Source: Ignavibacteria bacterium
GTDB lineage: Bacteria > Bacteroidota > Ignavibacteria > Ch128b
Reading direction: 5' to 3'
Length of the DNA: 64,000 bases
Assembly: GCA_026415235.1 (NCBI GenBank)
Contig: JAOAHM010000070.1
Coordinates: 826-64,825 of the forward strand
In this document: positions 1 to 64,000 of the stretch, piece after piece
How positions within the stretch are numbered: position 1 is the first letter of the stretch
Layout: each line of letters starts with the position of its first letter
Translations under genes and position numbers: made by a program
Notes under the pieces: generated by a model
Told to the model about the DNA's origin: nothing
What the model saw: only the letters and a program-made list of their open reading frames with translations
Databases searched by the model: none

Positions 1-507
1 TTGGCAATTAAGTTGGATTCAGAAGGTCCTGTTTTTTTCAAACAAATTCGAGTTGGTAAGGATGGAAAAGAGTTTAAGATTTATAAATTTCGTTCAATGA
101 TAAAAGATGCTGAAAAACACACTGGACCAATTTGGTCAACAAAAGACGATCCAAGAATAACTCGTGTAGGTAAGATAATTCGAAAATTCAGACTTGATGA
201 AATTCCGCAATTCATAAATGTCCTTCGTGGTGAAATGAGTTTAGTTGGACCAAGACCAGAACGACCTTATTTTGTTGAGAAGTTATCTCAAGAGATTCCA
301 CTATATAAACGAAGACTAAAAGTTAAACCTGGAATTACAGGTTGGGCACAAGTGAAACATAAATATGATGAATCAATTGAGGATGTGAAGAAAAAATTGC
401 AATATGATTTGTATTACATAGAAAACATTTCACTGCGAATGGATTTAAAGATTTTATTTAGAACAATCTTTGTTGTTCTCTTCGGTAAAGGTCATTACGA
501 AAATTGA
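1..507 (+). CDS. Bacterial sugar transferase / phosphoglycosyl transferase, C-terminal part (5' end lies outside the window)
   Basis: Reading frame is open from base 1. The translation carries WbaP/PglC-family core motifs: GPVFFKQ.RVG, KFRSM, DPRIT, LDEIPQ, SLVGPRP, GITGWAQV. Confidence 0.9.
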   Translation: MAIKLDSEGPVFFKQIRVGKDGKEFKIYKFRSMIKDAEKHTGPIWSTKDDPRITRVGKIIRKFRLDEIPQFINVLRGEMSLVGPRPERPYFVEKLSQEIPLYKRRLKVKPGITGWAQVKHKYDESIEDVKKKLQYDLYYIENISLRMDLKILFRTIFVVLFGKGHYEN

Positions 508-615
508 TTTTTTATAATTAAAAATTGAAGAATTACTAATCGAGGTTAGCTCATTTTTTTGAAAAAAATTTTATCAATCAATAATGAAAAATTATAACTA
601 ACGAAAGGAAATTTT

Positions 616-1716
616 ATGAATATTCAAATGGTCGATTTGAAGAGACAGTATTCAAAGATTAAATCACAAATTGATAATGCCATTCATGAAGTGATAGACT
701 CTACACAATTTATCCTTGGTAAAAAAGTTCAAGAGTTTGAACAAAATGCTGCAAATTATTTGGGAGTGAAGTATGCAGTTGGTGTAGCAAATGGAACCGA
801 TGCCTTGCAAATTGCTTTAATGGCAATTGGTCTTGGAAAAGATGATGAAGTAATCACTACACCATTCACTTTTGTTGCAACAACTGAAGCAATAGTGATG
901 TTAGGTGCGAAACCAGTTTATGTTGATATCGATCCAGTTACTTACAATCTTAATCCAAATCAAATTGAAGAAAAAATCACATCAAGAACAAAAGCAATTT
1001 TACCAGTACATCTTTATGGAAATCCAGCTGAGATGGATGAGATTTTATCAATTGCAAAGAAATATAATTTATTTGTAATTGAAGATTCGGCTCAAGCATT
1101 TGGTGCAATTTACAAAGGGAAAAAAGTTTGTTCATTTGGTGATATTGCATGCATTAGTTTTTTCCCGAGTAAAAATCTTGGTTGTTATGGTGATGGTGGA
1201 ATGGTTGTAACTAATAATGATGAACTTCATGAAAAAGTTAGAATGATTGCATCGCATGGTTCGAAAGTGAGATATGTTCACGAAATCTTGGGAATGAACT
1301 CAAGGCTGGATGCAATTCAAGCTGCTATATTAAATGTAAAATTAAATTACATTGATGAATGGAACGATAGAAGAAATTACTTTGCTAAGCTTTACACAGA
1401 AAAATTATCTTCAATAGAAAATGTCAAGACACCAACTCAAAAAGATTATGTGAAACATATTTATCATCAATATACAATTCGTGTTGAAAGAAGAGACGAA
1501 TTACAAAAATTTTTATCGAGCAAAAATATTCCTACGGCAATTCACTATCCGATACCTTTGCATCTCCAACCAGCATTTAGAGGATTTGCGGAAGAAGGTT
1601 CATTACCAGAATCAGAAAAAGCTGCAAAACAAGTAATTTCACTTCCTATGCATCCAGATTTATTAGAAGAAGAAATTGAATTCATCACAAATTCAATCAA
1701 GGAATTTTATTCATAA
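616..1716 (+). CDS. DegT/DnrJ/EryC1/StrS-family PLP-dependent sugar aminotransferase
   Basis: 366 aa. AAAGGAA lies upstream of the ATG. Family motifs present: NGTDAL, VIEDSAQAFG, SFFPSKNLG. Confidence 0.9.
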   Translation: MNIQMVDLKRQYSKIKSQIDNAIHEVIDSTQFILGKKVQEFEQNAANYLGVKYAVGVANGTDALQIALMAIGLGKDDEVITTPFTFVATTEAIVMLGAKPVYVDIDPVTYNLNPNQIEEKITSRTKAILPVHLYGNPAEMDEILSIAKKYNLFVIEDSAQAFGAIYKGKKVCSFGDIACISFFPSKNLGCYGDGGMVVTNNDELHEKVRMIASHGSKVRYVHEILGMNSRLDAIQAAILNVKLNYIDEWNDRRNYFAKLYTEKLSSIENVKTPTQKDYVKHIYHQYTIRVERRDELQKFLSSKNIPTAIHYPIPLHLQPAFRGFAEEGSLPESEKAAKQVISLPMHPDLLEEEIEFITNSIKEFYS

Positions 1717-2438
1717 TGAATAATGCAATTGTAATTATTCCGACATACAATGAAAAAGAAAATATAAGCAGATTGATTCCAGACATCATTGAAAAAACAA
1801 AGGGCAAAGTTGACATTTTGATTATTGATGACAATTCACCTGATGGTACTGCCGATGTTGTTAGAGAATTTCAAGAACAATATAATAATATATTTTTGAT
1901 GACAAGACCAAAAAAGATGGGACTTGGTACTGCTTATGTTGAAGGTTTTCAGTTCGCTTTAAAAAATGGATATGATTACATTTTACAAATGGATGCAGAT
2001 TATTCTCATGAACCGAAAGAGATAAAAAATTTTCTCAAACATATAAAGAATTGTGATTTAGTTATTGGTTCAAGATACAAAGGTGGTGTAAGGGTTTTAA
2101 ACTGGCCTCTTAGTAGATTATTCTTAAGTGTCTTTGCGAATTTGTATACTAAGATTATTACTGGAATGCCAATTTATGATGCAACTGGTGGATTTAAATG
2201 TTTTAGAAGAGAAGTTCTGGAAGCAATTGATTTATCGAAGATTCGCTCAAATGGTTATGCATTTCAAATCGAAATGAATTTCAAAGCTTTTATAAAAAAA
2301 TTTAGAATTTGTGAGATACCTATCATATTTACTGACCGTTATCAAGGTCAATCAAAAATGAGTAAGAAGATAATTTTCGAAGCTGCCTTTATGGTCTGGA
2401 AATTAAGAATACTCAGTTTACTTAAGATTTTGAGATAG
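1716..2438 (+). CDS. Family-2 glycosyltransferase, polyprenol-phosphate mannose/glucose synthase-like
   Basis: Motifs IIPTYNEKENI, IIDDNSPDGT, QMDADYSH. The start overlaps the upstream stop (TAATG). Confidence 0.85.
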   Translation: MNNAIVIIPTYNEKENISRLIPDIIEKTKGKVDILIIDDNSPDGTADVVREFQEQYNNIFLMTRPKKMGLGTAYVEGFQFALKNGYDYILQMDADYSHEPKEIKNFLKHIKNCDLVIGSRYKGGVRVLNWPLSRLFLSVFANLYTKIITGMPIYDATGGFKCFRREVLEAIDLSKIRSNGYAFQIEMNFKAFIKKFRICEIPIIFTDRYQGQSKMSKKIIFEAAFMVWKLRILSLLKILR

Positions 2439-2439
2439 T

Positions 2440-4419
2440 ATGGTAGAATTATCAATCATCATTGTTAATTACAATGTAAAGGCATTTCTTCAGAATTGTT
2501 TGCTCTCGATACTTAAAGCTACTGAAAAAATTTCATCCGAGATTATTGTAGTAGATAATGCATCGGACGATGGAAGTGTAGAAATAGTTAAGAAAAATTT
2601 TCCAAATGTAAAACTTATAGAGTCTAAAGAAAATCTTGGTTTTAGTAGAGCGAACAATATTGGTTTAAAAATTTCACAGGGCAAGTATATCTGTTTAATA
2701 AATCCTGATACAATTGTTGAAGAGAATACTTTCGAAGAAATGATACAATTTATGGAGAGAAATCCTGAAGTTGGTTTGGCTGGATGTAAAATCTTAAATC
2801 CTGATGGAACATTTCAACTTGCGTGTAGACGAAGTTTCCCAACGCCATGGGTTGCTTTCACAAAGATAATTGGATTGAGTAAAGTTTTCCCTAAATCAAA
2901 ACTATTTGCAAAGTATAATTTAACTTATTTGGACGAAAACAAATCATACGAAGTTGATGCAGTTAGCGGTTCTTTTATGTTTTTTAGAAGAGAAGTTTAT
3001 GAGAAAATTGGTGGATTAGACGAAACATTCTTCATGTATGGTGAAGACCTTGATTATTGTTATCGAGTTAAGAAAGCTGGTTACAAAGTTTATTATGTTC
3101 ATTCAACAAAAATCATTCACTTCAAAGGAGAAAGTACAAAGAGAAGTAATATTGATGAGTTGAAACACTTCTATGATGCGATGAGACTTTTTGTTAAAAA
3201 ACATTTTGCTGGAAGTTGGATTATTGAAATGTTGCTTCAACTGGCAATTAACGGAAGAAGTTTGCTTGCTTTTATTGGAAAGAGATGGTTAATACTCTTT
3301 GCTATGATAGTTGATTTTATTCTGTATAATCTTTCTGTAGTAGTTGCTGAAATGTTTTATATTAAGTTGACGGGTTTCAGTGGATTTCCAGATTATGCGT
3401 ATCCGATTGTGTTTATTGTTCCTGCTGGAAGTTTCATCTTAATTGCATACTTACTTGGTTCCTATGAAATTAAAAACTTACCAATTGCAAAACTGTATCT
3501 TTCAATTTTTGTTAGTTTCTTATTTACAAGTTCACTTACTTATTTCTTCAAAGACTATGCTTTTAGTCGAGCGATTTTATTGATTACATATCTTTTACTC
3601 TTTTTTGCACTTCCTGCTTGGCGAGTTTTCATTAAAATATTTTTTAAATATCCACGAGATTCAAGGCAATCGTTATTTGAGTCAAATACTTTAATTGTAG
3701 GAACAAACGAATCGGCTGCAGAACTTATAACTCGTTTGAGAAAAAGTTATAATTTTTATTATGATGTTGTTGGATTAATTGATATTGATAGAAAAAGAAT
3801 TGGCGAAAAGATTAATGATGTTGAAATTATTGGAAGTATTGATACACTTGGAAAAATAATCAGAGATAAAGGTATAACGGAAGTAATTTTTGCTTCTGAC
3901 TTTTTGCCTTATAATCAAATTCTCTCAATCGTTTCGGCTAATCAAAATCAAAATGTTCACTTTCATTTAGCAGATAAGAATTATGATTTCATTATCAGCA
4001 AGAAAGATGTTTTGGAATTGAACGAGCTACCATTAATTCAAATTGAGTATAATATTTCAATGCCAGTTCATAGAATTGTAAAGAGAACATTTGATTTAAT
4101 TCTCGCAATAATTTTACTTTTCACATTGTATCCAATTTTTTTAATTCGTTATTTAGTTTCTAAGAAGTGGAATAATTTGTTATATTTATTCAAAGTCATA
4201 AGTGGAAAATATAGTTTTGTTGGGAGGCAAATCGGAAGTAGAGAGTCGAACATTTATTTAGGTAAAGAAGGATTAACAGGAATTGTTCAAATAAATGAGA
4301 ATAAAAATCTTACTGAAGAAGAAATCGAACGTTTAAATATCTATTACGCAAAAAATCAGAATATTTGGCTTGATATTGAAATTTTGATAAAGACAATTCA
4401 AAACTTTTTAAGGAGATAA
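2440..4419 (+). CDS. Fusion protein: N-terminal GT2 glycosyltransferase, multi-pass membrane region, CoA-binding-like linker and a shortened (probably catalytically dead) sugar-transferase domain
   Basis: GT2 motifs: [35 protein letters not shown]. About 5 hydrophobic segments follow. Next is a WbaP-type linker (LIVGTNESA...VVGLIDID...ITEVIFA). The PGT domain starts with [11 protein letters not shown] and ends with GLTGIVQ...[12 protein letters not shown], but it lacks the GPVFFKQ/KFRSM/LDE.PQ core. Confidence 0.8.
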
Positions 4420-4420
4420 T

Positions 4421-5371
4421 ATGCCAAGAACAATTTTAGATTTTGAAAAACCGATTATAGAACTTGAACAAAAAATAGCAGAGATGAAAAAGCTCTCTGA
4501 AACGCTTGATATAGAAGATGAAATAAAAAGTTTAGAAGAAAAAGTTCAACAATTGCAAGATCAGATTTATAATAATTTGAGTAGATGGCAAATTGTTCAG
4601 ATTGCTCGTCATCCCGAAAGACCTTACACATTAGATTACATTCAGAAGATGACTACTGATTTTATCGAACTTCACGGTGATAGATGCTTTGGTGACGATA
4701 AAGCTTTAGTTGGTGGATTTGCAAAGTTAAATGGTGAAACAGTGATGATGATTGGTCAACAAAAAGGTAGAGATACAAAATCAAATCTTTACAGAAATTT
4801 TGGAATGATGAATCCCGAAGGATATCGTAAAGCATTGAGACTGATGAAGCTTGCAGAAAAATTTGGAAAACCAGTGATTACATTTTTAGATACTCCAGGT
4901 GCTTATCCAGGTATCGAAGCTGAAGAGAGAGGACAAGCAGAAGCAATTGCAAGAAATCTATTTGAAATGTCTAAGCTTCGTGTTCCAATAATTGTTGTGA
5001 TAATTGGAGAAGGTGCTTCGGGTGGTGCATTGGGAATCGGTATTGGTGATAGAATTTTGATGCTTGAGTATTGTTGGTATTCAGTTATCTCACCAGAATC
5101 GTGTTCAAGTATCTTATGGAGGAGCTGGGATTACAAAGAGCAAGCTGCTGAAGCTTTGAAACTTACTGCAAAAGATTTAATTCAATTCAAAATCATTGAT
5201 AGAATTGTTCCTGAACCTCGAGGAGGAGCTCATCGTAATCCAGAGCAAGCAGCAATTATTCTCAAAGAGGTTCTAATTGATGAGTTAAATAAATTAAAGA
5301 AAATTAAAATTGATAAACTCATCGAAATGAGAGTAGAAAAATTCTTAAATATGGGAGTATACATAGAATAA
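4421..5371 (+). CDS. accA: Acetyl-CoA carboxylase carboxyltransferase subunit alpha
   Basis: 316 aa. Typical AccA sequence: [58 protein letters not shown]. Confidence 0.95.
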
Positions 5372-5898
5372 TGTTATTTCTAATTTCAATTTTACTTCTC
5401 CTAATTGCAGGCATTACTATTTATTTTATCGTCGATACAAAAAAAACACAGACAGTTGAGAATCCACCGTATGTACCTGAATTTCAAGATGAGCAACTTC
5501 AAAAGAAGATGTTGCGAGAAGCACAAATTTGCACTGAGTCGGTGATGACGACTTTCGATAAAATGCTTGATTATTCTGCAGAAAGCATTAGAATTTTAGA
5601 TCAGGTAATCAATGAATTGTACAAGAAAAAAAATTTAAGTCAAGGTTCACTTGACCGTTTAATAGTTACATTTGGTGCATATTTTGGACAAACATTTTTG
5701 AATAATCAAAGTGGAATGTGGTTTCAACACCCTAATTTCAATTTACCTACAATTTTTTCTCCAAAAGCACTATTCGAATTTTCTCCCTTTGAAATCATAA
5801 AACAAAAATTTCAGTATATCGAGAAATTTGACCTTTACATTGCATATCAAGATTTAGTAAGACAATACATTAAGAAATTAAATGAAATTCGTTCATAA
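5371..5898 (+). CDS. Hypothetical membrane-anchored protein
   Basis: 175-aa ORF with an N-terminal hydrophobic helix (LFLISILLLLIAGITIYFIV). It fits exactly between its neighbours (start overlaps the accA stop). I recognise no family. Confidence 0.5.
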   Translation: MLFLISILLLLIAGITIYFIVDTKKTQTVENPPYVPEFQDEQLQKKMLREAQICTESVMTTFDKMLDYSAESIRILDQVINELYKKKNLSQGSLDRLIVTFGAYFGQTFLNNQSGMWFQHPNFNLPTIFSPKALFEFSPFEIIKQKFQYIEKFDLYIAYQDLVRQYIKKLNEIRS

Positions 5899-6289
5899 AA
5901 CTTATCTTCGTCCTCGTTACGCAGATACTGATCAGATGGGCATTATCCATCACGCTAAGTATTTTGAGTATTTTGAAATTGCCCGAACCGAATTTCTTAG
6001 GAGCCTTGGATTACCTTACGCAGAACTTGAAAATGAAGGATATCTATTACCATTAACTGACTGCTACGCAAAATTTATTAAACCAATTAAGTACGATGAG
6101 TTAATTAGAATTGAAACAACTTTTGAAAACTTTTCTGGAGCACGAATTCATCTTTCCTATAAAATATTCAACGACGAAACAAATGAATTATTATCTGAAG
6201 GATTTACTAAACATTCGTGGGTAAAAAAGAATAATCTTAAACCAACCAAACCACCACTCAAATTTTTAGAAGCATTAAAAACAAAATGA
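5882..6289 (+). CDS. Acyl-CoA thioesterase, 4HBT/YbgC family
   Basis: 135 aa. Hot-dog-fold signature at the N-terminus: RPRYADTDQMGIIHHAKYFEYFE. Confidence 0.8.
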   Translation: MKFVHKTYLRPRYADTDQMGIIHHAKYFEYFEIARTEFLRSLGLPYAELENEGYLLPLTDCYAKFIKPIKYDELIRIETTFENFSGARIHLSYKIFNDETNELLSEGFTKHSWVKKNNLKPTKPPLKFLEALKTK

Positions 6290-7134
6290 ATTTCAACACT
6301 AATTATCTCAGAAAAATTATTGAGCTTGCTATAGAAGAAGATATTGGAAGTGGAGATATTACAACTCAAGCTATTTTCAAAAATTATAAAAAAGTAAGAG
6401 GCGACTTACTTTGTAAAGAAGATGGAATTATAGCAGGGCTTGGAGTGATAAATTATTTTACAAAGAATTTTATGAACGGTGTAGAATTTTTTTCTGATTA
6501 TTCAGATGGAAATGAAATTAGTGCTGGTCAATTTATTGGAAGTTTTATTGGTGATGTTCGGGAAATTTTAAAGTATGAAAGAATAATTCTAAACTTTGTT
6601 CAAAGAATGAGTGGAGTTGCAACTTTAACAAATAAGTTTGTTCAAAATGTTAAAGGAACGAAAGCAAAAATTTTAGATACGAGAAAAACAATTCCTGGTT
6701 TGCGGTTTCTTGATAAATTAGCAGTCAAGATTGGCGGTGGTGAGAATCATCGGTTCGGACTTTATGATATGTTTTTAATAAAGGATAATCACATTTTTGC
6801 TGCTGGAGGAATAAAAGAAGCCATTAATTTGTGCAAGGAATTCAATGAAAAGTTGAAGCATAAATTAAAGATAGAAATTGAAGTGAAGAATTTGTTAGAG
6901 TTGAAAGAAGCAATTGAGAATGGTGTTGATAGAGTTATGCTTGATAATTTTTCGATTGAATCAATTAAAGATGCGGTGAAACTTGTAAATGGTAAAGTTG
7001 AAATCGAAGTTTCTGGTGGTGTGAATTTAGAAACTGTTAGAGAAATTGCTGAGTGTGGAGTGGATTATATTTCGATTGGTGCGTTAACTCATTCAGCTAA
7101 AGCTTTGGATATTTCCCTTGAGATTATTGAATAG
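6286..7134 (+). CDS. nadC: Nicotinate-nucleotide pyrophosphorylase (quinolinate phosphoribosyltransferase)
   Basis: 282 aa. Motifs ILDTRKT.PGLR, GGG.NHRFGLYD, LIKDNH, MLDNF. 4-nt overlap with the upstream gene. Confidence 0.92.
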   Translation: MNFNTNYLRKIIELAIEEDIGSGDITTQAIFKNYKKVRGDLLCKEDGIIAGLGVINYFTKNFMNGVEFFSDYSDGNEISAGQFIGSFIGDVREILKYERIILNFVQRMSGVATLTNKFVQNVKGTKAKILDTRKTIPGLRFLDKLAVKIGGGENHRFGLYDMFLIKDNHIFAAGGIKEAINLCKEFNEKLKHKLKIEIEVKNLLELKEAIENGVDRVMLDNFSIESIKDAVKLVNGKVEIEVSGGVNLETVREIAECGVDYISIGALTHSAKALDISLEIIE

Positions 7135-7145
7135 TCCGATAAGAT

Positions 7146-8048
7146 ATGTTACCTTCATACATTTCTGAGCTTAGCTTTCAAGAATTGAAAGAGCGCAGAG
7201 ATAAACTTTATGAATTGCTCGAAGCTTGTCGTTTATGTCCTAATGAATGTGGGGTTGATAGAAAAGTAAATGATAATGGAATTTGTCGAAGTGGTTATCT
7301 ACCGATTGTTTCAAGTTACTTTCCGCATTTTGGTGAAGAACCACCATTGGTAGGTAGATTTGGTTCAGGCACAGTATTTTTTTCGAATTGTAATTTAGAT
7401 TGCAAGTTCTGTCAAAACTATGATATTAGTCATTATGGAATTGGCAAAGAAATTTCGGTTGATGAACTTGCTTCAATAATGCTCTATCTTCAGAATCGTG
7501 GTTGTCATAATATAAATTTTGTAACTCCCACACACTTTACACCTCAAATTGTTGATGCTTTGATAATTGCTCGAGAGAGAGGATTAGAAATTCCTTTAGT
7601 TTATAATTGTGGTGGATATGAATCAGTTGAAACTTTGAAATTACTCGATAAGATAATTGACATTTATATGCCCGATATAAAATACTCATCAAATGAGAAT
7701 GCATTGAAATATTCTGGCGTTACAAATTATTGGGATGTAGTTCAAAGTGCATTAAAAGAAATGCATAAGCAAGTTGGTGATTTAGTAATAAACAAATCGG
7801 GTATTGCAAAACGAGGATTATTGATTAGACATTTGGTCTTACCAAACGATATTGCCGGTTCAAAAAAAGTACTTAATTTTATTGCCAATGAAATTTCGAA
7901 GAATTCTTATGTCAATATTATGGATCAATATCATCCAGCTTATCTTGCACGTACTTTTACTGAATTAAATCGTCCGATTACTAATTCTGAATATGAAGAA
8001 GTTTTATCTTACGCAAAGGAAATTGGTCTAAATCGTGGCTTTCTGTAA
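7146..8048 (+). CDS. Radical SAM protein, PflX / pyruvate-formate-lyase-activase-like
   Basis: CNLDCKFCQNY is a CxxxCxxC radical-SAM cluster motif. An extra N-terminal Cys cluster is present (CRLCPNECGVDR). 300 aa. Confidence 0.75.
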   Translation: MLPSYISELSFQELKERRDKLYELLEACRLCPNECGVDRKVNDNGICRSGYLPIVSSYFPHFGEEPPLVGRFGSGTVFFSNCNLDCKFCQNYDISHYGIGKEISVDELASIMLYLQNRGCHNINFVTPTHFTPQIVDALIIARERGLEIPLVYNCGGYESVETLKLLDKIIDIYMPDIKYSSNENALKYSGVTNYWDVVQSALKEMHKQVGDLVINKSGIAKRGLLIRHLVLPNDIAGSKKVLNFIANEISKNSYVNIMDQYHPAYLARTFTELNRPITNSEYEEVLSYAKEIGLNRGFL

Positions 8049-8179
8049 AGCTAAATTTGAAGAAATGGTAAGTTAATTCGAGATGAGAGATAATTATTTT
8101 GAAACTATTAAATATTTATTTAATAACACACCAAAATTTCTTTAAATAAATTAAATTACAGTTAAAGGGAGAAAATTTT

Positions 8180-9631
8180 TTGAAATCTGACCTTCGACAG
8201 CTTGGAAAAGAAACAGCAATTTATGGCATTTCAACTATCCTGAGTAGGTTCTTGAACTTTCTCTTAGTTCCATTTTACACAAATGTATTTACTCAAGCTG
8301 AATATGGAATTATTACGAATGTCTATGCATATATCGCATTTTTCTACATCATTTATTTGTACGGAATGGAATCGGCTTATTTCAAATTTGCTTCATCAAA
8401 AGAGTTAGGTAATGAGACTGAAACATTTAGCACAGCGTTTAATTCTGTATTTATCACATCACTAATTTTTTCGAGCATAATTTCTTTACTCAAAAATCCA
8501 ATTTCATCATTGTTCAGTCTTACTGAAGAGCATGAAATTATTGTTAATCTTGTTGCAGGTATACTATTCTTTGATGCAATATCAAATATAATTTTTGCGA
8601 GGCTAAGATTTCACAACAAAGCTATGAAGTTCGCTACTTTCAAGACGATAAACATAGTATTCACTGTTTTGTTGAACATTGTGTTAATCCTAAAATTAAA
8701 TTTTAGAATGGAAGGAGTTTTTATATCAAATATTGTTGCTTCATTTTTAACATTTATTTTAATTATACCTGACTTGATAAAATCTTATAAGTTGAAAATT
8801 GATAGAAGAATTTTAATAGGATTACTAAAGTTCGGATTGCCTTTTATACCTTCTGGTTTTGCAGCCATGGTAACAAATGTAATTGATAGACCCATTTTGT
8901 TAGCTTTAACTGATGCAAGTACTGTTGGAATTTATCAAGCTAACTACAAACTTGGTATATTCATGATGTTATATGTATCGATGTTTCAGTATGCCTGGCA
9001 ACCATTCTATTTAAAGAAAGCAAAAGAACAAAATGCTAAAGAATTATTTGCAAGGGTCTTTACATATTTTACAATTTTTGGTTTAACAATTTTCGTGTTT
9101 TTAACTTTATTTATTGAAGATATAATTAGGATTAGAGTATTTGGATATTATTTAATTGGAAAAAATTTCTGGAGTGGAGTTTATATCGTACCAATTGTTC
9201 TTTTAGGTTATTTGTTTAATGGATTTTATATAAATTTTGTCGCTGGATTACAGATTGAAAAGAAAACACAATACTTACCATTTGTAACTGGACTTGGTGC
9301 AATTGTGAATTTAGTTGCAAATTTTTTGTTAATACCTTTTCTTGGAATGCTTGGAGCTGCTTATGCAACTTTAGTTGCTTATTTATCAATGGCAGTTTAT
9401 CAATATAAACTCTCACAAAAGTTTTATGAAATTAAGTACGAATGGAGAAAAGTTTTACAGACAAGCGGAATTTCAATTTCAATTTTATTGACTTATTACA
9501 TTTTGAAAACTTTATTAATTGATTATTTAATTTATGTGAAGATTTTACTTTTTGTGATTTTTCTAATTCTTTTAAAGCTCTCGGGTTTAATTGAATTTCG
9601 TGGTTTATTTGATTTAAAAGTGAAAGAATAA
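8180..9631 (+). CDS. Polysaccharide biosynthesis protein / Wzx-like flippase (MOP superfamily)
   Basis: 483 aa and about 12-14 hydrophobic segments throughout. TTG start lies 9 nt after AAGGGAG. Confidence 0.8.
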   Translation: MKSDLRQLGKETAIYGISTILSRFLNFLLVPFYTNVFTQAEYGIITNVYAYIAFFYIIYLYGMESAYFKFASSKELGNETETFSTAFNSVFITSLIFSSIISLLKNPISSLFSLTEEHEIIVNLVAGILFFDAISNIIFARLRFHNKAMKFATFKTINIVFTVLLNIVLILKLNFRMEGVFISNIVASFLTFILIIPDLIKSYKLKIDRRILIGLLKFGLPFIPSGFAAMVTNVIDRPILLALTDASTVGIYQANYKLGIFMMLYVSMFQYAWQPFYLKKAKEQNAKELFARVFTYFTIFGLTIFVFLTLFIEDIIRIRVFGYYLIGKNFWSGVYIVPIVLLGYLFNGFYINFVAGLQIEKKTQYLPFVTGLGAIVNLVANFLLIPFLGMLGAAYATLVAYLSMAVYQYKLSQKFYEIKYEWRKVLQTSGISISILLTYYILKTLLIDYLIYVKILLFVIFLILLKLSGLIEFRGLFDLKVKE

Positions 9632-9656
9632 TACTTCGAATTTTTTCAGACAATCA

Positions 9657-10610
9657 TCATTTGTCTTTGTTGAAATAATCATAAATCATCCTTGCAGCTT
9701 TGGCTACTGCATTTTCAGCTTTGTTATCATGTGTCCACCTTGTATCGTTACTTTGATCTGCAAAAACTGAGATTATGAAATCACACTTTGGTGAATAAAC
9801 AATTCCAACATCAATTCTTGATTTATCAACCGCTCCTGTTTTATTTGCGACAATAATCTTTTCATCTTTTTTTAGTTCGTAATAAGGAAGAAGTTTTCTT
9901 ATCATTGACTCGTCTTGTTGATTTTTCATGATAGAAATAATCCAATTTGAATAAAAGCTATCTATCACTTGATTATAATATATCTTTTCGAGTAATAAAC
10001 TCATCTCACGCGGTGAAGAATATCCAAGCCCAAATCGTTTTGCTTCAGGAGTGTTTTTCTTTGTTGCATATGAAAATACTTTATTTAATAGTTTAGTATT
10101 GTACAACCCATATTGAACCATAGTTGAATTTACAAATTCTAATTTTTCATCATGTGTTTCACCTAATTGGTCAATAATGGCATTTGTTGCTGTATTATCG
10201 GAGAGAATAATCATTAGAGTTGCAGCATCAATTAATTTAATGTTTATGTCTCCTTCAAAGAATTGCAACACTCCAGCTCCACCAACTTTTGATGTATCTT
10301 TTATGGTTGTGTAACTAAAAGGATTCAACTCCCCATTTTTACATTTTGTGAAAAATGCTATTAAGATTGGTAATTTAATTACACTCGCAGTTGGAAATAA
10401 ACTATCAGCGTTGATAGAAATTATTTCTCCCGTTTTAAGATTTTTAGCAAACACTCCAATTGTTCCTGAATATTCTTCAGATAATTGAGCTAATTTTTTT
10501 TCCAAATAAATTTTTTCATTTACTTTTTGAGAAGTAGATGAATTAAACTTCGTAGTTGAACAAGATATTAAAATCAGAAATAAAAATAATAGAGAAAAAA
10601 TTTTTTTCAT
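9657..10610 (-). CDS. Class-A beta-lactamase-like serine hydrolase, probable lipoprotein
   Basis: Only minus-strand gene in the window. Signal peptide with a Cys (LFLILISCSTT). Motifs SxxK (TASVIK), SDN (ILSDNTATN) and KTG (ANKTGAV) occur in class-A order. An omega-loop ExxLN is not obvious. Confidence 0.75.
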   Translation of the reverse strand: MKKIFSLLFLFLILISCSTTKFNSSTSQKVNEKIYLEKKLAQLSEEYSGTIGVFAKNLKTGEIISINADSLFPTASVIKLPILIAFFTKCKNGELNPFSYTTIKDTSKVGGAGVLQFFEGDINIKLIDAATLMIILSDNTATNAIIDQLGETHDEKLEFVNSTMVQYGLYNTKLLNKVFSYATKKNTPEAKRFGLGYSSPREMSLLLEKIYYNQVIDSFYSNWIISIMKNQQDESMIRKLLPYYELKKDEKIIVANKTGAVDKSRIDVGIVYSPKCDFIISVFADQSNDTRWTHDNKAENAVAKAARMIYDYFNKDK

Positions 10611-10710
10611 GATAAACTCACATTTTTTGAAAAGTTAATTAAAAATTCTTTAAGTTTCTATTGAAAATCTTAATTAAACAAAATTTATAAAAATTATTTT
10701 TGTTTTATTA

Positions 10711-10739
10711 TTGACATTAAAAAATAAAATTTATAAAAT
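10711..10739 (+). promoter_or_regulatory. Candidate sigma70-type promoter for the first T9SS cargo gene
   Basis: TTGACA (10711-10716), 17-nt spacer, TAAAAT (10734-10739), inside the 264-nt AT-rich divergent intergenic region. The AT-rich background makes chance matches likely. Confidence 0.3.
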
Positions 10740-10874
10740 AGAAAAAAGATTTAAGAAAGAATGAAAATATATACATGTTTTGTGGGGCTTCGTTAGTTAT
10801 GATTTGGTTCATTATGAATGTAATTTTCAAAAGCAAATAATAATTAATCATTTAAAAAAATCATTCAGGAGGAT

Positions 10875-13800
10875 TTGATGAGAGTAAAATTATACTTCTT
10901 ATCAGTCGTAATTTTTTTGTTCCTAACTTCTTTTCTTTATTCACAAGATGAAGAGAGGTGGAGTAAACCAAAATTAAGATTAGAACCGGTTCAGGGAGCT
11001 AATCAAGAAGAAATTAAAATTGATTTAAATGTTCTTCAACAAGAATTACAGAAAATCCATCCGATTAGGACAATTACGAAAGATAAAACATATACAGTCT
11101 ATCCAAACATTAGAGTTTGGCCTAATGCAGGCATGACTCAGTCAGAAGTGCATATCGCTCACAATCCTAATAATCCAAATATATTATTAGGAGGATCGAA
11201 CGCTGCTAATAATTCCTCAACGGTCACTTATGTAAATCAAGGTGTATATGTAACTACAAATGGTGGCCAAACTTGGTTTGGAACTGACTCGCTTCCAGGA
11301 ATTCCTTCAGGGTTCTACCGTTCTGATCCAGTTGTTGCATTTGACCATTTAGGAAACATGTATTTCAATACTCTTGAATATAGTTCTACAGCAGGTGACC
11401 TTGTTACATTAAAATCTACTAACAATGGTTTAACATGGCCAATCAAAGTTGCGGTTCCGAACCCAGGTATTGATGAAGATAAGAATTGGATTGCTATAGA
11501 TGTCAATCCATCCTCACCATATCGAGGTTATATTTACACTGCTTACACTGAATTTCAAACAACAGATCCAAATTATAGAAGATTGGAGTTCTCTCGCTCA
11601 ACTGATGGTGGTTTGACTTTTTCAGCTCCAATCAATATGAGTGGAACTGCTGGCTATTTACATCAAGGAGTAAACTTAGCTGTTGGTACCAATGGTGATG
11701 TAGTTGCAGCTTTTACTCATTATCCAACAAGTACTTTAACAACCTCTCATGTTGCATTTGCAAGGTCAACTGATGGTGGATTAACTTGGACGCAACAACT
11801 TGTAGTTCAAAACATAAATGATATTAGAGGTAACCTTACAAAAGGTGGTAATACAATTCGTGTTAATTCGTTCCCATATATTGCGGTAGACCACAGCAAT
11901 GGACCGAGAAGAGGTTGGATTTACATTACATATGCAGCTCGTCCAGCAACTGGACAACCACCAGATGTATATTTGGTAAGATCAACTAACTTTGGTCAAA
12001 CTTGGTCAACTCCTATTAAAGTAAATTCAGAGCCTGCAAATCGTGACCAATGGTTCCCAGCAATAGCAGTTGATCCTGCAGATGGATCAGTAAATATTGT
12101 TTATTATGATAGTAGAAATTATCCAAATAATGACTCAACAGAAGTTTATCTCTCAAGGTCTTTAGATGGTGGCGTTACTTGGGAAGATATAAAAGTTTCA
12201 GATCGTGCATTTTTACCAAGAGCTATCGCTGGTCTTGCTACTGGTTATATGGGTGATTACATTGGTATAACTGCAAGAAATGGAGTTGTTTGGCCATTCT
12301 GGAATGACAATAGATTAGGATATCATCAAGCATATACGGCAAAAGTATTTTTCATTCAAATCAATCACACCAAACTTCCGAATACAGAAAATCTCAATGG
12401 ACCATATACAGTTCGAGCGAAGATAACTGGAAGTGTTGGAATTCAAGAAGCTAAAGTTTTCTGGAGAAGAGGTACAACAGGGGCATTTGATTCATTATTA
12501 ATGACAAGAGTTGCAGCAGATAGTTTTGTTGCAAACATTCCAGGAAATGGGCTACCTGCGATCTATCAATATTACATTTATGCAAGAGATAGTGTAGGAA
12601 GTTTTGCAACACTACCAGGTGGAGCACCGCAAGACATTTTCCAATTTGAAGCTGCAGCTGATAACCAACCACCAGTAATAACTCATACTGTATTAGGAAA
12701 TCAATATCGAGAATTATGGCCTCCACAAGTAACTGCTACAGTTACGGATAATATAGGTGTTGACTCAGTATGGGTTGTATTTAAGGTAAACACACCTGGT
12801 ACACTTAGACAGTTTAGACTTAATCCTCAAGGTAACAATCAGTATGCTGGTAGCTTTAACATTAGCTCAAGTCAGTTGAATGTTGGGGATACAATCTATT
12901 ACAGAATCATCGCAAAGGATTTAGCAACAAATCCTAATTTTGGTTATCATCCGAGCTCGACAGGATTTAATAGCTTCAGAATCATACCAGATACTGAATT
13001 CCCTGTAATTAATCATACAGCTCTAAGGGATCAACCTTTTATTAGATGGCCTGCTGTAATTAGAACAAATGTAACTGATAACATCGGTGTTGATAGTGTA
13101 TGGGTTGAATGGTATAAAAATACACCAGCAAATCCAAGAAGATTTAATTTAGTAAACTTAGGAAATAATAATTGGGAAGCTCCATTCAATTCAGATACAT
13201 CTCAAGTTGCAATTGGAGATTCAATCTTTTATAGAGTTGTAGCAAGAGACATTTCATTGAGTCAAAATATCACTTACTTACCAACTTCTGGTTATTATAA
13301 ATTTAGAATAATTCAAACACGTGGACTTGTGTTGGTAATTGATGATGATGTAAGTGAACTTGAAAGAATAAGTCCTGAGAAGGGACAATTCAAAGCAGAT
13401 TTAACTGCACCATTAGGAGCCTCGGCAAATCTATTTAAAGCAACTTTAGATAGCCTTGGTTACCTTGCAGATCTTGTAACATTTGCGAATTTCGATACAA
13501 GTCAGGTTTATAATTATGATATTGTAATTTTGAGTGCTGGTGCTAAAACATCATCAATATTTAATGATCAAGGTAAACGAGATGCTATTAGAAGATTTGC
13601 AGCTCTTGATGGTAAAAAGACCTGGGTTGAGGGTGGTGAAGTCGGTTACTTCTTCCGTTCAACTGGAACTAATGATCAATTATTCAGACAACAAGTTTTA
13701 TTTACTGATACATGGGTAAGTGATGCAACAACAGCAACATTAGTCCATAAGTTACCAACTCATCCAATTAATACAACGCCTAATGCTATTCCGAATAATG

Positions 13801-16800
13801 TTGCATTCACTGGAACTGGAATTGGTGTAAGGGATGCTATGAGAGTATTATCTGGTGCAAGAGTTTATCCTGTGAGTGCCTGGTCAAGTCATCCAGATAG
13901 TGGTGGTGTAATTGTACGAGATAAAACTCCAAATCCAACCAGTGCTGATAATATATTCTTTACTTTCAACATTGCAGCAATTACTGATCAATCTATTGCA
14001 AGAAGGTTAATTGAGAATACAGCTGAATATTTAATGGCCCGTGAACAAGCACCATTAGGAAGAATTTCTGGAACAGTAACACTTCAGGGTGCAACTAATC
14101 ATGGTGGTGTGACAGTTGTATTAACAGGAACAGCAAACAAAACAACAGTTACAGCTGCTAATGGTTCTTATTCATTTGACTCTCTGTATAATGGACCATA
14201 TCGAGTTACAGTAAATGCACCTGCTAACTGGTTCCCATATACTCAGTTCAAGGATACTTCAATTACTTCAGCTAATCATGTTTCTGGAATTAATTTCACT
14301 TTTGTACCTTTAGTTAAGGGAACTATTAGCGGTCAGGTTCTATTACAAGGTCAGACAAATCATAGTGGAATTTTAGTACAAGTAATAAATCAACCTGGAA
14401 AAGAAGCTTTGACTAATGCAAGTGGTAATTATCAAATTACCGATGTTAATCCAGGACAAGTTATTGTAAGATTCTCTAAACAAGGTTATGGTAGTCAAAC
14501 AAGAGATACAGTATTAGCTAATGGTGGTTCGCTTGTTTTGAATACAACTTTAACTCCTTCATTAGGGAATGTTTTGATTATTGATGACGATGTCGCTGAA
14601 AAAGATAGAATAAATCCAGAAAAACCAGGTGAAGTAGATTTAACAACACCACTTGGTGCTTCAGCAACATTATTTAAGAGTGTCTTAGACTCATTAGGTT
14701 ACAATACAACATTAGTTTCTTTTGCTTCATTAGATACAAGTACATTAAACAATTATGAACTTGTAATCCTTTCTACAGGTTCAAAATCGACTAATATCTT
14801 TAATGATGCTGGAAAACGAGCTGCTATTAGAAGATATGCAACAACTGTTGGTAAAACATTAGTTGAAGGTGGAGAAGTAGGTTACTTCTTCCGTTCGACA
14901 AGTACAACAGCAGACTCGATGTTTAGAAAAGAAGTATTGCATACAGGTGCATGGGTAAGTGACGCTACTACTTCAACATTAAGAAAAAGAATTGCAGACC
15001 ATCCTATTTGGAATGTTCCAAATTTATTACCAGATAATATTGCATTCACAGGTACTTCAATTTATACAAGAGATGCAATGCGAGTTGACCCAGCTCCAAA
15101 GCGTGTTTATCATGCAGGAACATATAGTGCCTTCCCAGACAGTGGTTCCATTGTAGTGCATGATAAAAATGCAAATCCAGCAAGTGCCGATAACATATTC
15201 TTTACCTTCAATATTGCTCAAATTACTGATCAATCTTTAGCTAGGAGATTAATAGAGAACACAGTTAAATATCTTTTCAATGTCGAAACCGCGCCATTAG
15301 GAAGAATTTCAGGAACTGTTACTTTGCAAGGTGCTCCGAATAGTGGCGGTGTTGAAGTAAGATTAAGTGGTACAGTTAGCAAAGTTACTTATACAGCACC
15401 AAATGGAGCATATAGTTTTGACTCATTGTATGCTGGACCATACAGAATAACAGCGATTGCACCAACTGGATGGTTCCCATATCAACAAGTTGTTGATACT
15501 ACTGTTAGTGCTGGTCAGCAAATTAGTAACATTAATTTCACGTTTGTACCTTTAGTGACTGGTACTATAAGTGGTCAAGTGCAATTGCAAGGTCAAACAA
15601 ACCATTCAGGTGTTGAAGTACGAGTACTTAATCAGCCAGATAAAGTTACAACTACAAATGCTGCTGGAAACTATACCTTAACAGGAGTCAATCCTGGAAA
15701 CTTGACAGTCCAATTCAAAAAACAAGGATTTAAGACAACGAGACGAGATGTTGTCTTACCAAATGGTGGAAGCGTCACGGTTAATGTTACAATGCCAGTG
15801 ACCTTAGGTAATATTCTTGTAATTGATGATGATGTATCTTATGAGGGTAGAGTATCAAATGAGAAAAACGGTACTTTTGATTTGACAAGCCCATTAGGAG
15901 CTTCAGCTAATCTATTTAAGGCGACCTTAGACTCTTTAGGATATAACGCTGACTTAGTTTCATTCAATAATCTTGATACTACAATATTAATGGATTATGA
16001 TTTACTACTGCTTACAGCAGGACCAAAGACAGGAGTACAATTCAATAATCAAGCATTAAGAGATGCTATTAGAAAATTCGCAAACACTCCTGGAAAGAAA
16101 ACATGGGTAGAAGGTGGTGAAGTTGGTTATGCTTATCGTTCAACTGGTACTAATGATCAATTATTCCGTCAACAAGTATTGTTTACTAACACATGGATAA
16201 GTGATGTTACTAGTGGTTTGTTAAACAAGAGAATCGCATCACATCCAATTAACTCCAACCCGAACTTAATACCAGATAATTTAGCATTCGCTGGTACAGG
16301 TATTGGTGAAAGAGATGCAATGACAGTCATGCCTGGTGCTAGAGTTTATCCAGTTAGTGCTTGGTCAACATTACCAGATAGTGGTGGTATTATCGTAAAT
16401 GATAAGAATGCAAATCCATTAAGTGCTGATAATGTGTTCTTCACATTTAACATAGCTGGAATGACCGATCAATCTTCTGCTAAGAAATTGATTGAAAATA
16501 CTGCTAAGTATTTATTCACTTACGAACCACCACCGACAGGAGCTATATCTGGTACTGTAAGCTTAAGCGGTTCAAATACAAATGCTGGTGTTACTGTTAA
16601 ACTTTATTCATTACCAGGAAGCTCATTGTTAAATACGGTTGTGACTGATTCAACTGGTAGATATATCTTTGGTGGATTGTATTCAGGTCTCTATAGAGTT
16701 GAAGCTACTCCTCCAACAGGATTTTATCCTGCTGTTGCAACAAGAGATACTTCAGTTGGAACTGATACTGTAAAGAATTTCAATTTCACTTTCATTAATG

Positions 16801-17921
16801 TAAACACACCACAAAGTGTAACCTTCTCAACTACTTCAGGATGGAATTTGCTCTCAGTTCCAGTAAAGCTAACGAATATGAGTAAAGGTAACTTATTCCC
16901 GAACTCAGTATCCAATGCATTCAATTATAGTGATGATTTGGGTTATATTAAGCATGATACTCTAAGAGTTGGTTCTGGATACTGGTTGAAATTCAATCAA
17001 CAACAACAACATACCTTCCAAGGACCAGTAGATTATGTGCTGAATATTCCAGTTAAGAGAGGTTGGAACTTGATAGGTGCTGCTTATAAGTCAGTACCAG
17101 TTGCAAGTGTATCTACAACTCCAGCTGGTATTATTCAATCTCCATTCTTTGAATATTCAGGCAATTACTCTCAAGCTACTAATTTAGTACAAGGTAAAGG
17201 ATACTGGGTCAAAGTTAGTCAAAATGGTACACTAACTTTGAGAACGACTTATCCAAAAGAATTACCGAAGAATATTTATGTTGAAACCATAGACGAAAAA
17301 TGGCCATCAATTTTGATTACTGATGCAGATGGACAGCAAATGAGATTATACTTAACTACTGATATGACTAATTATACTTATGAGTTACCTCCTGTTCCTC
17401 CAAATGGTGCATTTGATGTCCGTTTCAATACTGATAAATATGTTGAAGATGCGTCAGTTGGTAATTATGTGATTTCTCTAAATTCAGTAAAATATCCAAT
17501 TCAAATTAAATTAGAGAATTTTGAAGAAGGTGCAACTTACAAATTAACAGATGGATTTGATGGAAGAATTTATGAAGATATTATAAGAAATGGTGAAGTT
17601 AAAGAAATCGCTAATGCTCAATTAACTCAAATTCAAATTGCAAAAGTTGAAATACCTAAACAATTTGAATTAAGTCAGAACTATCCGAATCCATTTAATC
17701 CATCTACAATAATCAAGTTTGGATTACCGGAGAATTCGAGAGTTAAGTTGGAAATTTATAATGTGTTAGGTGAGAGAGTTGCAACTTTGATTAATAGTGA
17801 TTTGAAAGCAGGTTATTATGTTGTCAATTTCGATGCCTCCAATTTAACTTCTGGAATTTATTTCTACAGGATTGAGACATCGAATTGGAATGATGTAAAG
17901 AAGATGATATTAATTAAGTAA
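10875..17921 (+). CDS. Giant T9SS cargo protein P1: BNR/Asp-box six-bladed propeller, three Ig-like modules, three ~414-aa tandem units, shared C-terminal cassette, Por CTD
   Basis: AGGAGG at 10868-10873. ATG at 10878 is the likely start (the ORF track uses TTG at 10875). Signal peptide VVIFLFLTSFLYSQ. Six Asp-boxes: TTNGGQTW, STNNGLTW, SRSTDGGLTF, ARSTDGGLTW, RSTNFGQTW, SRSLDGGVTW. C-terminus: [14 protein letters not shown]...GIYFYRI...KKMILIK. Confidence 0.9.
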   Translation: MMRVKLYFLSVVIFLFLTSFLYSQDEERWSKPKLRLEPVQGANQEEIKIDLNVLQQELQKIHPIRTITKDKTYTVYPNIRVWPNAGMTQSEVHIAHNPNNPNILLGGSNAANNSSTVTYVNQGVYVTTNGGQTWFGTDSLPGIPSGFYRSDPVVAFDHLGNMYFNTLEYSSTAGDLVTLKSTNNGLTWPIKVAVPNPGIDEDKNWIAIDVNPSSPYRGYIYTAYTEFQTTDPNYRRLEFSRSTDGGLTFSAPINMSGTAGYLHQGVNLAVGTNGDVVAAFTHYPTSTLTTSHVAFARSTDGGLTWTQQLVVQNINDIRGNLTKGGNTIRVNSFPYIAVDHSNGPRRGWIYITYAARPATGQPPDVYLVRSTNFGQTWSTPIKVNSEPANRDQWFPAIAVDPADGSVNIVYYDSRNYPNNDSTEVYLSRSLDGGVTWEDIKVSDRAFLPRAIAGLATGYMGDYIGITARNGVVWPFWNDNRLGYHQAYTAKVFFIQINHTKLPNTENLNGPYTVRAKITGSVGIQEAKVFWRRGTTGAFDSLLMTRVAADSFVANIPGNGLPAIYQYYIYARDSVGSFATLPGGAPQDIFQFEAAADNQPPVITHTVLGNQYRELWPPQVTATVTDNIGVDSVWVVFKVNTPGTLRQFRLNPQGNNQYAGSFNISSSQLNVGDTIYYRIIAKDLATNPNFGYHPSSTGFNSFRIIPDTEFPVINHTALRDQPFIRWPAVIRTNVTDNIGVDSVWVEWYKNTPANPRRFNLVNLGNNNWEAPFNSDTSQVAIGDSIFYRVVARDISLSQNITYLPTSGYYKFRIIQTRGLVLVIDDDVSELERISPEKGQFKADLTAPLGASANLFKATLDSLGYLADLVTFANFDTSQVYNYDIVILSAGAKTSSIFNDQGKRDAIRRFAALDGKKTWVEGGEVGYFFRSTGTNDQLFRQQVLFTDTWVSDATTATLVHKLPTHPINTTPNAIPNNVAFTGTGIGVRDAMRVLSGARVYPVSAWSSHPDSGGVIVRDKTPNPTSADNIFFTFNIAAITDQSIARRLIENTAEYLMAREQAPLGRISGTVTLQGATNHGGVTVVLTGTANKTTVTAANGSYSFDSLYNGPYRVTVNAPANWFPYTQFKDTSITSANHVSGINFTFVPLVKGTISGQVLLQGQTNHSGILVQVINQPGKEALTNASGNYQITDVNPGQVIVRFSKQGYGSQTRDTVLANGGSLVLNTTLTPSLGNVLIIDDDVAEKDRINPEKPGEVDLTTPLGASATLFKSVLDSLGYNTTLVSFASLDTSTLNNYELVILSTGSKSTNIFNDAGKRAAIRRYATTVGKTLVEGGEVGYFFRSTSTTADSMFRKEVLHTGAWVSDATTSTLRKRIADHPIWNVPNLLPDNIAFTGTSIYTRDAMRVDPAPKRVYHAGTYSAFPDSGSIVVHDKNANPASADNIFFTFNIAQITDQSLARRLIENTVKYLFNVETAPLGRISGTVTLQGAPNSGGVEVRLSGTVSKVTYTAPNGAYSFDSLYAGPYRITAIAPTGWFPYQQVVDTTVSAGQQISNINFTFVPLVTGTISGQVQLQGQTNHSGVEVRVLNQPDKVTTTNAAGNYTLTGVNPGNLTVQFKKQGFKTTRRDVVLPNGGSVTVNVTMPVTLGNILVIDDDVSYEGRVSNEKNGTFDLTSPLGASANLFKATLDSLGYNADLVSFNNLDTTILMDYDLLLLTAGPKTGVQFNNQALRDAIRKFANTPGKKTWVEGGEVGYAYRSTGTNDQLFRQQVLFTNTWISDVTSGLLNKRIASHPINSNPNLIPDNLAFAGTGIGERDAMTVMPGARVYPVSAWSTLPDSGGIIVNDKNANPLSADNVFFTFNIAGMTDQSSAKKLIENTAKYLFTYEPPPTGAISGTVSLSGSNTNAGVTVKLYSLPGSSLLNTVVTDSTGRYIFGGLYSGLYRVEATPPTGFYPAVATRDTSVGTDTVKNFNFTFINVNTPQSVTFSTTSGWNLLSVPVKLTNMSKGNLFPNSVSNAFNYSDDLGYIKHDTLRVGSGYWLKFNQQQQHTFQGPVDYVLNIPVKRGWNLIGAAYKSVPVASVSTTPAGIIQSPFFEYSGNYSQATNLVQGKGYWVKVSQNGTLTLRTTYPKELPKNIYVETIDEKWPSILITDADGQQMRLYLTTDMTNYTYELPPVPPNGAFDVRFNTDKYVEDASVGNYVISLNSVKYPIQIKLENFEEGATYKLTDGFDGRIYEDIIRNGEVKEIANAQLTQIQIAKVEIPKQFELSQNYPNPFNPSTIIKFGLPENSRVKLEIYNVLGERVATLINSDLKAGYYVVNFDASNLTSGIYFYRIETSNWNDVKKMILIK
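12660..13319 (+). repeat. Two tandem 110-aa (330-nt) Ig-like units inside P1
   Basis: Unit 1 is 12660-12989 (DNQPPVITHT...VTDNIGVDSVWVVF...YYRIIAKD). Unit 2 is 12990-13319 (DTEFPVINHT...VTDNIGVDSVWVEW...FYRVVARD). Confidence 0.85.
13320..16800 (+). repeat. Three tandem in-frame units inside P1: 13320-14561, 14562-15803 (414 aa each) and a truncated third at 15804-~16800
   Basis: Each unit opens with an (L/V)(L/V)(V/I)IDDDV-type motif and has an alpha/beta-looking ~270-aa part (PLGASANLFKATLDSLGY, WVEGGEVGYFFRS, ADNIFFTFNIA..TDQS.A..LIENTA.YL). CarboxypepD_reg-like beta-sandwiches follow (GRISGTVTLQG...GVTV...NG.Y.FD.LY.GPYR.T). Units 1 and 2 have two sandwiches and unit 3 has one. Confidence 0.9.
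16839..17918 (+). other. Shared C-terminal cassette, copy in P1
   Basis: Twin GWNL...GYW[LV]K module at 16839-17240. ELPPVPPNGAFDVRF at 17382-17426. T9SS CTD at 17664-17918. Confidence 0.85.
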
Positions 17922-17955
17922 TAGCTATATGACTTATACTAAAAATTTTAATTCA

Positions 17956-17996
17956 GTTAATTCCCCGTGCATTCATGTTGAGTGCACGGGATTAAC
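17956..17996 (+). other. Strong intergenic stem-loop between P1 and P2, with no U-tract
   Basis: GTTAAT(TC)CCCGTGCA pairs with TGCACGGGATTAAC: 14 bp with a 2-nt bulge. It can extend by 3 more pairs (TTC/GAG) to leave a 5-nt loop. The flanking sequence is A-rich (ACAAAAAG), not T-rich. Confidence 0.6.
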
Positions 17997-18021
17997 ACAA
18001 AAAGTAAATAAAGGAGAGTCT

Positions 18022-21000
18022 ATGAAAAAATTACTTCTATCTCTTGTTCTTCTTGTAACATTCGCAACAATGGCATATAGCCAGTATGCCGAAAGTTTCT
18101 TTACTTCTAATCCTAACTACAAACTTGAATTAGAAAGGTCGGGTAGTAATTTTATTTCAATACCTGCTTCTATTAATTACAAACCACTTGGTGTGATTAA
18201 TTGGTCAGAAGGATTTGAAGGAACAACATTTCCACCGACTGGTTGGTCGGTTCATCAATTAGATGGTGGTACTCAGACTTGGGTTAGATACACAACAACT
18301 CCAATATTTGGAACAGCTTCGGCAGCGGTTAGATGGGAGTCAACTACCTTAGCCAATGATGATTGGTTAGTTACTCCACAATTTCAGGTAAATGCAGGTG
18401 CATTCTTGAATTTTTATGCAAAGAGACAATCAACTTCTTTCTTTGACTCAGTTGAAATTTATTATTCAACTACAGGTGGCGTTCCACCTTCGGGATATAC
18501 AAGGATTACGACTGTAATGCCTCAGAGCACAACAACTGGTGAATTATTCCAAGTATCGTTAGCTAGTTTAGCTGGTCAGAATGTTAGAATTGCTTTTAGA
18601 TACAAAGAATTAGATCAATTCAGGATTTATCTTGATAGTATTTATGTTGAAACACCTGTAACTCTTGATGCGGGTATTTCTGCCATAAATAAACCAGGCT
18701 CATTAGAAACAACATTAGGTACTGCACCACAAATCGTAGTGAGGAATTTTGGTGCAAATCCAACGGGTCCATTTACTGCTACATTAACAATACAACCTGG
18801 TGGATATTCTCAAACAGTTAATGTTAGTTCGTTAAATAGTGGTGCAAGTGTTACATTAGATTTACCACAATGGACACCAACCTCAAAAGGAACATACACG
18901 GTTACTGCTTATACTTCTTTAAGTGGTGACTTAAATCCACAAAATGATACTCTAAGAAAAACTGTTGTGGTATTGGAAGAATTACAGCGTGATTTCACTC
19001 ATAATGTTTCAAATATCTTCCCAGCAGTTTCGCTCTACGGTGTTGAATTCGATGGTAATTACTACTACATGACGAAATGGAATGAAAACAAAATTTATAG
19101 ATTGAATAAGGCTGCAACAGTATTAGACTCATTTACAATTTCTGGGCTTTCTTCAACTGTAGGAATTCGTGATTTAGCTTGGGATGGTCAATATTTATAT
19201 GGTAGTAATGCTTCTACTACAGTATATAGAATAGATATTTCAACATTTACGGCCACTCCAGCATTTACTTCACCTGTTGTTGTTAGAGGTATAGCTTATA
19301 ACAAAGCAAGTGATGCCTTCTGGGTATCTAACTGGAATACAGATTTAAGATTGGTTAGCAGAACAGGTACGAATTTACAAACAATTACTGCTGCAACACA
19401 TGGTCTTACTGGTATGTCTGGTTTAGCATATGATACTTTAACTACTGGTGGACCATATATTTGGGTTTTGGATGGTGGCTCTGATGTAGCTCCAAAAATT
19501 TTATATAAAATTAGAGCATCAAATGGTGCAAAGGTTGATAGCTTTTTGATTACTCATCACTTGCCAACAGGTGCAATTGGTGGTGGTGTATTTTGTTCAA
19601 ATCAAGTAATTCCTGGAGTAATAACGCTTGGTGTTCTCAACCAAGGTACACCACACTTAATTAATGGATATAGAATTGGTGGTGCACAAGTACAAGGTAC
19701 TATTTCTATATTGTATCCGATGGGTGGTGAAAATATTTTGGTGAATTCAAAACAAATAGTTGTGTGGAAATCTGCAAATGTACAAGGTAATGTTAATATT
19801 TTAGTTTCAACTGATAACGGTGCAACTTGGCAACCATTAGCTACAAATATTCCAAATACTGGTTTCTATTCAGTTACAGCTGCACCAGCTCCAGTTAACA
19901 ATGTAAAAATTCGAGTTGTGTCTGTAACTACTCCAACTGTATTTGGTGAAAGTCAAGCATTCAATATTGTATCTGGTACTACACCAGAAGTTGATTTCCC
20001 ATTAGTCGTTTCAGATGGAACTTATGCAGAAGGTTTGAGAACTGGATTACATCCAACTGCAACAGATGGAATTGATACACATTTAGGTGAATTTGAATTA
20101 CCACCTTCACCACCAACTAGTGTTTTTGATGCTCGATTGATTGGTTCAGATATAGGAATACCTCAACTTGGTAACGGTGTTTTAAGAGACTATCGTCAAG
20201 GTTCATTGACCTTTAATGGTCAGAAAGTACACGAACTTAAATTCCAAATGAGTTCGTTGGCTAGACTAACTTCATCGAATATTACAATTTATTGGGATTT
20301 ACCAAGTAATGTAACTGGAAGATTGCAAGATATAGTTACTGGTAATATCATTGATGTTCCAATGTCTGGATTAGGTTCTTATACTGTTTCAAATCCATCA
20401 TTATACAACAAATTAAAAGTTACTTATACATATACCTACACTCCACCTGTAACTGGTACAATCAAAGTTCTTTATCCTAATGGTGGAGAGGTTATTAGGA
20501 AAGGATCTGGTATTGTTGTAGCGTGGAATTCGAATGTTCCAGGTTTGGTTCGACTCTTAGGGTCGACTGATGGTGGAAATACTTGGGTATTACTAAGGGA
20601 TAGCTTGCCTAATACAGGTGTATTTGGAGATGTCATTAGTACAACAACACCAGAAAGCAACCAATGGAGAGTTAGAATCCAAAGTATAGGTAATCCAACA
20701 ATCTTTGATGATAGCGATGGTAATTTCACAGTTCAAGGTAACAAGTTAGTTTATATTGATAATCCATTTGTGATTTCTGATGGACAATCAAGTGTAGGTT
20801 TGTATTATGGTATCGATCCAAATGCAACAGACGGTATTGATTTAGCACTCGGTGAAGCTGAATTACCTCCACCTCCTCCAACAGGTGTATTTGATGGTCG
20901 TTTCATTGGAGCTGATATCGGTGTCCCACAATTAGGTCAAGGTACTTTAAAAGATTACAGACAAGGTGGAGCAACATTTAGTGGTAATAAAATTCATGAA

Positions 21001-24000
21001 ATTCAATATCAATTAGGAAGTGGCGATTCAATAAGATTATTCTGGTACCTACCTCAAAATGTCACGGGACAATTGCAAGATTTATTCGGTGGGGTATTAG
21101 TAAATATCCCAATGAGTGGTGCTGGTAGGTATACTGTTACAAATCCAGCATTAAACAAATTGAAAATCACATTGACTTACGCTGCTCAACCTGCAAGTGT
21201 TCAAGTTGTACAACCTAATGGTGGGGAAGTTTTAGTAGTAGGTCAGACTTATCAGATAATTTGGAATGCATCAGGAATTAGTCAAGTTAAACTTGAATAT
21301 ACAACTAACAATGGTACAACTTGGATTAATATTGCGACAGTTCCAGCCTTAACTACAAATAAAGTTAAATTGGATGGAAAACATCCAAAAGATCCTAACG
21401 CATATATTGAAGGTACATTAGGAACCTATAACTGGACTGTTCCGAATACGCCGTCTAATCAATGTAGAGTCAGAGTTTCCGATGCATCTAATCCATCAAT
21501 ATTTGATGTGAGCGATAATGTATTCACTATCACTGCACCAATGTCTGAAGGGTGGACCGTTCAGACTAGCGGTGTGACAGCAGCTCTTTATTCAGTAAGT
21601 GTAGTGAATGATAATGTTGCTTGGGCATGTGGTGCTGGTGGTGTTGTTATTCGAACAACAAACGGAGGTCAAACTTGGCAAACAGTAACTTCGCCAAGAG
21701 CAGTTGATGCTTATGTTATGTGGGCAATTGATGCTAACAAAGCATTTGTTGGTACAAGTGGAACTTCTGATGCAATTATCCACATGACTACAAATGGTGG
21801 TCAAACCTGGACAAATGTTTATACTATTACTGGTGGTTTCTTAAATGTAATTAGATTTATTGATGCTAATAATGGTTGGGCACAAAGTGACCCTGTTGGT
21901 GGCAACTGGGTACTTTTAAGAACAACCAATGGTGGATTAACTTGGACATCAATGGCAACAGTTCCACAAGCTGGTTCTGAATATGGATGGAATAATTCAG
22001 GTTGGGATAAATCAGGTAGAATGTGGTTCGGTACTAATAATTCGAGAATCTACTATTCAACTAACAACGGTTCAACATGGTCATTTGCAACTACAACTTC
22101 TGTAAACTCTTATGCAGTTGCATTTGATAATAATCTTATAGGTTTATCAGGATTTGGTGCCGGTGTATTAAATAAATCTACAAATGGTGGTGTAAATTGG
22201 AGTGCAATTACTTCTCCAACTACATCAGATGTTACAGGTATTGCTAATGTTTTGAATAATGAGTTCTTCGTTTCAGCTGGTGGTACAGTATGGAAAACAA
22301 CAGATGGTGGTTCAAACTGGACAATTAGCTACGGTGGTACAACCACAGTTTATCATTTATTCATGGTTCCAACACTAACTGAGAATCAACCAACAGTTGG
22401 TTGGGCAGTTGGTGCAAATGGATTAGTTTTAAAATACAGAAGACAAATACAACAACCTTCAGTTCAAGTCGTTCAACCAAACGGTGGTGAGAATTGGGCT
22501 GTTGGTTCAACTCAAAATATTATTTGGAATGCTCAGTTAGTTTCTAATGTAAAATTAGAATATACAACTAATAATGGTCAAAGCTGGATACACATTGCTA
22601 CTGTTCCTGCAGTCAAAGTGCAAAAGGTCAAGTTAGATGGTTATTCTCCAAAAGATCCTAATTCTGTTATTGAGGGAGAATTAGGAGTTTATGCTTGGGT
22701 AATTCCAAATACTCCTTCAACACAATGCAAAGTTCGCGTTTCAGATGCATCAAATCCTGCAGTCTTTGATGAAAGTGATAATACATTCACAATCTCAGCA
22801 GGTGTAATTGGTGAAAGTTGGACAGTTCAAAACAGTGGTACTACAGCTACATTATATAGTGTTTCTACTGTTGATGCTAATGTTGCATGGGCTGCTGGAA
22901 CTGGTGGTGTTGTTATTAGAACAACAAATGGTGGAACTACATGGCAAACAGTCACTTCACCAAGAGCAGTTGATGCCCATGTCATTTGTGGTATTAATGC
23001 TAACAAGGCATTAGTTGCTACAAATGGTACTTCTGATGCAGTAATTCATTTAACTACAAATGGTGGTCAAACCTGGCAGAGTGTATTTACTCAAGCTGGT
23101 GGTTTCATTAATGTGATTATTATGTTCGATGAAATGAATGGATTTGCTCAAGGTGATCCTGTTGGAAATACCTGGACATTGTTAAAGACAACAGATGGCG
23201 GTTTAACTTGGACATCAGCTTCTACTTTAGCTCCTGTGGGTGGTGAATATGGTTGGAATAACGGTGGATGGAATGTAGGTGACAATATTTGGTTTGGTAC
23301 GAATAATTCAAGAGTATATAAATCTACAAATCGTGGCGCATCTTGGACTTCAGCACCAACAACAGTAGTTAATAGCTATTCAGTTGTATTTGCTGATGCT
23401 CAGAAAGGTCTTGTTGGTTCTGCAACTGGTACTGCTAACAAATCAACTGATGGTGGAAATACATGGACTGCAATAACAACTCCTGCAACTGGTAATATTC
23501 TCGGTATGACTACTATTGGTGGTGAAGAATTCTGGTTCACTTCTGGAACGGGAGTGTTCTATTCAAGTAACCACGGTACAAATTGGTCTACAAGCCATAC
23601 TGCAACACAATCATTGTATCATATACATTTCAAAGGATTAGGTGGACCTAACGCAGTTGGATATGCAGTTGGTGCAAGCGGTTATGTTGCAAAATACTTC
23701 AGAGGACCTGTTACTCCTCAAATTACAGTTGTCTCACCAAATGGTGGTGAAAACTGGACTGTTGGTTCTACACGGCAAATCGTTTGGAATGCACAAGGTG
23801 TTCAAAATGTTCGATTAGAATATACAACCAATAATGGAACAAGTTGGATTTTCATCGCAACAGTACCAGCAGTAACTCAAAAAGTAAATAATAAAGATGC
23901 AGAACAACTTGGCAAGCCAACAGAGGGTGTATTAGGTACTTATAATTGGGTTGTACCAAATACTCCTTCTAATCAATGCCGAGTTAGAGTATCTGATGCT

Positions 24001-26169
24001 ACAAACGCAAGTATTTTCGATGTTAGCGATAATGTTTTCACAATTAGTACTGGTGCTCCTGGTCCACAATTACAATTTAATTATAATATTTCATCCTTAG
24101 CACCAGGCGCTTTTTCACTTTATGGCTCTGAATTTGATGGACAATATTTTTATGTAACTCGATGGAGTGAACCTAAGATTTTCAGAATTAATAAAGCTGG
24201 TACTCAGATTGACTCGTTTACAATTACTGGTTTACCAAGTGGTGGTATTAGAGACTTAGCATTTGATGGTCAGTTCTTATATGGAAGTAATAATTCAACA
24301 ACAGTGTATAGAATTGACAGAACAACATTCGCAGCTACAACTGCATTTACATCACCAATTGCAGTAAGAGGAATTTCCTATAATGCTGCTATGAATGCAT
24401 TCTGGGTTGCTAACTGGTCAACCGATATCGTGTTGGTAAGTCGAACTGGTGCAACATTATACACAATTCCAGCTGCACAACATGGTTTCACTGGTATGTC
24501 TGGCAATGCATACGATACATTATCAGCTGGAAGTCCTTATCTATGGATATTTAGTGGTGGAACTGCCACCGATCCAAAGATACTTTATAAGGTAAATCCT
24601 GTTAATGGTCAAAGATTGGATAGTATCGTTGTTACTGATATCTTACCAACTGGTGCAATTGGTGGTGGTCTATGGGTTACCAAAGATTTCGAACCAAATA
24701 CAGTTACATTAGGTGGTTCATCACAAGCTGTTCCTCATAGACTATTTGGTTATAAGATACATGAATTCGGACCAATTCCAGGAACTATTACATTACTAAC
24801 TCCAAACGGTGGAGAGGTTTACTATCGTGGTCAATGGCAATTAATTACTTGGAAATCTATTGATTTCGATACAAGAGTGAAGATTAAATTCTCAAGTGAC
24901 GGTGGAAATACATTCATTGATATAGCAACAAATGTTTTGAATAATGGTCTCTATGCGTTCCAGATTCCAACAAATGCGGTGGTTGGAAACAATTACTTGA
25001 TTAGAATTGAATCACAAAATGACCCGACTAAATTTGATGTTTCTGATGCACCATTCTCTGTTCTTGCTGCTCCTTATACATTACCTGTGGTTGACCTTCC
25101 AATGGTCATTTCAGATAATCAGAATAGCAGATTGTTGAGATTTGGTTTAGATCCAGCTGCAACTGATGGTATTGATACTCAATTTGGTGAAGAAGAATTA
25201 CCACCAGTACCACCAGCTGGAGTACTTGATGCTCGATTTATTGGTGATGATATTGGTCTTAATCTTGGACAAGGATTAGCATTAGATTATCGCTTTGGAA
25301 GAAACAATGCCCCAAGCGTTAAAACACATGAAATTAGATTCCAGAGAGGTCATGGCAATACAATAGTAATCAATCTTTATTTACCAACTGATGTAACAGC
25401 AAGATTCCAGTCATTGACTCCTGGTTTCGATACCACAGTTAGTGGTGTTGCACGATTTGTTGTTAGTGATACTTTATTGAATAAATTGAGAATTACATTG
25501 AATTACTTCCCGAATGCTGTTCTGGGTCAATTCAACCTTGTTGGTCCATTTAATAACCAATTGGTGGCTGCAAGACAAAATGACTCAACGCTTGTTACAT
25601 TCAGATGGAATAAATCGAGAAATGCTGTTCAATACAGATTGAGAATGGGTGTACCATCTATTCCACCATTTATGTTGGATGTACCATCTAACGTAAACGG
25701 TACTGATACAGTCTTAACAATAAGACAAATGGACTTATTCAATATCTTTACTAAGCCAAATCATCCTGTTGACACAACAATTAATGGTCAATGGGCTGTA
25801 TGGGCTTATGATGTGAATGGTGACTCATTGAGAAGTCAAAGTGTCTATACAATTAGATTGAGATTAATCAAGACAACAGGTGTTGAAGATAATAATATTA
25901 CACCAGATAGATTTGTATTGCATCAAAACTATCCGAACCCATTCAATCCATCAACATTAATTAAATTCGGATTACCTGAAGATGCATATGTAACATTAGA
26001 AGTCTATAATGTGGTCGGTGAAAAAGTTGCGACACTTGTTGCAGAAAATCTGAGAAAAGGAAATCATGAAGTTGTCTTTGATGCAAGTGGATTACAATCT
26101 GGTGTTTATTTCTATAAGATTAACGCCGGTAAGTTTAGCGCTGTAAAGAAGATGTTGTTGATTAAATAA
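18022..26169 (+). CDS. Giant T9SS cargo protein P2 (2715 aa): adhesin-like multi-domain protein with a choice-of-anchor-J/MAM-like domain, two beta-propeller-like X regions, six Ig-like domains, two Asp-box propellers, three ELPP modules and a Por CTD
   Basis: The ORF track starts at 17929. However, AAAGGAGAG precedes the ATG at 18022, which opens a signal peptide (MKKLLLSLVLLVTFATMAYSQ). The upstream 31 codons cover the intergenic hairpin. C-terminus: [14 protein letters not shown]...GVYFYKI...KKMLLIK. Confidence 0.9.
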   Translation: MKKLLLSLVLLVTFATMAYSQYAESFFTSNPNYKLELERSGSNFISIPASINYKPLGVINWSEGFEGTTFPPTGWSVHQLDGGTQTWVRYTTTPIFGTASAAVRWESTTLANDDWLVTPQFQVNAGAFLNFYAKRQSTSFFDSVEIYYSTTGGVPPSGYTRITTVMPQSTTTGELFQVSLASLAGQNVRIAFRYKELDQFRIYLDSIYVETPVTLDAGISAINKPGSLETTLGTAPQIVVRNFGANPTGPFTATLTIQPGGYSQTVNVSSLNSGASVTLDLPQWTPTSKGTYTVTAYTSLSGDLNPQNDTLRKTVVVLEELQRDFTHNVSNIFPAVSLYGVEFDGNYYYMTKWNENKIYRLNKAATVLDSFTISGLSSTVGIRDLAWDGQYLYGSNASTTVYRIDISTFTATPAFTSPVVVRGIAYNKASDAFWVSNWNTDLRLVSRTGTNLQTITAATHGLTGMSGLAYDTLTTGGPYIWVLDGGSDVAPKILYKIRASNGAKVDSFLITHHLPTGAIGGGVFCSNQVIPGVITLGVLNQGTPHLINGYRIGGAQVQGTISILYPMGGENILVNSKQIVVWKSANVQGNVNILVSTDNGATWQPLATNIPNTGFYSVTAAPAPVNNVKIRVVSVTTPTVFGESQAFNIVSGTTPEVDFPLVVSDGTYAEGLRTGLHPTATDGIDTHLGEFELPPSPPTSVFDARLIGSDIGIPQLGNGVLRDYRQGSLTFNGQKVHELKFQMSSLARLTSSNITIYWDLPSNVTGRLQDIVTGNIIDVPMSGLGSYTVSNPSLYNKLKVTYTYTYTPPVTGTIKVLYPNGGEVIRKGSGIVVAWNSNVPGLVRLLGSTDGGNTWVLLRDSLPNTGVFGDVISTTTPESNQWRVRIQSIGNPTIFDDSDGNFTVQGNKLVYIDNPFVISDGQSSVGLYYGIDPNATDGIDLALGEAELPPPPPTGVFDGRFIGADIGVPQLGQGTLKDYRQGGATFSGNKIHEIQYQLGSGDSIRLFWYLPQNVTGQLQDLFGGVLVNIPMSGAGRYTVTNPALNKLKITLTYAAQPASVQVVQPNGGEVLVVGQTYQIIWNASGISQVKLEYTTNNGTTWINIATVPALTTNKVKLDGKHPKDPNAYIEGTLGTYNWTVPNTPSNQCRVRVSDASNPSIFDVSDNVFTITAPMSEGWTVQTSGVTAALYSVSVVNDNVAWACGAGGVVIRTTNGGQTWQTVTSPRAVDAYVMWAIDANKAFVGTSGTSDAIIHMTTNGGQTWTNVYTITGGFLNVIRFIDANNGWAQSDPVGGNWVLLRTTNGGLTWTSMATVPQAGSEYGWNNSGWDKSGRMWFGTNNSRIYYSTNNGSTWSFATTTSVNSYAVAFDNNLIGLSGFGAGVLNKSTNGGVNWSAITSPTTSDVTGIANVLNNEFFVSAGGTVWKTTDGGSNWTISYGGTTTVYHLFMVPTLTENQPTVGWAVGANGLVLKYRRQIQQPSVQVVQPNGGENWAVGSTQNIIWNAQLVSNVKLEYTTNNGQSWIHIATVPAVKVQKVKLDGYSPKDPNSVIEGELGVYAWVIPNTPSTQCKVRVSDASNPAVFDESDNTFTISAGVIGESWTVQNSGTTATLYSVSTVDANVAWAAGTGGVVIRTTNGGTTWQTVTSPRAVDAHVICGINANKALVATNGTSDAVIHLTTNGGQTWQSVFTQAGGFINVIIMFDEMNGFAQGDPVGNTWTLLKTTDGGLTWTSASTLAPVGGEYGWNNGGWNVGDNIWFGTNNSRVYKSTNRGASWTSAPTTVVNSYSVVFADAQKGLVGSATGTANKSTDGGNTWTAITTPATGNILGMTTIGGEEFWFTSGTGVFYSSNHGTNWSTSHTATQSLYHIHFKGLGGPNAVGYAVGASGYVAKYFRGPVTPQITVVSPNGGENWTVGSTRQIVWNAQGVQNVRLEYTTNNGTSWIFIATVPAVTQKVNNKDAEQLGKPTEGVLGTYNWVVPNTPSNQCRVRVSDATNASIFDVSDNVFTISTGAPGPQLQFNYNISSLAPGAFSLYGSEFDGQYFYVTRWSEPKIFRINKAGTQIDSFTITGLPSGGIRDLAFDGQFLYGSNNSTTVYRIDRTTFAATTAFTSPIAVRGISYNAAMNAFWVANWSTDIVLVSRTGATLYTIPAAQHGFTGMSGNAYDTLSAGSPYLWIFSGGTATDPKILYKVNPVNGQRLDSIVVTDILPTGAIGGGLWVTKDFEPNTVTLGGSSQAVPHRLFGYKIHEFGPIPGTITLLTPNGGEVYYRGQWQLITWKSIDFDTRVKIKFSSDGGNTFIDIATNVLNNGLYAFQIPTNAVVGNNYLIRIESQNDPTKFDVSDAPFSVLAAPYTLPVVDLPMVISDNQNSRLLRFGLDPAATDGIDTQFGEEELPPVPPAGVLDARFIGDDIGLNLGQGLALDYRFGRNNAPSVKTHEIRFQRGHGNTIVINLYLPTDVTARFQSLTPGFDTTVSGVARFVVSDTLLNKLRITLNYFPNAVLGQFNLVGPFNNQLVAARQNDSTLVTFRWNKSRNAVQYRLRMGVPSIPPFMLDVPSNVNGTDTVLTIRQMDLFNIFTKPNHPVDTTINGQWAVWAYDVNGDSLRSQSVYTIRLRLIKTTGVEDNNITPDRFVLHQNYPNPFNPSTLIKFGLPEDAYVTLEVYNVVGEKVATLVAENLRKGNHEVVFDASGLQSGVYFYKINAGKFSAVKKMLLIK
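18988..19683 (+). repeat. X1: ~232-aa propeller-like region of P2, duplicated as X2
   Basis: LYGVEFDGNYYYMTKWNENKIYRLNKA...IRDLAWDGQYLYGSN.STTVYRID...VRGIAYN...AFWVSNW aligns along its whole length with 24070-24775. Confidence 0.85.
19981..20450 (+). repeat. ELPP module 1 of P2
   Basis: VVSDG...GLHPTATDGIDTHLGEFELPPSPPTSVFDARLIGSDIGIPQLG...DYRQG...HE.KFQ...KLKVTYT. Confidence 0.8.
20746..21180 (+). repeat. ELPP module 2 of P2
   Basis: FVISDGQ...GIDPNATDGIDLALGEAELPPPPPTGVFDGRFIGADIGVPQLG...DYRQGG...HEIQYQ...KLKITLTY. Confidence 0.8.
21199..24060 (+). repeat. Tandem units in P2: 21199-22461 (421 aa), 22462-23721 (420 aa), partial third 23722-~24060
   Basis: Each full unit has an Ig-like domain (VQVVQPNGGE...W...KLEYTTNNG.(T/S)WI.IATVPA...CRVRVSDASNP) plus a propeller rich in Asp-box-like TTNGG.TW motifs (Ycf48/BNR-like). 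The third unit keeps only the Ig-like part. Confidence 0.9.
24070..24775 (+). repeat. X2: second copy of the propeller-like region of P2
   Basis: LYGSEFDGQYFYVTRWSEPKIFRINKA...IRDLAFDGQFLYGSNNSTTVYRID...VRGISYN...AFWVANW. Colinear with X1. Confidence 0.85.
25069..25510 (+). repeat. ELPP module 3 of P2
   Basis: MVISDNQ...GLDPAATDGIDTQFGEEELPPVPPAGVLDARFIGDDIGLNLG...DYRFG...HEIRFQ...KLRITLNY. Confidence 0.8.
25912..26166 (+). other. Por/T9SS type-A C-terminal sorting domain of P2
   Basis: [42 protein letters not shown]...GVYFYKINAGKFSAVKKMLLIK. Confidence 0.9.
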
Positions 26170-26208
26170 TTCAGAATCATTGAGATTGCACAATGGTTCG
26201 ATCAAAGT

Positions 26209-26232
26209 GAAAGCCCGTGAATTCGGGCTTTC
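26209..26232 (+). terminator. Rho-independent terminator after P2
   Basis: GAAAGCCCG (26209-26217), 6-nt loop, CGGGCTTTC (26224-26232), followed by GCTTTAATTAAT. Confidence 0.8.
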
Positions 26233-26257
26233 GCTTTAATTAATAAGATAAATTATT

Positions 26258-29107
26258 ATGGTAGTTTTCATGAAAAAATTTATCGTTTATTTTTTAATTG
26301 TCTTATCAAGCATTGCTTGGTCACAAGGTAAAGTATCTGAAAATCTTCATAACTATTTGAGTTCTATTAGAACTTCTGAACCGATAAAGATTTGGGTATA
26401 CTTTATTGATAAAGGCTCTGACTTGAATAAATATTTTATTAATCCAGAACTTGTAGTTAGTAAGCAATCCTTAGAAAGAAGAAAAAAGGTTTTACCTGAT
26501 GATAAACTTATAGATTATGATGATTTACCTGTTTCAAGCCAATATCTTAATCAATTAAAAGATTATGTTGTTGAATTCAAACATTGTTCAAAATGGTTTA
26601 ATGCAGTAAGTGCGTACGTTCTTCCTGAGCAAATTAATCAAATAGCATCTTTATCCTTTGTAAAAAAAGTTGATTTAGTCGAAAAGTTTAAGAAGAGATT
26701 AGAACCTATTGAAGAAAACAATTCAGAGTTTGATCAACAAAATAAATTAAATGTTACAGTTGAAGGTACAACTTTACTCAACTATGGTGCCTCGTTAACG
26801 CAAAATCAACAAATTAATGTTGTTGCGGTTCATAATACTGGAAATTATGGTCAGGGAGTTAGGATTTGCGTAATGGATGCTGGCTTTAACAGATTAACAC
26901 ATGAAGTTTTTCAAAACATGAATATAATTGCAACATGGGATTTCGTTAATAATAGACCTTATGTTGGTGATGGTCAAGGTGGTGCTGGTTCAGGAACTCA
27001 TGGAACTCAAACACTTTCAACAATTGGTGGTTTTAAGGAAGGCCAATTGATTGGACCAGCATTTGGTGCAACCTATATTCTTGCTAAAACAGAAAATACA
27101 GAAAGTGAAACACCAATTGAGATGGATAATTGGATACGAGCTCTTGAATGGGCAGATAGCATTGGAGTTGATGTTACAAGCACATCGCTTGGATATTTAG
27201 AATTCGATCCACCTTATCCAAGTTATAATTGGACACACATGGATGGAAACACAGTTCCTATCACGATTGCAGCTGACTTAGCAGTGAAAAGAGGAATTGT
27301 AGTAGTTAACTCAGCTGGAAATGAAGGTTATAATGCGACAAGAAATACTTTAGTCGCACCAGCTGATGGAGATAGTGTTATTGCAGTAGGTGCTGTTACT
27401 TCTTCAGGTGCAAGAGCATCATTTAGTTCGGTTGGTAATACAGTTGATGGAAGAATTAAACCTGATGTAATGGCAATGGGAAGTGGAGTTAGAGTTGCGA
27501 GTGCATATTCTGATAATGGATATACAAGTGCAAGTGGTACATCATTTTCATGCCCTCTTGCTGCTGGCGTTGCTGCTCTTATTTTATCAGAAAATCCTTC
27601 CTTAACCCCGATGCAGGTTCGTGATGCAATGAGAAATACAGCAAGTAATGCAAATTCACCAAATCGTGAAATGGGTTGGGGAATACTCAATGCTCTGCAA
27701 GCAGTTAATTACTATAATATAAATTTTTCTCACACTCCACCATTAGATACAACGAATGTGAATGGTCCATACAAAATAGCCGCAAAAATTACATCTCGAT
27801 TGGGAATTAATTCATCATCTGTAAAATTATTTTGGGGAAGAGGTACAATTACTGATTCAATTTTAATGATGGAAGCACCTGGTGATACATTCTATGCTTT
27901 TATTCCAGGAAATGGACAATCAGCAATTTATAAATATTATATTGAGGCAAGAACTGCAGATGGAAAAATTGTTAAAAGACATCCCAAAAGAGCACCACAA
28001 GAATTATTAGAATTCAAAGTTGGAAATTTTGCTTCTGTGAGTGTTAACTCTGGATGGAATTTAATGTCAGTTCCTGTCCAAACTCAAAACTTAACTATAA
28101 ATCAAGTTTTTCAAAATGTAACTTCATCTGCATATTATTTTGATGGAAGATATATCACTCGTGATACGATTGTACCTGGTTATGGATTTTGGTTGAAATT
28201 TAGTTCAAATAATAATTTTTCAATTCCAGGTAATCCTCTAACAGCAATCTCATTACCTGTTAAAGCTGGTTGGAATTTAATTGGCTCATTGAATACGACA
28301 ATTCCAGTTTATACTGTATCAAGTGTACCTCCCAATATTATCTCAACACCTTTTTATGGTTATAATGGTGGATATTTTAACTCGCCACAAATTGAAAGAG
28401 GAAAAGGATATTGGGTAAAAGTTCTTCAAGATGGTTATTTAATTTTGAACTCGTCAAATAAAAACAATTTGAATATTAACTTTGTTGATATTGAAACAAA
28501 TAAATTAGTCATCTCTGATAATTCAGGCAATAGAGGTGAATTAATTTTTTCATCAGTTGACTATGATCCAGAGTTACCACCAATTCCACCTTCAAATGCT
28601 TTTGATGTTCGTTTTCAAGATTCAAAATTAACTTCAACATCTGACGAAAATTTAATTTTACTACAAGGCATTAATTCACCATTAAATTTATTCTTGTCTC
28701 CGAAGTCAGATTTGTCTTTAGAGTTTTACCAACCACTTACTAATGAATTTATCACAAGAATTAAACCAGGTGAATCAAAAATTCTCGAATTAAATAATCT
28801 TAATTCGTTGAAAGTAAAGGTAGTTCGTGAGAAACTTGTGTATCAATTGTTCCAAAATTATCCTAATCCTTTTAATTCAACTACAAAAATAGATTTTGTA
28901 TTACCAGAAAATTCATTTGTAAAACTCATAGTTTATGATGTACTTGGTAATGAGGTATTAAGATTAATTAATCAAAATCTTGAAAGAGGTCATTACTCAA
29001 TTAACTTAGATATTCTTAAATTGAAAGAGCTTAGTTCTGGAATTTATTTTTATAAACTTCATGCAGGTAATTTTGTTCAAACAAAAAAAATGATTTATCT
29101 CAAATAA
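26258..29107 (+). CDS. T9SS-secreted subtilisin-family (S8) serine endopeptidase P3 with the shared C-terminal cassette
   Basis: Signal peptide starting at the ATG at 26270 (MKKFIVYFLIVLSSIAWSQ). I9-like propeptide. Catalytic residues: D (CVMDAGF), H (GTHGTQT), N (NSAGNEG), S (SGTSFSCPLAAG). C-terminus: NYPNPFNSTT...GIYFYKL...KKMIYLK. Confidence 0.92.
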   Translation: MVVFMKKFIVYFLIVLSSIAWSQGKVSENLHNYLSSIRTSEPIKIWVYFIDKGSDLNKYFINPELVVSKQSLERRKKVLPDDKLIDYDDLPVSSQYLNQLKDYVVEFKHCSKWFNAVSAYVLPEQINQIASLSFVKKVDLVEKFKKRLEPIEENNSEFDQQNKLNVTVEGTTLLNYGASLTQNQQINVVAVHNTGNYGQGVRICVMDAGFNRLTHEVFQNMNIIATWDFVNNRPYVGDGQGGAGSGTHGTQTLSTIGGFKEGQLIGPAFGATYILAKTENTESETPIEMDNWIRALEWADSIGVDVTSTSLGYLEFDPPYPSYNWTHMDGNTVPITIAADLAVKRGIVVVNSAGNEGYNATRNTLVAPADGDSVIAVGAVTSSGARASFSSVGNTVDGRIKPDVMAMGSGVRVASAYSDNGYTSASGTSFSCPLAAGVAALILSENPSLTPMQVRDAMRNTASNANSPNREMGWGILNALQAVNYYNINFSHTPPLDTTNVNGPYKIAAKITSRLGINSSSVKLFWGRGTITDSILMMEAPGDTFYAFIPGNGQSAIYKYYIEARTADGKIVKRHPKRAPQELLEFKVGNFASVSVNSGWNLMSVPVQTQNLTINQVFQNVTSSAYYFDGRYITRDTIVPGYGFWLKFSSNNNFSIPGNPLTAISLPVKAGWNLIGSLNTTIPVYTVSSVPPNIISTPFYGYNGGYFNSPQIERGKGYWVKVLQDGYLILNSSNKNNLNINFVDIETNKLVISDNSGNRGELIFSSVDYDPELPPIPPSNAFDVRFQDSKLTSTSDENLILLQGINSPLNLFLSPKSDLSLEFYQPLTNEFITRIKPGESKILELNNLNSLKVKVVREKLVYQLFQNYPNPFNSTTKIDFVLPENSFVKLIVYDVLGNEVLRLINQNLERGHYSINLDILKLKELSSGIYFYKLHAGNFVQTKKMIYLK
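28052..29104 (+). other. Shared C-terminal cassette, copy in P3
   Basis: Twin module at 28052-28447. ELPPIPPSNAFDVRF at 28571-28615. CTD at 28841-29104. Confidence 0.85.
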
Positions 29108-29125
29108 TAGTCCATAGAGGTTAAT

Positions 29126-31138
29126 ATGAAAAAATTTATTCTTTCACAAATCCTTGCATTAGTACTTTTATCTTTTGTAAATCTATATTCTCAATCTCCA
29201 GAAATAATTCAACTTATTAATAAGGTTAATAAAGATTCTTTAACATTATATCTTCGCCAATTATCAGGTGATACAAGTTGTGTAATTGGTGGAGCTCCAT
29301 ATACGATTGTATCAAGACATAAAAATCAACCTGGTAATGATAAAGCGGGTCAATATATTTATGAAAAATTCCAATCCTGGGGTTATCAAGTTCAATACGA
29401 GAGTTTTAGTTCAACAGGAAAAAATGTGATTGCCACGAAGCCGGGATTATTTGATAGTCAAAAATATTTCATCGTTTGTGCTCACTATGATGACATGCCT
29501 TCTGGTACAACTGCACCTGGCGCAGATGATAATGCAAGTGGTACTGCAACAGTCTTAGAATTAGCACGAGTATTTGCTCAACATAATTTTAATTATACAA
29601 TTAAGTTTATGTGTTTTGATGAAGAAGAACAAGGTTTAGTCGGCTCTAATTATTACGCAACACAAGCAAGAAATAGAAACGATTCAATTATTGGTGTAAT
29701 AAATCTTGATATGACTGCCTACGATGCAAATAACGATGGTATGGTTGATGTTCATTCAAATAGTGTTGCAAACACTGCTCAAATTGCAAATGAGTGGATT
29801 AATAATATTAGTCAATATGGTATCGCTCTAACTCCAAGAACGGTTGCTTCACAACCTTACAGTGATCATTATAGTTTTCAACAAAAAAATTATGGAGCTA
29901 TTCTTGTTATTGAGTATGATTTGGAATTCAATCCAAGATATCATACTGTAAATGATAAAATTCAATACTTGAATATGAATTATGCTCATAAGATTGCTCA
30001 AGTCACAGCTGCGACTGCTGCTGAATATATTCAAATTGTTAATTCTAATACTGCTACATTCTTAACGAATTCAGGTTGGAACTTAATTTCCATTCCAATT
30101 AATCCAGCAGATGGGCGAAAATCGGTTTTATTCCCTACAGCAATCTCCTATGCTTATGCATACGATGGTTCCTATGTTATGCGAGATACTTTGCAAGTTG
30201 GTAGAGGGTACTGGCTCAAATTTAATTCAAGTCAAAACCATTCAATTTCTGGTCAAACGATTACTAACTTACAAATACCATTGAAACAAGGATGGAATTT
30301 AATTGGAACACTAAACGGAGTTATACCAGTAAATTCAATTACAACTAATCCACCAAATATCATCGCAAGTTTATTTTTCGAATACAATGGTGGATATTCT
30401 CAAGCTCAGCAACTTGAAAAAGGAAAAGGTTATTGGGTAAAGAGTTCTCAAAATGGAATTCTAAATCTTTCTTTAACAGGAAAATCAATTGCATCGAGTA
30501 ACTCACAATTAGTTAATTCAAAATATATATTATTATTTGAAACGGATAATGCGACTCAGAAATTATATCTCACCGAAGAAGTGTTGAATAAAGAATTTTA
30601 TGAAATGCCACCTGAACCACCCACCGGAGTTTTCGATGTAAGGTTTGCTGATAATTATTTAGTCAACAATCTTTTTACTGATGAATGTTTAATTAAAATA
30701 TCTTCGAATGGTAAACCAATCAATGTAAATTTGTTGAGTAGTAACGAAAGTGAACAAATTCAACTTAATTATTATTCCAATGGTAACTCTTATAAAATAG
30801 TTGTATCAAATAATCAAAAATTTGCTCTTCCAAGTGATGTTAGTTACATCAAAGTAAAAAAACTTTCTCAACCAAAAGAGTTTGTTTTGTCACAAAATTA
30901 TCCCAACCCATTCAATCCAAAAACAACTATTAACTTTAAATTACCAGAAGATGCAAAAGTTACATTAAAGGTTTATGATATTCATGGAAGAATAGTTGAA
31001 ACACTAATTGATGAGAATAAAAACGCTGGTAACCACTCAATCAATTTCGATGGTTCTAAGTATTCAAGTGGAATTTATTTTTATGAACTAAGTGCAGGTA
31101 AATACAAAGCAATCAAAAAAATGATGTTAGTTAAATGA
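29126..31138 (+). CDS. T9SS-secreted M28-family aminopeptidase P4 with the shared C-terminal cassette
   Basis: Signal peptide. M28 zinc-ligand motifs: CAHYDD, GADDNASGTATVLELAR, FDEEEQGLVGS, INLDM, YHTVND. It starts 18 nt after the P3 stop. Por CTD at the end. Confidence 0.9.
   Translation: MKKFILSQILALVLLSFVNLYSQSPEIIQLINKVNKDSLTLYLRQLSGDTSCVIGGAPYTIVSRHKNQPGNDKAGQYIYEKFQSWGYQVQYESFSSTGKNVIATKPGLFDSQKYFIVCAHYDDMPSGTTAPGADDNASGTATVLELARVFAQHNFNYTIKFMCFDEEEQGLVGSNYYATQARNRNDSIIGVINLDMTAYDANNDGMVDVHSNSVANTAQIANEWINNISQYGIALTPRTVASQPYSDHYSFQQKNYGAILVIEYDLEFNPRYHTVNDKIQYLNMNYAHKIAQVTAATAAEYIQIVNSNTATFLTNSGWNLISIPINPADGRKSVLFPTAISYAYAYDGSYVMRDTLQVGRGYWLKFNSSQNHSISGQTITNLQIPLKQGWNLIGTLNGVIPVNSITTNPPNIIASLFFEYNGGYSQAQQLEKGKGYWVKSSQNGILNLSLTGKSIASSNSQLVNSKYILLFETDNATQKLYLTEEVLNKEFYEMPPEPPTGVFDVRFADNYLVNNLFTDECLIKISSNGKPINVNLLSSNESEQIQLNYYSNGNSYKIVVSNNQKFALPSDVSYIKVKKLSQPKEFVLSQNYPNPFNPKTTINFKLPEDAKVTLKVYDIHGRIVETLIDENKNAGNHSINFDGSKYSSGIYFYELSAGKYKAIKKMMLVK
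30074..31135 (+). other. Shared C-terminal cassette, copy in P4
   Basis: Twin module at 30074-30469. EMPPEPPTGVFDVRF at 30602-30646. CTD at 30881-31135. Confidence 0.85.
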
Positions 31139-31171
31139 TCAAAGTAATTTTTATTAAACAATGGTGCTTCT

Positions 31172-34100
31172 ATGAAAAAAGTAACTTTATTTTTCGGTGT
31201 TTTATTTATTCTATTAAATCTTGGGTTAGCTCAATCGAATAAATATGCAAAGATTAAACTTAATCTTTCTGGTATAAGCGATTGGGAAAAATTACTCATC
31301 TCAGGTGTTGATATTCATTGTCAACTTGATAAGAAAAATTTGGATAAACCTGAGATTTGGGTTTCCTATGATGAAATGAATGAATTGAAAAAAGTAGGTT
31401 TAAGTTTTGAAATTATTATTTCTGATTGGGAAAATTACTACAAACAACAAAAGCAGAAAGATTTTGCTGATGAACAATTTTACCGAGAGAAATTTGGTAT
31501 TCAAGGTTTTCATTTTGGTTCAATGGGTGGATTTTACACTTTGAACGAGATTGTGGCAGAATTAGACTCAATGAAGTTACTCTATCCAAATTTAATAACA
31601 GAGAAAGTTTCGATTGGTAATTCGATAGAAAATAGACCAATATGGATGGTTAAGATTTCAGATAATCCAGATTTAAATGAAAATGAACCACAGGTTTTAT
31701 ATACAGCACTTCATCATGCTCGTGAGCCGCAAGGAATGATGACTGTGATTTATTACATGTATTATCTTTTAGAAAGATATGGCATTGATCCAGAAGTTAC
31801 TTACTTAGTGAATAATCGTGAAATTTATTTCATTCCTGTAGTAAATCCTGATGGATATGAATATAACAGAACGACAAACCCAAACGGCGGAGGAATGTGG
31901 AGAAAAAATAGACGAAATAATGGAGGTAGTTTTGGCGTTGATTTAAATAGAAATTATGGTCCTATGGCTTATTGGGATGCACCGAACGGTGGTTCAAGTA
32001 CATCTCCAAGTTCTGAAACTTATCGAGGTACAGCACCATTTAGTGAACCTGAAACAGCAGCAATCCGAGATTTTCTTTTAACTAAGGGAATCAAAGCTTG
32101 CTTAAATTATCATACTTATAGTAATCTTCTCATTTACCCTTACGGTGCGTTGAGTCGAGAAACTCCAGATTCGCTTATCTTTAGAGAATTTGCTCGAGAT
32201 ATGACAGCTTATAATGGTTATGTATATGGAACAGATATGCAAACAGTTGGTTACTCAACTCGTGGTAACTCAGATGATTATATGTATGATGGAGAACCTG
32301 TAAGCATTAGACCAAAAATTTTCGCAATGACTCCTGAAGTTGGTAGTTCAACTGATGGTTTCTGGCCTAACCAATCTCGTATCTATCCTTTAGCTATTGA
32401 AAATTTAAGACCAAATATTTATTACACATGGATTGCAGGTGAATATCCAAGCATTGCTTCAAAAACATTACAATCATCCAAAGGATATTTTGGACGAGGT
32501 GATACTATTAAGTTTATTGTAGAATTAAAGAATAAAGGTTTAGGTCATGCCTACAATGTGGGATTGAATTTTGAATCACTTTCGCCACATTTAACGATTA
32601 TAAGTAATGCTAACTTCTTCTTTGATACATTACTTTCAAGGTCAAGCAAGTCAAATCAAACAAACCCAGTTTTAATTAAAATATCGAATACAGTTCAAAA
32701 TGGTTCAAAACACCGTGTTGTGGCTAAAATTAGTTTAAATGGAACAGTTTTAATTTCAGATACAACCACAATCCTTGTGGGACAACCAACAGTTATAGTG
32801 TCTGACAATTTTGAAAGTGGTTTATCAAATTGGCAAACAACAAATACTTGGGGATTAACTCAAACTCAATATTATTCTCCAAACAATTCATTGACTGATT
32901 CACCTTCAGGAAATTATCCTAACAATGCAAATACTTATGTCAATCTAAATACTTTAATTGATTTAACTCAATCGAATGCAGCCACACTTGAATTTTGGAC
33001 TAAATGGGATATCGAAACAGGTTGGGATTTTGCTCAAGTTCGAATTTCAACTAATAATGGTTCAACTTGGATTCCATTGAGAGGTAAATATACTAAGAAT
33101 GGTTCAGGCAAAGGAGTTCAACCTGCAAATGAACCTGGTTATGATGGAACTCAAACTACATGGGTTAAAGAAGAAATGGATTTAACACCATACTTAGGTA
33201 AAATTTTAAGATTGCAATTTCTGTTAAAGAGTGATGGCTCTGTTCAAAAAGATGGTTGGTATATCGATGATGTAACGGTTAAAAGTTATCAAGTCACTTC
33301 AGGTTTAATTACATCAACATTTAATACTAATGCAGGATGGAATTTAATTTCGGTTCCTTTAATCGTTGAAGATTTTAGAAAATCAATTCTCTTTCCAACT
33401 TCTGTTTCTTACGCTTATTCATTTGACAATGGTTACATTGCTAAGGATACTCTGAAAAATGGCGAAGGATATTGGTTGAAATTCAATTCATCACAAGAAC
33501 ATACTCTAAACGGTTTAGATTTACCAAGTTTAAATATAAATCTTAAATCAGGTTGGAATCTGATTGGAAGTGTTAATGGAAATGTTTCTGTTTCATCATT
33601 AACCACAAATCCACCAAACATCATTCAAGGACAAATCTTTGGTTATAATAATGGATATCAACCAGTTAATTTACTGGAAAAAGGTAAAGCATATTGGGTT
33701 AAAAGTTCTCAACCAGGTACACTGACTTTGAACACAACTTTTTTGAAAGAGAGTGAAACTGTTAATGTCAAAAACGCCAATTTAATTTTGTTAAATGGAG
33801 ATGGACAACAATCTAAATTGCGCATCACTGATGATATAAACGAGCATCGTTTTGAGCTACCACCAGTTCCGCCATCAAAAATTTTCGATGCAAGATTTAA
33901 TGATAACTCATTTAATTCACATTTTGAGAATGAAGCAATAATAAATCTTAGTGGTGTTGTTCCTCCAATTAAAATCACTCTTTCAGAAAATTTAAATTCC
34001 TTATTTAGAATTACTGATTTATTTGATGGAAAGTTTGTTGATGAAGTGTTAAGCTCAAATAAGGAAGTGATAATAAATCAAAATATTAATCAATTAAAAA

Positions 34101-34387
34101 TTACTCGTTTAGAAAAACTTGTTTATACATTTGATTTAAGCCAAAATTATCCAAATCCATTCAATCCAAGTACCTTCATTAATTTTTCACTTCAATCCAG
34201 AACTAAAGTGAAGTTAATTGTTTATGATGTACTTGGAAATGAAGTTGCAACTTTAATTGATAATGAATTAGAAGAAGGGAAACATACCGTTAAATTTGAT
34301 GGAAGTCAGTTAGCATCTGGTGTTTACTTTTATAAACTAATAACTGACAAATTTACAGATATCAAGAAGATGGTTTTAATGAAATAA
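31172..34387 (+). CDS. T9SS-secreted M14-family zinc carboxypeptidase P5 with a MAM-like domain and the shared C-terminal cassette
   Basis: Signal peptide. M14 motifs: LHHAREPQG (HxxE), [22 protein letters not shown]/Ig-like region follows. The jelly-roll-like domain reads [11 protein letters not shown]...[16 protein letters not shown]...DGWYIDDV. Por CTD at the end. Confidence 0.9.
33335..34384 (+). other. Shared C-terminal cassette, copy in P5
   Basis: Twin module at 33335-33730. [15 protein letters not shown] at 33854-33898. CTD at 34124-34384. Confidence 0.85.
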
Positions 34388-34390
34388 TTC

Positions 34391-34411
34391 AAGCCCCAGT
34401 TTTTGGGGCTT
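34391..34411 (+). terminator. Rho-independent terminator after P5
   Basis: AAGCCCCA (34391-34398), loop GTTTT, TGGGGCTT (34404-34411), followed by TATTATTTT. Confidence 0.8.
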
Positions 34412-34452
34412 TATTATTTTAAATTATTCTACACCAATAGAGGTATTCTGCC

Positions 34453-36876
34453 ATGAGGAAAATTTTTATTATTCTTTTACTTTTAACGGTAAATAGTCTT
34501 GCACAATTTCCAAATATTCGAGTAAGCCAACCATCAAGCACCGACCCAAATGAAACAAGCATTGCTATCAATCCGCTTGATACAAATAATTTAGTCGCTG
34601 GTGCAAACATTAGATATTATTACTATTCAACCGATGGTGGGTACACTTGGACACAAGGTAATTTAACATCACCACTTGGAGTTTGGGGTGATCCATGCGT
34701 TGTATTTGATTTGAATGGTCATTGTTATTTTGGCCATCTCTCAAATCCATCAAGCGGTGGATACTGGATTGATCGAATTGTAGTTCAAAAATCCACAAAC
34801 AAGGGAATTACTTGGTCAAGTGGTGTTGGAATTGGTTACAATCCACCAACTCGTAATCAAGATAAAGAATGGTTAGCAGTAGATTGGACCAACAGCCCTT
34901 ACAGAAATTATATCTATGTTGCTTGGACTGAATTTGATTCTTATGGCAGCTCCAATCCTCTCGACTCCACAAGAATATTATTCTCTCGTTCGACGGATGG
35001 AGGTTTAACTTGGTCTGCTCCCGTTAGAGTAAGTGATAAAGGTGGAGATTGTATTGATGAAGATAATACAGTTGAGGGAGCAGTGCCAGCAGTTGGACCA
35101 AATGGTGAGGTATATTTAGCCTGGGCTGGTCCACTTGGGTTGGTTTTTGACAAGTCTACAAATGGTGGTCTAACTTGGGGAGTTGATAAAGTTATTACTT
35201 CAATTCCAGGTGGATGGGATTTTAGTGTTCCTGGGATTTATCGCTGTAATGGATTGCCCATAACTGCTTGTGATATAAGTAATTCACCTTATCGAGGAAA
35301 TATTTATGTAAATTGGTCGGATCAAAGAAATGGTACAAATAATACGGATATCTTTTTTGTGAAATCAACGGATGGAGGAAATACTTGGAGTGCTCCCAAA
35401 AAGGTTAATCAAGATAATACCCAGACCCATCAATTTTTTACTTGGATGACGGTTGATCCTGCCACAGGTTATATTTACATCGTTTATTATGATAGACGAA
35501 ATTACACCGACAACCGCACTGATGTGTATCTGGCACGCTCCACTGATGGTGGTGAAACATTTACGGAATTCAAAATTTCGCAAACTCCTTTCACTCCAAC
35601 TGCTTCGGTTTTCTTTGGAGACTATACTGGAATTGCTGCATTGAATGGAAAAGTTTACCCAATTTGGACACGAATGGATAACGGACAAAGGAGCGTTTGG
35701 ATGGCAATTTTTCAGGATACAATCCGTGCTCAACCAACTTCCACTTTTTACCTAAGCGATGGTTGGAATTTACTCTCTGTTCCACTGAAGAGACAAAACA
35801 TGTTCTATAAAGATTTATTCCCTGGTTCAAATTCATTTGCATTCACTTATGATAATGGATATCAGAGAGAAGATACACTAAAAGTGGGGACAGGATATTG
35901 GTTGAAATTTGTAGTCCCTCAAAATGTCACACTTACTGGAACTCAACAAAATCAAATTTCTATCAATTTGAAGAGTGGATGGAATTTGATTGGTGGATTA
36001 AATGGAATCATTCCAACAAATTCTGTTCAGACCAATCCACCAGGAATTTTAGCTACACCATTTTATGAGTATAATCAAGGATATTCAGTAGCAAATCAAA
36101 TAGTAAAGGGGAAAGGATATTGGATTAAAGCGAACGCACCTGGTCAATTAATTCTAAGTATTTCAGGATTGACGAAAGGAAATGTTAACGAAAACATAAA
36201 TTATGATTACTTTGGAAGAATTGAATTTAGCTCTGATTTTTACAAATCCAAAGTCTATATTTCAGATAAAGTTATTGACAAATCATTTTTTGAATTACCA
36301 CCAAAACCACCTTCGAATATTTTTGATGTTAGATTTGATGATGAAACAAATTTAATTTATTTAGGTGAAGAAAAATTAATCACAGTTCAAACTGAAAATT
36401 TACCTGTGAAAATACAACTTAAAGGTAATGGTTCAATAAATTCTGTTTTAATCAAGTTCTTGTCTGGTAAAAATGTTGAGTTAAAATCAGACGAACAATA
36501 TTTAATTAGTAATCGTGATGAACTAAATTTCATCATATCAACGAAAAAAAATAGTCAGTCAACTGAAATATCACCAACTAACTTTAAGATGTCTGAAGTA
36601 TTTCCAAATCCTTTCAACTCTGTTGCTAAGATAAGATTTTATATTCCACGCAATGAAAATACAAACGATTACTTGGTTGAATTTCGATTTTATGATTTAC
36701 TTGGAAGATTAATTTCAACTGATTTTATTACTGTAAAATCAGGTTATCATGAATACACTTTTGATGCAAGTAGATTTAATCTAACTTCTGGTTTGTATTT
36801 TTGCGAGTTGATCGTACAAGATTTAACGACAAAAAAATTCTATCGTGAACTAAAGAAGATGAATTTTATTAAATGA
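34453..36876 (+). CDS. T9SS-secreted BNR/Asp-box six-bladed propeller protein P6 (sialidase-superfamily fold) with the shared C-terminal cassette
   Basis: Signal peptide (LLLLTVNSLAQF). Asp-boxes: STDGGYTW, STNKGITW, SRSTDGGLTW, KSTNGGLTW, KSTDGGNTW, ARSTDGGETF. The N-terminal part parallels P1 (FPNIRVS versus YPNIRVW). The Por CTD is divergent (VFPNPFNSVAKIRF...GLYFCEL...KKMNFIK). Confidence 0.9.
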   Translation: MRKIFIILLLLTVNSLAQFPNIRVSQPSSTDPNETSIAINPLDTNNLVAGANIRYYYYSTDGGYTWTQGNLTSPLGVWGDPCVVFDLNGHCYFGHLSNPSSGGYWIDRIVVQKSTNKGITWSSGVGIGYNPPTRNQDKEWLAVDWTNSPYRNYIYVAWTEFDSYGSSNPLDSTRILFSRSTDGGLTWSAPVRVSDKGGDCIDEDNTVEGAVPAVGPNGEVYLAWAGPLGLVFDKSTNGGLTWGVDKVITSIPGGWDFSVPGIYRCNGLPITACDISNSPYRGNIYVNWSDQRNGTNNTDIFFVKSTDGGNTWSAPKKVNQDNTQTHQFFTWMTVDPATGYIYIVYYDRRNYTDNRTDVYLARSTDGGETFTEFKISQTPFTPTASVFFGDYTGIAALNGKVYPIWTRMDNGQRSVWMAIFQDTIRAQPTSTFYLSDGWNLLSVPLKRQNMFYKDLFPGSNSFAFTYDNGYQREDTLKVGTGYWLKFVVPQNVTLTGTQQNQISINLKSGWNLIGGLNGIIPTNSVQTNPPGILATPFYEYNQGYSVANQIVKGKGYWIKANAPGQLILSISGLTKGNVNENINYDYFGRIEFSSDFYKSKVYISDKVIDKSFFELPPKPPSNIFDVRFDDETNLIYLGEEKLITVQTENLPVKIQLKGNGSINSVLIKFLSGKNVELKSDEQYLISNRDELNFIISTKKNSQSTEISPTNFKMSEVFPNPFNSVAKIRFYIPRNENTNDYLVEFRFYDLLGRLISTDFITVKSGYHEYTFDASRFNLTSGLYFCELIVQDLTTKKFYRELKKMNFIK
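35761..36873 (+). other. Shared C-terminal cassette, copy in P6
   Basis: Twin module at 35761-36156. ELPPKPPSNIFDVRF at 36292-36336. CTD at 36583-36873. Confidence 0.85.
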
Positions 36877-37802
36877 AGATATTATTTTTTGGTACACCCG
36901 AATTTGCAATTCCATCTCTCAAAATATTACTTGAAAATAATTATGAAATTGTTGCTGTTATAACAGTTCCAGATAAAGAAAAAGGTAGAGGATTAAAACT
37001 TGAACCATCACCAGTTAAATCTTTTGCATTAGAGAATAATTTAAAAGTCATTCAACCACAAAATTTGAAGGATGAAAAATTTTTAGATGAACTAAAAAAC
37101 TTAGAACCAGATTTAGGAGTTATAGTCGCCTACCGAATTTTACCTGTACAAGTTTATTCAATTCCAAAATTCGGTACATTCAATCTTCATGCATCGTTGT
37201 TACCTAAGTATAGAGGTGCAGCACCAATACAATGGGCATTAATTAATGGTGAAAAGGTAACTGGTGTTACAACTTTTTTCCTTCAAGAAAAAGTAGATAC
37301 TGGCAATATCATTTTACAACGAGAAGTTGAAATTAACGAAGATGATGATTTCAAAACATTGCACGATAAACTTTCAATTGTAGGTGCAGAATTAGTACTT
37401 GAAACAGTCAAACGCATTGAAGCAGGAAATTTTAAAACTCAACCACAAAATGATGCAGAAGCAACTTTAGCTCCTAAAATCACAAAAGAAATTTGTAAGA
37501 TTAATTGGAACCAACCAGCAATTAAAATCCATAATCTTGTTCGTGGCTTATCACCAATTCCAGCTGCTTTTACAATTTTTAATAGCAAGACTTTCAAAAT
37601 TTATAAAACGAAAGTAACTGAACTCGACTCAAACAACTCACCAGGCACAATTGAAATAATTAATGATGAATTGTTAGTAAACACTTCTGATAAAAAAATT
37701 TCAATTCTTGAAATCCAACCTGAATCAAGAAAAAGAATGAGTATAAAAGAATTCTTGTTGGGTTACAAAAATTTGTTTAGCACTGAATCTAAATTCGATT
37801 AG
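36873..37802 (+). CDS. fmt: Methionyl-tRNA formyltransferase
   Basis: 309 aa. Motifs ILFFGTPEFAIPSL, HASLLPKYRGAAPIQWA. The ATG overlaps the P6 stop (ATGA). Confidence 0.95.
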   Translation: MKILFFGTPEFAIPSLKILLENNYEIVAVITVPDKEKGRGLKLEPSPVKSFALENNLKVIQPQNLKDEKFLDELKNLEPDLGVIVAYRILPVQVYSIPKFGTFNLHASLLPKYRGAAPIQWALINGEKVTGVTTFFLQEKVDTGNIILQREVEINEDDDFKTLHDKLSIVGAELVLETVKRIEAGNFKTQPQNDAEATLAPKITKEICKINWNQPAIKIHNLVRGLSPIPAAFTIFNSKTFKIYKTKVTELDSNNSPGTIEIINDELLVNTSDKKISILEIQPESRKRMSIKEFLLGYKNLFSTESKFD

Positions 37803-37864
37803 TTAAAAAATTGTTAAGTAATTATTAGTGATAAATTTATCTCTTTCTTAAATTTGCATTTGAA

Positions 37865-38935
37865 ATGAATCCATTAGGCACACAACATATCGCAGAGTTT
37901 ATCGAGTGCAAGAAAACTTTTCTTAATGATCCAGAGAAGTTAGAGCAAATTATTCGTAATGCAATTGAATACTCAGGACTTCACTTTGAAAAAATAATTA
38001 CTCACAAATTCAATCCAATTGGCGTTACACTTCTTGCGATTATTTCAGAAAGTCATATTGGTCTACATACATATCCTGAAGCAGGACATCTTTCGCTTGA
38101 TGTTTTTACTTGTTCTCATCCGAGCAAACAATTAAAGCTAATTGATTATCTACAAAAAGTTCTAAAACCTAAATCAATAAAAATTGCAGAGATTACACGA
38201 GGCAATCCTATCGAGTTTAAACAAGATGATTGGTTAACTTCCCGAACTGAGTATGGATTTGAAGTGAGATATCATGTTAAAAAAGTTCTTTACTCAGATA
38301 AATCACAATATCAATTCATTGATGTAATTGAAAACGAGCACTTCGGTAAAATGCTTTTCCTTGACAAAGACCTACAAATTTCAGAAGCTGATGCTGATGC
38401 TTATTCTTATGCGATGATAAATCCAGTTTTGAAAAGAAAAAAGAAATTAAAAAATGTTTTGATTTTAGGTGGTGGTGATGGTGGACTTTTGAATTATGTC
38501 TTAAAATATAATCCTGAAAGAGTAACTTTAGTAGAGATTGATGAAAGTGTAATTGATGTATCAAAAAAATATTTGAAAAAAATTTGTGGAAATGCTTTTA
38601 GTGATAAAAGAGTGAATTTAATAATTCAAGATGCTTTGCAATTCTTAAAATCAACTCGTGAAAAATTTGATGTTATTCTCTACGACTTAACAATGCATCC
38701 TGAGTCTTTCATCAAAGTTGAACGAGAAAAATTTTTAGACGAAGTTTTTTCTGATATCTATCGAATTCTTAATCGTGGGGGAATAGCTACTTTCCAAGTT
38801 AGTTCAGAATATGACAAAGTAACTTTACGATTGATTCAGAGATTATTTAGAAAACATTTCAAGAATGTGAATTACTCGCTCATTTTTCTCAGAAGTTATT
38901 GTGAGAGATGGGTCTTCGCTGATGTAACGAAGTAA
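37865..38935 (+). CDS. Fused S-adenosylmethionine decarboxylase (pyruvoyl, SpeH/SpeD class 1) and spermidine-synthase-like aminopropyltransferase
   Basis: The N-terminal ~120 aa carry the self-cleavage context LAIISESHIGLHTYPEAGHLSLDVFTC. The C-terminal ~230 aa carry VLILGGGDGG, VTLVEIDE.V, IIQDA, FDVILYDLT. Confidence 0.85.
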   Translation: MNPLGTQHIAEFIECKKTFLNDPEKLEQIIRNAIEYSGLHFEKIITHKFNPIGVTLLAIISESHIGLHTYPEAGHLSLDVFTCSHPSKQLKLIDYLQKVLKPKSIKIAEITRGNPIEFKQDDWLTSRTEYGFEVRYHVKKVLYSDKSQYQFIDVIENEHFGKMLFLDKDLQISEADADAYSYAMINPVLKRKKKLKNVLILGGGDGGLLNYVLKYNPERVTLVEIDESVIDVSKKYLKKICGNAFSDKRVNLIIQDALQFLKSTREKFDVILYDLTMHPESFIKVEREKFLDEVFSDIYRILNRGGIATFQVSSEYDKVTLRLIQRLFRKHFKNVNYSLIFLRSYCERWVFADVTK

Positions 38936-39025
38936 CTTAATCTTCCCTTATTTAATCCTTCAAAATCCGTAAATTTGCTTTGTAAATGTTCATTAATCAC
39001 ATCAATTTCATATTAGTAATTTAAT

Positions 39026-40171
39026 TTGAGTAATGTTATGGGTTTCTCAACAGATGCAATTCATGCTGGACAAGCTCCAGATCTTTCAACAAACGCAGTA
39101 ATTCCACCAATTCATCTTACCACTACATATTATCAAGAAGAAATTGGGAAACACAAAGGATATGTCTATTCAAGGTCAGCAAATCCAACACGGGATATTT
39201 TACAAAAAAATGTTGCTGTCCTTGAAAAAGGAAAATATGCTCTTGCCTTTTCAAGTGGACTTGCTGCAATTCATGCCTTATCAACTGTATTAAAAAATGG
39301 TGACCATGTCATAGTTTCAAATGATGTTTATGGAGGAACTTATAGATTATTTCAGAGATTTTTAACTGATTATGGAATTGAAGTTTCTTTTGTTGATACA
39401 ACAAATCTTGAAAACATTTTAGAAGTTATTAAATCAAATACAAAACTCATTCACATCGAAACTCCAACCAATCCATTACTTGCAATTTCTGATATTCAAG
39501 CAATTTCAAATATCTGTAAATCTAAGAATTTACTTTTGAGTGTTGATAATACTTTCATGACTCCATACTTTCAAAATCCACTTGAGCTTGGTGCTGATAT
39601 TGTTGTTCACAGTGCAACAAAATATCTTGGTGGTCATAGCGATTTGTTAGGTGGAATTCTAATCGTTAATTCTGATGAGTTGTATGAGAGATTTAAGTTC
39701 GTTCAAAATGCAATTGGTGCTGTACTCTCACCTTTCGATTGTTGGTTATTGTTGCGCTCAATTAAAACACTTGCACTGAGGATGGAACGACATAATCAAA
39801 ATGCCTCTGAAGTTGCAAAATTTTTAGAGAGTCAATCTGTTGTAAAAAGAGTTTTTTATCCAGGTTTAAAGTCCCATCCACAACATGAATTGGCAAAGAA
39901 ACAGATGCGTGGTTTCGGTGGAATGGTTTCCTTTGAAGTAGATGATTTTAATAGAGTGAATTCAATTCTTAAAAAGTTAAAAATCTTCACACTTGCTGAA
40001 AGTCTTGGCGGTGTTGAAAGTCTTGTTTGTCATCCAGCTACAATGACTCATGCTTCGATACCAAAAGAGGTTCGAGAGAAAAATGGTCTTACCGATGGTT
40101 TGATTAGATTATCAGTGGGAATTGAAGATATTGAAGACCTAATAAGTGATTTAGAACAAGCATTAAAATAG
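39026..40171 (+). CDS. Cys/Met-metabolism PLP enzyme, cystathionine gamma-synthase/beta-lyase family
   Basis: 381 aa. Motifs YSRSANPTR, FSSGLAA, HSATKYLGGHSD (PLP lysine), ESLGGVESL. The TTG at 39026 or the ATG at 39038 is the start. Confidence 0.88.
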   Translation: MSNVMGFSTDAIHAGQAPDLSTNAVIPPIHLTTTYYQEEIGKHKGYVYSRSANPTRDILQKNVAVLEKGKYALAFSSGLAAIHALSTVLKNGDHVIVSNDVYGGTYRLFQRFLTDYGIEVSFVDTTNLENILEVIKSNTKLIHIETPTNPLLAISDIQAISNICKSKNLLLSVDNTFMTPYFQNPLELGADIVVHSATKYLGGHSDLLGGILIVNSDELYERFKFVQNAIGAVLSPFDCWLLLRSIKTLALRMERHNQNASEVAKFLESQSVVKRVFYPGLKSHPQHELAKKQMRGFGGMVSFEVDDFNRVNSILKKLKIFTLAESLGGVESLVCHPATMTHASIPKEVREKNGLTDGLIRLSVGIEDIEDLISDLEQALK

Positions 40172-40181
40172 AGAGGTAATT

Positions 40182-41474
40182 ATGGCTAACAACGATAAAT
40201 ATTCCCGTGAAACACATTTAATTTATGGGAAGGCGTTTACAACAAAATGGGATTATAATCATCATGTTGTCCCACCGATTTCATCTTCTACAACATTCCG
40301 ACTTGACTCAGTCGAGCGTGGTGCTTTAGGATTTTCAGAATTTGAGCACATTGGTGAGTTACCTGATACAGAACCACCAATTTATATTTATGACCGCCTT
40401 GGAGAACCAAACAAAGAAATTCTTGAAGAAAATCTTGCTGCAGCTGAATCTGGCGAAACGGCAGTTACATTTGCAACAGGTATGTCAGCAATTTCAGGTG
40501 TGTTGGGTATATTAACCCAATCTGGTGATGAAATTGTTTCACATAAAACTCTCTATGGTTGTACTTTCTCACTTCTTACTAATTGGTATCCAAGATACAA
40601 TATCAAAACGGTAAAAGTTGATTTAACTAATCCTGATAATTTGTACGATGCAGTAACTGAAAAAACAAAAGTTGTTTACTTTGAAACTCCAGCAAATCCA
40701 AATTTAGAAATTATTGATATCGAAGAAGTTGTAAAGCGTGTTCGTGAAATAAACAAAAATCGAGATGAAAAAAATCAAATTCTAACTGTTGTTGATAATA
40801 CTTTTGCAACTCCTTATTGTCAAAGACCAATTGAATGGGGAGTTGACTTTGTAGTTCATTCTTTAACAAAAAATATTGGTGGATTTGGAACTGATATGGG
40901 TGGTGTGGTAATTGGTAAAAGGAAATATCGTGATATGCTGATGTTATATCGAAAAGATTTTGGAGGAGTTCTTTCGTCAAAGAGTGCCTGGCCTATTATG
41001 GTTTATGGATTACCATCTCTTGCAATTAGAATGCAAAGAGAAATTGAAAATGCAATGAAAATAGCAGAGTTTTTATCACAACATCCGAAAGTTCAGTTTG
41101 TTAATTATCCTGGTTTACCATCATATCGTTTTTATGAAGTGGCTAAAAAGCAAATGATTGATTTTCATGGAAAGTTTGCTCCAGGAAATATGATTTATTT
41201 TGCTCTTAAAGGAAACACACACGAAGAAGGAAGAGAGAAAGGTCGAGCTTTGATGAATTATATTGCTCAAAACGCTTATACTTTGACTCTTGCAGTTAGT
41301 TTAGGCCATGTGCGAACATTGATTGAACATCCTGGCTCAATGACTCACTCGATGATTCCTGCTGAAGAGCAAATTAAAGAAGGAATTGATCCTGCAGGAA
41401 TTAGAATGTCAATTGGTTTAGAAAATGGAGATGATATAATTAGAGACTTAGAAGAAGCATTAAGTCATATTTAA
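40182..41474 (+). CDS. Cys/Met-metabolism PLP enzyme, O-acetylhomoserine sulfhydrylase / methionine gamma-lyase-like
   Basis: 430 aa. Motifs YDRLGEPN, ATGMSAI, HSLTKNIGGFGTDMGG (PLP lysine), VSLGHVRTLIEHP. AGAGG lies upstream. Confidence 0.85.
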   Translation: MANNDKYSRETHLIYGKAFTTKWDYNHHVVPPISSSTTFRLDSVERGALGFSEFEHIGELPDTEPPIYIYDRLGEPNKEILEENLAAAESGETAVTFATGMSAISGVLGILTQSGDEIVSHKTLYGCTFSLLTNWYPRYNIKTVKVDLTNPDNLYDAVTEKTKVVYFETPANPNLEIIDIEEVVKRVREINKNRDEKNQILTVVDNTFATPYCQRPIEWGVDFVVHSLTKNIGGFGTDMGGVVIGKRKYRDMLMLYRKDFGGVLSSKSAWPIMVYGLPSLAIRMQREIENAMKIAEFLSQHPKVQFVNYPGLPSYRFYEVAKKQMIDFHGKFAPGNMIYFALKGNTHEEGREKGRALMNYIAQNAYTLTLAVSLGHVRTLIEHPGSMTHSMIPAEEQIKEGIDPAGIRMSIGLENGDDIIRDLEEALSHI

Positions 41475-42205
41475 TGAAACCTGTAATTATCAAAAGTTAT
41501 TTACTTAGTCAGTTTAGTGAAATCGTTCATGGAATTTCTACTAAAATTGGTTCCGTGAACGATTTCAATTTTAATCTTGGCAATTTTTCAAATCAACAAA
41601 ATGATATTAAAGAAAAGAACAGAAAAATTTTTTTTGATGCACTTAACATTGATTTGAAAAGAGTTGTTTATCAACAACAAGTTCACTCCAATAAATTTAC
41701 TTTAGTGAATGAACCAAAATTAGAAAAAGAAAACGATGCCTTGATAACCACACAAAAAAATTTATTTTTAGTTGTAACCATTGCTGATTGCATTCCTATT
41801 TTATTTTACGATAGAACTAATCAAATAATAGGAGTTGTTCACGCAGGTTGGAGAGGCACTTACTCAAAAATTTTATTGAGTACAATTGAATTTGCAATCA
41901 CAGAAATGAAATTATCAATTAACGATACATTTTTTTATTTCGGACCTTCAATTTGTAGTAACTGTTTTGAAGTTGATGAAGATGTAGCTCAATTATTCGA
42001 TTCAAAATTCGTGAAGAAAAAAGAAAAAAAATTTACCGTTGATTTGCCACAAGTTAATTTGAATTATTTAATGAAATTGGGTTTCAATCCTTCTAATGTT
42101 CACATATCAAGACTTTGCACTTTTGAGTGTAGTAGTTTACTACATTCCTATCGAAGGGATAAAGAAAATTCTGGACGAATGATTGGGGTCATCGGGATTC
42201 GATGA
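41474..42205 (+). CDS. pgeF: Purine nucleoside phosphorylase/laccase-domain protein YfiH (peptidoglycan editing factor PgeF family)
   Basis: 243 aa. Motifs QVHSNK, ADCIPILFYD, HAGWRGT, C.NCFEV, HSYRRD. Confidence 0.85.
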   Translation: MKPVIIKSYLLSQFSEIVHGISTKIGSVNDFNFNLGNFSNQQNDIKEKNRKIFFDALNIDLKRVVYQQQVHSNKFTLVNEPKLEKENDALITTQKNLFLVVTIADCIPILFYDRTNQIIGVVHAGWRGTYSKILLSTIEFAITEMKLSINDTFFYFGPSICSNCFEVDEDVAQLFDSKFVKKKEKKFTVDLPQVNLNYLMKLGFNPSNVHISRLCTFECSSLLHSYRRDKENSGRMIGVIGIR

Positions 42206-43119
42206 AAGAAAACAAGTTTTTAGTTCCTTTGCTTTATACTCTTTTGTGTTTGTTTTGGGGTTCGAGTTGGTTTGTAATTAAACTAAGTCTTGATTATGTA
42301 ACGCCATTCATAAACCTTGGAATTCGATTTTTAATTTCTGCAACTGCAATTTATTTAGTAATGATTTACACTAAGACAAAATTAGATTTACAATTGAATT
42401 CAATTTTGATTTATTTATTGCTTGGTTTATTGTCTTATTCAATTCCTTTTTCTTTAGTTTACTTTGCAGAGAAGAGAATTCCATCATCGCTTGCATCAAT
42501 TCTTTTTGGAATGTATCCATTTTTTGTTGCAATTCTTTCGAGCATTTTTTGTAAAGATGAGACTCTGAGTACAAATAGGATTTTGGGAATAATTTTATCC
42601 TTTTATGGATTGACATTAATTTTTAAAGATGGTCTCTCAATTGAATTGAGTGAATATTTTCTTGGTATGCTTGCAGTAATACTTAGTGCTCTAATGCAAG
42701 CAAGTGTAGCTGTTACAATTAAAATTAAAGGTGGACACTTAAACCCATTGAGTATGAACTTTATTCCAACGATGATTGCAGGTATAATTTTATTGACTAT
42801 TGGTTTAACTACCGAAGATGTTTCAAAAAATGTTTTCAATTTCAAATCGATTTTAATGATTATTTATCTGGCAATTTTTGTAACTGTTTTTAACTTTACC
42901 GCATATTACTGGTTGTTAAAGAGATTGAGTGTGGTAATTCTTTCATTAACTTCTTTTATAACTCCAATTGTGGCAGTTTTAATTGGAGTTATTTTGGGTG
43001 GAGAAAAACTTAGTTCGAATATTTCGTCAGGTGCATTTTTTGTTTTATTTGGCCTCATCATTATTAATTGGGAAGGAATTAAAAAATTTTATCACCAAAA
43101 GAAGGTTAAAAGCTTATGA
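42202..43119 (+). CDS. EamA/DMT-superfamily transporter
   Basis: 305 aa with 10 hydrophobic segments arranged as two EamA-like halves. 4-nt overlap upstream. Confidence 0.8.
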   Translation: MKENKFLVPLLYTLLCLFWGSSWFVIKLSLDYVTPFINLGIRFLISATAIYLVMIYTKTKLDLQLNSILIYLLLGLLSYSIPFSLVYFAEKRIPSSLASILFGMYPFFVAILSSIFCKDETLSTNRILGIILSFYGLTLIFKDGLSIELSEYFLGMLAVILSALMQASVAVTIKIKGGHLNPLSMNFIPTMIAGIILLTIGLTTEDVSKNVFNFKSILMIIYLAIFVTVFNFTAYYWLLKRLSVVILSLTSFITPIVAVLIGVILGGEKLSSNISSGAFFVLFGLIIINWEGIKKFYHQKKVKSL

Positions 43120-43478
43120 AAGGGAAACTAAAAATTCAGAATGCCGTTTTTTATGCATATCACGGTGTAATGACCGAAGAACAAAATCTTGGTAGAAAAT
43201 TTGAAGTAGATGTTGAACTCGAGTATGATTTTTCAAAAGCAGCAGAAACTGATAAACTCGAAAATGCAATTAATTACGAAAAAGTTTATCAATATCTCAA
43301 AGAAATTTTGACTGAAAACAAATTCTATTTAATTGAACGATTAGCTTATGTAATTGGAAAAAAAATCTTAGATAAATTTGAAAATGTACAAAAAGTGAAA
43401 GTTAAAGTTAGAAAGTTACATCCACCAATTGGTGGTTTGATTGATTATGTCGAAGCATCAATAAAACTAAAGAGATAA
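43116..43478 (+). CDS. folB: Dihydroneopterin aldolase
   Basis: 120 aa. Motifs FYAYHGV..EEQNLG.KFEVDVEL, INYEKVY. It sits next to folK. Confidence 0.88.
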   Translation: MKGKLKIQNAVFYAYHGVMTEEQNLGRKFEVDVELEYDFSKAAETDKLENAINYEKVYQYLKEILTENKFYLIERLAYVIGKKILDKFENVQKVKVKVRKLHPPIGGLIDYVEASIKLKR

Positions 43479-43480
43479 TC

Positions 43481-43966
43481 TTGAAAACAGTATATCTCTC
43501 GTTTGGTTCAAATAAAGGAAATAGAATTCTAAACATCATAAATGCTTTATTGCACATTTCTTCAGTAAAAGAAATACATATCTCAAAAATTTCATCTTTG
43601 TATGAAACAGAGCCTTATCTTGTTGAGGGGCAATCAAACTTTGTTAATCTTGTCGCAGAAATTCAAACTACATTAAATCCGAATGAGTTATTTCAAAAAT
43701 TGTTGCAAGTTGAAAGAGATTTAGGTAGAACTGATAAAGGTAACCTTCAACCACGAGAGATTGACATAGATATATTATTTTATGAAAATGAAATTATCCA
43801 AGATGAATCGTTAACAATTCCACATCGTGATTTACACAATAGAAGATTTGTTCTTGAACCAATGTGTGAAGTTAATCCCGATTTCATTCATCCAATTTTC
43901 AAAAAAAATGTAAAAGAACTACTTTCGCAGTTAAAGGATAAATTAACCGTAATAAAAATTGAATGA
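43481..43966 (+). CDS. folK: 2-amino-4-hydroxy-6-hydroxymethyldihydropteridine pyrophosphokinase
   Basis: 161 aa. Motifs YLSFGSNKGN, YETEPY, REIDIDIL, IPHRDLHNRRFVLEP. TTG start. Confidence 0.9.
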   Translation: MKTVYLSFGSNKGNRILNIINALLHISSVKEIHISKISSLYETEPYLVEGQSNFVNLVAEIQTTLNPNELFQKLLQVERDLGRTDKGNLQPREIDIDILFYENEIIQDESLTIPHRDLHNRRFVLEPMCEVNPDFIHPIFKKNVKELLSQLKDKLTVIKIE

Positions 43967-43969
43967 ATT

Positions 43970-44638
43970 ATGGAGAATCAAAACACTCTCAAAGAAGTAA
44001 AATATATTGCTATTGAAGGAGTTATTGGGGCAGGTAAAACTACTCTCGCAACTCTTTTAGCTGAACGATTGAACGCAGATTTGGTGCTTGAACAATTTGA
44101 AATTAATCCTTTTCTCGAAAAATTTTATAAAGACCGAAGAAGATATGCTTTTCAAACACAAATTTTCTTTCTGGTTAATCGTTACATTCAGCAGCAAAAT
44201 TTACTTCAATCCAATTTGTTTAAGGAGTATTTGGTTAGTGATTATATTTTCGAGAAGGATAAAATTTTTGCTTACTTAAATCTCGAAGGTGAAGAATTAA
44301 AACTTTACGAAACATTAGCTCATCAACTTGAAAAAAATATTTTGAAACCAGATTTAGTAATTTTTCTTAAAGCCTCAGTTGATAAATTAATGGAAAATAT
44401 TCGAAAGCGTGATCGTGTCTTCGAGCGAAACATTCAACGCTCTTATATTGAACAATTACACAAAGCTTATGACCATTTCTTCTTTGCTTATAAATCAACC
44501 CCACTTTTAATTGTTAACACAAACGAGCTCGACTTTTTGAACAACAAAGAAGATTTAGACAGTTTGATAAATCTTATCTTCCGAAAAGATAGAGCTTTTA
44601 TTGAATATTACTCACCTAAACCTAAGGGATTACTCTAA
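43970..44638 (+). CDS. Deoxynucleoside kinase
   Basis: 222 aa. P-loop IAIEGVIGAGKTTLA. dNK-like motifs: F.NPFL..FY, FQTQI.F, VSDYIF.KD, RKRDR..E. Confidence 0.85.
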   Translation: MENQNTLKEVKYIAIEGVIGAGKTTLATLLAERLNADLVLEQFEINPFLEKFYKDRRRYAFQTQIFFLVNRYIQQQNLLQSNLFKEYLVSDYIFEKDKIFAYLNLEGEELKLYETLAHQLEKNILKPDLVIFLKASVDKLMENIRKRDRVFERNIQRSYIEQLHKAYDHFFFAYKSTPLLIVNTNELDFLNNKEDLDSLINLIFRKDRAFIEYYSPKPKGLL

Positions 44639-44817
44639 TGGGAAGATTAATATTATTTTTAATTATAATGTACATCATCTATCGAGTAGTGAGATTTTTT
44701 TCTAAAGCGTTTTCTACGAATTATCCAGCAAGAGTTCGAAAGCGTCAAGACCGTGAAATAATTGATGTTGATTATGAAGAAGTGAAGTCTGAGGATAATT
44801 CAGAAAAAGTTAAATAG
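44638..44817 (+). CDS. Small membrane protein (59 aa), absent from the supplied ORF track
   Basis: The ATG overlaps the dNK stop (TAATG). Its TAG stop directly abuts the next ATG (TAGATG), so it fills the gap exactly. Translation: MGRLILFLIIMYIIYRVVRFF SKAFSTNYPARVRKRQDREIIDVDYEEVKSEDNSEKVK. That is one TM helix, a basic stretch and an acidic D/E-Y-E-E-V tail. Confidence 0.6.
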   Translation: MGRLILFLIIMYIIYRVVRFFSKAFSTNYPARVRKRQDREIIDVDYEEVKSEDNSEKVK

Positions 44818-45903
44818 ATGAAAAACATATTTCTTGAATTTTTGAGATTTCTATTAAAATCGAAAAAGAAGAATCTTCCTCAAATAAGTGAATTAATAAA
44901 AATAATTGGCAAATCTCCTAAAATCCTAATCGTTCGACAGCATAATCAACTTGGTGATATGCTTTTGTCGAACTCTTTATTTCGTGCAATCAAAGAAAAT
45001 ATTCCAGAATGCGTAGTTACTTTAATTGCAAGTGAAGAAAATTATCAAGCAGTGGTTTCAAATAAATTCATTGATAAACTAATTGTTTTAGAAAAACTAA
45101 AAATGTGGAATCCTATCCATCTTTTCGATTTCTTTAAATCGTTAAGAAAAGAAGAATTTGACTTAGCGATTGTCCCCGTAACTGTTTCAGTTTCATTTAC
45201 AAGTTGTTTAATTGCAAGATTGAGCGGAGCAAAATTTACAATTGGACCTTCTTCACTTGATAATATTCCAGTGAAATATTCTTTCATGTTCGATTACAAA
45301 ATTGAAGTAGGTGATTCGAGTAATTTGAAAAAACATATTTCAGATAAAATTTTAGATATCGTTAGACCATTTGGAATTGAAACTAAAGATTTGAGCGAAC
45401 ACATTTTAATAAGTGATGAAGACAAAAAATTTGCATCTGAATTTTTCAGTAAGATTAATGAATTGAAAGTTGGTTTTCATATTGGTGCAGGAAAAATTCC
45501 AAATCGTTGGAGTGTCAAAAATTTTGCGACTATAATTAACTATGTAAAAAAAGAATATAATGCTTTCGTTTATCTAACTATTGGACATTGGGACGAAGAA
45601 CTATTAAATGAAATTCTACCATTTTTAAGCTTCAAACCTGAAATTCTAAAAAATTTTCCACTTCCAAAGCTTGCAGCAATAATAGATCAATCTGATTTAT
45701 TTATTTCAAATGATACTGGCATAATGCATGTAGCTGGTTCAACAAATACGAATCTCATCGCACTTTTTGGTCCAACTGATCCTGAGGTGTGGGCACCAAT
45801 TGGAAAAAATAAATTCTACATTAAAAAAGATGACGACATTAATTCAATTAAACCAGACGATGTAACTCATTTAATCAACCAAATCCTTGAAATTAAAAAA
45901 TGA
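44818..45903 (+). CDS. Family-9 glycosyltransferase (heptosyltransferase-like)
   Basis: 361 aa. Motifs ILIVRQHNQLGDMLL, FISNDTGIMHVAG, ALFGPTDP..WAP. Confidence 0.85.
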   Translation: MKNIFLEFLRFLLKSKKKNLPQISELIKIIGKSPKILIVRQHNQLGDMLLSNSLFRAIKENIPECVVTLIASEENYQAVVSNKFIDKLIVLEKLKMWNPIHLFDFFKSLRKEEFDLAIVPVTVSVSFTSCLIARLSGAKFTIGPSSLDNIPVKYSFMFDYKIEVGDSSNLKKHISDKILDIVRPFGIETKDLSEHILISDEDKKFASEFFSKINELKVGFHIGAGKIPNRWSVKNFATIINYVKKEYNAFVYLTIGHWDEELLNEILPFLSFKPEILKNFPLPKLAAIIDQSDLFISNDTGIMHVAGSTNTNLIALFGPTDPEVWAPIGKNKFYIKKDDDINSIKPDDVTHLINQILEIKK

Positions 45904-47528
45904 ATAATAATAGAATAGCAGCTATTGATTTAGGAACGAATTCTTTTCATTTGGTTATTGTAGAACTCAAGAACATATCTGACATAACTTCCTTAGAAGA
46001 ACTCGAAGCAAATAATAATTTCAACATTCTTTATAGACAAAGAGAAATTGTTCGAATTAATGTTGGTGAAAACAACCAAACTAATCGGTTAACGAATGAA
46101 GGTATTAACAGAGCTATTAAAGTATTAAAACAATTCAAAACTAAGATTGAAGAATACGGTGCAGTTACTCATGCCATTGCAACAAGTGCAATTAGAGAAG
46201 CTGAAAATAGAGATGAATTCCTGAATTATGTGAAAGATAATTTGGGCATTGAAATCAAAGTTGTATCTGGATTTGAAGAAGCTCATTTGATATATCTTGG
46301 TGTGCTTCAGGGACTTAATGTTTATGACAAACAAATTTTACTAATTGATATCGGTGGAGGAAGTACTGAATTATTGATAGGCAAACAAGGAAGAGTTTTG
46401 TATGCAAGCAGTTTCAAATTGGGCGCTGTTCGTTTAGCTCAAAAATTTTTTGATGGTGGAAAAACATTTTCTAAAAAACAAAAACAAGAATGTATCGAAT
46501 ATATTCAAAATACTTTTGCTAAAAATTTAAAACCAATTGAAAGACTTGGATTTGAAAAAGTAATTGGAACCTCGGGTCAAATTCAATCAATTGCTCGTTT
46601 ACTTTATCTCGATGAAATTGAAAAAATTGAATATCGAACATTTCACGATGTCGAGTTTTCTACAAAACAATTCGAAAATGTCTCACGCAAATTGTTAGAA
46701 TGTGAAAAATTAGATGAAGTTAAATCCATCAAAACAATTGATGAGAAGAGAGCAGAAATAATTATTCCTGGAACTTTAATTCTAAAAGAGATTATCGAAA
46801 AATTAAAAATTCAAAATGTAACGGTTTGTAATTATGCTCTAAGAGAAGGAATTATTATAGATGCAATCGAAAAACATTTTAATAAAAATATTTTTTATCA
46901 ATCTTTCTCAGAAACAGAAGATTTGACCAACAATCTTCGAATGAAAAGTATACTTGAGTTGGCAAAGTTTTATAATGTTGATTTAAAACACGCTTTGCAA
47001 GTTCGTAAAATAGCAATCACTCTTTTTAATGAATTCTCAATTTTTCATCAATTAGATAAAAATGCGTTAGAATTACTCGAGTATGCTGCACTACTTCACG
47101 ATATTGGTTATCATATCTCTTCAAAAAAACATCACAAGTATTCTTACTACATAATTAAAAACTCAGGGTTAGTTGGTTTTAGTGATAAAGAAATTGAAAT
47201 CATTTCTAATATTGCCAGATATCACAGAAAAGCTTTGCCCAATGAGAAACACGAAAATTTTGTTCACTTCACTAATGAAGAAAAATATTTGATAAAAATT
47301 CTTGCAGCAATATTGAGACTTTCTGATGGACTTGAAAAAACTCACCGAGCTGTGATAAGCGATATAAAGTTATTTAGCAATGGAAATGGTAAACAATATT
47401 TGCTTGTTTTAAGATATCTTACTCATCCACCTTTGAGTGAAATGGAAGCTGCAAAAAAGCGAAAAAGAATACTTGAAAACTACTTTAATATTAAAATTGA
47501 ATTGAAACTTGAAAAAATTACAACATAA
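45900..47528 (+). CDS. ppx: Exopolyphosphatase / guanosine pentaphosphate phosphohydrolase (Ppx/GppA) with a C-terminal HD domain
   Basis: 542 aa. Motifs AAIDLGTNSFHLVI, DIGGGSTE, LHDIGYHIS..KHHKYSYYII. 4-nt overlap upstream. Confidence 0.88.
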   Translation: MNNNRIAAIDLGTNSFHLVIVELKNISDITSLEELEANNNFNILYRQREIVRINVGENNQTNRLTNEGINRAIKVLKQFKTKIEEYGAVTHAIATSAIREAENRDEFLNYVKDNLGIEIKVVSGFEEAHLIYLGVLQGLNVYDKQILLIDIGGGSTELLIGKQGRVLYASSFKLGAVRLAQKFFDGGKTFSKKQKQECIEYIQNTFAKNLKPIERLGFEKVIGTSGQIQSIARLLYLDEIEKIEYRTFHDVEFSTKQFENVSRKLLECEKLDEVKSIKTIDEKRAEIIIPGTLILKEIIEKLKIQNVTVCNYALREGIIIDAIEKHFNKNIFYQSFSETEDLTNNLRMKSILELAKFYNVDLKHALQVRKIAITLFNEFSIFHQLDKNALELLEYAALLHDIGYHISSKKHHKYSYYIIKNSGLVGFSDKEIEIISNIARYHRKALPNEKHENFVHFTNEEKYLIKILAAILRLSDGLEKTHRAVISDIKLFSNGNGKQYLLVLRYLTHPPLSEMEAAKKRKRILENYFNIKIELKLEKITT

Positions 47529-47585
47529 ATTGTTAAGAATTTTTTAATCTTAAATGTTTGACATTCAGACAATCAAAAACTATTT

Positions 47586-47990
47586 TTGTGGTGTATGAAA
47601 AAGAACTTAACATTAATATTCGTATTTACTTTGATTTCAATCGTATTTGCAGGAGCGACATTAGAATTTTTCCGTGGGCGAAGTGAAAGTGATAAAGTTA
47701 TTTTAGAATGGAAAAGTCGAGAAGAAGTCGCTATCAAAGAATTTGTTGTCGAAAGAAAGACATTAAATGGTGAATATATTCCTATTGGAACTGTCCAACC
47801 TAAAGGCAACAATTCCTATTACACATTCATAGACGAAACAGCCTTCAAATCCCTTGGTTCAATCTATTACTATAGATTAAAAATCGTTGATTACAATGGA
47901 AGTGTTTCATACTCGAACGAGATTTCAATTCTTCACAGTGTTTCGAGTGTCAAAAGAACCTGGGGAAGTATAAAGGCAATGTTTAGATGA
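47586..47990 (+). CDS. Small secreted beta-sandwich (Fn3-like) protein, function unknown
   Basis: The ATG at 47595 (MKKNLTLIFVFTLISIVFAGA) is the likely start. The pattern ILEWKS..E..IKEFVVERK...G.Y..IG.V...G...Y.F.D......YYYRLKIVDY.G is typical of Fn3-like modules. The tail is basic: SVKRTWGSIKAMFR. Confidence 0.6.
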   Translation: MWCMKKNLTLIFVFTLISIVFAGATLEFFRGRSESDKVILEWKSREEVAIKEFVVERKTLNGEYIPIGTVQPKGNNSYYTFIDETAFKSLGSIYYYRLKIVDYNGSVSYSNEISILHSVSSVKRTWGSIKAMFR

Positions 47991-48032
47991 GAATTTATTT
48001 CATTCCTGAATTTTTCCTGATAATTATTAGAA

Positions 48033-48620
48033 ATGACACTTCAACGACTAAAAAGTTTTGAATTTATTCTTGCATCTCAATCACCACGCCGAAAATTTTT
48101 ACTCCAACTACTTGGGTTAAATTTCAAAACATTTCATCCTCAAATTGAAGAAAATCACAATGGAGAGGCACCAATTCGTTATGCAAAAAAGTTAGCTGAA
48201 AGAAAAGCAGAAGAGGCTAACAAGAAATTCAAAAATAAAATTATAATTGCTGCCGATACGATTGTTGTAGTTAATGGTAAAATTTTAGAAAAACCCAACT
48301 CTCCATCTGAAGCAATTAAAATGCTTAAGATGCTTAGTGGTAGAACTCATATTGTGTATACTGCAATTTGTGTAATCAATCAAATCAATGGAAAGAAGAT
48401 TGTTGATGTTGAGAAAACTTTTGTAACTTTCAGAAAATTAAGTCTTGATGAGATTAATGAATATGTTGATAGTGGAAGTTGCATGGATAAAGCTGGCGCC
48501 TATGGGATTCAAGATGACCTTGGAGCAGTATTCGTGAAGAAAATAAATGGATGTTATTATAATGTGGTTGGGTTGCCTTTACAGAGGTTGTATATTAATC
48601 TTTTGAAAATAATCGATTAA
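48033..48620 (+). CDS. maf: Maf-family nucleoside triphosphate pyrophosphatase
   Basis: 195 aa. Motifs ILASQSPRR..LL, AADTIV, K.G.P....A, GAYGIQD. Confidence 0.9.
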   Translation: MTLQRLKSFEFILASQSPRRKFLLQLLGLNFKTFHPQIEENHNGEAPIRYAKKLAERKAEEANKKFKNKIIIAADTIVVVNGKILEKPNSPSEAIKMLKMLSGRTHIVYTAICVINQINGKKIVDVEKTFVTFRKLSLDEINEYVDSGSCMDKAGAYGIQDDLGAVFVKKINGCYYNVVGLPLQRLYINLLKIID

Positions 48621-48651
48621 TCTCAACTTAAAACAAATTACACTCTTAAAA

Positions 48652-49617
48652 ATGAAAAATCTACAGAAAAAAATTTTAATCGGGATTGTTGTTGCAGCAA
48701 TTGTCTATCTTGGTTTTTCAATCTATGTTGACTTTGAAAAGTTGATTGAAGCTTTTTCACTTTTTGATTTTCGTTATTTCCCAATCGTTTTACTTTTAAG
48801 TTTTTTTAATTATTACTTAAGATTTGAAAGATGGGATTATTATTTACGTGTTCTTGAAATCCATATTCCAAGAAAAATTTCATTTGCAATTTTTCTTGGA
48901 GGTTTAATAATGTCAATCACTCCTGGCAAAGTTGGCGAGTTATTAAAGTCTTATCTGATAAAAGAGTATAACAAAACTTCTATTCATGTATCAGCTCCTG
49001 TAATACTAATTGAAAGATTGGGTGATTTTGTCTCTTTATTAATGGTTGCAATGTTGGGAGCAATTTACTTCGACTTCGGTAGAGAAATAGTTTTGATTAC
49101 TTTAATCATATTTGGTGCTTTTTTATTTGGATTATCTTATAGACCTTTTGCGGAACCTGTTATTAAATTTTTCTCACGTTTGAAATACTTCCACAAGATA
49201 AGTGAAAAAATTTTAGTTGCTTACGAGCATTCGTATAAATTATTAAGACCTATTCCACTTTTTTCAATGCTTTTTCTTGCAGCTATTGCTTGGGGATTCG
49301 AAGCATTGGGACTTTACATCATATTAAAAGTTTTTCACACTGAAGCCACATTTTTTTGGTCACTTTTCGTTTACTCATTTTCTACAATAGTCGGTGGATT
49401 GTTGCTTGTGCCTGGAGGAATTGGCCCAACCGAAGGTAGTTTAACATTACTGCTTGTGAGAACCAATATTCCTTTGAACATTGCTTTTGTAGCTACTTTT
49501 CTTATAAGAATCGCAACTTTATGGTTTGCAATTTTGATGGGAATATTTGGACTTATGTACTTTCAGAGAAAAATTGTTCACAAAAAACTTTTTGAAATTG
49601 AATCAACAGAAGAATGA
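48652..49617 (+). CDS. Flippase-like / lysylphosphatidylglycerol-synthase TM-region family membrane protein (UPF0104)
   Basis: 321 aa with about 8 hydrophobic segments. Motifs ITPGKVGE.LK and PGGIGPTEG are typical of the family. Confidence 0.7.
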   Translation: MKNLQKKILIGIVVAAIVYLGFSIYVDFEKLIEAFSLFDFRYFPIVLLLSFFNYYLRFERWDYYLRVLEIHIPRKISFAIFLGGLIMSITPGKVGELLKSYLIKEYNKTSIHVSAPVILIERLGDFVSLLMVAMLGAIYFDFGREIVLITLIIFGAFLFGLSYRPFAEPVIKFFSRLKYFHKISEKILVAYEHSYKLLRPIPLFSMLFLAAIAWGFEALGLYIILKVFHTEATFFWSLFVYSFSTIVGGLLLVPGGIGPTEGSLTLLLVRTNIPLNIAFVATFLIRIATLWFAILMGIFGLMYFQRKIVHKKLFEIESTEE

Positions 49618-49689
49618 TTTTGAGCTCATTTTTAATTAACAATCATTTTTCTTGAAACTCATACAAGTTATGTTTAATTTTGAACAAAA

Positions 49690-50121
49690 ATGGAGGAAAC
49701 AATGGCTTCCGATAAAGGTGTAGCAAAAGGTTTAATTATTGGATTTCTCGCTGGCAGTGTTGTTGGCGGGTTAATTGCACTTCTCTTTGCTCCAAAAAGC
49801 GGTAAAGAATTAAGACAAGATATCAAAAACAAAGCAACAGATATAAAAGAAGATATTGATGAAATTTATTCTCAAACTAAAGAAAAAGTTCAAGAGTTGA
49901 TAAACGAAGGTAAAAAAAAATCCGAGATTTTAGTCCAGGAAGCAAAGGAGAAAGCTCAGAATATTTTATCTGAAGCAGAAAAAGTTTTGGAAGAAGCAAA
50001 AATAAAAGCATCAGAAAAAGTCGAGAAAATTAAAACTGATATTTCTAAAGAAGCGGGACGAGTAAAATCAGCTATTGATGCTGGTGTTGATGCTTATAAG
50101 AAAGAAAAAGAATCAACATAA
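49690..50121 (+). CDS. YtxH-domain protein
   Basis: GLIIGFLAGSVVGGLIALLFAPKSGKELRQDIK is followed by a K/E-rich helical region. The GGAGGA at 49692-49697 suggests the real start is the ATG at 49702 (MASDKG). Confidence 0.8.
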   Translation: MEETMASDKGVAKGLIIGFLAGSVVGGLIALLFAPKSGKELRQDIKNKATDIKEDIDEIYSQTKEKVQELINEGKKKSEILVQEAKEKAQNILSEAEKVLEEAKIKASEKVEKIKTDISKEAGRVKSAIDAGVDAYKKEKEST

Positions 50122-50129
50122 GTAATACT

Positions 50130-50525
50130 GTGGAATTATTATTAAATATTTTTCTTCTGATAGTCTATCTCTCGTTAAGTGCATTTCTTATTTATTTTAT
50201 TTTTTTCTTGAAGCGTTTGTTGGTTTCTATCAAGAATATTGAGAACAATCTTGAGATAACTTCCAAAAATATAAATCAATTTTTGGAGCAAGCGCAGGTT
50301 ACACTCAACCACTATTCATCACTCGCTCAAAATATAAATTCTGAATTAGAACAGATTAGCTCTTCTTTAGAAAAATTCAAAGAGACTGCACAAGATTACA
50401 AGCGAATTAAGGATAAAGTAGTTAATATTATAGAAGAACCAATTGATGAAATTCAATCGAATGTTAAAGCTGTTTTCAAAGGAGTTCAAGTTTTCTTCCA
50501 AACTTTATTTAAACGCTCGGGATAA
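50130..50525 (+). CDS. Hypothetical membrane-anchored coiled-coil protein (DUF948-like)
   Basis: 131 aa with an N-terminal TM helix and a helical remainder. GTG start. It is paired with the YtxH gene. Confidence 0.5.
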   Translation: MELLLNIFLLIVYLSLSAFLIYFIFFLKRLLVSIKNIENNLEITSKNINQFLEQAQVTLNHYSSLAQNINSELEQISSSLEKFKETAQDYKRIKDKVVNIIEEPIDEIQSNVKAVFKGVQVFFQTLFKRSG

Positions 50526-50651
50526 ATTAAATTTTATTTCTAAATTTTCTCGGCAAGTAATTTTACTTTTTTGCTTTTTCAATTTTCAAATCAAAAATTT
50601 CAAAATTTATGTAATCTCGATTAACTAAAAATAAATAAGCGGAGGTTTCTC

Positions 50652-52739
50652 TTGAAAGAATATAAATCAAAAAACATCAGAAATATTACATTAGTTGGGC
50701 ACGGTGGTGCTGGTAAAACCTCTTTAGTTGAAGCAATGCTTTTTACAGCAGGAGTTACAACAAGATTAGGAAAGATTGAAGACGGAAACACTGTATCTGA
50801 TTTTAAACCTGAAGAAATCGAAAGACAAATTTCTACTTCTGCTGCATTAATGCATTGTGAATGGAATCAAAACAAAATTAATATCATAGATACTCCAGGA
50901 TATGCTGATTTTATTGGTGAAGTGTTAAGTGGACTTAGCGTTGCTGATACAGCAATTTTAGTTCTAAAAGCAGTTGAAGGAATCGAAGTTGGTAGTGAAA
51001 AGGTTTGGAAGCTGATTAATCAGTATGAGTTGCCAAGGATGATATTAATTAATAAATGTGATAACGAAAGAGCAAATTTCTTTGAAGTAGTAAATGCGAT
51101 TAATCATAAATTGACACACGATGCTGTTGTTGTTCATTATCCAGTAAATCAAGGATTAAATTTCAACGCTGTTATTGATTTAGTTAAGATGAAGCAGCTT
51201 GTATATGAAAGAAATGGTAACGGCAAATATAAGATTGAAGAAATTCCCGATAACTTAAAATCTGAAGCAGAAAAACTTAGAAATGAGTTGATTGAAAAAA
51301 TTGCCGAGTCAGATGAAGAATTGATGAATAAATATTTTGAGAATGGTGAATTAACCGAAGAGGAATTATTGGTAGGTCTTCGAAAAGGTATATTAAATCG
51401 AGTTATTGTTCCAATTATTCCAGTTGCGGCTACATCGAATGTGAATGTAGCTGGATTTATGGATTTTGTAGTCTCATTTTTACCATCTCCAGCAGATAGA
51501 AATAAAGTCAAAGCTTATCAAAACGGAAACGAAGTAGAAATTGAAATCAAAGAAGATGGTGAACCAGCACTTTTTGTATTCAAAACAATTGCAGAATCAG
51601 CAATTGGGGAATTATCACTTTTCAAAGTTTATAGCGGAACAATTACACATGGATTAGACCTTTTCAACACTTCTACAAACAAATTCGAAAGAACGAGTCA
51701 AATTTATATTTTGAATGGAAAGAACCGAACTGAAGTTGCACATCTTTACGCTGGTGACCTTGGTGCAGTTGTAAGATTAAAAGATACGCATACGAATAAT
51801 ACACTTTGTTCAAAAAATTTGAATATTCGTTTCAAAGAAATTCAATTCCCAGAACCAATAATTCATTTTGCAGTGAAACCAAAATCACAAGGCGATGAAG
51901 ACAAAATTGCAAATGGTTTTCATTCACTCCATCAAGAAGATCCAACATTTGTAATGAATTTTGACCCTGAACTTTCTCAAACAGTAATTGGTGGTCAAGG
52001 TGAATTGCATCTAACTTTAGCTGCGAAAAAATTAAAAGATAAATTTGGTGTAGAAGTAGATTTAGTAGAACCAAAAATTCCGTATCGTGAAACTATCAAA
52101 GGTGTATGCGAAGACGCCGAATACAAGCATAAAAAACAAACAGGTGGACGAGGTCAATACGGTCATGTTCACCTAAAACTTGAACCGTTGAAAAGAGGTG
52201 AAGGCTTCCAATTTGTTGATGCCATTGTTGGTGGTGTTGTTCCAGGTCGTTTTGTTCCTGCTGTTGAGAAAGGAATTCTTGAAACAATGGCAAAAGGTGT
52301 GTTAGCAGGTTATAAAGTTGTTGATGTGAAAGTAACCTTGTTTGATGGCTCTCACCATCCAGTTGATTCGGATGAGTTATCATTTAAGATTGCTGGTTCT
52401 CAAGCTTTCAAGAAAGGTTTCCTTGCTGCAAATCCTTGCTTACTCGAACCAATACAAGAAGTAACGATTCGAGTTCCTGAAGAATTTATGGGCGATGTAA
52501 TGGGAGATATATCAAGTCGTCGTGGTAAAATTTTAGGAATGGATTCAGATGGAGAATTTCAAATTATTCGTGCTTTAGTACCTTTAGCTGAGTTGTTCAA
52601 GTACGCTACACAACTTAGAAGTTTGACTCAAGGCAAAGGAACTTATGAAATGAAACTTTCACATTATGAAGAAGTGCCAAAGGAAATTGAAGCAAAGATT
52701 ATTGCAGCAGCTGAAAAGCAAAAGGAAGAAGAAGCTTAA
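50652..52739 (+). CDS. Elongation factor G paralogue (EF-G-like GTPase)
   Basis: 695 aa. TTG start 6 nt after GCGGAGG. G motifs: GHGGAGKTS, DTPGYADF, NKCD. EF-G domains II-V are recognisable (GELHL, RETI, HPVDSDE.SFK). Confidence 0.88.
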   Translation: MKEYKSKNIRNITLVGHGGAGKTSLVEAMLFTAGVTTRLGKIEDGNTVSDFKPEEIERQISTSAALMHCEWNQNKINIIDTPGYADFIGEVLSGLSVADTAILVLKAVEGIEVGSEKVWKLINQYELPRMILINKCDNERANFFEVVNAINHKLTHDAVVVHYPVNQGLNFNAVIDLVKMKQLVYERNGNGKYKIEEIPDNLKSEAEKLRNELIEKIAESDEELMNKYFENGELTEEELLVGLRKGILNRVIVPIIPVAATSNVNVAGFMDFVVSFLPSPADRNKVKAYQNGNEVEIEIKEDGEPALFVFKTIAESAIGELSLFKVYSGTITHGLDLFNTSTNKFERTSQIYILNGKNRTEVAHLYAGDLGAVVRLKDTHTNNTLCSKNLNIRFKEIQFPEPIIHFAVKPKSQGDEDKIANGFHSLHQEDPTFVMNFDPELSQTVIGGQGELHLTLAAKKLKDKFGVEVDLVEPKIPYRETIKGVCEDAEYKHKKQTGGRGQYGHVHLKLEPLKRGEGFQFVDAIVGGVVPGRFVPAVEKGILETMAKGVLAGYKVVDVKVTLFDGSHHPVDSDELSFKIAGSQAFKKGFLAANPCLLEPIQEVTIRVPEEFMGDVMGDISSRRGKILGMDSDGEFQIIRALVPLAELFKYATQLRSLTQGKGTYEMKLSHYEEVPKEIEAKIIAAAEKQKEEEA

Positions 52740-53236
52740 TGCAGAAATTATTTTCTCCATGGCGTTCTGAGTATATCGAGTCTTTTCAAAAACCAAAAGA
52801 AGATGGATGCATATTCTGCAAAGCTCAATTAGAAGATGTGGAAGATGAAAATTCATTACTTGTTTACAAAGGTAAAGAAGTATTTATTTTGATGAATAGA
52901 TATCCTTATAATAATGGTCATTTACTTATCATCCCCAATCGACATATTTCCAAGATTTCAGAAATGAGTAACTCAGAACGCCTTGAAACTTTTTTTCTCA
53001 TTGAAAAATCTATTGAAGCACTTGAAAAAACTATGTCGGCACAAGGACATAATGTAGGAACAAACATAGGTAAAGTTGCAGGTGCTGGAATAGAAGACCA
53101 CATTCATTTTCATGTGGTACCAAGATGGAATGGTGATACTAATTTTATGCCTGTTCTGGGAGATGTTAAATTGATTTCAGAAGATATGAAAAAAACAAAA
53201 TTAAGACTCGCTAAATACTTCAAGGAGAATTTATGA
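52739..53236 (+). CDS. HIT-family nucleotide hydrolase/transferase
   Basis: 165 aa with the histidine triad HIHFHVVPR. The ATG overlaps the EF-G stop (TAATG). Confidence 0.85.
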   Translation: MQKLFSPWRSEYIESFQKPKEDGCIFCKAQLEDVEDENSLLVYKGKEVFILMNRYPYNNGHLLIIPNRHISKISEMSNSERLETFFLIEKSIEALEKTMSAQGHNVGTNIGKVAGAGIEDHIHFHVVPRWNGDTNFMPVLGDVKLISEDMKKTKLRLAKYFKENL

Positions 53237-54579
53237 GACTCGCAATTATCGGTACTGGTTATGTAGGACTTGTAACAGGCGTTTGCCTAGCTGAAACTGG
53301 AAATACTGTTATTTGTGTAGACAAGGACATTAATAAGATTGAACGTTTTAAAAAAGGTGATCCAGTTATTTACGAAAAAAATCTTGCTGAATTATTAAAT
53401 CACAATCTTCAAAAAAATAGATTAGAATTTACAGATGATTTGCGATATGCAGTTGAAAATTCAGAAATAATTTTTTTCTGTTTGCCAACTCCTCAAGGTG
53501 AAGATGGAGCTGCAGATTTAAAACATGTACTTGAAGTCGCTGAACAGTGCGGAGAAATCTTAGCTCAACTCAAAGAAAAATCATACAAAATTTTTGTCAA
53601 CAAAAGTACAGTACCAGTTGGAACTGCTGAATTAGTTAAAGAAAAAATTTCATCTAAAATTGGTGATTATCCATTTGATGTTGTCTCTAATCCTGAGTTT
53701 TTGCGTGAAGGCTTTGCAGTTGAAGATTTTATGAAACCTGATCGAATTGTAATTGGTACTTCATCTGAGCAAGCAAAAGAAAAGATGAAAACTCTTTACG
53801 AACCATTTGTTAGAAGTGGAAATCCAATCTACTTCATGGACGAGAAGAGCGCAGAGGTAACCAAATATGCTGCAAATTGTTTTCTCGCAACTAAAATTAC
53901 CTTCATGAACGAAATCGCAAATTATTGTGAAAAAGTCGGTGCAAATGTTGATATGGTTCGTATTGCTATGGGTGCCGATAGTCGAATTGGTAAACGATTT
54001 CTTTTCCCTGGTATTGGTTTTGGAGGTAGTTGTTTTCCAAAAGATATCAAAGCATTACAAAAGTCTTTTCAAGAAGCTAATGTAGAGTCAAATGTAATTG
54101 ATGCTGTGATTGAAACAAACGAAAAACAAAAATTAATCTTGATTGAAAAAATTCTTAAACATTTTAATAATGATATCAAAGATAAAAAATTTGCTTTGTG
54201 GGGATTAGCGTTTAAGCCTGAAACCGATGATGTAAGAGAAGCTCCCGCTTTCAAAATCATTGATAAAATTCTTGAACTTGGTGGACGAGTTACTGCTTAC
54301 GATCCCGAAGCAATGGAAAATACTTATAAAATTTATGGCAATAAAATTGGTTACGCATCCGATGCAATCACTGCTTGTCTTGATGCGGATGCATTAATAA
54401 TTGCAACTGAATGGAATGAATTTAGAAGTCCTGACTTTAACGAAATGAAAAGATTGATGAAAGAATTCGTGATTTTCGATGGAAGAAATGTTTTTGATAA
54501 TGAAAAAGCATTGAAGTATAAATTTGTTTACTATTCAATTGGAAGAAAACCAGTTCTTAAAGAAGATTTAGAAAAATGA
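53233..54579 (+). CDS. ugd: UDP-glucose 6-dehydrogenase
   Basis: 448 aa. Motifs IGTGYVGLVTG, NPEFLREG, GFGGSCFPKD, GLAFKP.TDD.REAP. Confidence 0.93.
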   Translation: MRLAIIGTGYVGLVTGVCLAETGNTVICVDKDINKIERFKKGDPVIYEKNLAELLNHNLQKNRLEFTDDLRYAVENSEIIFFCLPTPQGEDGAADLKHVLEVAEQCGEILAQLKEKSYKIFVNKSTVPVGTAELVKEKISSKIGDYPFDVVSNPEFLREGFAVEDFMKPDRIVIGTSSEQAKEKMKTLYEPFVRSGNPIYFMDEKSAEVTKYAANCFLATKITFMNEIANYCEKVGANVDMVRIAMGADSRIGKRFLFPGIGFGGSCFPKDIKALQKSFQEANVESNVIDAVIETNEKQKLILIEKILKHFNNDIKDKKFALWGLAFKPETDDVREAPAFKIIDKILELGGRVTAYDPEAMENTYKIYGNKIGYASDAITACLDADALIIATEWNEFRSPDFNEMKRLMKEFVIFDGRNVFDNEKALKYKFVYYSIGRKPVLKEDLEK

Positions 54580-56705
54580 AACAACTTGTTCAGAGAATAA
54601 AAGATGGGGAGATGAAAGTTGTTGATCTCCCCATTCCATTTTTAAAACCGAAAGGTGTTTTAGTCAAAAATTATTTTTCATTGATAAGTGCAGGCACCGA
54701 GAGAACGACAGTTGAAACTGGAAAAGAAAATTTAATTCTCAAAGCTTATAAAAATCCTGATGTTGTAAAACAAGTTTATCAGATTATTCGAAGGGATGGA
54801 TTAATTCCAACAATTGAGCGTATCTTAGGAAATTTAGAGGATTACAAAACTTTAGGTTATAGTTCTGCTGGTATCGTAATCGAATCTTCAAGTGAAAAAT
54901 TCAAACCTGGTGATCGTGTTGCTTGTGCTGGTGCTGGTTACGCAAATCATGCAGAAGTTGTCTATGTACCTGAAAATTTATGTGTGAAATTACCAGAAAG
55001 TGTTAGTCTTGAGGAAGGTGCGTTTACAACTTTAGGTGCAATAGCACTTCAAGGTGTTAGACTTGCAAATCCAACTTTAGGTGAAAAAATTGTAGTTATT
55101 GGACTCGGATTGTTGGGATTAATCACGGTTCAATTGCTCAAAGCAAATGGTTGTACAGTTATTGGTCTCGATGTATCTGACGAAGCACTTGAATTTGCGA
55201 AAAAATTTAATTGTGATTATGTGTTCAAAAGTTCAAAGAGCGAGAAAGATACAATAATAAATTTGACTGATGGATACGGTGCAGATAAAGTTTTGATAAC
55301 GGCTGGTACCGAAAGTAACGAACCAATTGAGTTATCAGGTTTAATTACTCGAGAAAAAGGAAAGGTTATTGTTGTTGGTGCTGTAAAGATGGACATTCCG
55401 AGAGGACCATACTTTAGCAAAGAGATTGAGATTGTAATTTCTAAATCTTACGGACCAGGTAGATATGATCCAAAATATGAGGAATATGGAATTGATTACC
55501 CTTATGGTTATGTGCGCTGGACTGAAAACAGAAACATGCAATCAATCGTTGAGTTAATCGCACAAAAGAAACTCGATGTCAATTCATTGATTACGCATAA
55601 ATTCAAAATTGATGAATATCAAAAAGCTTATGATTTGATTCTTGGTAAATCTAATGAGTTCTATCGAGGAATTTTATTCGAATATCAAGATGAAGTTGAT
55701 TTAAGAAAAAAGACTTTCTACTCAAATACAAAAACAAAAAAAATAGAAAATATTCGAATCGGTTTTATTGGTGCAGGTAGCTTCGCTCAATCGTCTTTAC
55801 TCCCGCACTTAAAAAATTTAAATGTAAGTTTAGTTAATGTCTGCACGACTGATGGACTTTCTTCAAGTAATGTTGCAAGAAAATTTGGTTTTGAAAAATT
55901 CACTACTTCGCCTGAGGAGATTATAAACGATAATGAAATTAATGTTGTCTTTATTGCAACTCGACACGATTCTCACGCAAAATATGTAATCGAAGCTCTT
56001 AAAGCTGGTAAAAAAGTTTTCGTTGAAAAGCCATTAGCAATTTACTATGAAGAATTAAGAGAGATAATTGACTTAAATGTTGAAGAAAAATTTTTGCTTG
56101 TTGGTTTTAACAGAAGATTTGCAAAAAGTATTCAAGACATAAAAAAACATTTTCCAACTGGACCATTTAATTTTCTTTATCGTGTGAATGCAGGAAAGTT
56201 ACCACTGGAACATTGGACACAATTCGAAGACCAAGGTGGGAGAATTATTGGAGAAGTGTGTCATTTCATTGATACACTTTCTTTTCTATGCAATTCTTAT
56301 CCAAAACAAGTTTTTGCTCAAACAATATCAGACAAGATAGGAAACAACAAAGAAGAAGATACTTTATCAATTTTAATAAAGTTTGAAGATGGTTCGATTG
56401 GAACAATCGTTTATCAAGCTAATGGTGATGCAGCGTTACCGAAAGAATATCTTGAAGTATCATCTTTACAACGAACAGCTATCTTGAATAATTTTGAAAG
56501 TGTTGATTTTTACGCTGGTGGAAAGAAGAGAACAAAAAATTACTATGGTAAAGGTCATAAAGAAGAGGTTGAGGCTTTTATTAATGCAATCAAAAATGGC
56601 TACCAACCTCCCATTGAACTTAAATCATTATATCTTACGACTCAAACAACCTTTGCAATAGTTCAGTCAATTAGAACTGGTCAACCAGTCGAAGTGAAAA
56701 TTTAA
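54576..56705 (+). CDS. Bi-domain oxidoreductase: zinc-type alcohol-dehydrogenase-like N-terminal half fused to a Gfo/Idh/MocA C-terminal half
   Basis: The N-terminal half has a GroES-like region plus Rossmann motif VIGLGLLGL. The C-terminal half has IGFIGAGSFAQ, VFIATRHDSH and VFVEKP. 4-nt overlap with ugd. Confidence 0.85.
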   Translation: MKQLVQRIKDGEMKVVDLPIPFLKPKGVLVKNYFSLISAGTERTTVETGKENLILKAYKNPDVVKQVYQIIRRDGLIPTIERILGNLEDYKTLGYSSAGIVIESSSEKFKPGDRVACAGAGYANHAEVVYVPENLCVKLPESVSLEEGAFTTLGAIALQGVRLANPTLGEKIVVIGLGLLGLITVQLLKANGCTVIGLDVSDEALEFAKKFNCDYVFKSSKSEKDTIINLTDGYGADKVLITAGTESNEPIELSGLITREKGKVIVVGAVKMDIPRGPYFSKEIEIVISKSYGPGRYDPKYEEYGIDYPYGYVRWTENRNMQSIVELIAQKKLDVNSLITHKFKIDEYQKAYDLILGKSNEFYRGILFEYQDEVDLRKKTFYSNTKTKKIENIRIGFIGAGSFAQSSLLPHLKNLNVSLVNVCTTDGLSSSNVARKFGFEKFTTSPEEIINDNEINVVFIATRHDSHAKYVIEALKAGKKVFVEKPLAIYYEELREIIDLNVEEKFLLVGFNRRFAKSIQDIKKHFPTGPFNFLYRVNAGKLPLEHWTQFEDQGGRIIGEVCHFIDTLSFLCNSYPKQVFAQTISDKIGNNKEEDTLSILIKFEDGSIGTIVYQANGDAALPKEYLEVSSLQRTAILNNFESVDFYAGGKKRTKNYYGKGHKEEVEAFINAIKNGYQPPIELKSLYLTTQTTFAIVQSIRTGQPVEVKI

Positions 56706-56734
56706 TTCACCAAAATTTTTATTGCTTCCAACTT

Positions 56735-56749
56735 GTTTGAAATTCAAAC
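56735..56749. promoter_or_regulatory. Perfect 7-1-7 inverted repeat upstream of mutL
   Basis: GTTTGAA-A-TTCAAAC, 39 nt upstream of the mutL ATG. Possible operator. No function is inferable from sequence alone. Confidence 0.25.
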
Positions 56750-56787
56750 TATTGTAAACTATATTAAATCATCAAAATCAATTTGAA

Positions 56788-58614
56788 ATGAAGAAAATTA
56801 AAATTTTGCCAGAATATGTAGCTTCGAAAATTGCAGCAGGCGAAGTTGTTCAAAGACCTGAATCGGTTGTTAAAGAACTTCTCGAAAATTCAATTGATGC
56901 TCAAGCTTCTCATATTACTTTAATAATAAAAGATGCAGGTAAAACTTTAATTCAGGTTATTGATGATGGAATTGGTATGTCTGAAGAAGATGCTCGTTTG
57001 GCATTTCATAGACATTCAACAAGTAAAATTTCGGATATCGAAGACCTTGAACGCATTACTACCTTAGGATTTAGAGGCGAAGCACTTTATTCAATTGCAG
57101 CTGTTTCGAGAGTTGAATTGAAAACTAAAACTGAAGATATGGATTTAGGAACGCACATCATTATTGAAGGTGGAAAATTCTTAGAGCAAAATAAAGTTAA
57201 TTGTGAAAGAGGCACAAACATTACAGTAAAAAATTTATTCTTTAATGTTCCAGCACGAAGAAATTTTCTCAAATCAAACGCAACTGAATTCAAACACATT
57301 TACGACACTTTTCAGAGATTAAGCCTAAGCCATATAAATATAAGATTTACTTTCATTGACGATGATAGACTTGTGATTGACTTGCCTCAATCTTCAATTG
57401 AAAAAAGGATTCAATATTATTTTGGTGAATCGTTTTTAGAATCATTAATTCCAGTTCGTTTCGAAAATCAAGATTTACACATTTGGGGTTATATCGGTGC
57501 ACCACACTTTGCCAAGAAAGTAAAAGGTCAGCAGTTTCTTTTTCTCAATAATAGATTTGTAATTAATAAATCTGTTTCGCATGCAGTCTATCGTGGTTAT
57601 GAGCATTTGATTGAGAAAGGTGAATATCCTTTCTATTTGATTTTTATCAATCTCGATCCAAAGCGAATTGATGTAAATGTTCATCCATCTAAATTAGAAG
57701 TAAAATTTGATGATGAGAATTTCATTTATTCAACAATTTATTCTGCCGTTAAAGAAGCTCTTACGAGCAAAGATTTTTCACCTCAAATTGAACTAAAAGA
57801 AGCAGATGATTTTGCAGTTCAAACGAGATTTAAAAATCCAATTGTCGAACCATATAGTTTTATCGCTAAAGAAGTTTATGGTGAACCAAAGAAAGAACTT
57901 CCAACTCAAGAAACTCAAATTAATTCATCATCGATGCGAGTTCAAAAGAATAATTTGTTTGAAATAGATTTCCTTGAAAATACAAATGAAGTTTCAATTT
58001 CATATACTCAAGAAAATTTAGATGAAGCAACTGTTACTCGACAAGCTTGGCAACTTCATAATAAATATATTCTAACGCCAATTAAAAATGGTTTGATGAT
58101 AATTGATCAACATGTTGCTCACGAAAGAATTTTATACGAAAAAGCAATTCAAAGTATCGAAAATTCACTTCCATTTTCGCAGCAATTACTGTTTCCACAA
58201 ACTATCGAATTGAGCAAACCTGATTTAGAACTGATTTTAGAATTGAAAGATTACTTTGAGAAAATTGGATTTGATATCAAAACTTCTGGAAAGTCATCAA
58301 TCACAATTTATGGTATCCCTCAAGATGTCAAACAGGGCAAAGAGAAAAAAGTTTTACTTGAAATTTTAGAAATGTATCGTGAATTTGCTTTAACTAATGT
58401 AACAGACGAAAAAGATAATATTGCTAAATCATTTGCTTGTAAGAGCGCTATAAAAGCTGGAGATCCATTGACCGAGAAAGAAATGTTATCGTTGATTGAC
58501 AATCTTTTCGCTTGTAAGATTCCTTTTGTTTGTCCACATGGGCGACCTGTATTCATAAAACTTACTATTGACGAACTCGATAGAAGATTCGGGAGAACAC
58601 CAATTAAAGATTAA
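56788..58614 (+). CDS. mutL: DNA mismatch repair protein MutL
   Basis: 608 aa. Motifs IAAGEVVQRPESVVKELLENSIDA, LGFRGEAL, C-terminal CPHGRP. Confidence 0.95.
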   Translation: MKKIKILPEYVASKIAAGEVVQRPESVVKELLENSIDAQASHITLIIKDAGKTLIQVIDDGIGMSEEDARLAFHRHSTSKISDIEDLERITTLGFRGEALYSIAAVSRVELKTKTEDMDLGTHIIIEGGKFLEQNKVNCERGTNITVKNLFFNVPARRNFLKSNATEFKHIYDTFQRLSLSHINIRFTFIDDDRLVIDLPQSSIEKRIQYYFGESFLESLIPVRFENQDLHIWGYIGAPHFAKKVKGQQFLFLNNRFVINKSVSHAVYRGYEHLIEKGEYPFYLIFINLDPKRIDVNVHPSKLEVKFDDENFIYSTIYSAVKEALTSKDFSPQIELKEADDFAVQTRFKNPIVEPYSFIAKEVYGEPKKELPTQETQINSSSMRVQKNNLFEIDFLENTNEVSISYTQENLDEATVTRQAWQLHNKYILTPIKNGLMIIDQHVAHERILYEKAIQSIENSLPFSQQLLFPQTIELSKPDLELILELKDYFEKIGFDIKTSGKSSITIYGIPQDVKQGKEKKVLLEILEMYREFALTNVTDEKDNIAKSFACKSAIKAGDPLTEKEMLSLIDNLFACKIPFVCPHGRPVFIKLTIDELDRRFGRTPIKD

Positions 58615-58635
58615 TCAATAAAAAGTGAGGGCAAC

Positions 58636-60291
58636 ATGGATAACAAAAATTTCTTAGAGAAAAAACAACAGTGGAAGAAAGAGGCTGAAGCTCAGCCTAC
58701 AATTCCAATTACATTCAACTCAATTAGTGGCAATAAGGTAGAAATAATTTATACACCAGATGATTTGGGCGATTTTGATTATGAAAGAGATTTAGGTTTT
58801 CCAGGCGAATATCCTTTCACTCGAGGTATTCATAAAAATATGTATCGAGGGAAATTGTGGACGATGCGTCAATTCGCTGGATTTGGAACTCCCGAAGATA
58901 CAAACAAGCGATTCAAATATTTGCTTGAACATGGACAAACTGGACTTTCTGTTGCATTTGATTTACCAACTTTGATGGGATGGGATGCCGATGCACCAAT
59001 GTCAGAAGGTGAAGTTGGTATTTGCGGTGTATCTGTTTCATCTCTTGCTGATATGGAAAAACTTTTCGATGGAATTCCACTTGGTGAAGTTTCAACATCA
59101 ATGACAATTAATTCTCCTGCTGCAATGATTTTTGCTTTTTATCTTGCAGTTGCAGAAAAGCAGGGCGTTGATTTCAAAAAGTTAAGAGGCACTTTACAAA
59201 ATGATATCTTGAAAGAATATATCGCTCAGAAAGAATACATTTTCCCACCACGACCTTCCATGAAAATTATTGTTGATATGATTGAATATTGTTCGAAAGA
59301 AGTTCCACAATGGAATCCAGTTTCAATTAGTGGTTATCACATTCGTGAAGCAGGTTCGACTGCTGCACAAGAACTTGCTTTTACTCTTGCAGATGGATTT
59401 GCTTACATCGAAGCTTGCATCGAAAGAGGAATGGATGTAGATGAGTTTGCACCTCGACTTTCATTCTTTTTTAACTCACATTTAGATTTCTTCGAAGAGA
59501 TTGCAAAATTTAGAGCTGCTCGAAGAATTTACGCACGAAGAATGAAGGAAGTTTATAAGGCAAAAAATCCACGAAGCTGGTGGTTAAGATTTCATACTCA
59601 AACTGCTGGTTGTTCTCTTACAGCTCAACAACCAGAAAATAACATTGTTCGAACTGCTTTTGAAGCTCTTGCTGCGGTTTTGGGTGGAACACAATCACTC
59701 CACACAAACTCGATGGATGAAACTCTTGCTCTTCCAAGTGAAAAAGCGGTGAAAATTGCATTGCGAACTCAGCAAATTATTGCTTATGAAACAGGAGTAA
59801 TTAATACAATTGATCCACTTGGTGGTAGTTATTACATCGAAGCTCTAACAAATCGTCTTGAACAAGAAGCAAATGAATATTTCAAAAAGATAGATGAACT
59901 TGGTGGCGTAATTCCAGCAATTGAAATGGGATTTTTCCAAAAAGAAATTGCAAATGCTGCTTATCGTTATCAGAAAGAGATTGAAGAAAAACAAAGAATA
60001 ATAGTTGGTGTGAATGAGTTTGTCGAAAAAGAAGAAAAGATTGAAATACCAATACTCTATATTCCACCAGAAGTTGAGATAAAACAGCGTGAAGCATTAG
60101 CAAAACTTCGAAATGAAAGAAATAATCAGATTGTTAAAGAAAAACTTGCTGCTCTTCATCAAGCAGCAATTGATGAAAAGAACTTGATGCCTTATGTTTT
60201 AGACTGTGCAAGAAATTATGTTACGCTTGGTGAAATGGTAGATGAATTAAAGAAAGTCTATGGAGTTTATGAAGAAAGTATTGTTTTCTGA
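58636..60291 (+). CDS. Methylmalonyl-CoA mutase family, large (substrate-binding) subunit without a B12-binding domain
   Basis: 551 aa. Motifs FTRGI...[40 protein letters not shown]. It ends before any DxHxxG cobalamin-binding domain. Confidence 0.88.
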
Positions 60292-61201
60292 AACAAAAAC
60301 AATCTTACAGCTTATCCGTGTCAAACAATGGATAAAGAATTTCTTTCTTTTTGCACCTTTGATTTTCTCGCATCATTTGTTCGAAGCTACTTATGTTTCC
60401 GTAGCGATTAGAGCATTTTTTGCATTTTGTTTTCTATCAAGTGTAGTTTATATAATTAATGATATTGCAGACCTTGAGCAAGACAAAAATCATCCAGTAA
60501 AAAAACAACGACCACTTCCTTCAGGAAGAATAACTAAAGCAAATGCAATTATTATCTCGTTTATCTTATTTACTGGGATGATTTTGTTAGCTCATGAAAT
60601 GAATTTCAAATTCAAATTTGCTCTTTTTGTTTATTTCATAATTAACATATTGTATAGTTTCAAACTAAAGCAAATAGTTTTACTTGATATATTTTTCATT
60701 GCATTTGGTTTCATGATAAGAATCATTGCAGGTGCTTGGGCAATTGATGTTTATATCTCAAGTTGGTTAATTCTTACTACTTTATTCCTTTCACTTTTCT
60801 TAGCAGTCACTAAAAGAAGAAGTGAACTTTCGGTTGTGGAAAACAGTTCAACTACTCGTAAAGTACTCGGTGATTACTCAATTGTTTTTGCTGATCAAAT
60901 GGCTACAATTTCTGCTGCTGGAACTGTGATTGCTTATGCTTTATACACTGTTTCGGAAAGAACAAGAGAAATTTTTCAAACTGAAAATTTAATTTTTACT
61001 ACTCCATTTGTTGTTTATGGAATATTCCGTTATCTCTATTTAGTTCACAAAAAAAATCTCGGTGAAAATCCTACTCAAATTATTACCACAGATTTACCAA
61101 TGATTATTAACATTTTCTTATGGGTTATTACATCCATTGGCATTATTTATAAATACAAATTCAATGTTTCCGTATGGAAATATATCGAGCAGCTTTTTTA
61201 A
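60260..61201 (+). CDS. UbiA-family prenyltransferase, decaprenyl-phosphate phosphoribosyltransferase-like
   Basis: Motifs [36 protein letters not shown]. About 8 TM segments. The likely start is the ATG at 60269, which overlaps the end of the mutase gene. Confidence 0.8.
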
Positions 61202-61644
61202 TCGCTTTGATGTTTATGTTTAATCATTGTCATCGTGAATTAACCAAAAATGATGGACTACTTGATGCAGAAATGAAACAGGTCAATCTGTGGCTTGATG
61301 CAATGCCTAAAGTCAATGAACCTTCTCTCCTTCATTTTGAAATTGATTTGACTCTAAAAAACAAATCGAACAAACAAATTGAAATTGATTCAATTTCATT
61401 TGAATTAATGTTTGATGAAAATTTGAGTTTTATCTTTCCGAAAAAGAAAGAACCACAAATAAAAATCAAACCTTCTATGTCTGTTGAATTTAATAATAAA
61501 TTTGCTGCTGGTGAGATTAAAGAAATTAAAAAGTTAAGTGATAAAACAGCAAAAATTTTTATCAACTTGTCTTATAAAGAAAATGGGAATTATTTTAATC
61601 AAAAGATTTTGTTGGGAGAGAAAAAAATTGAAATGGTTTATTGA
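61174..61644 (+). CDS. Hypothetical exported protein
   Basis: 156 aa with an N-terminal hydrophobic segment ([14 protein letters not shown]). No family recognised. It overlaps the upstream gene by 28 nt, so the start is uncertain. Confidence 0.45.
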   Translation: MEIYRAAFLIALMFMFNHCHRELTKNDGLLDAEMKQVNLWLDAMPKVNEPSLLHFEIDLTLKNKSNKQIEIDSISFELMFDENLSFIFPKKKEPQIKIKPSMSVEFNNKFAAGEIKEIKKLSDKTAKIFINLSYKENGNYFNQKILLGEKKIEMVY

Positions 61645-61647
61645 GAT

Positions 61648-64000
<2,353 letters not shown>

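Follow-up and report, generated by a model that had tools for sequence, protein, structure and literature searches.

A twin-repeat domain family in the C-terminal tails of secreted surface proteins encoded by a conserved gene array of an Ignavibacteria bacterium

Analysis of a 64,000-nt stretch of DNA (the window) from an uncultured Ignavibacteria bacterium identified a new domain family inside an already known kind of modular architecture. The domain, a twin-GWNL module (tw) in which GWNL...GYWxK occurs twice within 132-134 aa, lies close to the C-termini of proteins encoded by a gene array. With a probability of roughly 0.4, we consider tw to be a module for binding or retention, independent of the head, that would keep secreted hydrolases at the surface of the producing cell.

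The array comprises six neighbouring genes on the + strand (10875-36876) that encode secreted surface proteins totalling 8,560 aa over 26,002 nt. Re-derivation from the open reading frame positions returned the gene coordinates given in an earlier note on this DNA, together with its totals of 8,560 aa and 26.0 kb. The genes (g1 to g6) and a putative promoter are listed here, with PP denoting a domain around the motif ELPPxPP and CTD the C-terminal type-A T9SS domain.

10711..10739, + strand: sigma-70-like promoter 5' of g1, TTGACA-17-TAAAAT, 11/12, the top match of the scan and a consensus match only
10875..17921, + strand: g1, 2348 aa, signal peptide, BNR_2, CarboxypepD_reg/SdrD_B repeats, tw-PP-CTD
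18022..26169, + strand: g2, 2715 aa, choice-of-anchor J domain, BNR/Sortilin-like propellers, three PP domains, CTD, without tw
26258..29107, + strand: g3, 949 aa, S8 subtilase, tw-PP-CTD
29126..31138, + strand: g4, 670 aa (MCX8057325.1), M28 aminopeptidase, tw-PP-CTD
31172..34387, + strand: g5, 1071 aa, M14 carboxypeptidase and InhA-like MAM, tw-PP-CTD
34453..36876, + strand: g6, 807 aa, BNR/sialidase-like propeller (BNR_2), tw-PP-CTD

Pfam matches bore out the heads that had been proposed for these proteins. Three of the six are predicted peptidases, one each of the endo-, amino- and carboxypeptidase types, and the other three are propeller or repeat proteins. Although the open reading frame of g2 starts at 17929, the earlier note placed the start of the gene at 18022, where the signal peptide begins. 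Scanning of the intergenic gaps of the array up to 30000 identified no terminator-like site, and the array is probably a conserved, co-transcribed set of T9SS-exported surface proteins.

All six products had N-termini which, judged by eye, were type-I-like signal peptides with n-h-c organisation ending in (S/A)-Q, and all six matched Por_Secre_tail (PF18962) at 28.7-50.6 bits (cutoff 27), in agreement with the earlier assignment of a signal peptide and a type-A CTD to each. TIGR04183 matched five of the proteins; the exception, g6, gave the weakest match. There were no components of the T9SS machinery within the window. A T9SS in Ignavibacteriae has been suggested in the literature (PMC5837995), and Por sorting domains have been described in Melioribacter (PMC3534657).

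Five of the six proteins, all but g2, end in a colinear tail of 350-371 aa, as had been claimed from the sequence. A profile of this cassette matched the five copies at E values of 1e-119 to 1e-129, far beyond chance, and identified no additional complete copy when run on all six reading frames of the window. The measured lengths of the twin module (132-134 aa), spacer (41-47 aa) and 15-aa motif (E[LM]PPxPPxxx[FL]D[VA]RF) were those given previously; the variable segment before the CTD measured 80-87 aa rather than 75-82 aa, a value that depends on the CTD start chosen. The division of this region into spacer, motif and variable segment did not stand, however, as the three form a single fast-evolving beta domain around ELPPxPP, the PP domain, which in most relatives has shrunk to a ~35-aa junction retaining ELPPxPP. 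The protein g2, which had been set apart as the one without the cassette, lacks tw but is not free of cassette parts: its three motif copies (aa 692, 947 and 2392) lie in domains homologous to the PP domain of the cassette (hhalign 98.2%, E 5.7e-14). The tail features are as follows.

16839..17240, + strand: g1 tw, aa 1989-2122
17265..17660, + strand: g1 PP, aa 2131-2262, with ELPPVPPNGAFDVRF at aa 2170-2184 (nt 17382-17426)
17661..17918, + strand: g1 type-A T9SS CTD
19954..20451, + strand: g2 PP repeat 1, aa 645-810, ELPPSPPTSVFDARL
20719..21207, + strand: g2 PP repeat 2, aa 900-1062
25054..25536, + strand: g2 PP repeat 3, aa 2345-2505
25909..26166, + strand: g2 type-A T9SS CTD
28052..28447, + strand: g3 tw, aa 599-730
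28472..28837, + strand: g3 PP, aa 739-860
28838..29104, + strand: g3 CTD
30074..30469, + strand: g4 tw, aa 317-448, AF2-modelled
30494..30877, + strand: g4 PP, aa 457-584, ~10 predicted strands
30878..31135, + strand: g4 CTD
33335..33730, + strand: g5 tw, aa 722-853
33755..34126, + strand: g5 PP, aa 862-985
34127..34384, + strand: g5 CTD
35761..36156, + strand: g6 tw, aa 437-568
36181..36579, + strand: g6 PP, aa 577-709
36580..36873, + strand: g6 CTD, divergent with inserts

AlphaFold (AF2) modelling of the g4 tw alone produced an all-beta structure with a pLDDT of 96 and a pTM of 0.89, and the two halves of the module aligned to each other (hhalign 99.3%, E 1.5e-20), indicating a true internal duplication. 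The model of the g4 tw-PP-CTD (pLDDT 94, pTM 0.85) suggests that the three tail domains hold a defined mutual arrangement, and in it the PP domain is predicted to be a sandwich of ~10 strands with the motif in a confidently modelled coil. The earlier note had recognised no named family in the non-CTD part of the tail, and our searches agreed: there were 0 Pfam families at E<=10, no NCBIfam match at E<=0.01, 0 PDB sequences at E<=10 in a profile search and no PDB fold neighbour of tw (best Foldseek E 0.059, TM<=0.29). Together, these profile and AlphaFold/Foldseek analyses, which the earlier note had proposed, describe a confidently folded module of an uncatalogued family.

The fold comparison of tw covered the PDB and BFVD, and a characterised structural relative may exist among predicted cellular structures (AFDB). 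The only clear fold match was the BFVD entry A0A8D9C8P8, a "putative hemin binding protein" [uncultured marine phage], with a Foldseek E of 1e-6, TMq of 0.75 and rmsd of 3.3 A. This 587-aa protein is only 18% identical to tw and is itself uncharacterised; its name, we presume, was possibly transferred from HBP35-type T9SS cargo. A tblastn search found no matching phage records.

Searches with tw identified 14,900 protein clusters (50% identity, E<=1e-3), 3,458 of them at E<=1e-30, mainly from Ignavibacteria-lineage MAGs. Among 140 representatives the architectures included tw-CTD (64), tw alone (38) and tw-PP-CTD (18), and among 252 proteins sorted into three main architecture classes 68 had tw without a CTD. 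The tail is thus three modules that shuffle independently, not the single device that had been proposed. Within these proteins tw was in every case the final globular domain, with the CTD directly after it or with tw itself at the extreme C-terminus; many small proteins keep it as their sole C-terminal domain, and three adjacent tw-only genes form an array of their own (S8-tw, Omp28-tw and EEP-tw). Tw-type repeat units were also found in phyla and positions unrelated to T9SS, being N-terminal or internal in Sulfurovum, Verrucomicrobia and Thiovulum proteins. The heads joined to tw belong to at least 55 Pfam families among 72 proteins (peptidases, nucleases, phosphatases, lectin-like domains, propellers and Ig arrays), with no Pfam family common to the 72 except Por_Secre_tail. 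This shows that tw is independent of the head, in line with the complete difference of the heads described in the earlier note, and it makes a single substrate-specific ligand unlikely.

The six-gene array and each of its head-tail fusions have been kept in four or five related species-level genomes, which indicates that the duplication is old. Across these genomes the tails group by head type, orthologues being 50-76% identical whereas the five array paralogues are 33-47% identical pairwise. DNA-level similarity between the tail copies is confined to patches of 24-78 nt, which also fits an old duplication, and the earlier view of an old and maintained duplication was upheld. Between orthologues, identity was 61-76% for tw, 48-74% for the CTD and 32-48% for the PP domain; tw exceeded the CTD in most comparisons and was well above PP. 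Near-invariant residues, polar N, S and K among them, occupy approximately 40% of tw positions and are just as invariant in tw-only as in short-junction and long-junction proteins, indicating that the constraint is intrinsic to tw.

In the reading that we prefer, the type-A CTD would drive export through the T9SS. The PP element would connect tw rigidly to the anchoring end, as a stalk or junction; it is either the short ELPPxPP junction or, in this window, an enlarged version of it that forms a predicted beta-sandwich spacer and evolves fast. Tw would be non-catalytic, with a role independent of the head, and would bind a common envelope or extracellular ligand via putative pseudo-symmetric W/Y/K/N sites in both halves. 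The symmetric conservation of the halves could, however, be merely a requirement of the fold. In their tandem C-terminal repeats, invariant Gly-Trp and aromatic motifs, and diverse surface enzymes, the tw proteins resemble those with Listeria GW modules, choline-binding repeats or SLH domains. Those modules belong to Gram-positive bacteria, where their ligands are teichoic acids or secondary cell-wall polymers, whereas the host here is a diderm and tw has no sequence or fold match to them. Assignment of tw as a GW module or SH3b anchor was rejected, with no Pfam match at E<=10 and no SH3-like structure among the best 50 Foldseek PDB matches.

It is also conceivable, if somewhat unlikely, that tw binds substrates or particles in the manner of a CBM or adhesin, tethering the enzymes to detrital polymers or prey cell walls instead of the producing cell. 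Secreted hydrolases typically carry accessory binding modules, and the aromatic-rich invariant motifs in two repeats and the terminal position of tw on nucleases and phosphatases would suit such a role. Por-tailed CAZymes with CBMs have, moreover, been described in Melioribacter (PMC3534657). The tw heads, however, target proteins, nucleic acids or phosphoesters, or are not enzymes; glycoside hydrolases did not stand out in their top 25 families, no Pfam CBM matched tw, and the sole CBM entry in the Foldseek PDB list (8wc1) had an E of 0.9 and a TM of 0.15.

We regard as improbable a role for tw and ELPPxPP as aids to T9SS secretion or processing, whether as a folding handle ahead of the CTD, in the manner of the IgSF domain of gingipains, or in providing a context for PorU recognition or attachment. 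Gingipain RgpB has the layout catalytic domain, IgSF domain, CTD, and T9SS cargo of this type (TIGR04183/PF18962) resemble the array proteins in their signal peptide, head, beta domain(s) and C-terminal type-A CTD. The position of tw immediately before the CTD in most members, the junction nRIrIvPT.ELPPpPP at a fixed 14-28 aa before NYPNPF, and the pTM of the tw-PP-CTD model, which suggests that the domains pack together, are in keeping with such a role. In contrast to RgpB-type cargo, the pre-CTD modules here are tw and PP, neither with a Pfam, NCBIfam or PDB match by sequence, and tw also occurs without any CTD or, as repeat units, away from the C-terminus. In addition, ELPPxPP was absent from approximately ten CTD-bearing ORFs lacking tw and PP in the same genomes, and a profile comparison of tw with the CTD gave no similarity (probability <=0.3%).

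The earlier note suggested a dockerin-like logic for the cassette; such a co-assembly, in which an aromatic cradle in tw would bind the polyproline ELPPxPP of another cargo in trans and g2 would serve as the scaffold of a surface multi-peptidase complex, appears very unlikely. The parallels with cellulosomal dockerin-cohesin systems are a common duplicated C-terminal module on many different enzyme heads and one array member, g2, in which a second shared module is repeated several times. Tw and ELPPxPP are also tightly coupled, the motif being found in 81 of the 88 tw-CTD linkers but not ahead of other CTDs, and anchored cargo could carry tw-only enzymes along. Against this, each tw-CTD cargo already has a motif of its own in cis, the conservation of tw residues is just as high in tw-only proteins, and the body of the PP domain evolves fast. 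A dockerin is a Ca-binding helical pair of ~70 aa, unlike the 132-aa all-beta tw, and anchoring of the array proteins would presumably proceed via the T9SS. Tw was rejected as a Dockerin (PF00404, paired Ca-binding helical repeats of ~22 aa), having no Pfam match at E<=10, and no Dockerin or Cohesin profile matched the tail. As a long shot, a tw-ELPPxPP receptor-ligand pair (aromatic cradle and polyproline-II) might let T9SS cargo and CTD-less tw-only enzymes assemble on each other with g2 as the scaffold, or tw might be a new outer-membrane targeting or anchoring signal that can replace the CTD. The receptor-ligand version, if true, would give a diderm cell a surface coat resembling a cellulosome, a "proteolysome", whose domain pair has no relation to cohesin and dockerin.

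That the tail is an inert spacer, consisting of generic beta-sandwich stalks passed on through duplication and the shuffling of domains, is highly doubtful: the low identity of the PP domain in orthologues whose heads are 70-93% identical, and the return of only generic tandem Ig-like arrays by Foldseek with the whole cassette, would fit, but tw is not Ig-like by Foldseek, is strongly constrained at many polar and aromatic residues over thousands of clusters, and is retained as the only C-terminal domain of many small proteins.

With ~15,000 clusters and a confident predicted fold, tw merits a family definition, which would allow consistent annotation of thousands of "hypothetical" proteins. 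Ignavibacteria are widespread organotrophs of sediments, springs and bioreactors, and tw marks a large share of their secreted and surface proteome. Identification of its ligand would explain how extracellular peptidases, nucleases and phosphatases of these bacteria stay cell-associated, and would reveal if there is a second, non-covalent principle by which T9SS cargo attach or assemble.

The six adjacent T9SS cargo genes of the array (g1-g6), whose products total 8,560 aa, had the following heads (the parts N-terminal of the tail) according to Pfam:

10875-17921, + strand: g1, BNR_2 plus CarboxypepD_reg/SdrD_B repeats
18022-26169 (ORF opens at 17929), + strand: g2, choice-of-anchor J plus BNR/Sortilin-like propellers
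26258-29107, + strand: g3, S8
29126-31138, + strand: g4, M28
31172-34387, + strand: g5, M14 plus InhA-like MAM
34453-36876, + strand: g6, BNR_2

For the five genes other than g2, these were the same heads that an earlier note had named from the sequence. Por_Secre_tail, the type-A T9SS C-terminal domain (CTD), was matched by Pfam in all six proteins, and the CTD-bearing genes in the window were exactly these six. All six proteins belong to the type-A CTD cargo class, and their N-termini were all type-I signal-peptide-like, as judged by eye. The sequence comes from an Ignavibacteria MAG, in which it forms part of a contig of 66.3 kb, and four of the five array proteins that were looked up are already deposited at NCBI (MCX8057323 and MCX8057325 to MCX8057327).

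The signal peptides (10875-10950, 18022-18090, 26258-26330, 29126-29195, 31172-31235 and 34453-34510) end, from g1 to g6, in LYSQ, AYSQ, AWSQ, LYSQ, GLAQ and SLAQ, that is, in (S/A)-Q. Gln is thus at the predicted +1 position in all six, as in several homologues (YAQ, FSQ), and this is the "Q-rule", described as confined to Bacteroidetes and "not the entire FCB group" (PMC5837995). The listed start of g1 is TTG (10875); the ATG directly after it, at 10878, may be the true start.

Five of the proteins (all except that of g2) had a common colinear tail of 350-371 aa, the cassette, with pairwise identities of 33-47%. The segment lengths in the earlier note were reproduced for the twin-GWNL module (tw, 132-134 aa), the spacer (41-47 aa) and the 15-aa motif that precede the CTD; the variable segment before the CTD measured 80-87 aa rather than 75-82 aa, a value that depends on the CTD start chosen. 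An HMM of the cassette matched the five copies with E values of 1e-119 to 1e-129 and detected no full copy elsewhere in the window. The AlphaFold2 model of the g4 tail, built on a 66-sequence alignment, was of high confidence (mean pLDDT 94, pTM 0.85) and all-beta, with three blocks:

Residues 1-150: tw
Residues 163-275: PP domain, about 10 strands
Residues 285-366: CTD

The spacer, motif and variable segment, previously treated as separate parts, together make up one domain (PP), in which the ELPPxPP motif lay in a confidently modelled coil. A Foldseek search of the PDB with the whole cassette returned only generic tandem beta-sandwich arrays (TM ~0.2) and was uninformative.

The 2715-aa product of g2, which had been taken as the cassette-free exception, carries three longer PP copies, with motifs at aa 692, 947 and 2392, that are homologous to the cassette PP (hhalign 98.2%, E 5.7e-14). 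PP and CTD are therefore common to all six genes, and tw is present additionally in five. In the g2 repeats (19954-20451, 20719-21207 and 25054-25536) a conserved segment, G(L/I)xPxATDGIDxxLGE, comes directly ahead of ELPPxPP, and there is an insert of ~20 aa, IGxPQLGxGxLxDYRQG; both are missing from the cassette copies, and an Ignavibacteriaceae protein with PP followed by tw (P0050) begins with this long form. A PP-profile search of a word-indexed protein database gave one match and, being limited in sensitivity, says little on PP distribution.

In proteins with the plain tw-CTD architecture the linker between the two (29-45 aa) is itself conserved, and 81 of 88 linkers contained the PP motif. 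The order in the short junction is tw, 14 aa, nRIrIvPT.ELPPpPP, 18 aa and NYPNPF, and in the long junction of the window proteins it is tw, ~43 aa, (F/Y)ELPPxPPsGiFDVR, ~90 aa and CTD. There was no ELPPxPP before the CTD in ~10 CTD ORFs of the same genomes that lack tw and PP, and the motif is therefore tied to tw or the PP domain and not to the CTD as such.

The two halves of tw stem from a genuine internal duplication (99.3%, E 1.5e-20 when aligned to each other with hhalign). Modelled alone with AlphaFold2 it reached pLDDT 96 and pTM 0.89. It had no Pfam or PDB sequence-profile match at E<=10, no NCBIfam match on the tw part of the array proteins and no significant PDB fold neighbor (best Foldseek E 0.059, every TM<=0.29); weak fold matches to tandem cNMP-binding domains, bicupins and double jelly-rolls were taken as noise. 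Since hhalign linked neither the tw halves nor the PP domain to the Por CTD, the idea of tw as a divergent CTD was discarded as far as sequence goes. The sole clear fold match was BFVD A0A8D9C8P8 (TMq 0.75, 18% identity), an uncharacterized "uncultured marine phage" protein labelled "putative hemin binding protein". This entry may represent bacterial T9SS cargo that was mis-binned, or else a protein truly acquired by a phage; tblastn found no tw match in phage genomes. Literature searches on these motifs and on T9SS in Ignavibacteria turned up no earlier description.

The tw profile HMM was run exhaustively against 1.84 billion representative proteins; the clusters matched numbered 14,900 at E<=1e-3, of which 7,487 passed E<=1e-10 and 3,458 passed E<=1e-30. 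The matches, named only "hypothetical protein" or "T9SS type A sorting domain-containing protein", originate in Ignavibacteria, Ignavibacteriae or Bacteroidota MAGs. In GTDB species genomes there were at least 61 tw loci, nearly all in Ignavibacteria, Ignavibacteriales or Melioribacteraceae MAGs and with several copies per genome; these counts are lower bounds, since the scan, built on four window copies, was confined to two peptide patterns. No cultured strain appeared among these loci or among the matches whose source names were listed. Weak single-repeat relatives occurred in Sulfurovum, Verrucomicrobia, Desulfobacterales, Fibrobacterota and Thiovulum; the unit was not C-terminal in the clearest cases, and most lacked a CTD. 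Fusions of tw included one with a Cohesin domain (PF00963; P0337, 299 aa) and three with the Fibrobacter succinogenes major paralogous domain (PF09603; P0321, P0329 and P0336).

The array, a conserved set of T9SS cargo genes, recurs with its gene order in other species-level genomes. In CALDZP010000052.1 the order is g1-like, g2-like, S8, M28, an extra M1 peptidase also bearing tw and PP, M14 plus MAM, and BNR, and arrangements in CAZGQO010000001.1, DYIJ01000016.1 and CAYVTW01 are similar. Array membership is therefore variable while the order is kept. The M1-family aminopeptidase gene lies between M28 and M14 at 4107-6437 of the CALDZP010000052.1 locus (L003), and likewise in two further loci (L002 and L004). 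The cassettes grouped by head type and not by genome (orthologues 50-76% identical, paralogues 33-47%), and paralogous cassettes had only 24-78-nt patches of DNA in common; the head-tail fusions are therefore old and without concerted evolution, which bears out the old duplication that had been proposed. Recent amplification or gene conversion was rejected, as the tree followed orthologues and DNA repeats were lacking. Identity between orthologues was 70-93% in the head, 61-76% in tw, 48-74% in the CTD and 32-48% in the PP domain; tw was under tighter constraint than the PP domain, and in the majority of comparisons it also surpassed the CTD.

Co-transcription of the array is plausible. The gaps from g1 to g6 are 100, 88, 18, 33 and 65 nt, a scan of the gaps as far as position 30000 found no terminator-like sites, and the top sigma-70-like site of the scan, a consensus match only, lies upstream of g1 (10711-10739). 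The g6 stop overlaps the methionyl-tRNA formyltransferase gene (fmt, 36873-37802) by 4 nt (ATGA, 36873-36876), so the array may be coupled, in transcription or in translation, to the housekeeping genes downstream. The flanks are housekeeping or envelope-polysaccharide genes, and no T9SS components are encoded within the window. Upstream of g1 is a divergent gene for a class-A beta-lactamase-like protein (9657-10610, - strand), and the ORF at 37865-38935 is a speD-speE fusion of AdoMet_dc (S-adenosylmethionine decarboxylase, aa 9-113) and spermidine synthase (aa 123-351). The polysaccharide genes (616-4419, 8180-9631, 44818-45903 and 53233-54579) encode a DegT aminotransferase, a GT2/sugar-transferase fusion, a Polysacc_synt flippase, a GT9 heptosyltransferase and a UDP-glucose dehydrogenase. 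The neighborhood may be coincidence, but would gain relevance were tw to bind a surface glycan.

We infer that the most likely role of tw is binding or retention through a common ligand, because the module is head-independent, lies at the C-terminal (anchoring) end, is tightly constrained and works without a CTD. The producer's own envelope is the favored ligand, and we tentatively put this reading at about 40%. That tw binds substrate or particles is the next candidate, albeit an unlikely one, and an aid to T9SS processing is less likely again.

The heads of tw proteins varied greatly, covering 55 Pfam families across 72 proteins, and Por_Secre_tail was the sole family common to many (47/72). 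Among 140 newly retrieved top representatives, the architecture was tw-CTD in 64, tw alone in 38, tw-PP-CTD in 18, PP-tw-PP-CTD in 7 and another (multi-tw, PP-tw, etc.) in 13. Many tw-alone proteins end <=5 residues past the module. At one locus (L062, 4171-9377), S8-tw, Omp28-tw and EEP-tw (nuclease/phosphatase) genes are adjacent, all without a CTD; an ASH/HYDIN Ig-array gene that has a CTD adjoins this trio.

Dockerin-like co-assembly of tw with PP, with the g2 protein and its repeated PP as scaffold, is improbable. The signature residues of both tw halves (W-N, S-P, Y and G-x-G-Y-W-x-K) showed the same invariance whether the proteins were tw-only (n=68), short-junction (n=91) or long-junction (n=93), and no tw residues conserved only with the PP motif in cis were found. 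Profile comparisons did not place the non-CTD parts of the cassette in dockerin, cohesin, GW/SH3b or any other Pfam, NCBIfam or PDB family, and the dockerin likeness would be one of logic only. An inert spacer is just as improbable. The array tails bring together a very large, strongly constrained twin-repeat family, a PP junction or spacer that evolves fast, and a canonical CTD.

Modular T9SS cargo is known; the tw domain family and the junction motif are new relative to Pfam, NCBIfam and PDB, and the family is notable for its size and conservation.

What the first reader, a model, noticed from the sequence alone, without database searches (positions are those of the whole stretch)
16839..17240. 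Twin-repeat GWNL...GYW[LV]K module, a probable undescribed domain
The module is 132-134 aa and occurs five times: 16839-17240, 28052-28447, 30074-30469, 33335-33730 and 35761-36156. Each copy is an internal duplication. Half a reads GWNL(L/I/M)S(V/I)P..(about 40 aa)..G.G(Y/F)WLKF. Half b reads (K/R).GWNLIG..(about 45 aa)..(G/A)KGYW(V/I)K...G.L.L.

The invariant aromatic and glycine positions (GW, GYW) are typical of a compact beta-sandwich or lectin-like fold. The length is nearly fixed, which argues for a folded unit, not a linker. Any function is inference only. A glycan or cell-surface binding role seems plausible.
Basis: seen in the sequence. Interest (0 to 1): 0.7.

Follow-up and report, generated by a model that had tools for sequence, protein, structure and literature searches.

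The report
Undescribed twin-repeat beta domain in secreted proteins
Five neighbouring secreted enzymes of an Ignavibacteria-like bacterium share a strongly conserved, confidently folded ~140-residue all-beta domain made of two similar halves; it belongs to a very large family (over 18,000 sequence clusters) with no model in Pfam or NCBIfam and no solved-structure relative, and it is most likely a binding module, but that function is untested.

Summary
Exactly five in-frame copies lie at the stated coordinates (HMM E 1e-64 to 1e-69, nothing else in six frames). Each is an internal duplication (hhalign half a vs half b: 96.8%, E 2e-10).

The hosts are five Sec- and T9SS-tailed proteins with unrelated heads: S8, M28 and M14 peptidases, a BNR protein and a giant CarboxypepD_reg array.

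No Pfam, NCBIfam or PDB-sequence match was found, even with a 59-sequence profile. AlphaFold2 gives a compact all-beta domain (pLDDT 93.9, pTM 0.86). Foldseek finds no PDB neighbour (best E 0.14, TM ≤0.33), while the CTD of the same cassette is recovered as a control.

The family has 18,130 representative clusters. It is mostly in Ignavibacteria-type MAGs, with a divergent branch in Cloacimonadota. There is nearly always one copy per protein, fused to over 70 head families. The usual layout is head–MOD–(MID)–CTD, but some proteins carry it C-terminally without a CTD, or N-terminally.

Between orthologues it is 78–81% identical, close to the catalytic heads and well above the flanking regions.

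Best reading: an autonomous, promiscuous binding or retention module. The ligand is unknown.

Two additions: the domain starts about 9 aa earlier than stated, and it is usually followed by a conserved E-x-PP-x-PP motif.

The parts
16812..17243 (+). Module copy 1 (core GWNL..L.L = 16839-17240; structured domain probably starts 27 nt upstream) in the 2348-aa BNR/CarboxypepD_reg/SdrD_B array protein
   Evidence: boundary by alignment to the M28 copy
28025..28450 (+). Module copy 2 (core 28052-28447) in the 949-aa Peptidase_S8 protein
30047..30472 (+). Module copy 3 (core 30074-30469) in the 670-aa Peptidase_M28 protein; this is the copy that was modelled
   Evidence: cassette model residues 17-158 at pLDDT about 90
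33308..33733 (+). Module copy 4 (core 33335-33730) in the 1071-aa Peptidase_M14 + InhA-like MAM protein
35734..36159 (+). Module copy 5 (core 35761-36156) in the 807-aa BNR_2 protein
17265..17651 (+). MID region of copy-1 protein (unannotated, beta-rich); E-L-PP-V-PP...FDVRF motif at 17382-17426
28448..28831 (+). MID region of the S8 protein; PP motif at 28571-28615
30485..30871 (+). MID region of the M28 protein; PP motif at 30602-30646. The model shows about 8 beta strands at pLDDT 50-85, after a disordered linker
33731..34117 (+). MID region of the M14 protein; PP motif at 33854-33898
36172..36564 (+). MID region of the BNR protein; PP motif at 36292-36336
17655..17918 (+). T9SS type A C-terminal sorting domain (Por_Secre_tail) of the copy-1 protein
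28835..29104 (+). T9SS CTD of the S8 protein
30872..31135 (+). T9SS CTD of the M28 protein; Foldseek recovers solved T9SS-substrate CTDs at probability 1.0
34124..34384 (+). T9SS CTD of the M14 protein
36574..36873 (+). T9SS CTD of the BNR protein
17929..26169 (+). Internal contrast: a 2746-aa T9SS cargo (BNR/sortilin-like + CTD) inside the same gene run, with neither module nor MID

Best explanation
The module is an autonomously folding, non-catalytic, all-beta domain of about 140 aa. It arose by duplication of a ~66-70 aa unit: strand, then GWNL(I/L)(S/G), about 25-30 residues, (Y/F)x(Y/F), GY, G-x-G-Y-W-(L/V)-K, strand. It is a mobile accessory domain of secreted proteins, mainly in Ignavibacteria, present almost always once per protein and usually just N-terminal of the T9SS sorting tail. 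I propose that it is a ligand-binding (retention or targeting) module. After Sec export and T9SS translocation, it would hold very different heads (endo-, amino- and carboxypeptidases, beta-propellers, adhesin-like arrays) on one common ligand. That ligand is most plausibly a polymer of the cell's own envelope or of the colonised substrate. The two pseudo-symmetric halves would contribute equivalent conserved aromatic and polar positions (W-N and Y-W-x-K in each half). Shown here: existence, duplication, confident fold, independence from neighbouring domains, absence from domain and structure libraries, family size, taxonomic range, promiscuous architecture, strong purifying selection. Inferred: that it binds something, and what it binds.
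For: Real and duplicated. Folded and independent: pLDDT 93.9, pTM 0.86. In the cassette model it stays at about 90 and is separated from MID by a linker with pLDDT below 50. Undescribed: no Pfam hit for the 5 copies at E<=10, and no family recurring on the module in 59 diverse members. No NCBIfam hit. No PDB sequence hit with the 5- or 59-sequence profile. No Foldseek PDB hit (best E 0.14, TM<=0.33), whereas the CTD is recovered at probability 1.0. Large family: 18,130 representatives at E<=1e-3 and 3,724 at E<=1e-30. Promiscuous: 70 Pfam families among 76 non-cassette parts, including S8, M28, M14, sortilin/BNR, FG-GAP, Kelch, SBBP, Fib_succ_major and Laminin_G_3. One module per protein in all 105 ORFs. 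Independent of position and of CTD: 67 MOD-MID-CTD, 19 MOD-CTD and 16 with MOD only; CTD-less proteins have signal peptides and a stop codon directly after the module; some carry the module directly after the signal peptide. An M28 orthologue keeps MOD but lacks MID and CTD (L056). A Cloacimonadota protein carries five divergent copies with PKD, Laminin_G_3 and dockerin. Constraint: orthologue identity is 78-81% for MOD, 84-90% for heads, 45-57% for MID and 56-79% for CTD. Paralogue identity is 50% for MOD, 25% for MID and 46% for CTD, with third codon positions near saturation. W, N, G, Y and K are invariant at equivalent positions in both halves.
Against: There is no direct evidence of binding. 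No structural similarity to any lectin, CBM or adhesin was found. I could not inspect the model coordinates, so I do not know whether the conserved aromatic residues are exposed (a binding face) or buried (the core). The heads are mostly peptidases and propellers rather than glycoside hydrolases, so a classical substrate-targeting CBM role is not obviously indicated. High conservation could also reflect folding or secretion constraints.
Confidence: 0.5

Rival explanations
1. Passive structural spacer or pedestal. The module only projects the catalytic head away from the outer membrane after the CTD is removed and the protein is anchored.
For: It usually sits between head and CTD (86 of 105 ORFs) and is flanked by flexible linkers. 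No binding-domain similarity was found.
Against: Spacers usually evolve fast and occur in variable numbers. This module is nearly as conserved as the catalytic heads and far more than the adjacent MID. It has invariant polar residues in both halves. It is single-copy. It also occurs N-terminally, or as the last domain of CTD-less proteins where nothing needs spacing.
Confidence: 0.17
2. T9SS-specific helper domain, recognised by the translocon, shuttle or attachment machinery (PorV/PorU/PorZ-like), or needed for folding and export of Ignavibacteria cargo.
For: Strong co-occurrence and adjacency with Por_Secre_tail. A conserved E-x-PP-x-PP element lies between module and CTD in 74 of 86 CTD-bearing members. 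Five of the six T9SS cargo genes in the window carry the module.
Against: 16 of 105 ORFs have the module but neither CTD nor MID hit, including complete ORFs with signal peptides. 20 ORFs in the same loci match the CTD model only; several of these are cut by contig ends, so a module upstream of the cut cannot be excluded for them. The complete 2746-aa window protein has a CTD and no module. The Cloacimonadota relative uses a dockerin and no CTD. T9SS cargo of Bacteroidia, which is well studied, needs no such domain (established knowledge).
Confidence: 0.1
3. Protein-protein docking module. The aromatic-rich module recognises the polyproline motif E-(L/M)-PP-x-PP that follows it in most family members, in cis (autoinhibition or rigidification) or in trans. 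It would assemble different enzymes into surface complexes and recruit CTD-less module proteins onto anchored ones.
For: The PP motif follows the module in 57/67 MOD-MID-CTD and 17/19 MOD-CTD proteins, within a conserved context (RIRIVPxxELPPxPP or KLYxT...ELPPxPPxxxFDVRF). Invariant W and Y residues are typical of PPII-binding domains (established knowledge of SH3, WW and GYF). CTD-less and CTD-bearing module proteins are encoded side by side (L056). Complementary peptidases are clustered.
Against: This is purely circumstantial. No fold similarity to SH3, WW, GYF or EVH1 was found. In the cassette model the motif lies in the MID part, followed by a strand (FDVRF) after a low-confidence stretch, which suggests it belongs to MID. 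No interface could be inspected. The motif may simply be a rigid linker.
Confidence: 0.13
4. Not a distinct domain: a chance or low-complexity similarity, or a divergent copy of the neighbouring MID or CTD beta-sandwiches.
For: None beyond all three being beta-rich.
Against: HMM E-values of 1e-64 or better. 18,130 relatives. hhalign of MOD vs MID and MOD vs CTD gives probability <=0.4%. The model is confident and compact.
Confidence: 0.01

Closest known systems
Carbohydrate-binding modules and other accessory beta domains appended to T9SS cargo (e.g. CBM + Por-tail enzymes of Melioribacter roseus, PMC3534657)
   Same: Non-catalytic, all-beta, about 130-140 aa. Placed between the catalytic head and Por_Secre_tail in secreted multidomain proteins of the same bacterial group. 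Rich in conserved aromatic residues. Promiscuous across heads.
   Different: No sequence or fold match to any CBM or lectin. The heads are mostly peptidases and beta-propellers, not glycoside hydrolases. Binding was not tested.
Cell-surface retention repeats of Gram-positive bacteria (Listeria GW modules, choline-binding CW_binding_1 repeats, SLH domains)
   Same: Aromatic/glycine-rich repeated units (a GW dipeptide, a G-Y-W-x-K-like motif). Appended, usually C-terminally, to very diverse secreted enzymes. Their role is non-covalent retention on an envelope polymer, which is the mechanism I propose by analogy.
   Different: No homology was detected (Pfam scan at E<=10 found none of these families). 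The repeat length differs (about 66-70 aa x2, against about 20 aa choline-binding repeats or about 80 aa SH3-like GW modules). The host is a diderm FCB bacterium. The resemblance is recalled from knowledge of those families and is a lead, not a test.
Ig-like (IgSF) domain preceding the CTD in Porphyromonas gingivalis gingipain RgpB and other T9SS cargo
   Same: A beta domain immediately upstream of a type A CTD in T9SS substrates.
   Different: In the window that position is occupied by MID, not by the module. The module is not Ig-like by Foldseek and also occurs without a CTD.
BFVD model A0A8D9C8P8, 'Putative hemin binding protein [uncultured marine phage]', 587 aa
   Same: The only significant structural neighbour found: Foldseek E 6.5e-5, probability 1.0, TM 0.71 normalised to the query, 18% identity. 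It is probably a member of the same family.
   Different: It is itself a predicted and uncharacterised structure. Its name is an automatic annotation with no experimental basis that I could verify. It gives no functional information.

Membership tests
Any Pfam-A family (2025 copy, 24,736 models) | Score above the family's gathering threshold over the module | tested here: not met
   The five modules at E<=10 gave no family, apart from one 12.9-bit noise hit to DUF6263. Of 59 diverse members scanned at E<=1, the only recurring families (Ig_Rha78A_N, fn3, in 3-4 members) are not found in the five window copies, which were scanned as the bare module; this points to the flanking sequence of those hits. 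In multi-module proteins P0121-P0125 nothing covers the module.
Any NCBIfam family (release 20.0) | Hit over the module region | tested here: not met
   In the C-terminal 450-470 aa of the five proteins, only Por_Secre_tail/T9SS-tail models hit, all in the CTD region.
Any protein of solved structure (PDB) | Sequence-profile match, or Foldseek match at E<=1e-3 with TM>=0.5 | tested here: not met
T9SS type A C-terminal sorting domain (Por_Secre_tail, PF18962/TIGR04183) | Profile match; C-terminal ~75-90 aa beta-sandwich | tested here: not met
   The module is distinct from the CTD: hhalign MOD vs CTD gives probability 0.2%. The CTD is a separate domain 140 aa downstream. The host proteins, not the module, are T9SS cargo.
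Carbohydrate-binding module / lectin (functional class) | Demonstrated glycan binding, or homology or fold match to a CAZy CBM or lectin family | tested here: not met
   No homology or fold match. Binding itself cannot be tested with these tools, so 'works like a CBM' remains open.
Proline-recognition domains (SH3, WW, GYF, EVH1) | Characteristic fold with an exposed aromatic groove contacting a PPII peptide | tested here: inconclusive
   No Foldseek or Pfam match to these folds.

The most novel reading that the evidence does not exclude
The module is a new fold of polyproline-recognition or docking domain. It binds the conserved E-(L/M)-PP-x-PP motif found just downstream in most family members, so that T9SS-anchored and CTD-less module proteins (endo-, amino- and carboxypeptidases, propellers) assemble into multi-enzyme complexes on the Ignavibacteria cell surface. 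This would be a cohesin-dockerin-like system of the FCB group built from unrelated parts.
Probability: 0.1. Interest if true: 0.8.

Novelty: new variant of a known kind. Interest (0 to 1): 0.5.

Why it matters
If the reading holds, a domain family with more than 18,000 sequence clusters, one of the commonest building blocks of the secreted proteome of Ignavibacteria, has no model in Pfam or NCBIfam and no structural relative in the PDB. Ignavibacteria are abundant in anammox reactors, hot springs, groundwater and sediments.

Defining the family would improve annotation of thousands of 'hypothetical' T9SS cargo proteins. Identifying the ligand would show how these bacteria keep their extracellular peptidases and adhesins at the cell surface or on the substrate.

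The domain is small, confidently predicted and highly conserved, so it is an easy target for expression, crystallography and binding screens. The co-occurring polyproline motif gives a concrete, testable hypothesis for surface-complex assembly.

Tried and rejected
1. Pfam, NCBIfam, PDB-sequence and Foldseek-PDB searches for a known relative were all negative.
2. Foldseek against BFVD gave one significant hit, an uncharacterised predicted protein, which is uninformative.
3. Is the module a divergent MID or CTD? No: hhalign probability <=0.4%.
4. Are there cryptic extra copies in the window, or in the neighbouring 2746-aa T9SS protein? None.
5. Recent gene conversion or repeat homogenisation among the five copies is rejected.
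6. Literature searches for the motif and for Ignavibacteria T9SS cargo found no description.
7. A search with one Cloacimonadota-type unit, meant to map the divergent branch, gave only 9 unnamed hits.
8. An exact look-up of the window's M28 protein, meant to identify the source genome, found no record. The closest genome is an uncultured Ignavibacterium sp. MAG at 78% module identity.
9. The window context holds no T9SS machinery or obvious partner gene.
10. Surface exposure of the conserved residues could not be assessed, because model coordinates and PAE are not returned by the tools.
Full report
OBSERVATION.

They lie in five consecutive or near-consecutive + strand ORFs: 10875-17921 (2348 aa), 26258-29107 (949 aa), 29126-31138 (670 aa), 31172-34387 (1071 aa) and 34453-36876 (807 aa).

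A profile of the five copies, run with filters off on the six-frame translation of the whole window, finds exactly these five (E 7e-69 to 2e-64). Nothing else scores below E 0.5.

The internal duplication is statistically solid. The half-a profile hits every b half at E 1e-8 to 1e-10, and hhalign gives 96.8% probability, E 2e-10.

The copies are 43-60% identical in protein and 54-61% in DNA. Third codon positions are 42-50% identical, and no shared word exceeds 18 nt. They are therefore old paralogues held similar by selection, not by gene conversion.

CONTEXT IN THE WINDOW.

The five hosts have unrelated heads: Peptidase_S8, Peptidase_M28, Peptidase_M14 + InhA-like MAM, BNR_2, and a BNR + CarboxypepD_reg/SdrD_B array. 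All end in Por_Secre_tail, the T9SS type A sorting domain. All begin with a Sec signal peptide.

What they share is larger than the module. It is a ~370 aa cassette:
- the module (MOD);
- a ~130 aa unannotated beta-rich region (MID), whose N-terminal third carries an invariant E-x-PP-x-PP-xxx-FD-x-RF motif;
- the CTD.

A sixth T9SS cargo inside the same gene run (17929-26169, 2746 aa) has the CTD but neither MOD nor MID. The flanking genes are housekeeping: polysaccharide biosynthesis upstream, formyltransferase and polyamine and Met metabolism downstream. The window has 32.7% GC.

IS IT A KNOWN DOMAIN?

All searches were negative:
- Pfam-A gives nothing for the five copies at E<=10.
- No family recurs on the module when 59 diverse members are scanned one by one.
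- Nothing covers the module in multi-module relatives.
- NCBIfam hits only the CTD.
- PDB sequences are not matched with a 5- or a 59-sequence profile.
- MOD is not a diverged MID or CTD (hhalign probability <=0.4%).
- Full-text searches found no description.

STRUCTURE.

AlphaFold2, with only the five window sequences as alignment, gives a compact all-beta model (pLDDT 93.9, pTM 0.86, about 14 strands).

In a model of the whole cassette, the module keeps pLDDT about 90 over residues 17-158. It gains an N-terminal strand (consensus T-x-T-F-x-T, about 9 aa before GWNL). A disordered linker (161-177, pLDDT below 50) separates it from MID (178-291, about 8 strands, pLDDT 50-85), which a second linker separates from the CTD sandwich (305-379).

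Foldseek against the PDB gives no match at E<=1e-3. The best is E 0.14 with TM <=0.33, scattered over cupin and jelly-roll proteins. As a positive control, the cassette model recovers solved T9SS-substrate CTDs (8glk_D, 4g5a_A) at probability 1.0.

FAMILY.

A 59-sequence profile finds 18,130 representative clusters (50% identity level) at E<=1e-3, 8,186 at E<=1e-10 and 3,724 at E<=1e-30. All source names are 'hypothetical protein'.

In one genome per species, 229 relatives were confirmed. The best 80 (77 loci) are almost all labelled Ignavibacteria, Ignavibacteriales, Ignavibacteriae, 'Bacteroidota' or 'uncultured Chlorobiaceae' MAGs, with several copies per genome. The closest is an uncultured Ignavibacterium sp. 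at 78%.

A divergent branch exists in Candidatus Cloacimonadota. MCF7912336.1 (3424 aa) has five twin-repeat units with PKD, Laminin_G_3 and a dockerin, and no CTD.

ARCHITECTURE.

Across 105 module-bearing ORFs in the loci there is always one module per protein:
- 67 are head-MOD-MID-CTD;
- 19 are head-MOD-CTD with a ~35 aa linker;
- 16 have MOD only.

The MOD-only forms are complete. They have signal peptides and either a stop codon directly after the module or the module directly after the signal peptide. One is an M28 orthologue of the window gene that lacks MID and CTD.

A few representatives have two modules. The non-cassette parts hit 70 different Pfam families, led by S8, CarboxypepD_reg, sortilin/BNR, SdrD_B, MAM, fn3, FG-GAP, SBBP, M28, M14, Kelch, Fib_succ_major and Laminin_G_3. 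The S8-M28-M14(-BNR) gene order of the window is conserved in related MAGs (L001-L007).

CONSTRAINT.

Between window and L001 orthologues, identity is 84-90% in the heads, 78-81% in MOD, 45-57% in MID and 56-79% in the CTD. Among the five paralogues it is 50% (MOD), 25% (MID), 46% (CTD) and 15% (upstream).

Over 101 modules the consensus keeps W-N, S-x-P, F-P, Y, G-x-G-Y-W-L-K-F in half a, and G-W-N-x-I-G, P, Y, G-Y, Y-W-V-K, G-x-L-x-L in half b. W, N, G, Y and K occupy equivalent positions in both halves.

INTERPRETATION.

Shown: a real, duplicated, autonomously folded, strongly constrained, promiscuous accessory domain. It has no family model and no solved relative.

Inferred: function.
- single-copy promiscuity across unrelated heads;
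- independence from position and from the CTD;
- conservation close to that of the catalytic domains;
- symmetric invariant aromatic and polar residues.

I put about 0.5 on that, and much less on any particular ligand. The predominance of peptidase and propeller heads over glycoside hydrolases points more to a shared anchor, such as an envelope polymer, than to substrate-specific CBM behaviour. This is argument, not evidence.

A LEAD.

The motif E-(L/M)-PP-x-PP follows the module in 57/67 MOD-MID-CTD and 17/19 MOD-CTD proteins. In the latter it lies within a conserved linker '...NRIRIVPxxELPPxPP...'. It follows the module in only 3/19 of the remaining proteins, whose motif match was not tied to the conserved context.

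It may be just a rigid stalk. Alternatively, an aromatic-rich domain next to a conserved PPII motif invites the hypothesis of cis or trans recognition and assembly of surface complexes. I rate this at about 0.1. It could not be tested because coordinates and PAE are not exposed.

VERDICT.

Three refinements apply: the boundary is 9 aa earlier, the module is part of a larger shuffled cassette, and it is not strictly tied to T9SS.

On novelty: it is a previously undescribed, very large domain family, probably a new fold, that fills a familiar role class, the accessory module of secreted multidomain proteins. I rate it a new variant of a known kind, with interest 0.5.

Noticed in passing
window 17382-17426, 28571-28615, 30602-30646, 33854-33898, 36292-36336; loci L018-L077: A conserved polyproline motif E-(L/M)-PP-x-PP (then xxx-FD-x-RF in the MID class, or preceded by 'RIRIVP' in the MOD-CTD class) follows the module in 74 of 86 CTD-bearing family members, and in only 3 of the 19 others, whose match was not tied to the conserved context. 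Its role is unknown: stalk, processing site or ligand for the module.
   Followed up: partly
window 17265-17651, 28448-28831, 30485-30871, 33731-34117, 36172-36564: The ~130 aa MID region between module and CTD is itself unannotated (no Pfam, NCBIfam or PDB sequence hit). It is predicted beta-rich at moderate confidence and evolves much faster than the module. It is absent in a whole subclass of family members.
   Followed up: partly
window 10875-36876 (N-termini of the six T9SS cargo ORFs): All six have signal peptides followed directly by Gln after the likely cleavage site (LYS|Q, AYS|Q, AWS|Q, LYS|Q, GLA|Q, SLA|Q). This is the 'Bacteroidetes Q-rule' pattern. [quoted passage not shown]
   Followed up: partly
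window 17929-26169: A 2746-aa BNR/sortilin-like T9SS cargo sits in the middle of the module-bearing gene run but has neither module nor MID. It matches the MID profile only at short proline-rich stretches.
   Followed up: yes
P0123 (MCF7912336.1, Candidatus Cloacimonadota, 3424 aa): It has five divergent copies of the twin repeat alternating with PKD domains and another unannotated ~110 aa repeat ('FEPVIYTN..GE..ID..PAE.GD.V.AF..GECRG...'), plus Laminin_G_3 and a C-terminal type I dockerin. The repeat therefore also occurs in a dockerin context outside Ignavibacteria.
   Followed up: partly
window 616-9631: Directly upstream of the cargo cluster lies a surface-polysaccharide biosynthesis set: a DegT/DnrJ/EryC1 aminotransferase, two GT2 genes (one fused to a Bac_transf sugar-transferase domain) and a Polysacc_synt flippase. 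In P. gingivalis, enzymes of these classes make the A-LPS to which T9SS cargo is attached (from my own knowledge). Whether that applies here was not examined.
   Followed up: no
window 37865-38935: A single 356-aa ORF combines an S-adenosylmethionine decarboxylase domain (AdoMet_dc) with spermidine synthase domains, apparently a fused polyamine-synthesis enzyme.
   Followed up: no
loci L038 (labelled Proteobacteria MAG) and L073 (labelled Candidatus Jorgensenbacteria MAG): Typical MOD-(MID)-CTD proteins occur on contigs of MAGs labelled as non-FCB lineages. Given the T9SS tail and about 50% identity to Ignavibacteria copies, mis-binning is the likely cause.
   Followed up: no

Follow-up and report, generated by a model that had tools for sequence, protein, structure and literature searches.

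A window of 64,000 nt from an Ignavibacteria bacterium (contig JAOAHM010000070.1) contains three consecutive genes, all on the plus strand, that encode an S8 subtilase (P3), an M28 aminopeptidase (P4) and an M14 carboxypeptidase (P5), each with predicted secretion signals (Table 1). Intergenic spacers are 18 nt (P3/P4, with a Shine-Dalgarno sequence, AGAGG) and 33 nt (P4/P5). The genes lie in an island whose members are all co-directional, and large adhesin-like or BNR surface proteins flank them on both sides. Downstream, P6 and the gene for methionyl-tRNA formyltransferase (fmt) share 4 nt, an overlap kept in all relatives examined. The open reading frames assigned in a sequence-only reading of this DNA (26258–29107, 29126–31138 and 31172–34387) and the 18- and 33-nt gaps between them were confirmed. 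For P3, its strand and end hold, but the start at 26258 (949 aa) is less likely than the ATG at 26270 (MKKFIV...), and the public gene call is likewise 945 aa. An Rfam search of positions 10000–38000 (E≤0.1) gave no match, so that neither a riboswitch nor a leader of known type was detected in that interval.

Table 1. Positions of genes, cassette copies and regulatory features in the window.
Feature	Position	Strand	Evidence or sequence
Near-consensus sigma-70-type promoter upstream of P1	10711–10739	+	TTGACA, 17 nt, TAAAAT; 11/12 matches
Upstream terminator-like hairpin	26204–26237 (core 26209–26232)	+	AAAGTGAAAGCCCG-TGAATT-CGGGCTTTCGCTTT; after P2 stop
P3, S8 subtilase, predicted secreted, 945 aa	26270–29107	+	Pfam Peptidase_S8 9.7e-45; Por_Secre_tail above cut-off
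P4, M28 aminopeptidase, predicted secreted, 670 aa	29126–31138	+	Pfam Peptidase_M28 1.1e-37
C-terminal cassette, P4 copy	30038–31135	+	blastp; 26-sequence alignment; AF2 model
C-terminal cassette, other copies	28031–29104 (P3), 33311–34384 (P5), 16788–17918 (P1), 35710–36873 (P6)		
P5, M14A carboxypeptidase, predicted secreted, 1071 aa	31172–34387	+	Pfam Peptidase_M14 1.9e-69; MAM 8e-20
Downstream intrinsic terminator	34391–34421 (hairpin 34391–34411)	+	Scan call: AAGCCCCAG-TTT-TTGGGGCTT, then TATTATTTTA
P6 and fmt	34453–37802	+	Pfam; P6: BNR/Asp-box, carries the cassette

Catalytic domains and active sites

P3 consists of a signal peptide, an unannotated pro-region of ~170 aa, the S8 domain, a connector of ~100 aa and a C-terminal cassette (domain A, domain B and a type IX secretion system [T9SS] C-terminal domain [CTD]). 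Neither the pro-region nor the connector had a Pfam match at E≤1; the connector is homologous to P1 (45% identity over 104 aa, blastp). Alignment to subtilisin DY/Carlsberg placed the active site at D203, H244, N351 and S425 (945-aa numbering), within the motifs DAG, HGT, SAGN and GTSxxxP, respectively, all of which are conserved in 6 orthologues. MEROPS family S8 is defined here by a Peptidase_S8 fold in which the catalytic triad has the order Asp-His-Ser and is accompanied by an oxyanion-hole Asn, and P3 has this arrangement, with 153.5 bits to PF00082 (cut-off 21.8).

In P4, the signal peptide is followed by the M28 domain (aa 100–297) and the cassette (aa ~305–670). The closest PDB relatives are 2ek8 and then the leucyl aminopeptidases 1amp/1rtq; YwaD was also matched. 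The motifs AHxD, GADDxASG, EEQGLVGS, LDM and YHT align to 2ek8 and are invariant in 7 orthologues. They supply H120, D135, E168, D195 and H273, which we take to be the metal ligands, and E167, presumably catalytic, by mapping onto AAP numbering from general knowledge of the enzyme. P4 thus contains the two-zinc site (His, bridging Asp, Glu, Asp, His) and the catalytic Glu beside the Glu ligand by which MEROPS M28 was judged, and is of the aminopeptidase type (PF04389, 130 bits).

P5 is the longest of the three: a signal peptide and a pro-segment-like N-terminus precede the M14 domain (aa 127–411), ~180 aa without annotation, an InhA-like MAM domain (aa 591–704) and the cassette (aa 714–1071). 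The N-terminus and the middle region had no Pfam match at E≤1. The best PDB match is carboxypeptidase T (6e-60), to which all active-site motifs align (HHARE, WRKNR, DLNRNY, HTYS, SDDY and FAMTPE; conserved in 7 orthologues). Zinc ligands are H182, E185 and H314, substrate residues R247, N259, R260 and Y370, and the catalytic residue is E389. Subfamily M14A was judged by zinc HxxE...H, the substrate-carboxylate residues Arg127, Asn144 and Arg145, Tyr248 and catalytic Glu270 (CPA numbering), and by these P5 is of the carboxypeptidase A/T type (PF00246, 234.9 bits).

Pfam and the alignments to PDB relatives therefore uphold the S8, M28 and M14 assignments of the sequence-only reading, and on closer alignment every catalytic residue of the three enzymes is intact and conserved in orthologues. 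The division of labour it proposed, with one endopeptidase, one aminopeptidase and one carboxypeptidase, follows from the closest characterised relatives (subtilisin, Aeromonas/Vibrio-type leucyl aminopeptidase and carboxypeptidase T).

Export signals and the shared C-terminal cassette

The N-termini of P3, P4 and P5 are hydrophobic and end in ...SQ or ...AQ, as signal peptides; at the other end, each protein has a Por_Secre_tail above the Pfam cut-off and scores 39–44 bits with TIGR04183 (cut-off 23). A search for two components of the T9SS machinery, SprA and PorU, found both in the same genome above cut-off (979 and 1010 bits, respectively). With a Sec signal peptide, a TIGR04183/PF18962 domain and machinery in the genome, all three peptidases are predicted type-A T9SS cargo, in agreement with the targeting first proposed for them. 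To our knowledge, T9SS function has no experimental demonstration in Ignavibacteria. At least 72 proteins of the genome have a T9SS CTD. Among the T9SS-tagged peptidases, P4 is the only M28, and there are two S8 and two M14 enzymes including P3 and P5, so chance adjacency of the three is unlikely.

By blastp, the three peptidases have a common C-terminal cassette of ~360 aa (38–46% identity, E 1e-67 to 1e-97), as had been suspected. It comprises domain A (~140 aa), a twin GWNL...GYW[LV]K repeat; domain B (~125 aa), a beta domain with an ELPPxPP...FDVRF motif; and the T9SS CTD (~85 aa). Identity between paralogues is about 55–59% in A, about 22–28% in B and about 50–58% in the CTDs. An AF2 model of the cassette (pLDDT 85.5) has three beta domains, and domain B modelled alone reached pLDDT 90.9. 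Domains A and B had no Pfam match at E≤1. Foldseek searches of the PDB returned generic Ig/FN3 strings for the whole cassette (TM≤0.21) and, for domain B alone, a best E of 0.097 (TM≤0.32); matches this generic or weak do not allow a named fold to be assigned.

The cassette was also found in P1, P6, at least 6 further proteins of the genome and at least 624 protein clusters elsewhere. Heads other than peptidases are BNR/sortilin-like, adhesin-like, FG-GAP-like and others (the heads of P1 and P6 are homologous by blastp), and the cassette therefore cannot be a co-localisation device specific to peptidases. Two cassette-bearing peptidases of other lineages adjoin non-peptidase T9SS cargo. Domains A and B are an undescribed two-domain pre-CTD cassette, an unusual element, yet not one specific to the trio.

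Gene order, bounding hairpins and transcription

The order S8-M28-(M1)-M14-BNR-fmt is kept in 7 genomes of two genera (G000–G005 and, with inserts, G007), and gaps within the array are ≤37 nt in all genomes compared. The sister-genus genome G007 has two additional genes, one for a sortilin/BNR protein between M28 and M14 and one for GH5 after M14; with these interleaved, the block cannot strictly be called a peptidase unit. In four of the five other genus members checked, M28 and M14 are separated by an M1 gene (aminopeptidase N type) with the GxMEN and HExxH-X18-E motifs retained. In a tree rooted on G007, G000 and G003 are nested among M1-bearing genomes, so that loss of the M1 gene in this lineage is the most likely history and the trio would represent a reduced four-peptidase array. 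A recombination event joining the M28 and M1 cassettes was rejected as the route of loss: domains A and B of P4 both group with M28 orthologues, and the cassette is thus not chimeric. Other Ignavibacteria have M28 homologues (34–51% identity) with no S8 neighbour, and an M14 gene is nearby in L040 only. Based on these distant homologues, and on the non-peptidase cargo beside cassette-bearing peptidases of other lineages, the trio appears to be confined to the genus or family.

According to the sequence-only reading, the block is framed by the only two clear intrinsic terminators of the island. Both hairpins are real and conserved in the genus, but the T-tail of the upstream one is non-canonical, and the P1/P2 junction (17952–17991) has another strong hairpin, the third, which lacks a T-tract. 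The upstream hairpin is the strongest 40-nt fold of the whole island (−23 kcal/mol); its tail, GCTTTAATTAAT, is weak and not a canonical T-tract, and for this reason the consensus terminator scan made no call. Its position and core sequence are kept in G001, G003, G004, G005 and G007. The downstream terminator has 9 bp and the tail TATTATTTTA, and can also be read as a minus-strand hairpin. It is kept in G001–G004, while G005 substitutes a hairpin of different stem sequence with a T-tract. Between them, within 26258–34387, terminator scanning and folding gave no hairpin of ≤−13 kcal/mol with a T-tract.

A sigma-70 scan identified a single strong promoter-like site ahead of any island gene, that upstream of P1, with the proviso that Ignavibacteria promoters are uncharacterised and non-consensus sites may be missed. 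The upstream hairpin is about 25–37 nt from the P3/S8 start in the genus Ignavibacterium (about 150 nt in G007). Upstream of P3, the best site matches 8/12 positions of a consensus that may not be the host's and overlaps the hairpin, and no sigma-54-type or Bacteroidetes-type (TAnnTTTG) promoter was seen there by eye. Given the short interval and the overlap, no promoter belonging to the peptidase block itself can be seen. The same scan found nothing ≥8/12 upstream of P5 and a best site of 8/12 upstream of P6; a 9/12 site at 29021–29050, within P3 near its 3′ end, could drive P4 separately.

The three genes thus have the single strand, short gaps, uninterrupted interior and conserved order expected of an operon; a promoter before the first gene was not found for P3, a weak negative where promoter rules are uncharacterised, as in Ignavibacteria. 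The 18- and 33-nt gaps, the lack of an internal hairpin and the two genus-conserved bounding hairpins suggest that P3, P4 and P5 are probably co-transcribed, and read-through from P1/P2 may be needed for their expression. As to ecological plausibility, Ignavibacteria MAGs in anammox granules show high expression of extracellular subtilisin-like peptidases and metallopeptidases (PMC5460018). In the Ignavibacteriaceae MAG CHB2, the top-expressed peptidase is a T9SS M1 enzyme whose neighbour is signal peptidase I, and no consecutive trio was seen among the S8/M28/M1/M14 loci examined in the peptidase supplement of that paper (Lawson et al. 2017, PMC5460018).

Function of the array and comparison with known systems

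We consider it reasonably probable, judging from sequence and synteny, that P3-P4-P5 are a lineage-specific, conserved and co-transcribed array of Ignavibacterium and a sister genus that encodes three competent T9SS-exported hydrolases for extracellular protein feeding. Their signal peptides would send all three proteins through Sec, and the type-A CTD would then take each through the T9SS. Outside the cell, where the enzymes may be retained at the surface, domains A and B would form a common beta 'stalk' holding each catalytic head, as they may on the many other T9SS cargo proteins of the class in which they are present. P3 would cut extracellular protein to peptides and P4 and P5 would trim both ends, feeding a proteolytic heterotroph.

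It is possible, if on balance doubtful, that the transcription unit is instead the whole island, P1 to P6-fmt, transcribed from the promoter upstream of P1, with the hairpins serving as partial terminators, attenuators or mRNA-stabilising structures and read-through at 26204–26237 setting the level of the trio. The promoter upstream of P1 is the sole near-consensus one, neither the gap between the upstream hairpin and P3 nor that between the 34391 hairpin and P6 offers promoter room or a match, and the upstream hairpin lacks a canonical T-tract; the island is co-directional throughout, and P6 overlaps a housekeeping gene, fmt, that must be expressed. However, the hairpin at 34391, with its canonical T-tract, resembles a full terminator, the longer interval between hairpin and S8 in G007 leaves room for a promoter, and a non-consensus promoter may have been missed. 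That the adjacency is an evolutionary by-product of duplication and cassette-mediated shuffling of T9SS cargo, with the peptidases independently expressed and lacking coordinated function, we judge unlikely. The S8-M28-...-M14 order and the short gaps have been held across two genera while domain B diverged to 28–55% identity, both bounding hairpins are conserved, the gaps are too small for separate intergenic promoters, and no chimeric cassette marks recent shuffling at the M1 deletion. Nonetheless, five adjacent genes with unrelated heads bear the cassette, as do at least six others in the genome; array content varies (M1 present or absent, sortilin/BNR and GH5 in G007); other lineages cluster T9SS cargo genes with unrelated cargo; and the connectors of P1 and P3, like the heads of P1 and P6, are homologous.

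A role other than nutrition, in which the peptidases process or mature T9SS cargo such as the giant P1/P2, remodel the cell surface or attack competitors, is highly improbable in our view. The position of the trio between large adhesin-like or BNR surface proteins would suit it, and in Porphyromonas other surface proteins are processed by secreted T9SS peptidases, an M14 carboxypeptidase among them. The nearest characterised relatives, in contrast, are broad-specificity enzymes of digestive type (subtilisin, leucyl aminopeptidase, carboxypeptidase T), a general M1 enzyme of the aminopeptidase N type is added in most members of the genus, and Ignavibacteria have repeatedly been inferred to degrade protein. 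We also think it very unlikely, though conceivable, that domains A and B are a docking or anchoring device that brings peptidases, BNR/sortilin-like and giant P1-type proteins into one surface multi-enzyme layer, a T9SS-dependent protein analogue of the 'cellulosome', with the promoter-less block dosed against scaffold-like P1/P2 by regulated terminator read-through.

Read as an array for extracellular protein feeding, P3-P4-P5 are a sensible, fairly ordinary gene cluster. Ignavibacteria are widespread, mostly uncultured heterotrophs, repeatedly inferred to use protein in bioreactors, sediments and aquifers. A compact conserved array of endopeptidase, aminopeptidase (plus a second aminopeptidase in relatives) and carboxypeptidase provides a concrete, testable genetic unit for such a protein-based lifestyle and a marker locus for metatranscriptomics. 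It also shows T9SS cargo beyond the classical Bacteroidia to be organised in hairpin-delimited blocks and to have in common an undescribed two-domain pre-CTD cassette. Practical yield is modest. All three families of enzyme are already well known, as are clusters of T9SS-secreted proteases.

The closest solved heads are carboxypeptidase T of Thermoactinomyces vulgaris (1obr, 3v38), the leucyl aminopeptidase of Aeromonas/Vibrio proteolytica (1amp, 1rtq) and subtilisin Carlsberg/DY (1bh6), and every catalytic and metal-binding residue aligns with theirs. They are secreted enzymes of a single domain, made with pro-regions by Gram-positive bacteria or Proteobacteria, whereas P3–P5 have 360–650 extra C-terminal residues, a MAM domain in P5 and the features of T9SS cargo. 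In Porphyromonas gingivalis, gingipains and the M14 carboxypeptidase CPG70 are type-A CTD cargo that, as here, combine an extracellular endopeptidase with a carboxypeptidase and a PorU-type sortase; there, however, the genes are dispersed, the endopeptidases are C25 cysteine peptidases and the twin-repeat/ELPP cassette is absent. Among Flavobacterium T9SS peptidases, we know of no conserved endo, amino and carboxy array with a common pre-CTD cassette. As far as PMC9936825 describes them, F. columnare and F. johnsoniae, of the same phylum-level group, have several T9SS-dependent secreted peptidases for extracellular proteolysis.

The KLIKK arrays of Tannerella forsythia (karilysin, mirolysin, forsilysin, mirolase and miropsins; PMC4404884) are likewise lineage-specific clusters of secreted proteases of several catalytic classes, each with a signal peptide, a profragment at the N-terminus, a catalytic domain and an extension at the C-terminus that finishes in a related T9SS CTD. 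KLIKK proteases are all endopeptidases, in contrast to the one endopeptidase and two or three exopeptidases found here, and their extension pairs a protease-specific variable region with near-identical CTDs, where P3–P5 have two conserved, foldable beta domains common to non-proteases. The genes described here, moreover, are 18–33 nt apart and hairpin-bounded. Membership of the KLIKK type was rejected on the CTDs (about 50–58% identical, ending KKMxLxK), the shared cassette and the two exopeptidases out of three; P3-P4-P5 are an analogue of the KLIKK arrays, not a member.

Three peptidase genes with intact catalytic sites

A tight S8-M28-M14 gene set had been proposed in the sequence-only reading, and the open reading frames, their common direction, the intergenic gaps of 18 nt (P3/P4) and 33 nt (P4/P5) and the Pfam families were all confirmed in the source assembly (2.14 Mb, 97 contigs, 31.8% G+C; the window is C16:826-64825). 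P3 is an S8 subtilase, P4 an M28 aminopeptidase and P5 an M14 carboxypeptidase. The likelier start codon of P3 is the second ATG, 26270 (MKKFIV...), not the one at 26258, since the public gene call on the contig is 945 aa long.

Features of the peptidase island (window coordinates)
Feature	Position	Strand	Evidence or remark
Class-A beta-lactamase-like gene	9657-10610	-	neighbour of P1
Promoter-like site before P1	10711-10739		TTGACA-17-TAAAAT
P1	10875-17921		
Third strong hairpin, GC-rich	17952-17991		P1/P2 junction; -20.9 kcal/mol; without T-tract
Inverted repeat	26174-26199		right after P2 stop
Upstream hairpin	core 26209-26232, extended 26204-26237	+	-23 kcal/mol
P3, Peptidase_S8	26258-29107 (longest ORF)	+	Pfam 9.7e-45
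P4, Peptidase_M28	29126-31138	+	Pfam 1.1e-37
Domain B, P4 copy	30509-30886		further copies in P1, P3, P5 and P6
Spacer at M1 deletion	31139-31171		33 nt
P5, Peptidase_M14 + InhA-like MAM domain	31172-34387	+	Pfam 1.9e-69 (M14)
Downstream terminator	34391-34411	+	terminator scan call; T-rich tail
P6/fmt overlap	36873-36876		4 nt

On closer alignment, the S8, M28 and M14 catalytic sites are intact. The DAG, HGT, SAGN and GTSxxxP motifs of P3 align with those of subtilisin DY/Carlsberg. P4 carries AHxD, GADDxASG, EE-QGLVGS, LDM and YHT when compared with the 2ek8 aminopeptidase, the next-best matches being Aeromonas/Vibrio leucyl aminopeptidases, and P5, which matches carboxypeptidase T at 6e-60, carries HHARE, WRKNR, DLNRNY, HTYS, SDDY and FAMTPE. 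All of these motifs are kept across six or seven orthologues, and by this measure none of the three proteins has the look of a pseudo-enzyme. The originally proposed division of labour into internal, N-terminal and C-terminal cleavage would follow by analogy, because it is established for characterised relatives of P3-P5.

SprA/Sov (979 bits) and the sortase PorU (1010 bits), each scoring above its curated cut-off, are encoded in the genome together with at least 72-95 ORFs bearing a type IX secretion system (T9SS) C-terminal domain (CTD), from which we may reasonably infer T9SS export of the three proteins. Each of the three has a signal-peptide-like N-terminus with SQ or AQ at its end. In P3, P4, P5 and their orthologues, signal peptides mostly end in ...(A/S)Q(S/G/E/T), which suggests that the mature proteins start with Gln; these ends resemble the 'Q-rule' reported for Bacteroidetes signal peptidase I substrates (PMC5837995).

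A widely shared C-terminal cassette

The claim that all three peptidases carry a common C-terminal cassette and T9SS CTD held: their last ~360 aa are 38–46% identical to one another, and each has a Por_Secre_tail domain (Pfam) and scores over the cut-off for TIGR04183 (NCBIfam). AlphaFold2 predicts three beta domains (mean pLDDT 85.5, 26-sequence alignment): domain A, a twin GWNL...GYW[LV]K repeat; domain B, with an ELPPxPP...FDVRF motif and a ~125-aa all-beta prediction (pLDDT 90.9 when modelled alone); and the CTD. Pfam at E<=1 gave nothing on the cassette, and no specific PDB fold match was found for the whole cassette or for domain B alone. Conservation among orthologues decreases from head to domain A, CTD and domain B, the last being the fastest-evolving part of the cassette (28–55% identity between orthologues).

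The same cassette is C-terminal in P1, in P6 (a BNR/Asp-box protein) and in at least six further proteins that this genome encodes, among them an HExxH protein, one with a beta-propeller-like head and a second M14+MAM paralogue. When the P4 cassette was used as a database query, it retrieved at least 624 protein clusters, mostly from Ignavibacteria, with M28, M14, S8, M1, M6, MXAN_6640-type, BNR/sortilin, FG-GAP and PKD heads; in none of these clusters does a Pfam domain cover the cassette. Its presence on P1, P6 and such diverse heads marks it as a pre-CTD module in general use among T9SS cargo of this class and not a device that singles out peptidases. Stoichiometric co-localisation through the cassette, also suggested earlier, found no specific support; the cassette is not confined to peptidases. 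The second M14+MAM paralogue, a cassette-bearing carboxypeptidase (1328 aa, C9:81602-85600, minus strand), belongs to a further dense group of CTD-protein genes at C9:79-91 kb.

Outside the cassette, the ~100-aa connector that follows the S8 domain of P3 (aa 488–589) is 45% identical to aa 494–594 of P1, and the N-terminal BNR head of P1 is 37.5% identical to that of P6. Both identities suggest that domains have been shuffled among genes of the island.

Hairpins and transcription of the block

Two terminators had been proposed to bound P3-P5. The downstream one was borne out by a scan call and its T-rich tail; the upstream one exists as a hairpin, the strongest 40-nt fold across the whole island, and was missed by the consensus terminator scan because its tail is GCTTTAATT. 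Both positions are conserved within the genus, the upstream one also in a sister genus (G007). In one congener (G005) the downstream hairpin is replaced by one of different sequence with the T-tract retained, which argues for selection on the structure. With the third hairpin, the island is laid out as P1 / P2 / P3-P4-P5 / P6-fmt, and P3-P4-P5 is the sole multi-gene block among cassette-bearing genes that lacks an internal hairpin; P6-fmt likewise lacks one. The longest-ORF call for P2 (start 17929) runs through the third hairpin. Just before the upstream hairpin lies an inverted repeat, GAATCATTG-N8-CAATGGTTC, which might serve as a second terminator stem or as a site where a protein binds; it is kept in G004 and G005, and G001 has another small hairpin instead.

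Within the genus, the distance from the upstream hairpin to the start of the S8 gene is only 25–37 nt, and the best promoter candidate between the hairpin and P3 scores 8/12 against a sigma-70-type consensus that may not be the host's, and overlaps the hairpin. The same shortage is seen at P6. The three genes may nonetheless be transcribed from a promoter of their own that the scan did not recognise; alternatively, transcription of the island may begin at P1, which is preceded by a near-consensus sigma-70-type site (11/12), and the hairpins would then be terminators of partial effect. That site sits in a divergent region, with the beta-lactamase-like gene on the other side. Our best reading, which we favour with some confidence, is that P3-P4-P5 forms a conserved, probably co-transcribed block for extracellular proteolysis. 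The initial observation is thus confirmed and extended, and its interpretation is borne out only in part.

Conservation and comparison with known systems

The closest public loci belong to MAGs labelled Ignavibacterium or Ignavibacteriaceae, and a genome search assigned a further six genomes to the genus of the source genome. Gene order is S8-M28-M1-M14-BNR-fmt in G001, G002, G004 and G005, S8-M28-M14-BNR-fmt in the source genome (G000) and its closest relative (G003), and S8-M28-sortilin/BNR-M14-GH5-BNR-fmt in G007; the trio is not kept in more distant Ignavibacteria. The I. album type strain, a cultured Ignavibacterium, is expected to have the version with M1. The extra gene encodes a 930-aa, cassette-bearing T9SS aminopeptidase N-type protein with intact GGMEN and HEFAH-X18-E motifs (L013, a relative's locus, 7211-10000). 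In a tree built from the M28 and M14 heads, with G007 as the root, G000 and G003 are nested among genomes that bear M1, so its loss in this lineage is the most parsimonious reading. The gene is cleanly missing from both genomes, and in the source genome a chimeric cassette was looked for at the site and none found; a different T9SS M1 encoded elsewhere in this genome is 37% identical and lacks domains A and B. The 4-nt overlap of P6 with fmt (methionyl-tRNA formyltransferase) recurs in all the relatives that were compared, which span two genera (L013 15706-15709, L014 2840-2843, and L015-L019). Such apparent translational coupling of a surface protein to a housekeeping gene is odd.

Ignavibacteria are reported to express extracellular subtilisin-like peptidases and metallopeptidases highly (PMC5460018) and are predicted protein feeders (PMC7509429), and the trio fits these reports ecologically. 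The closest known arrangement is that of the KLIKK arrays of Tannerella forsythia, in which genes for T9SS proteases of different catalytic classes are clustered and the products have C-terminal extensions related to one another (PMC4404884). In contrast to these, the trio pairs an endopeptidase with exopeptidases, its genes are densely packed and hairpin-bounded, its CTDs are far less alike, and its extension is a conserved, foldable two-domain unit common to non-proteases too. The trio is therefore an analogue of the KLIKK arrays, not a member.
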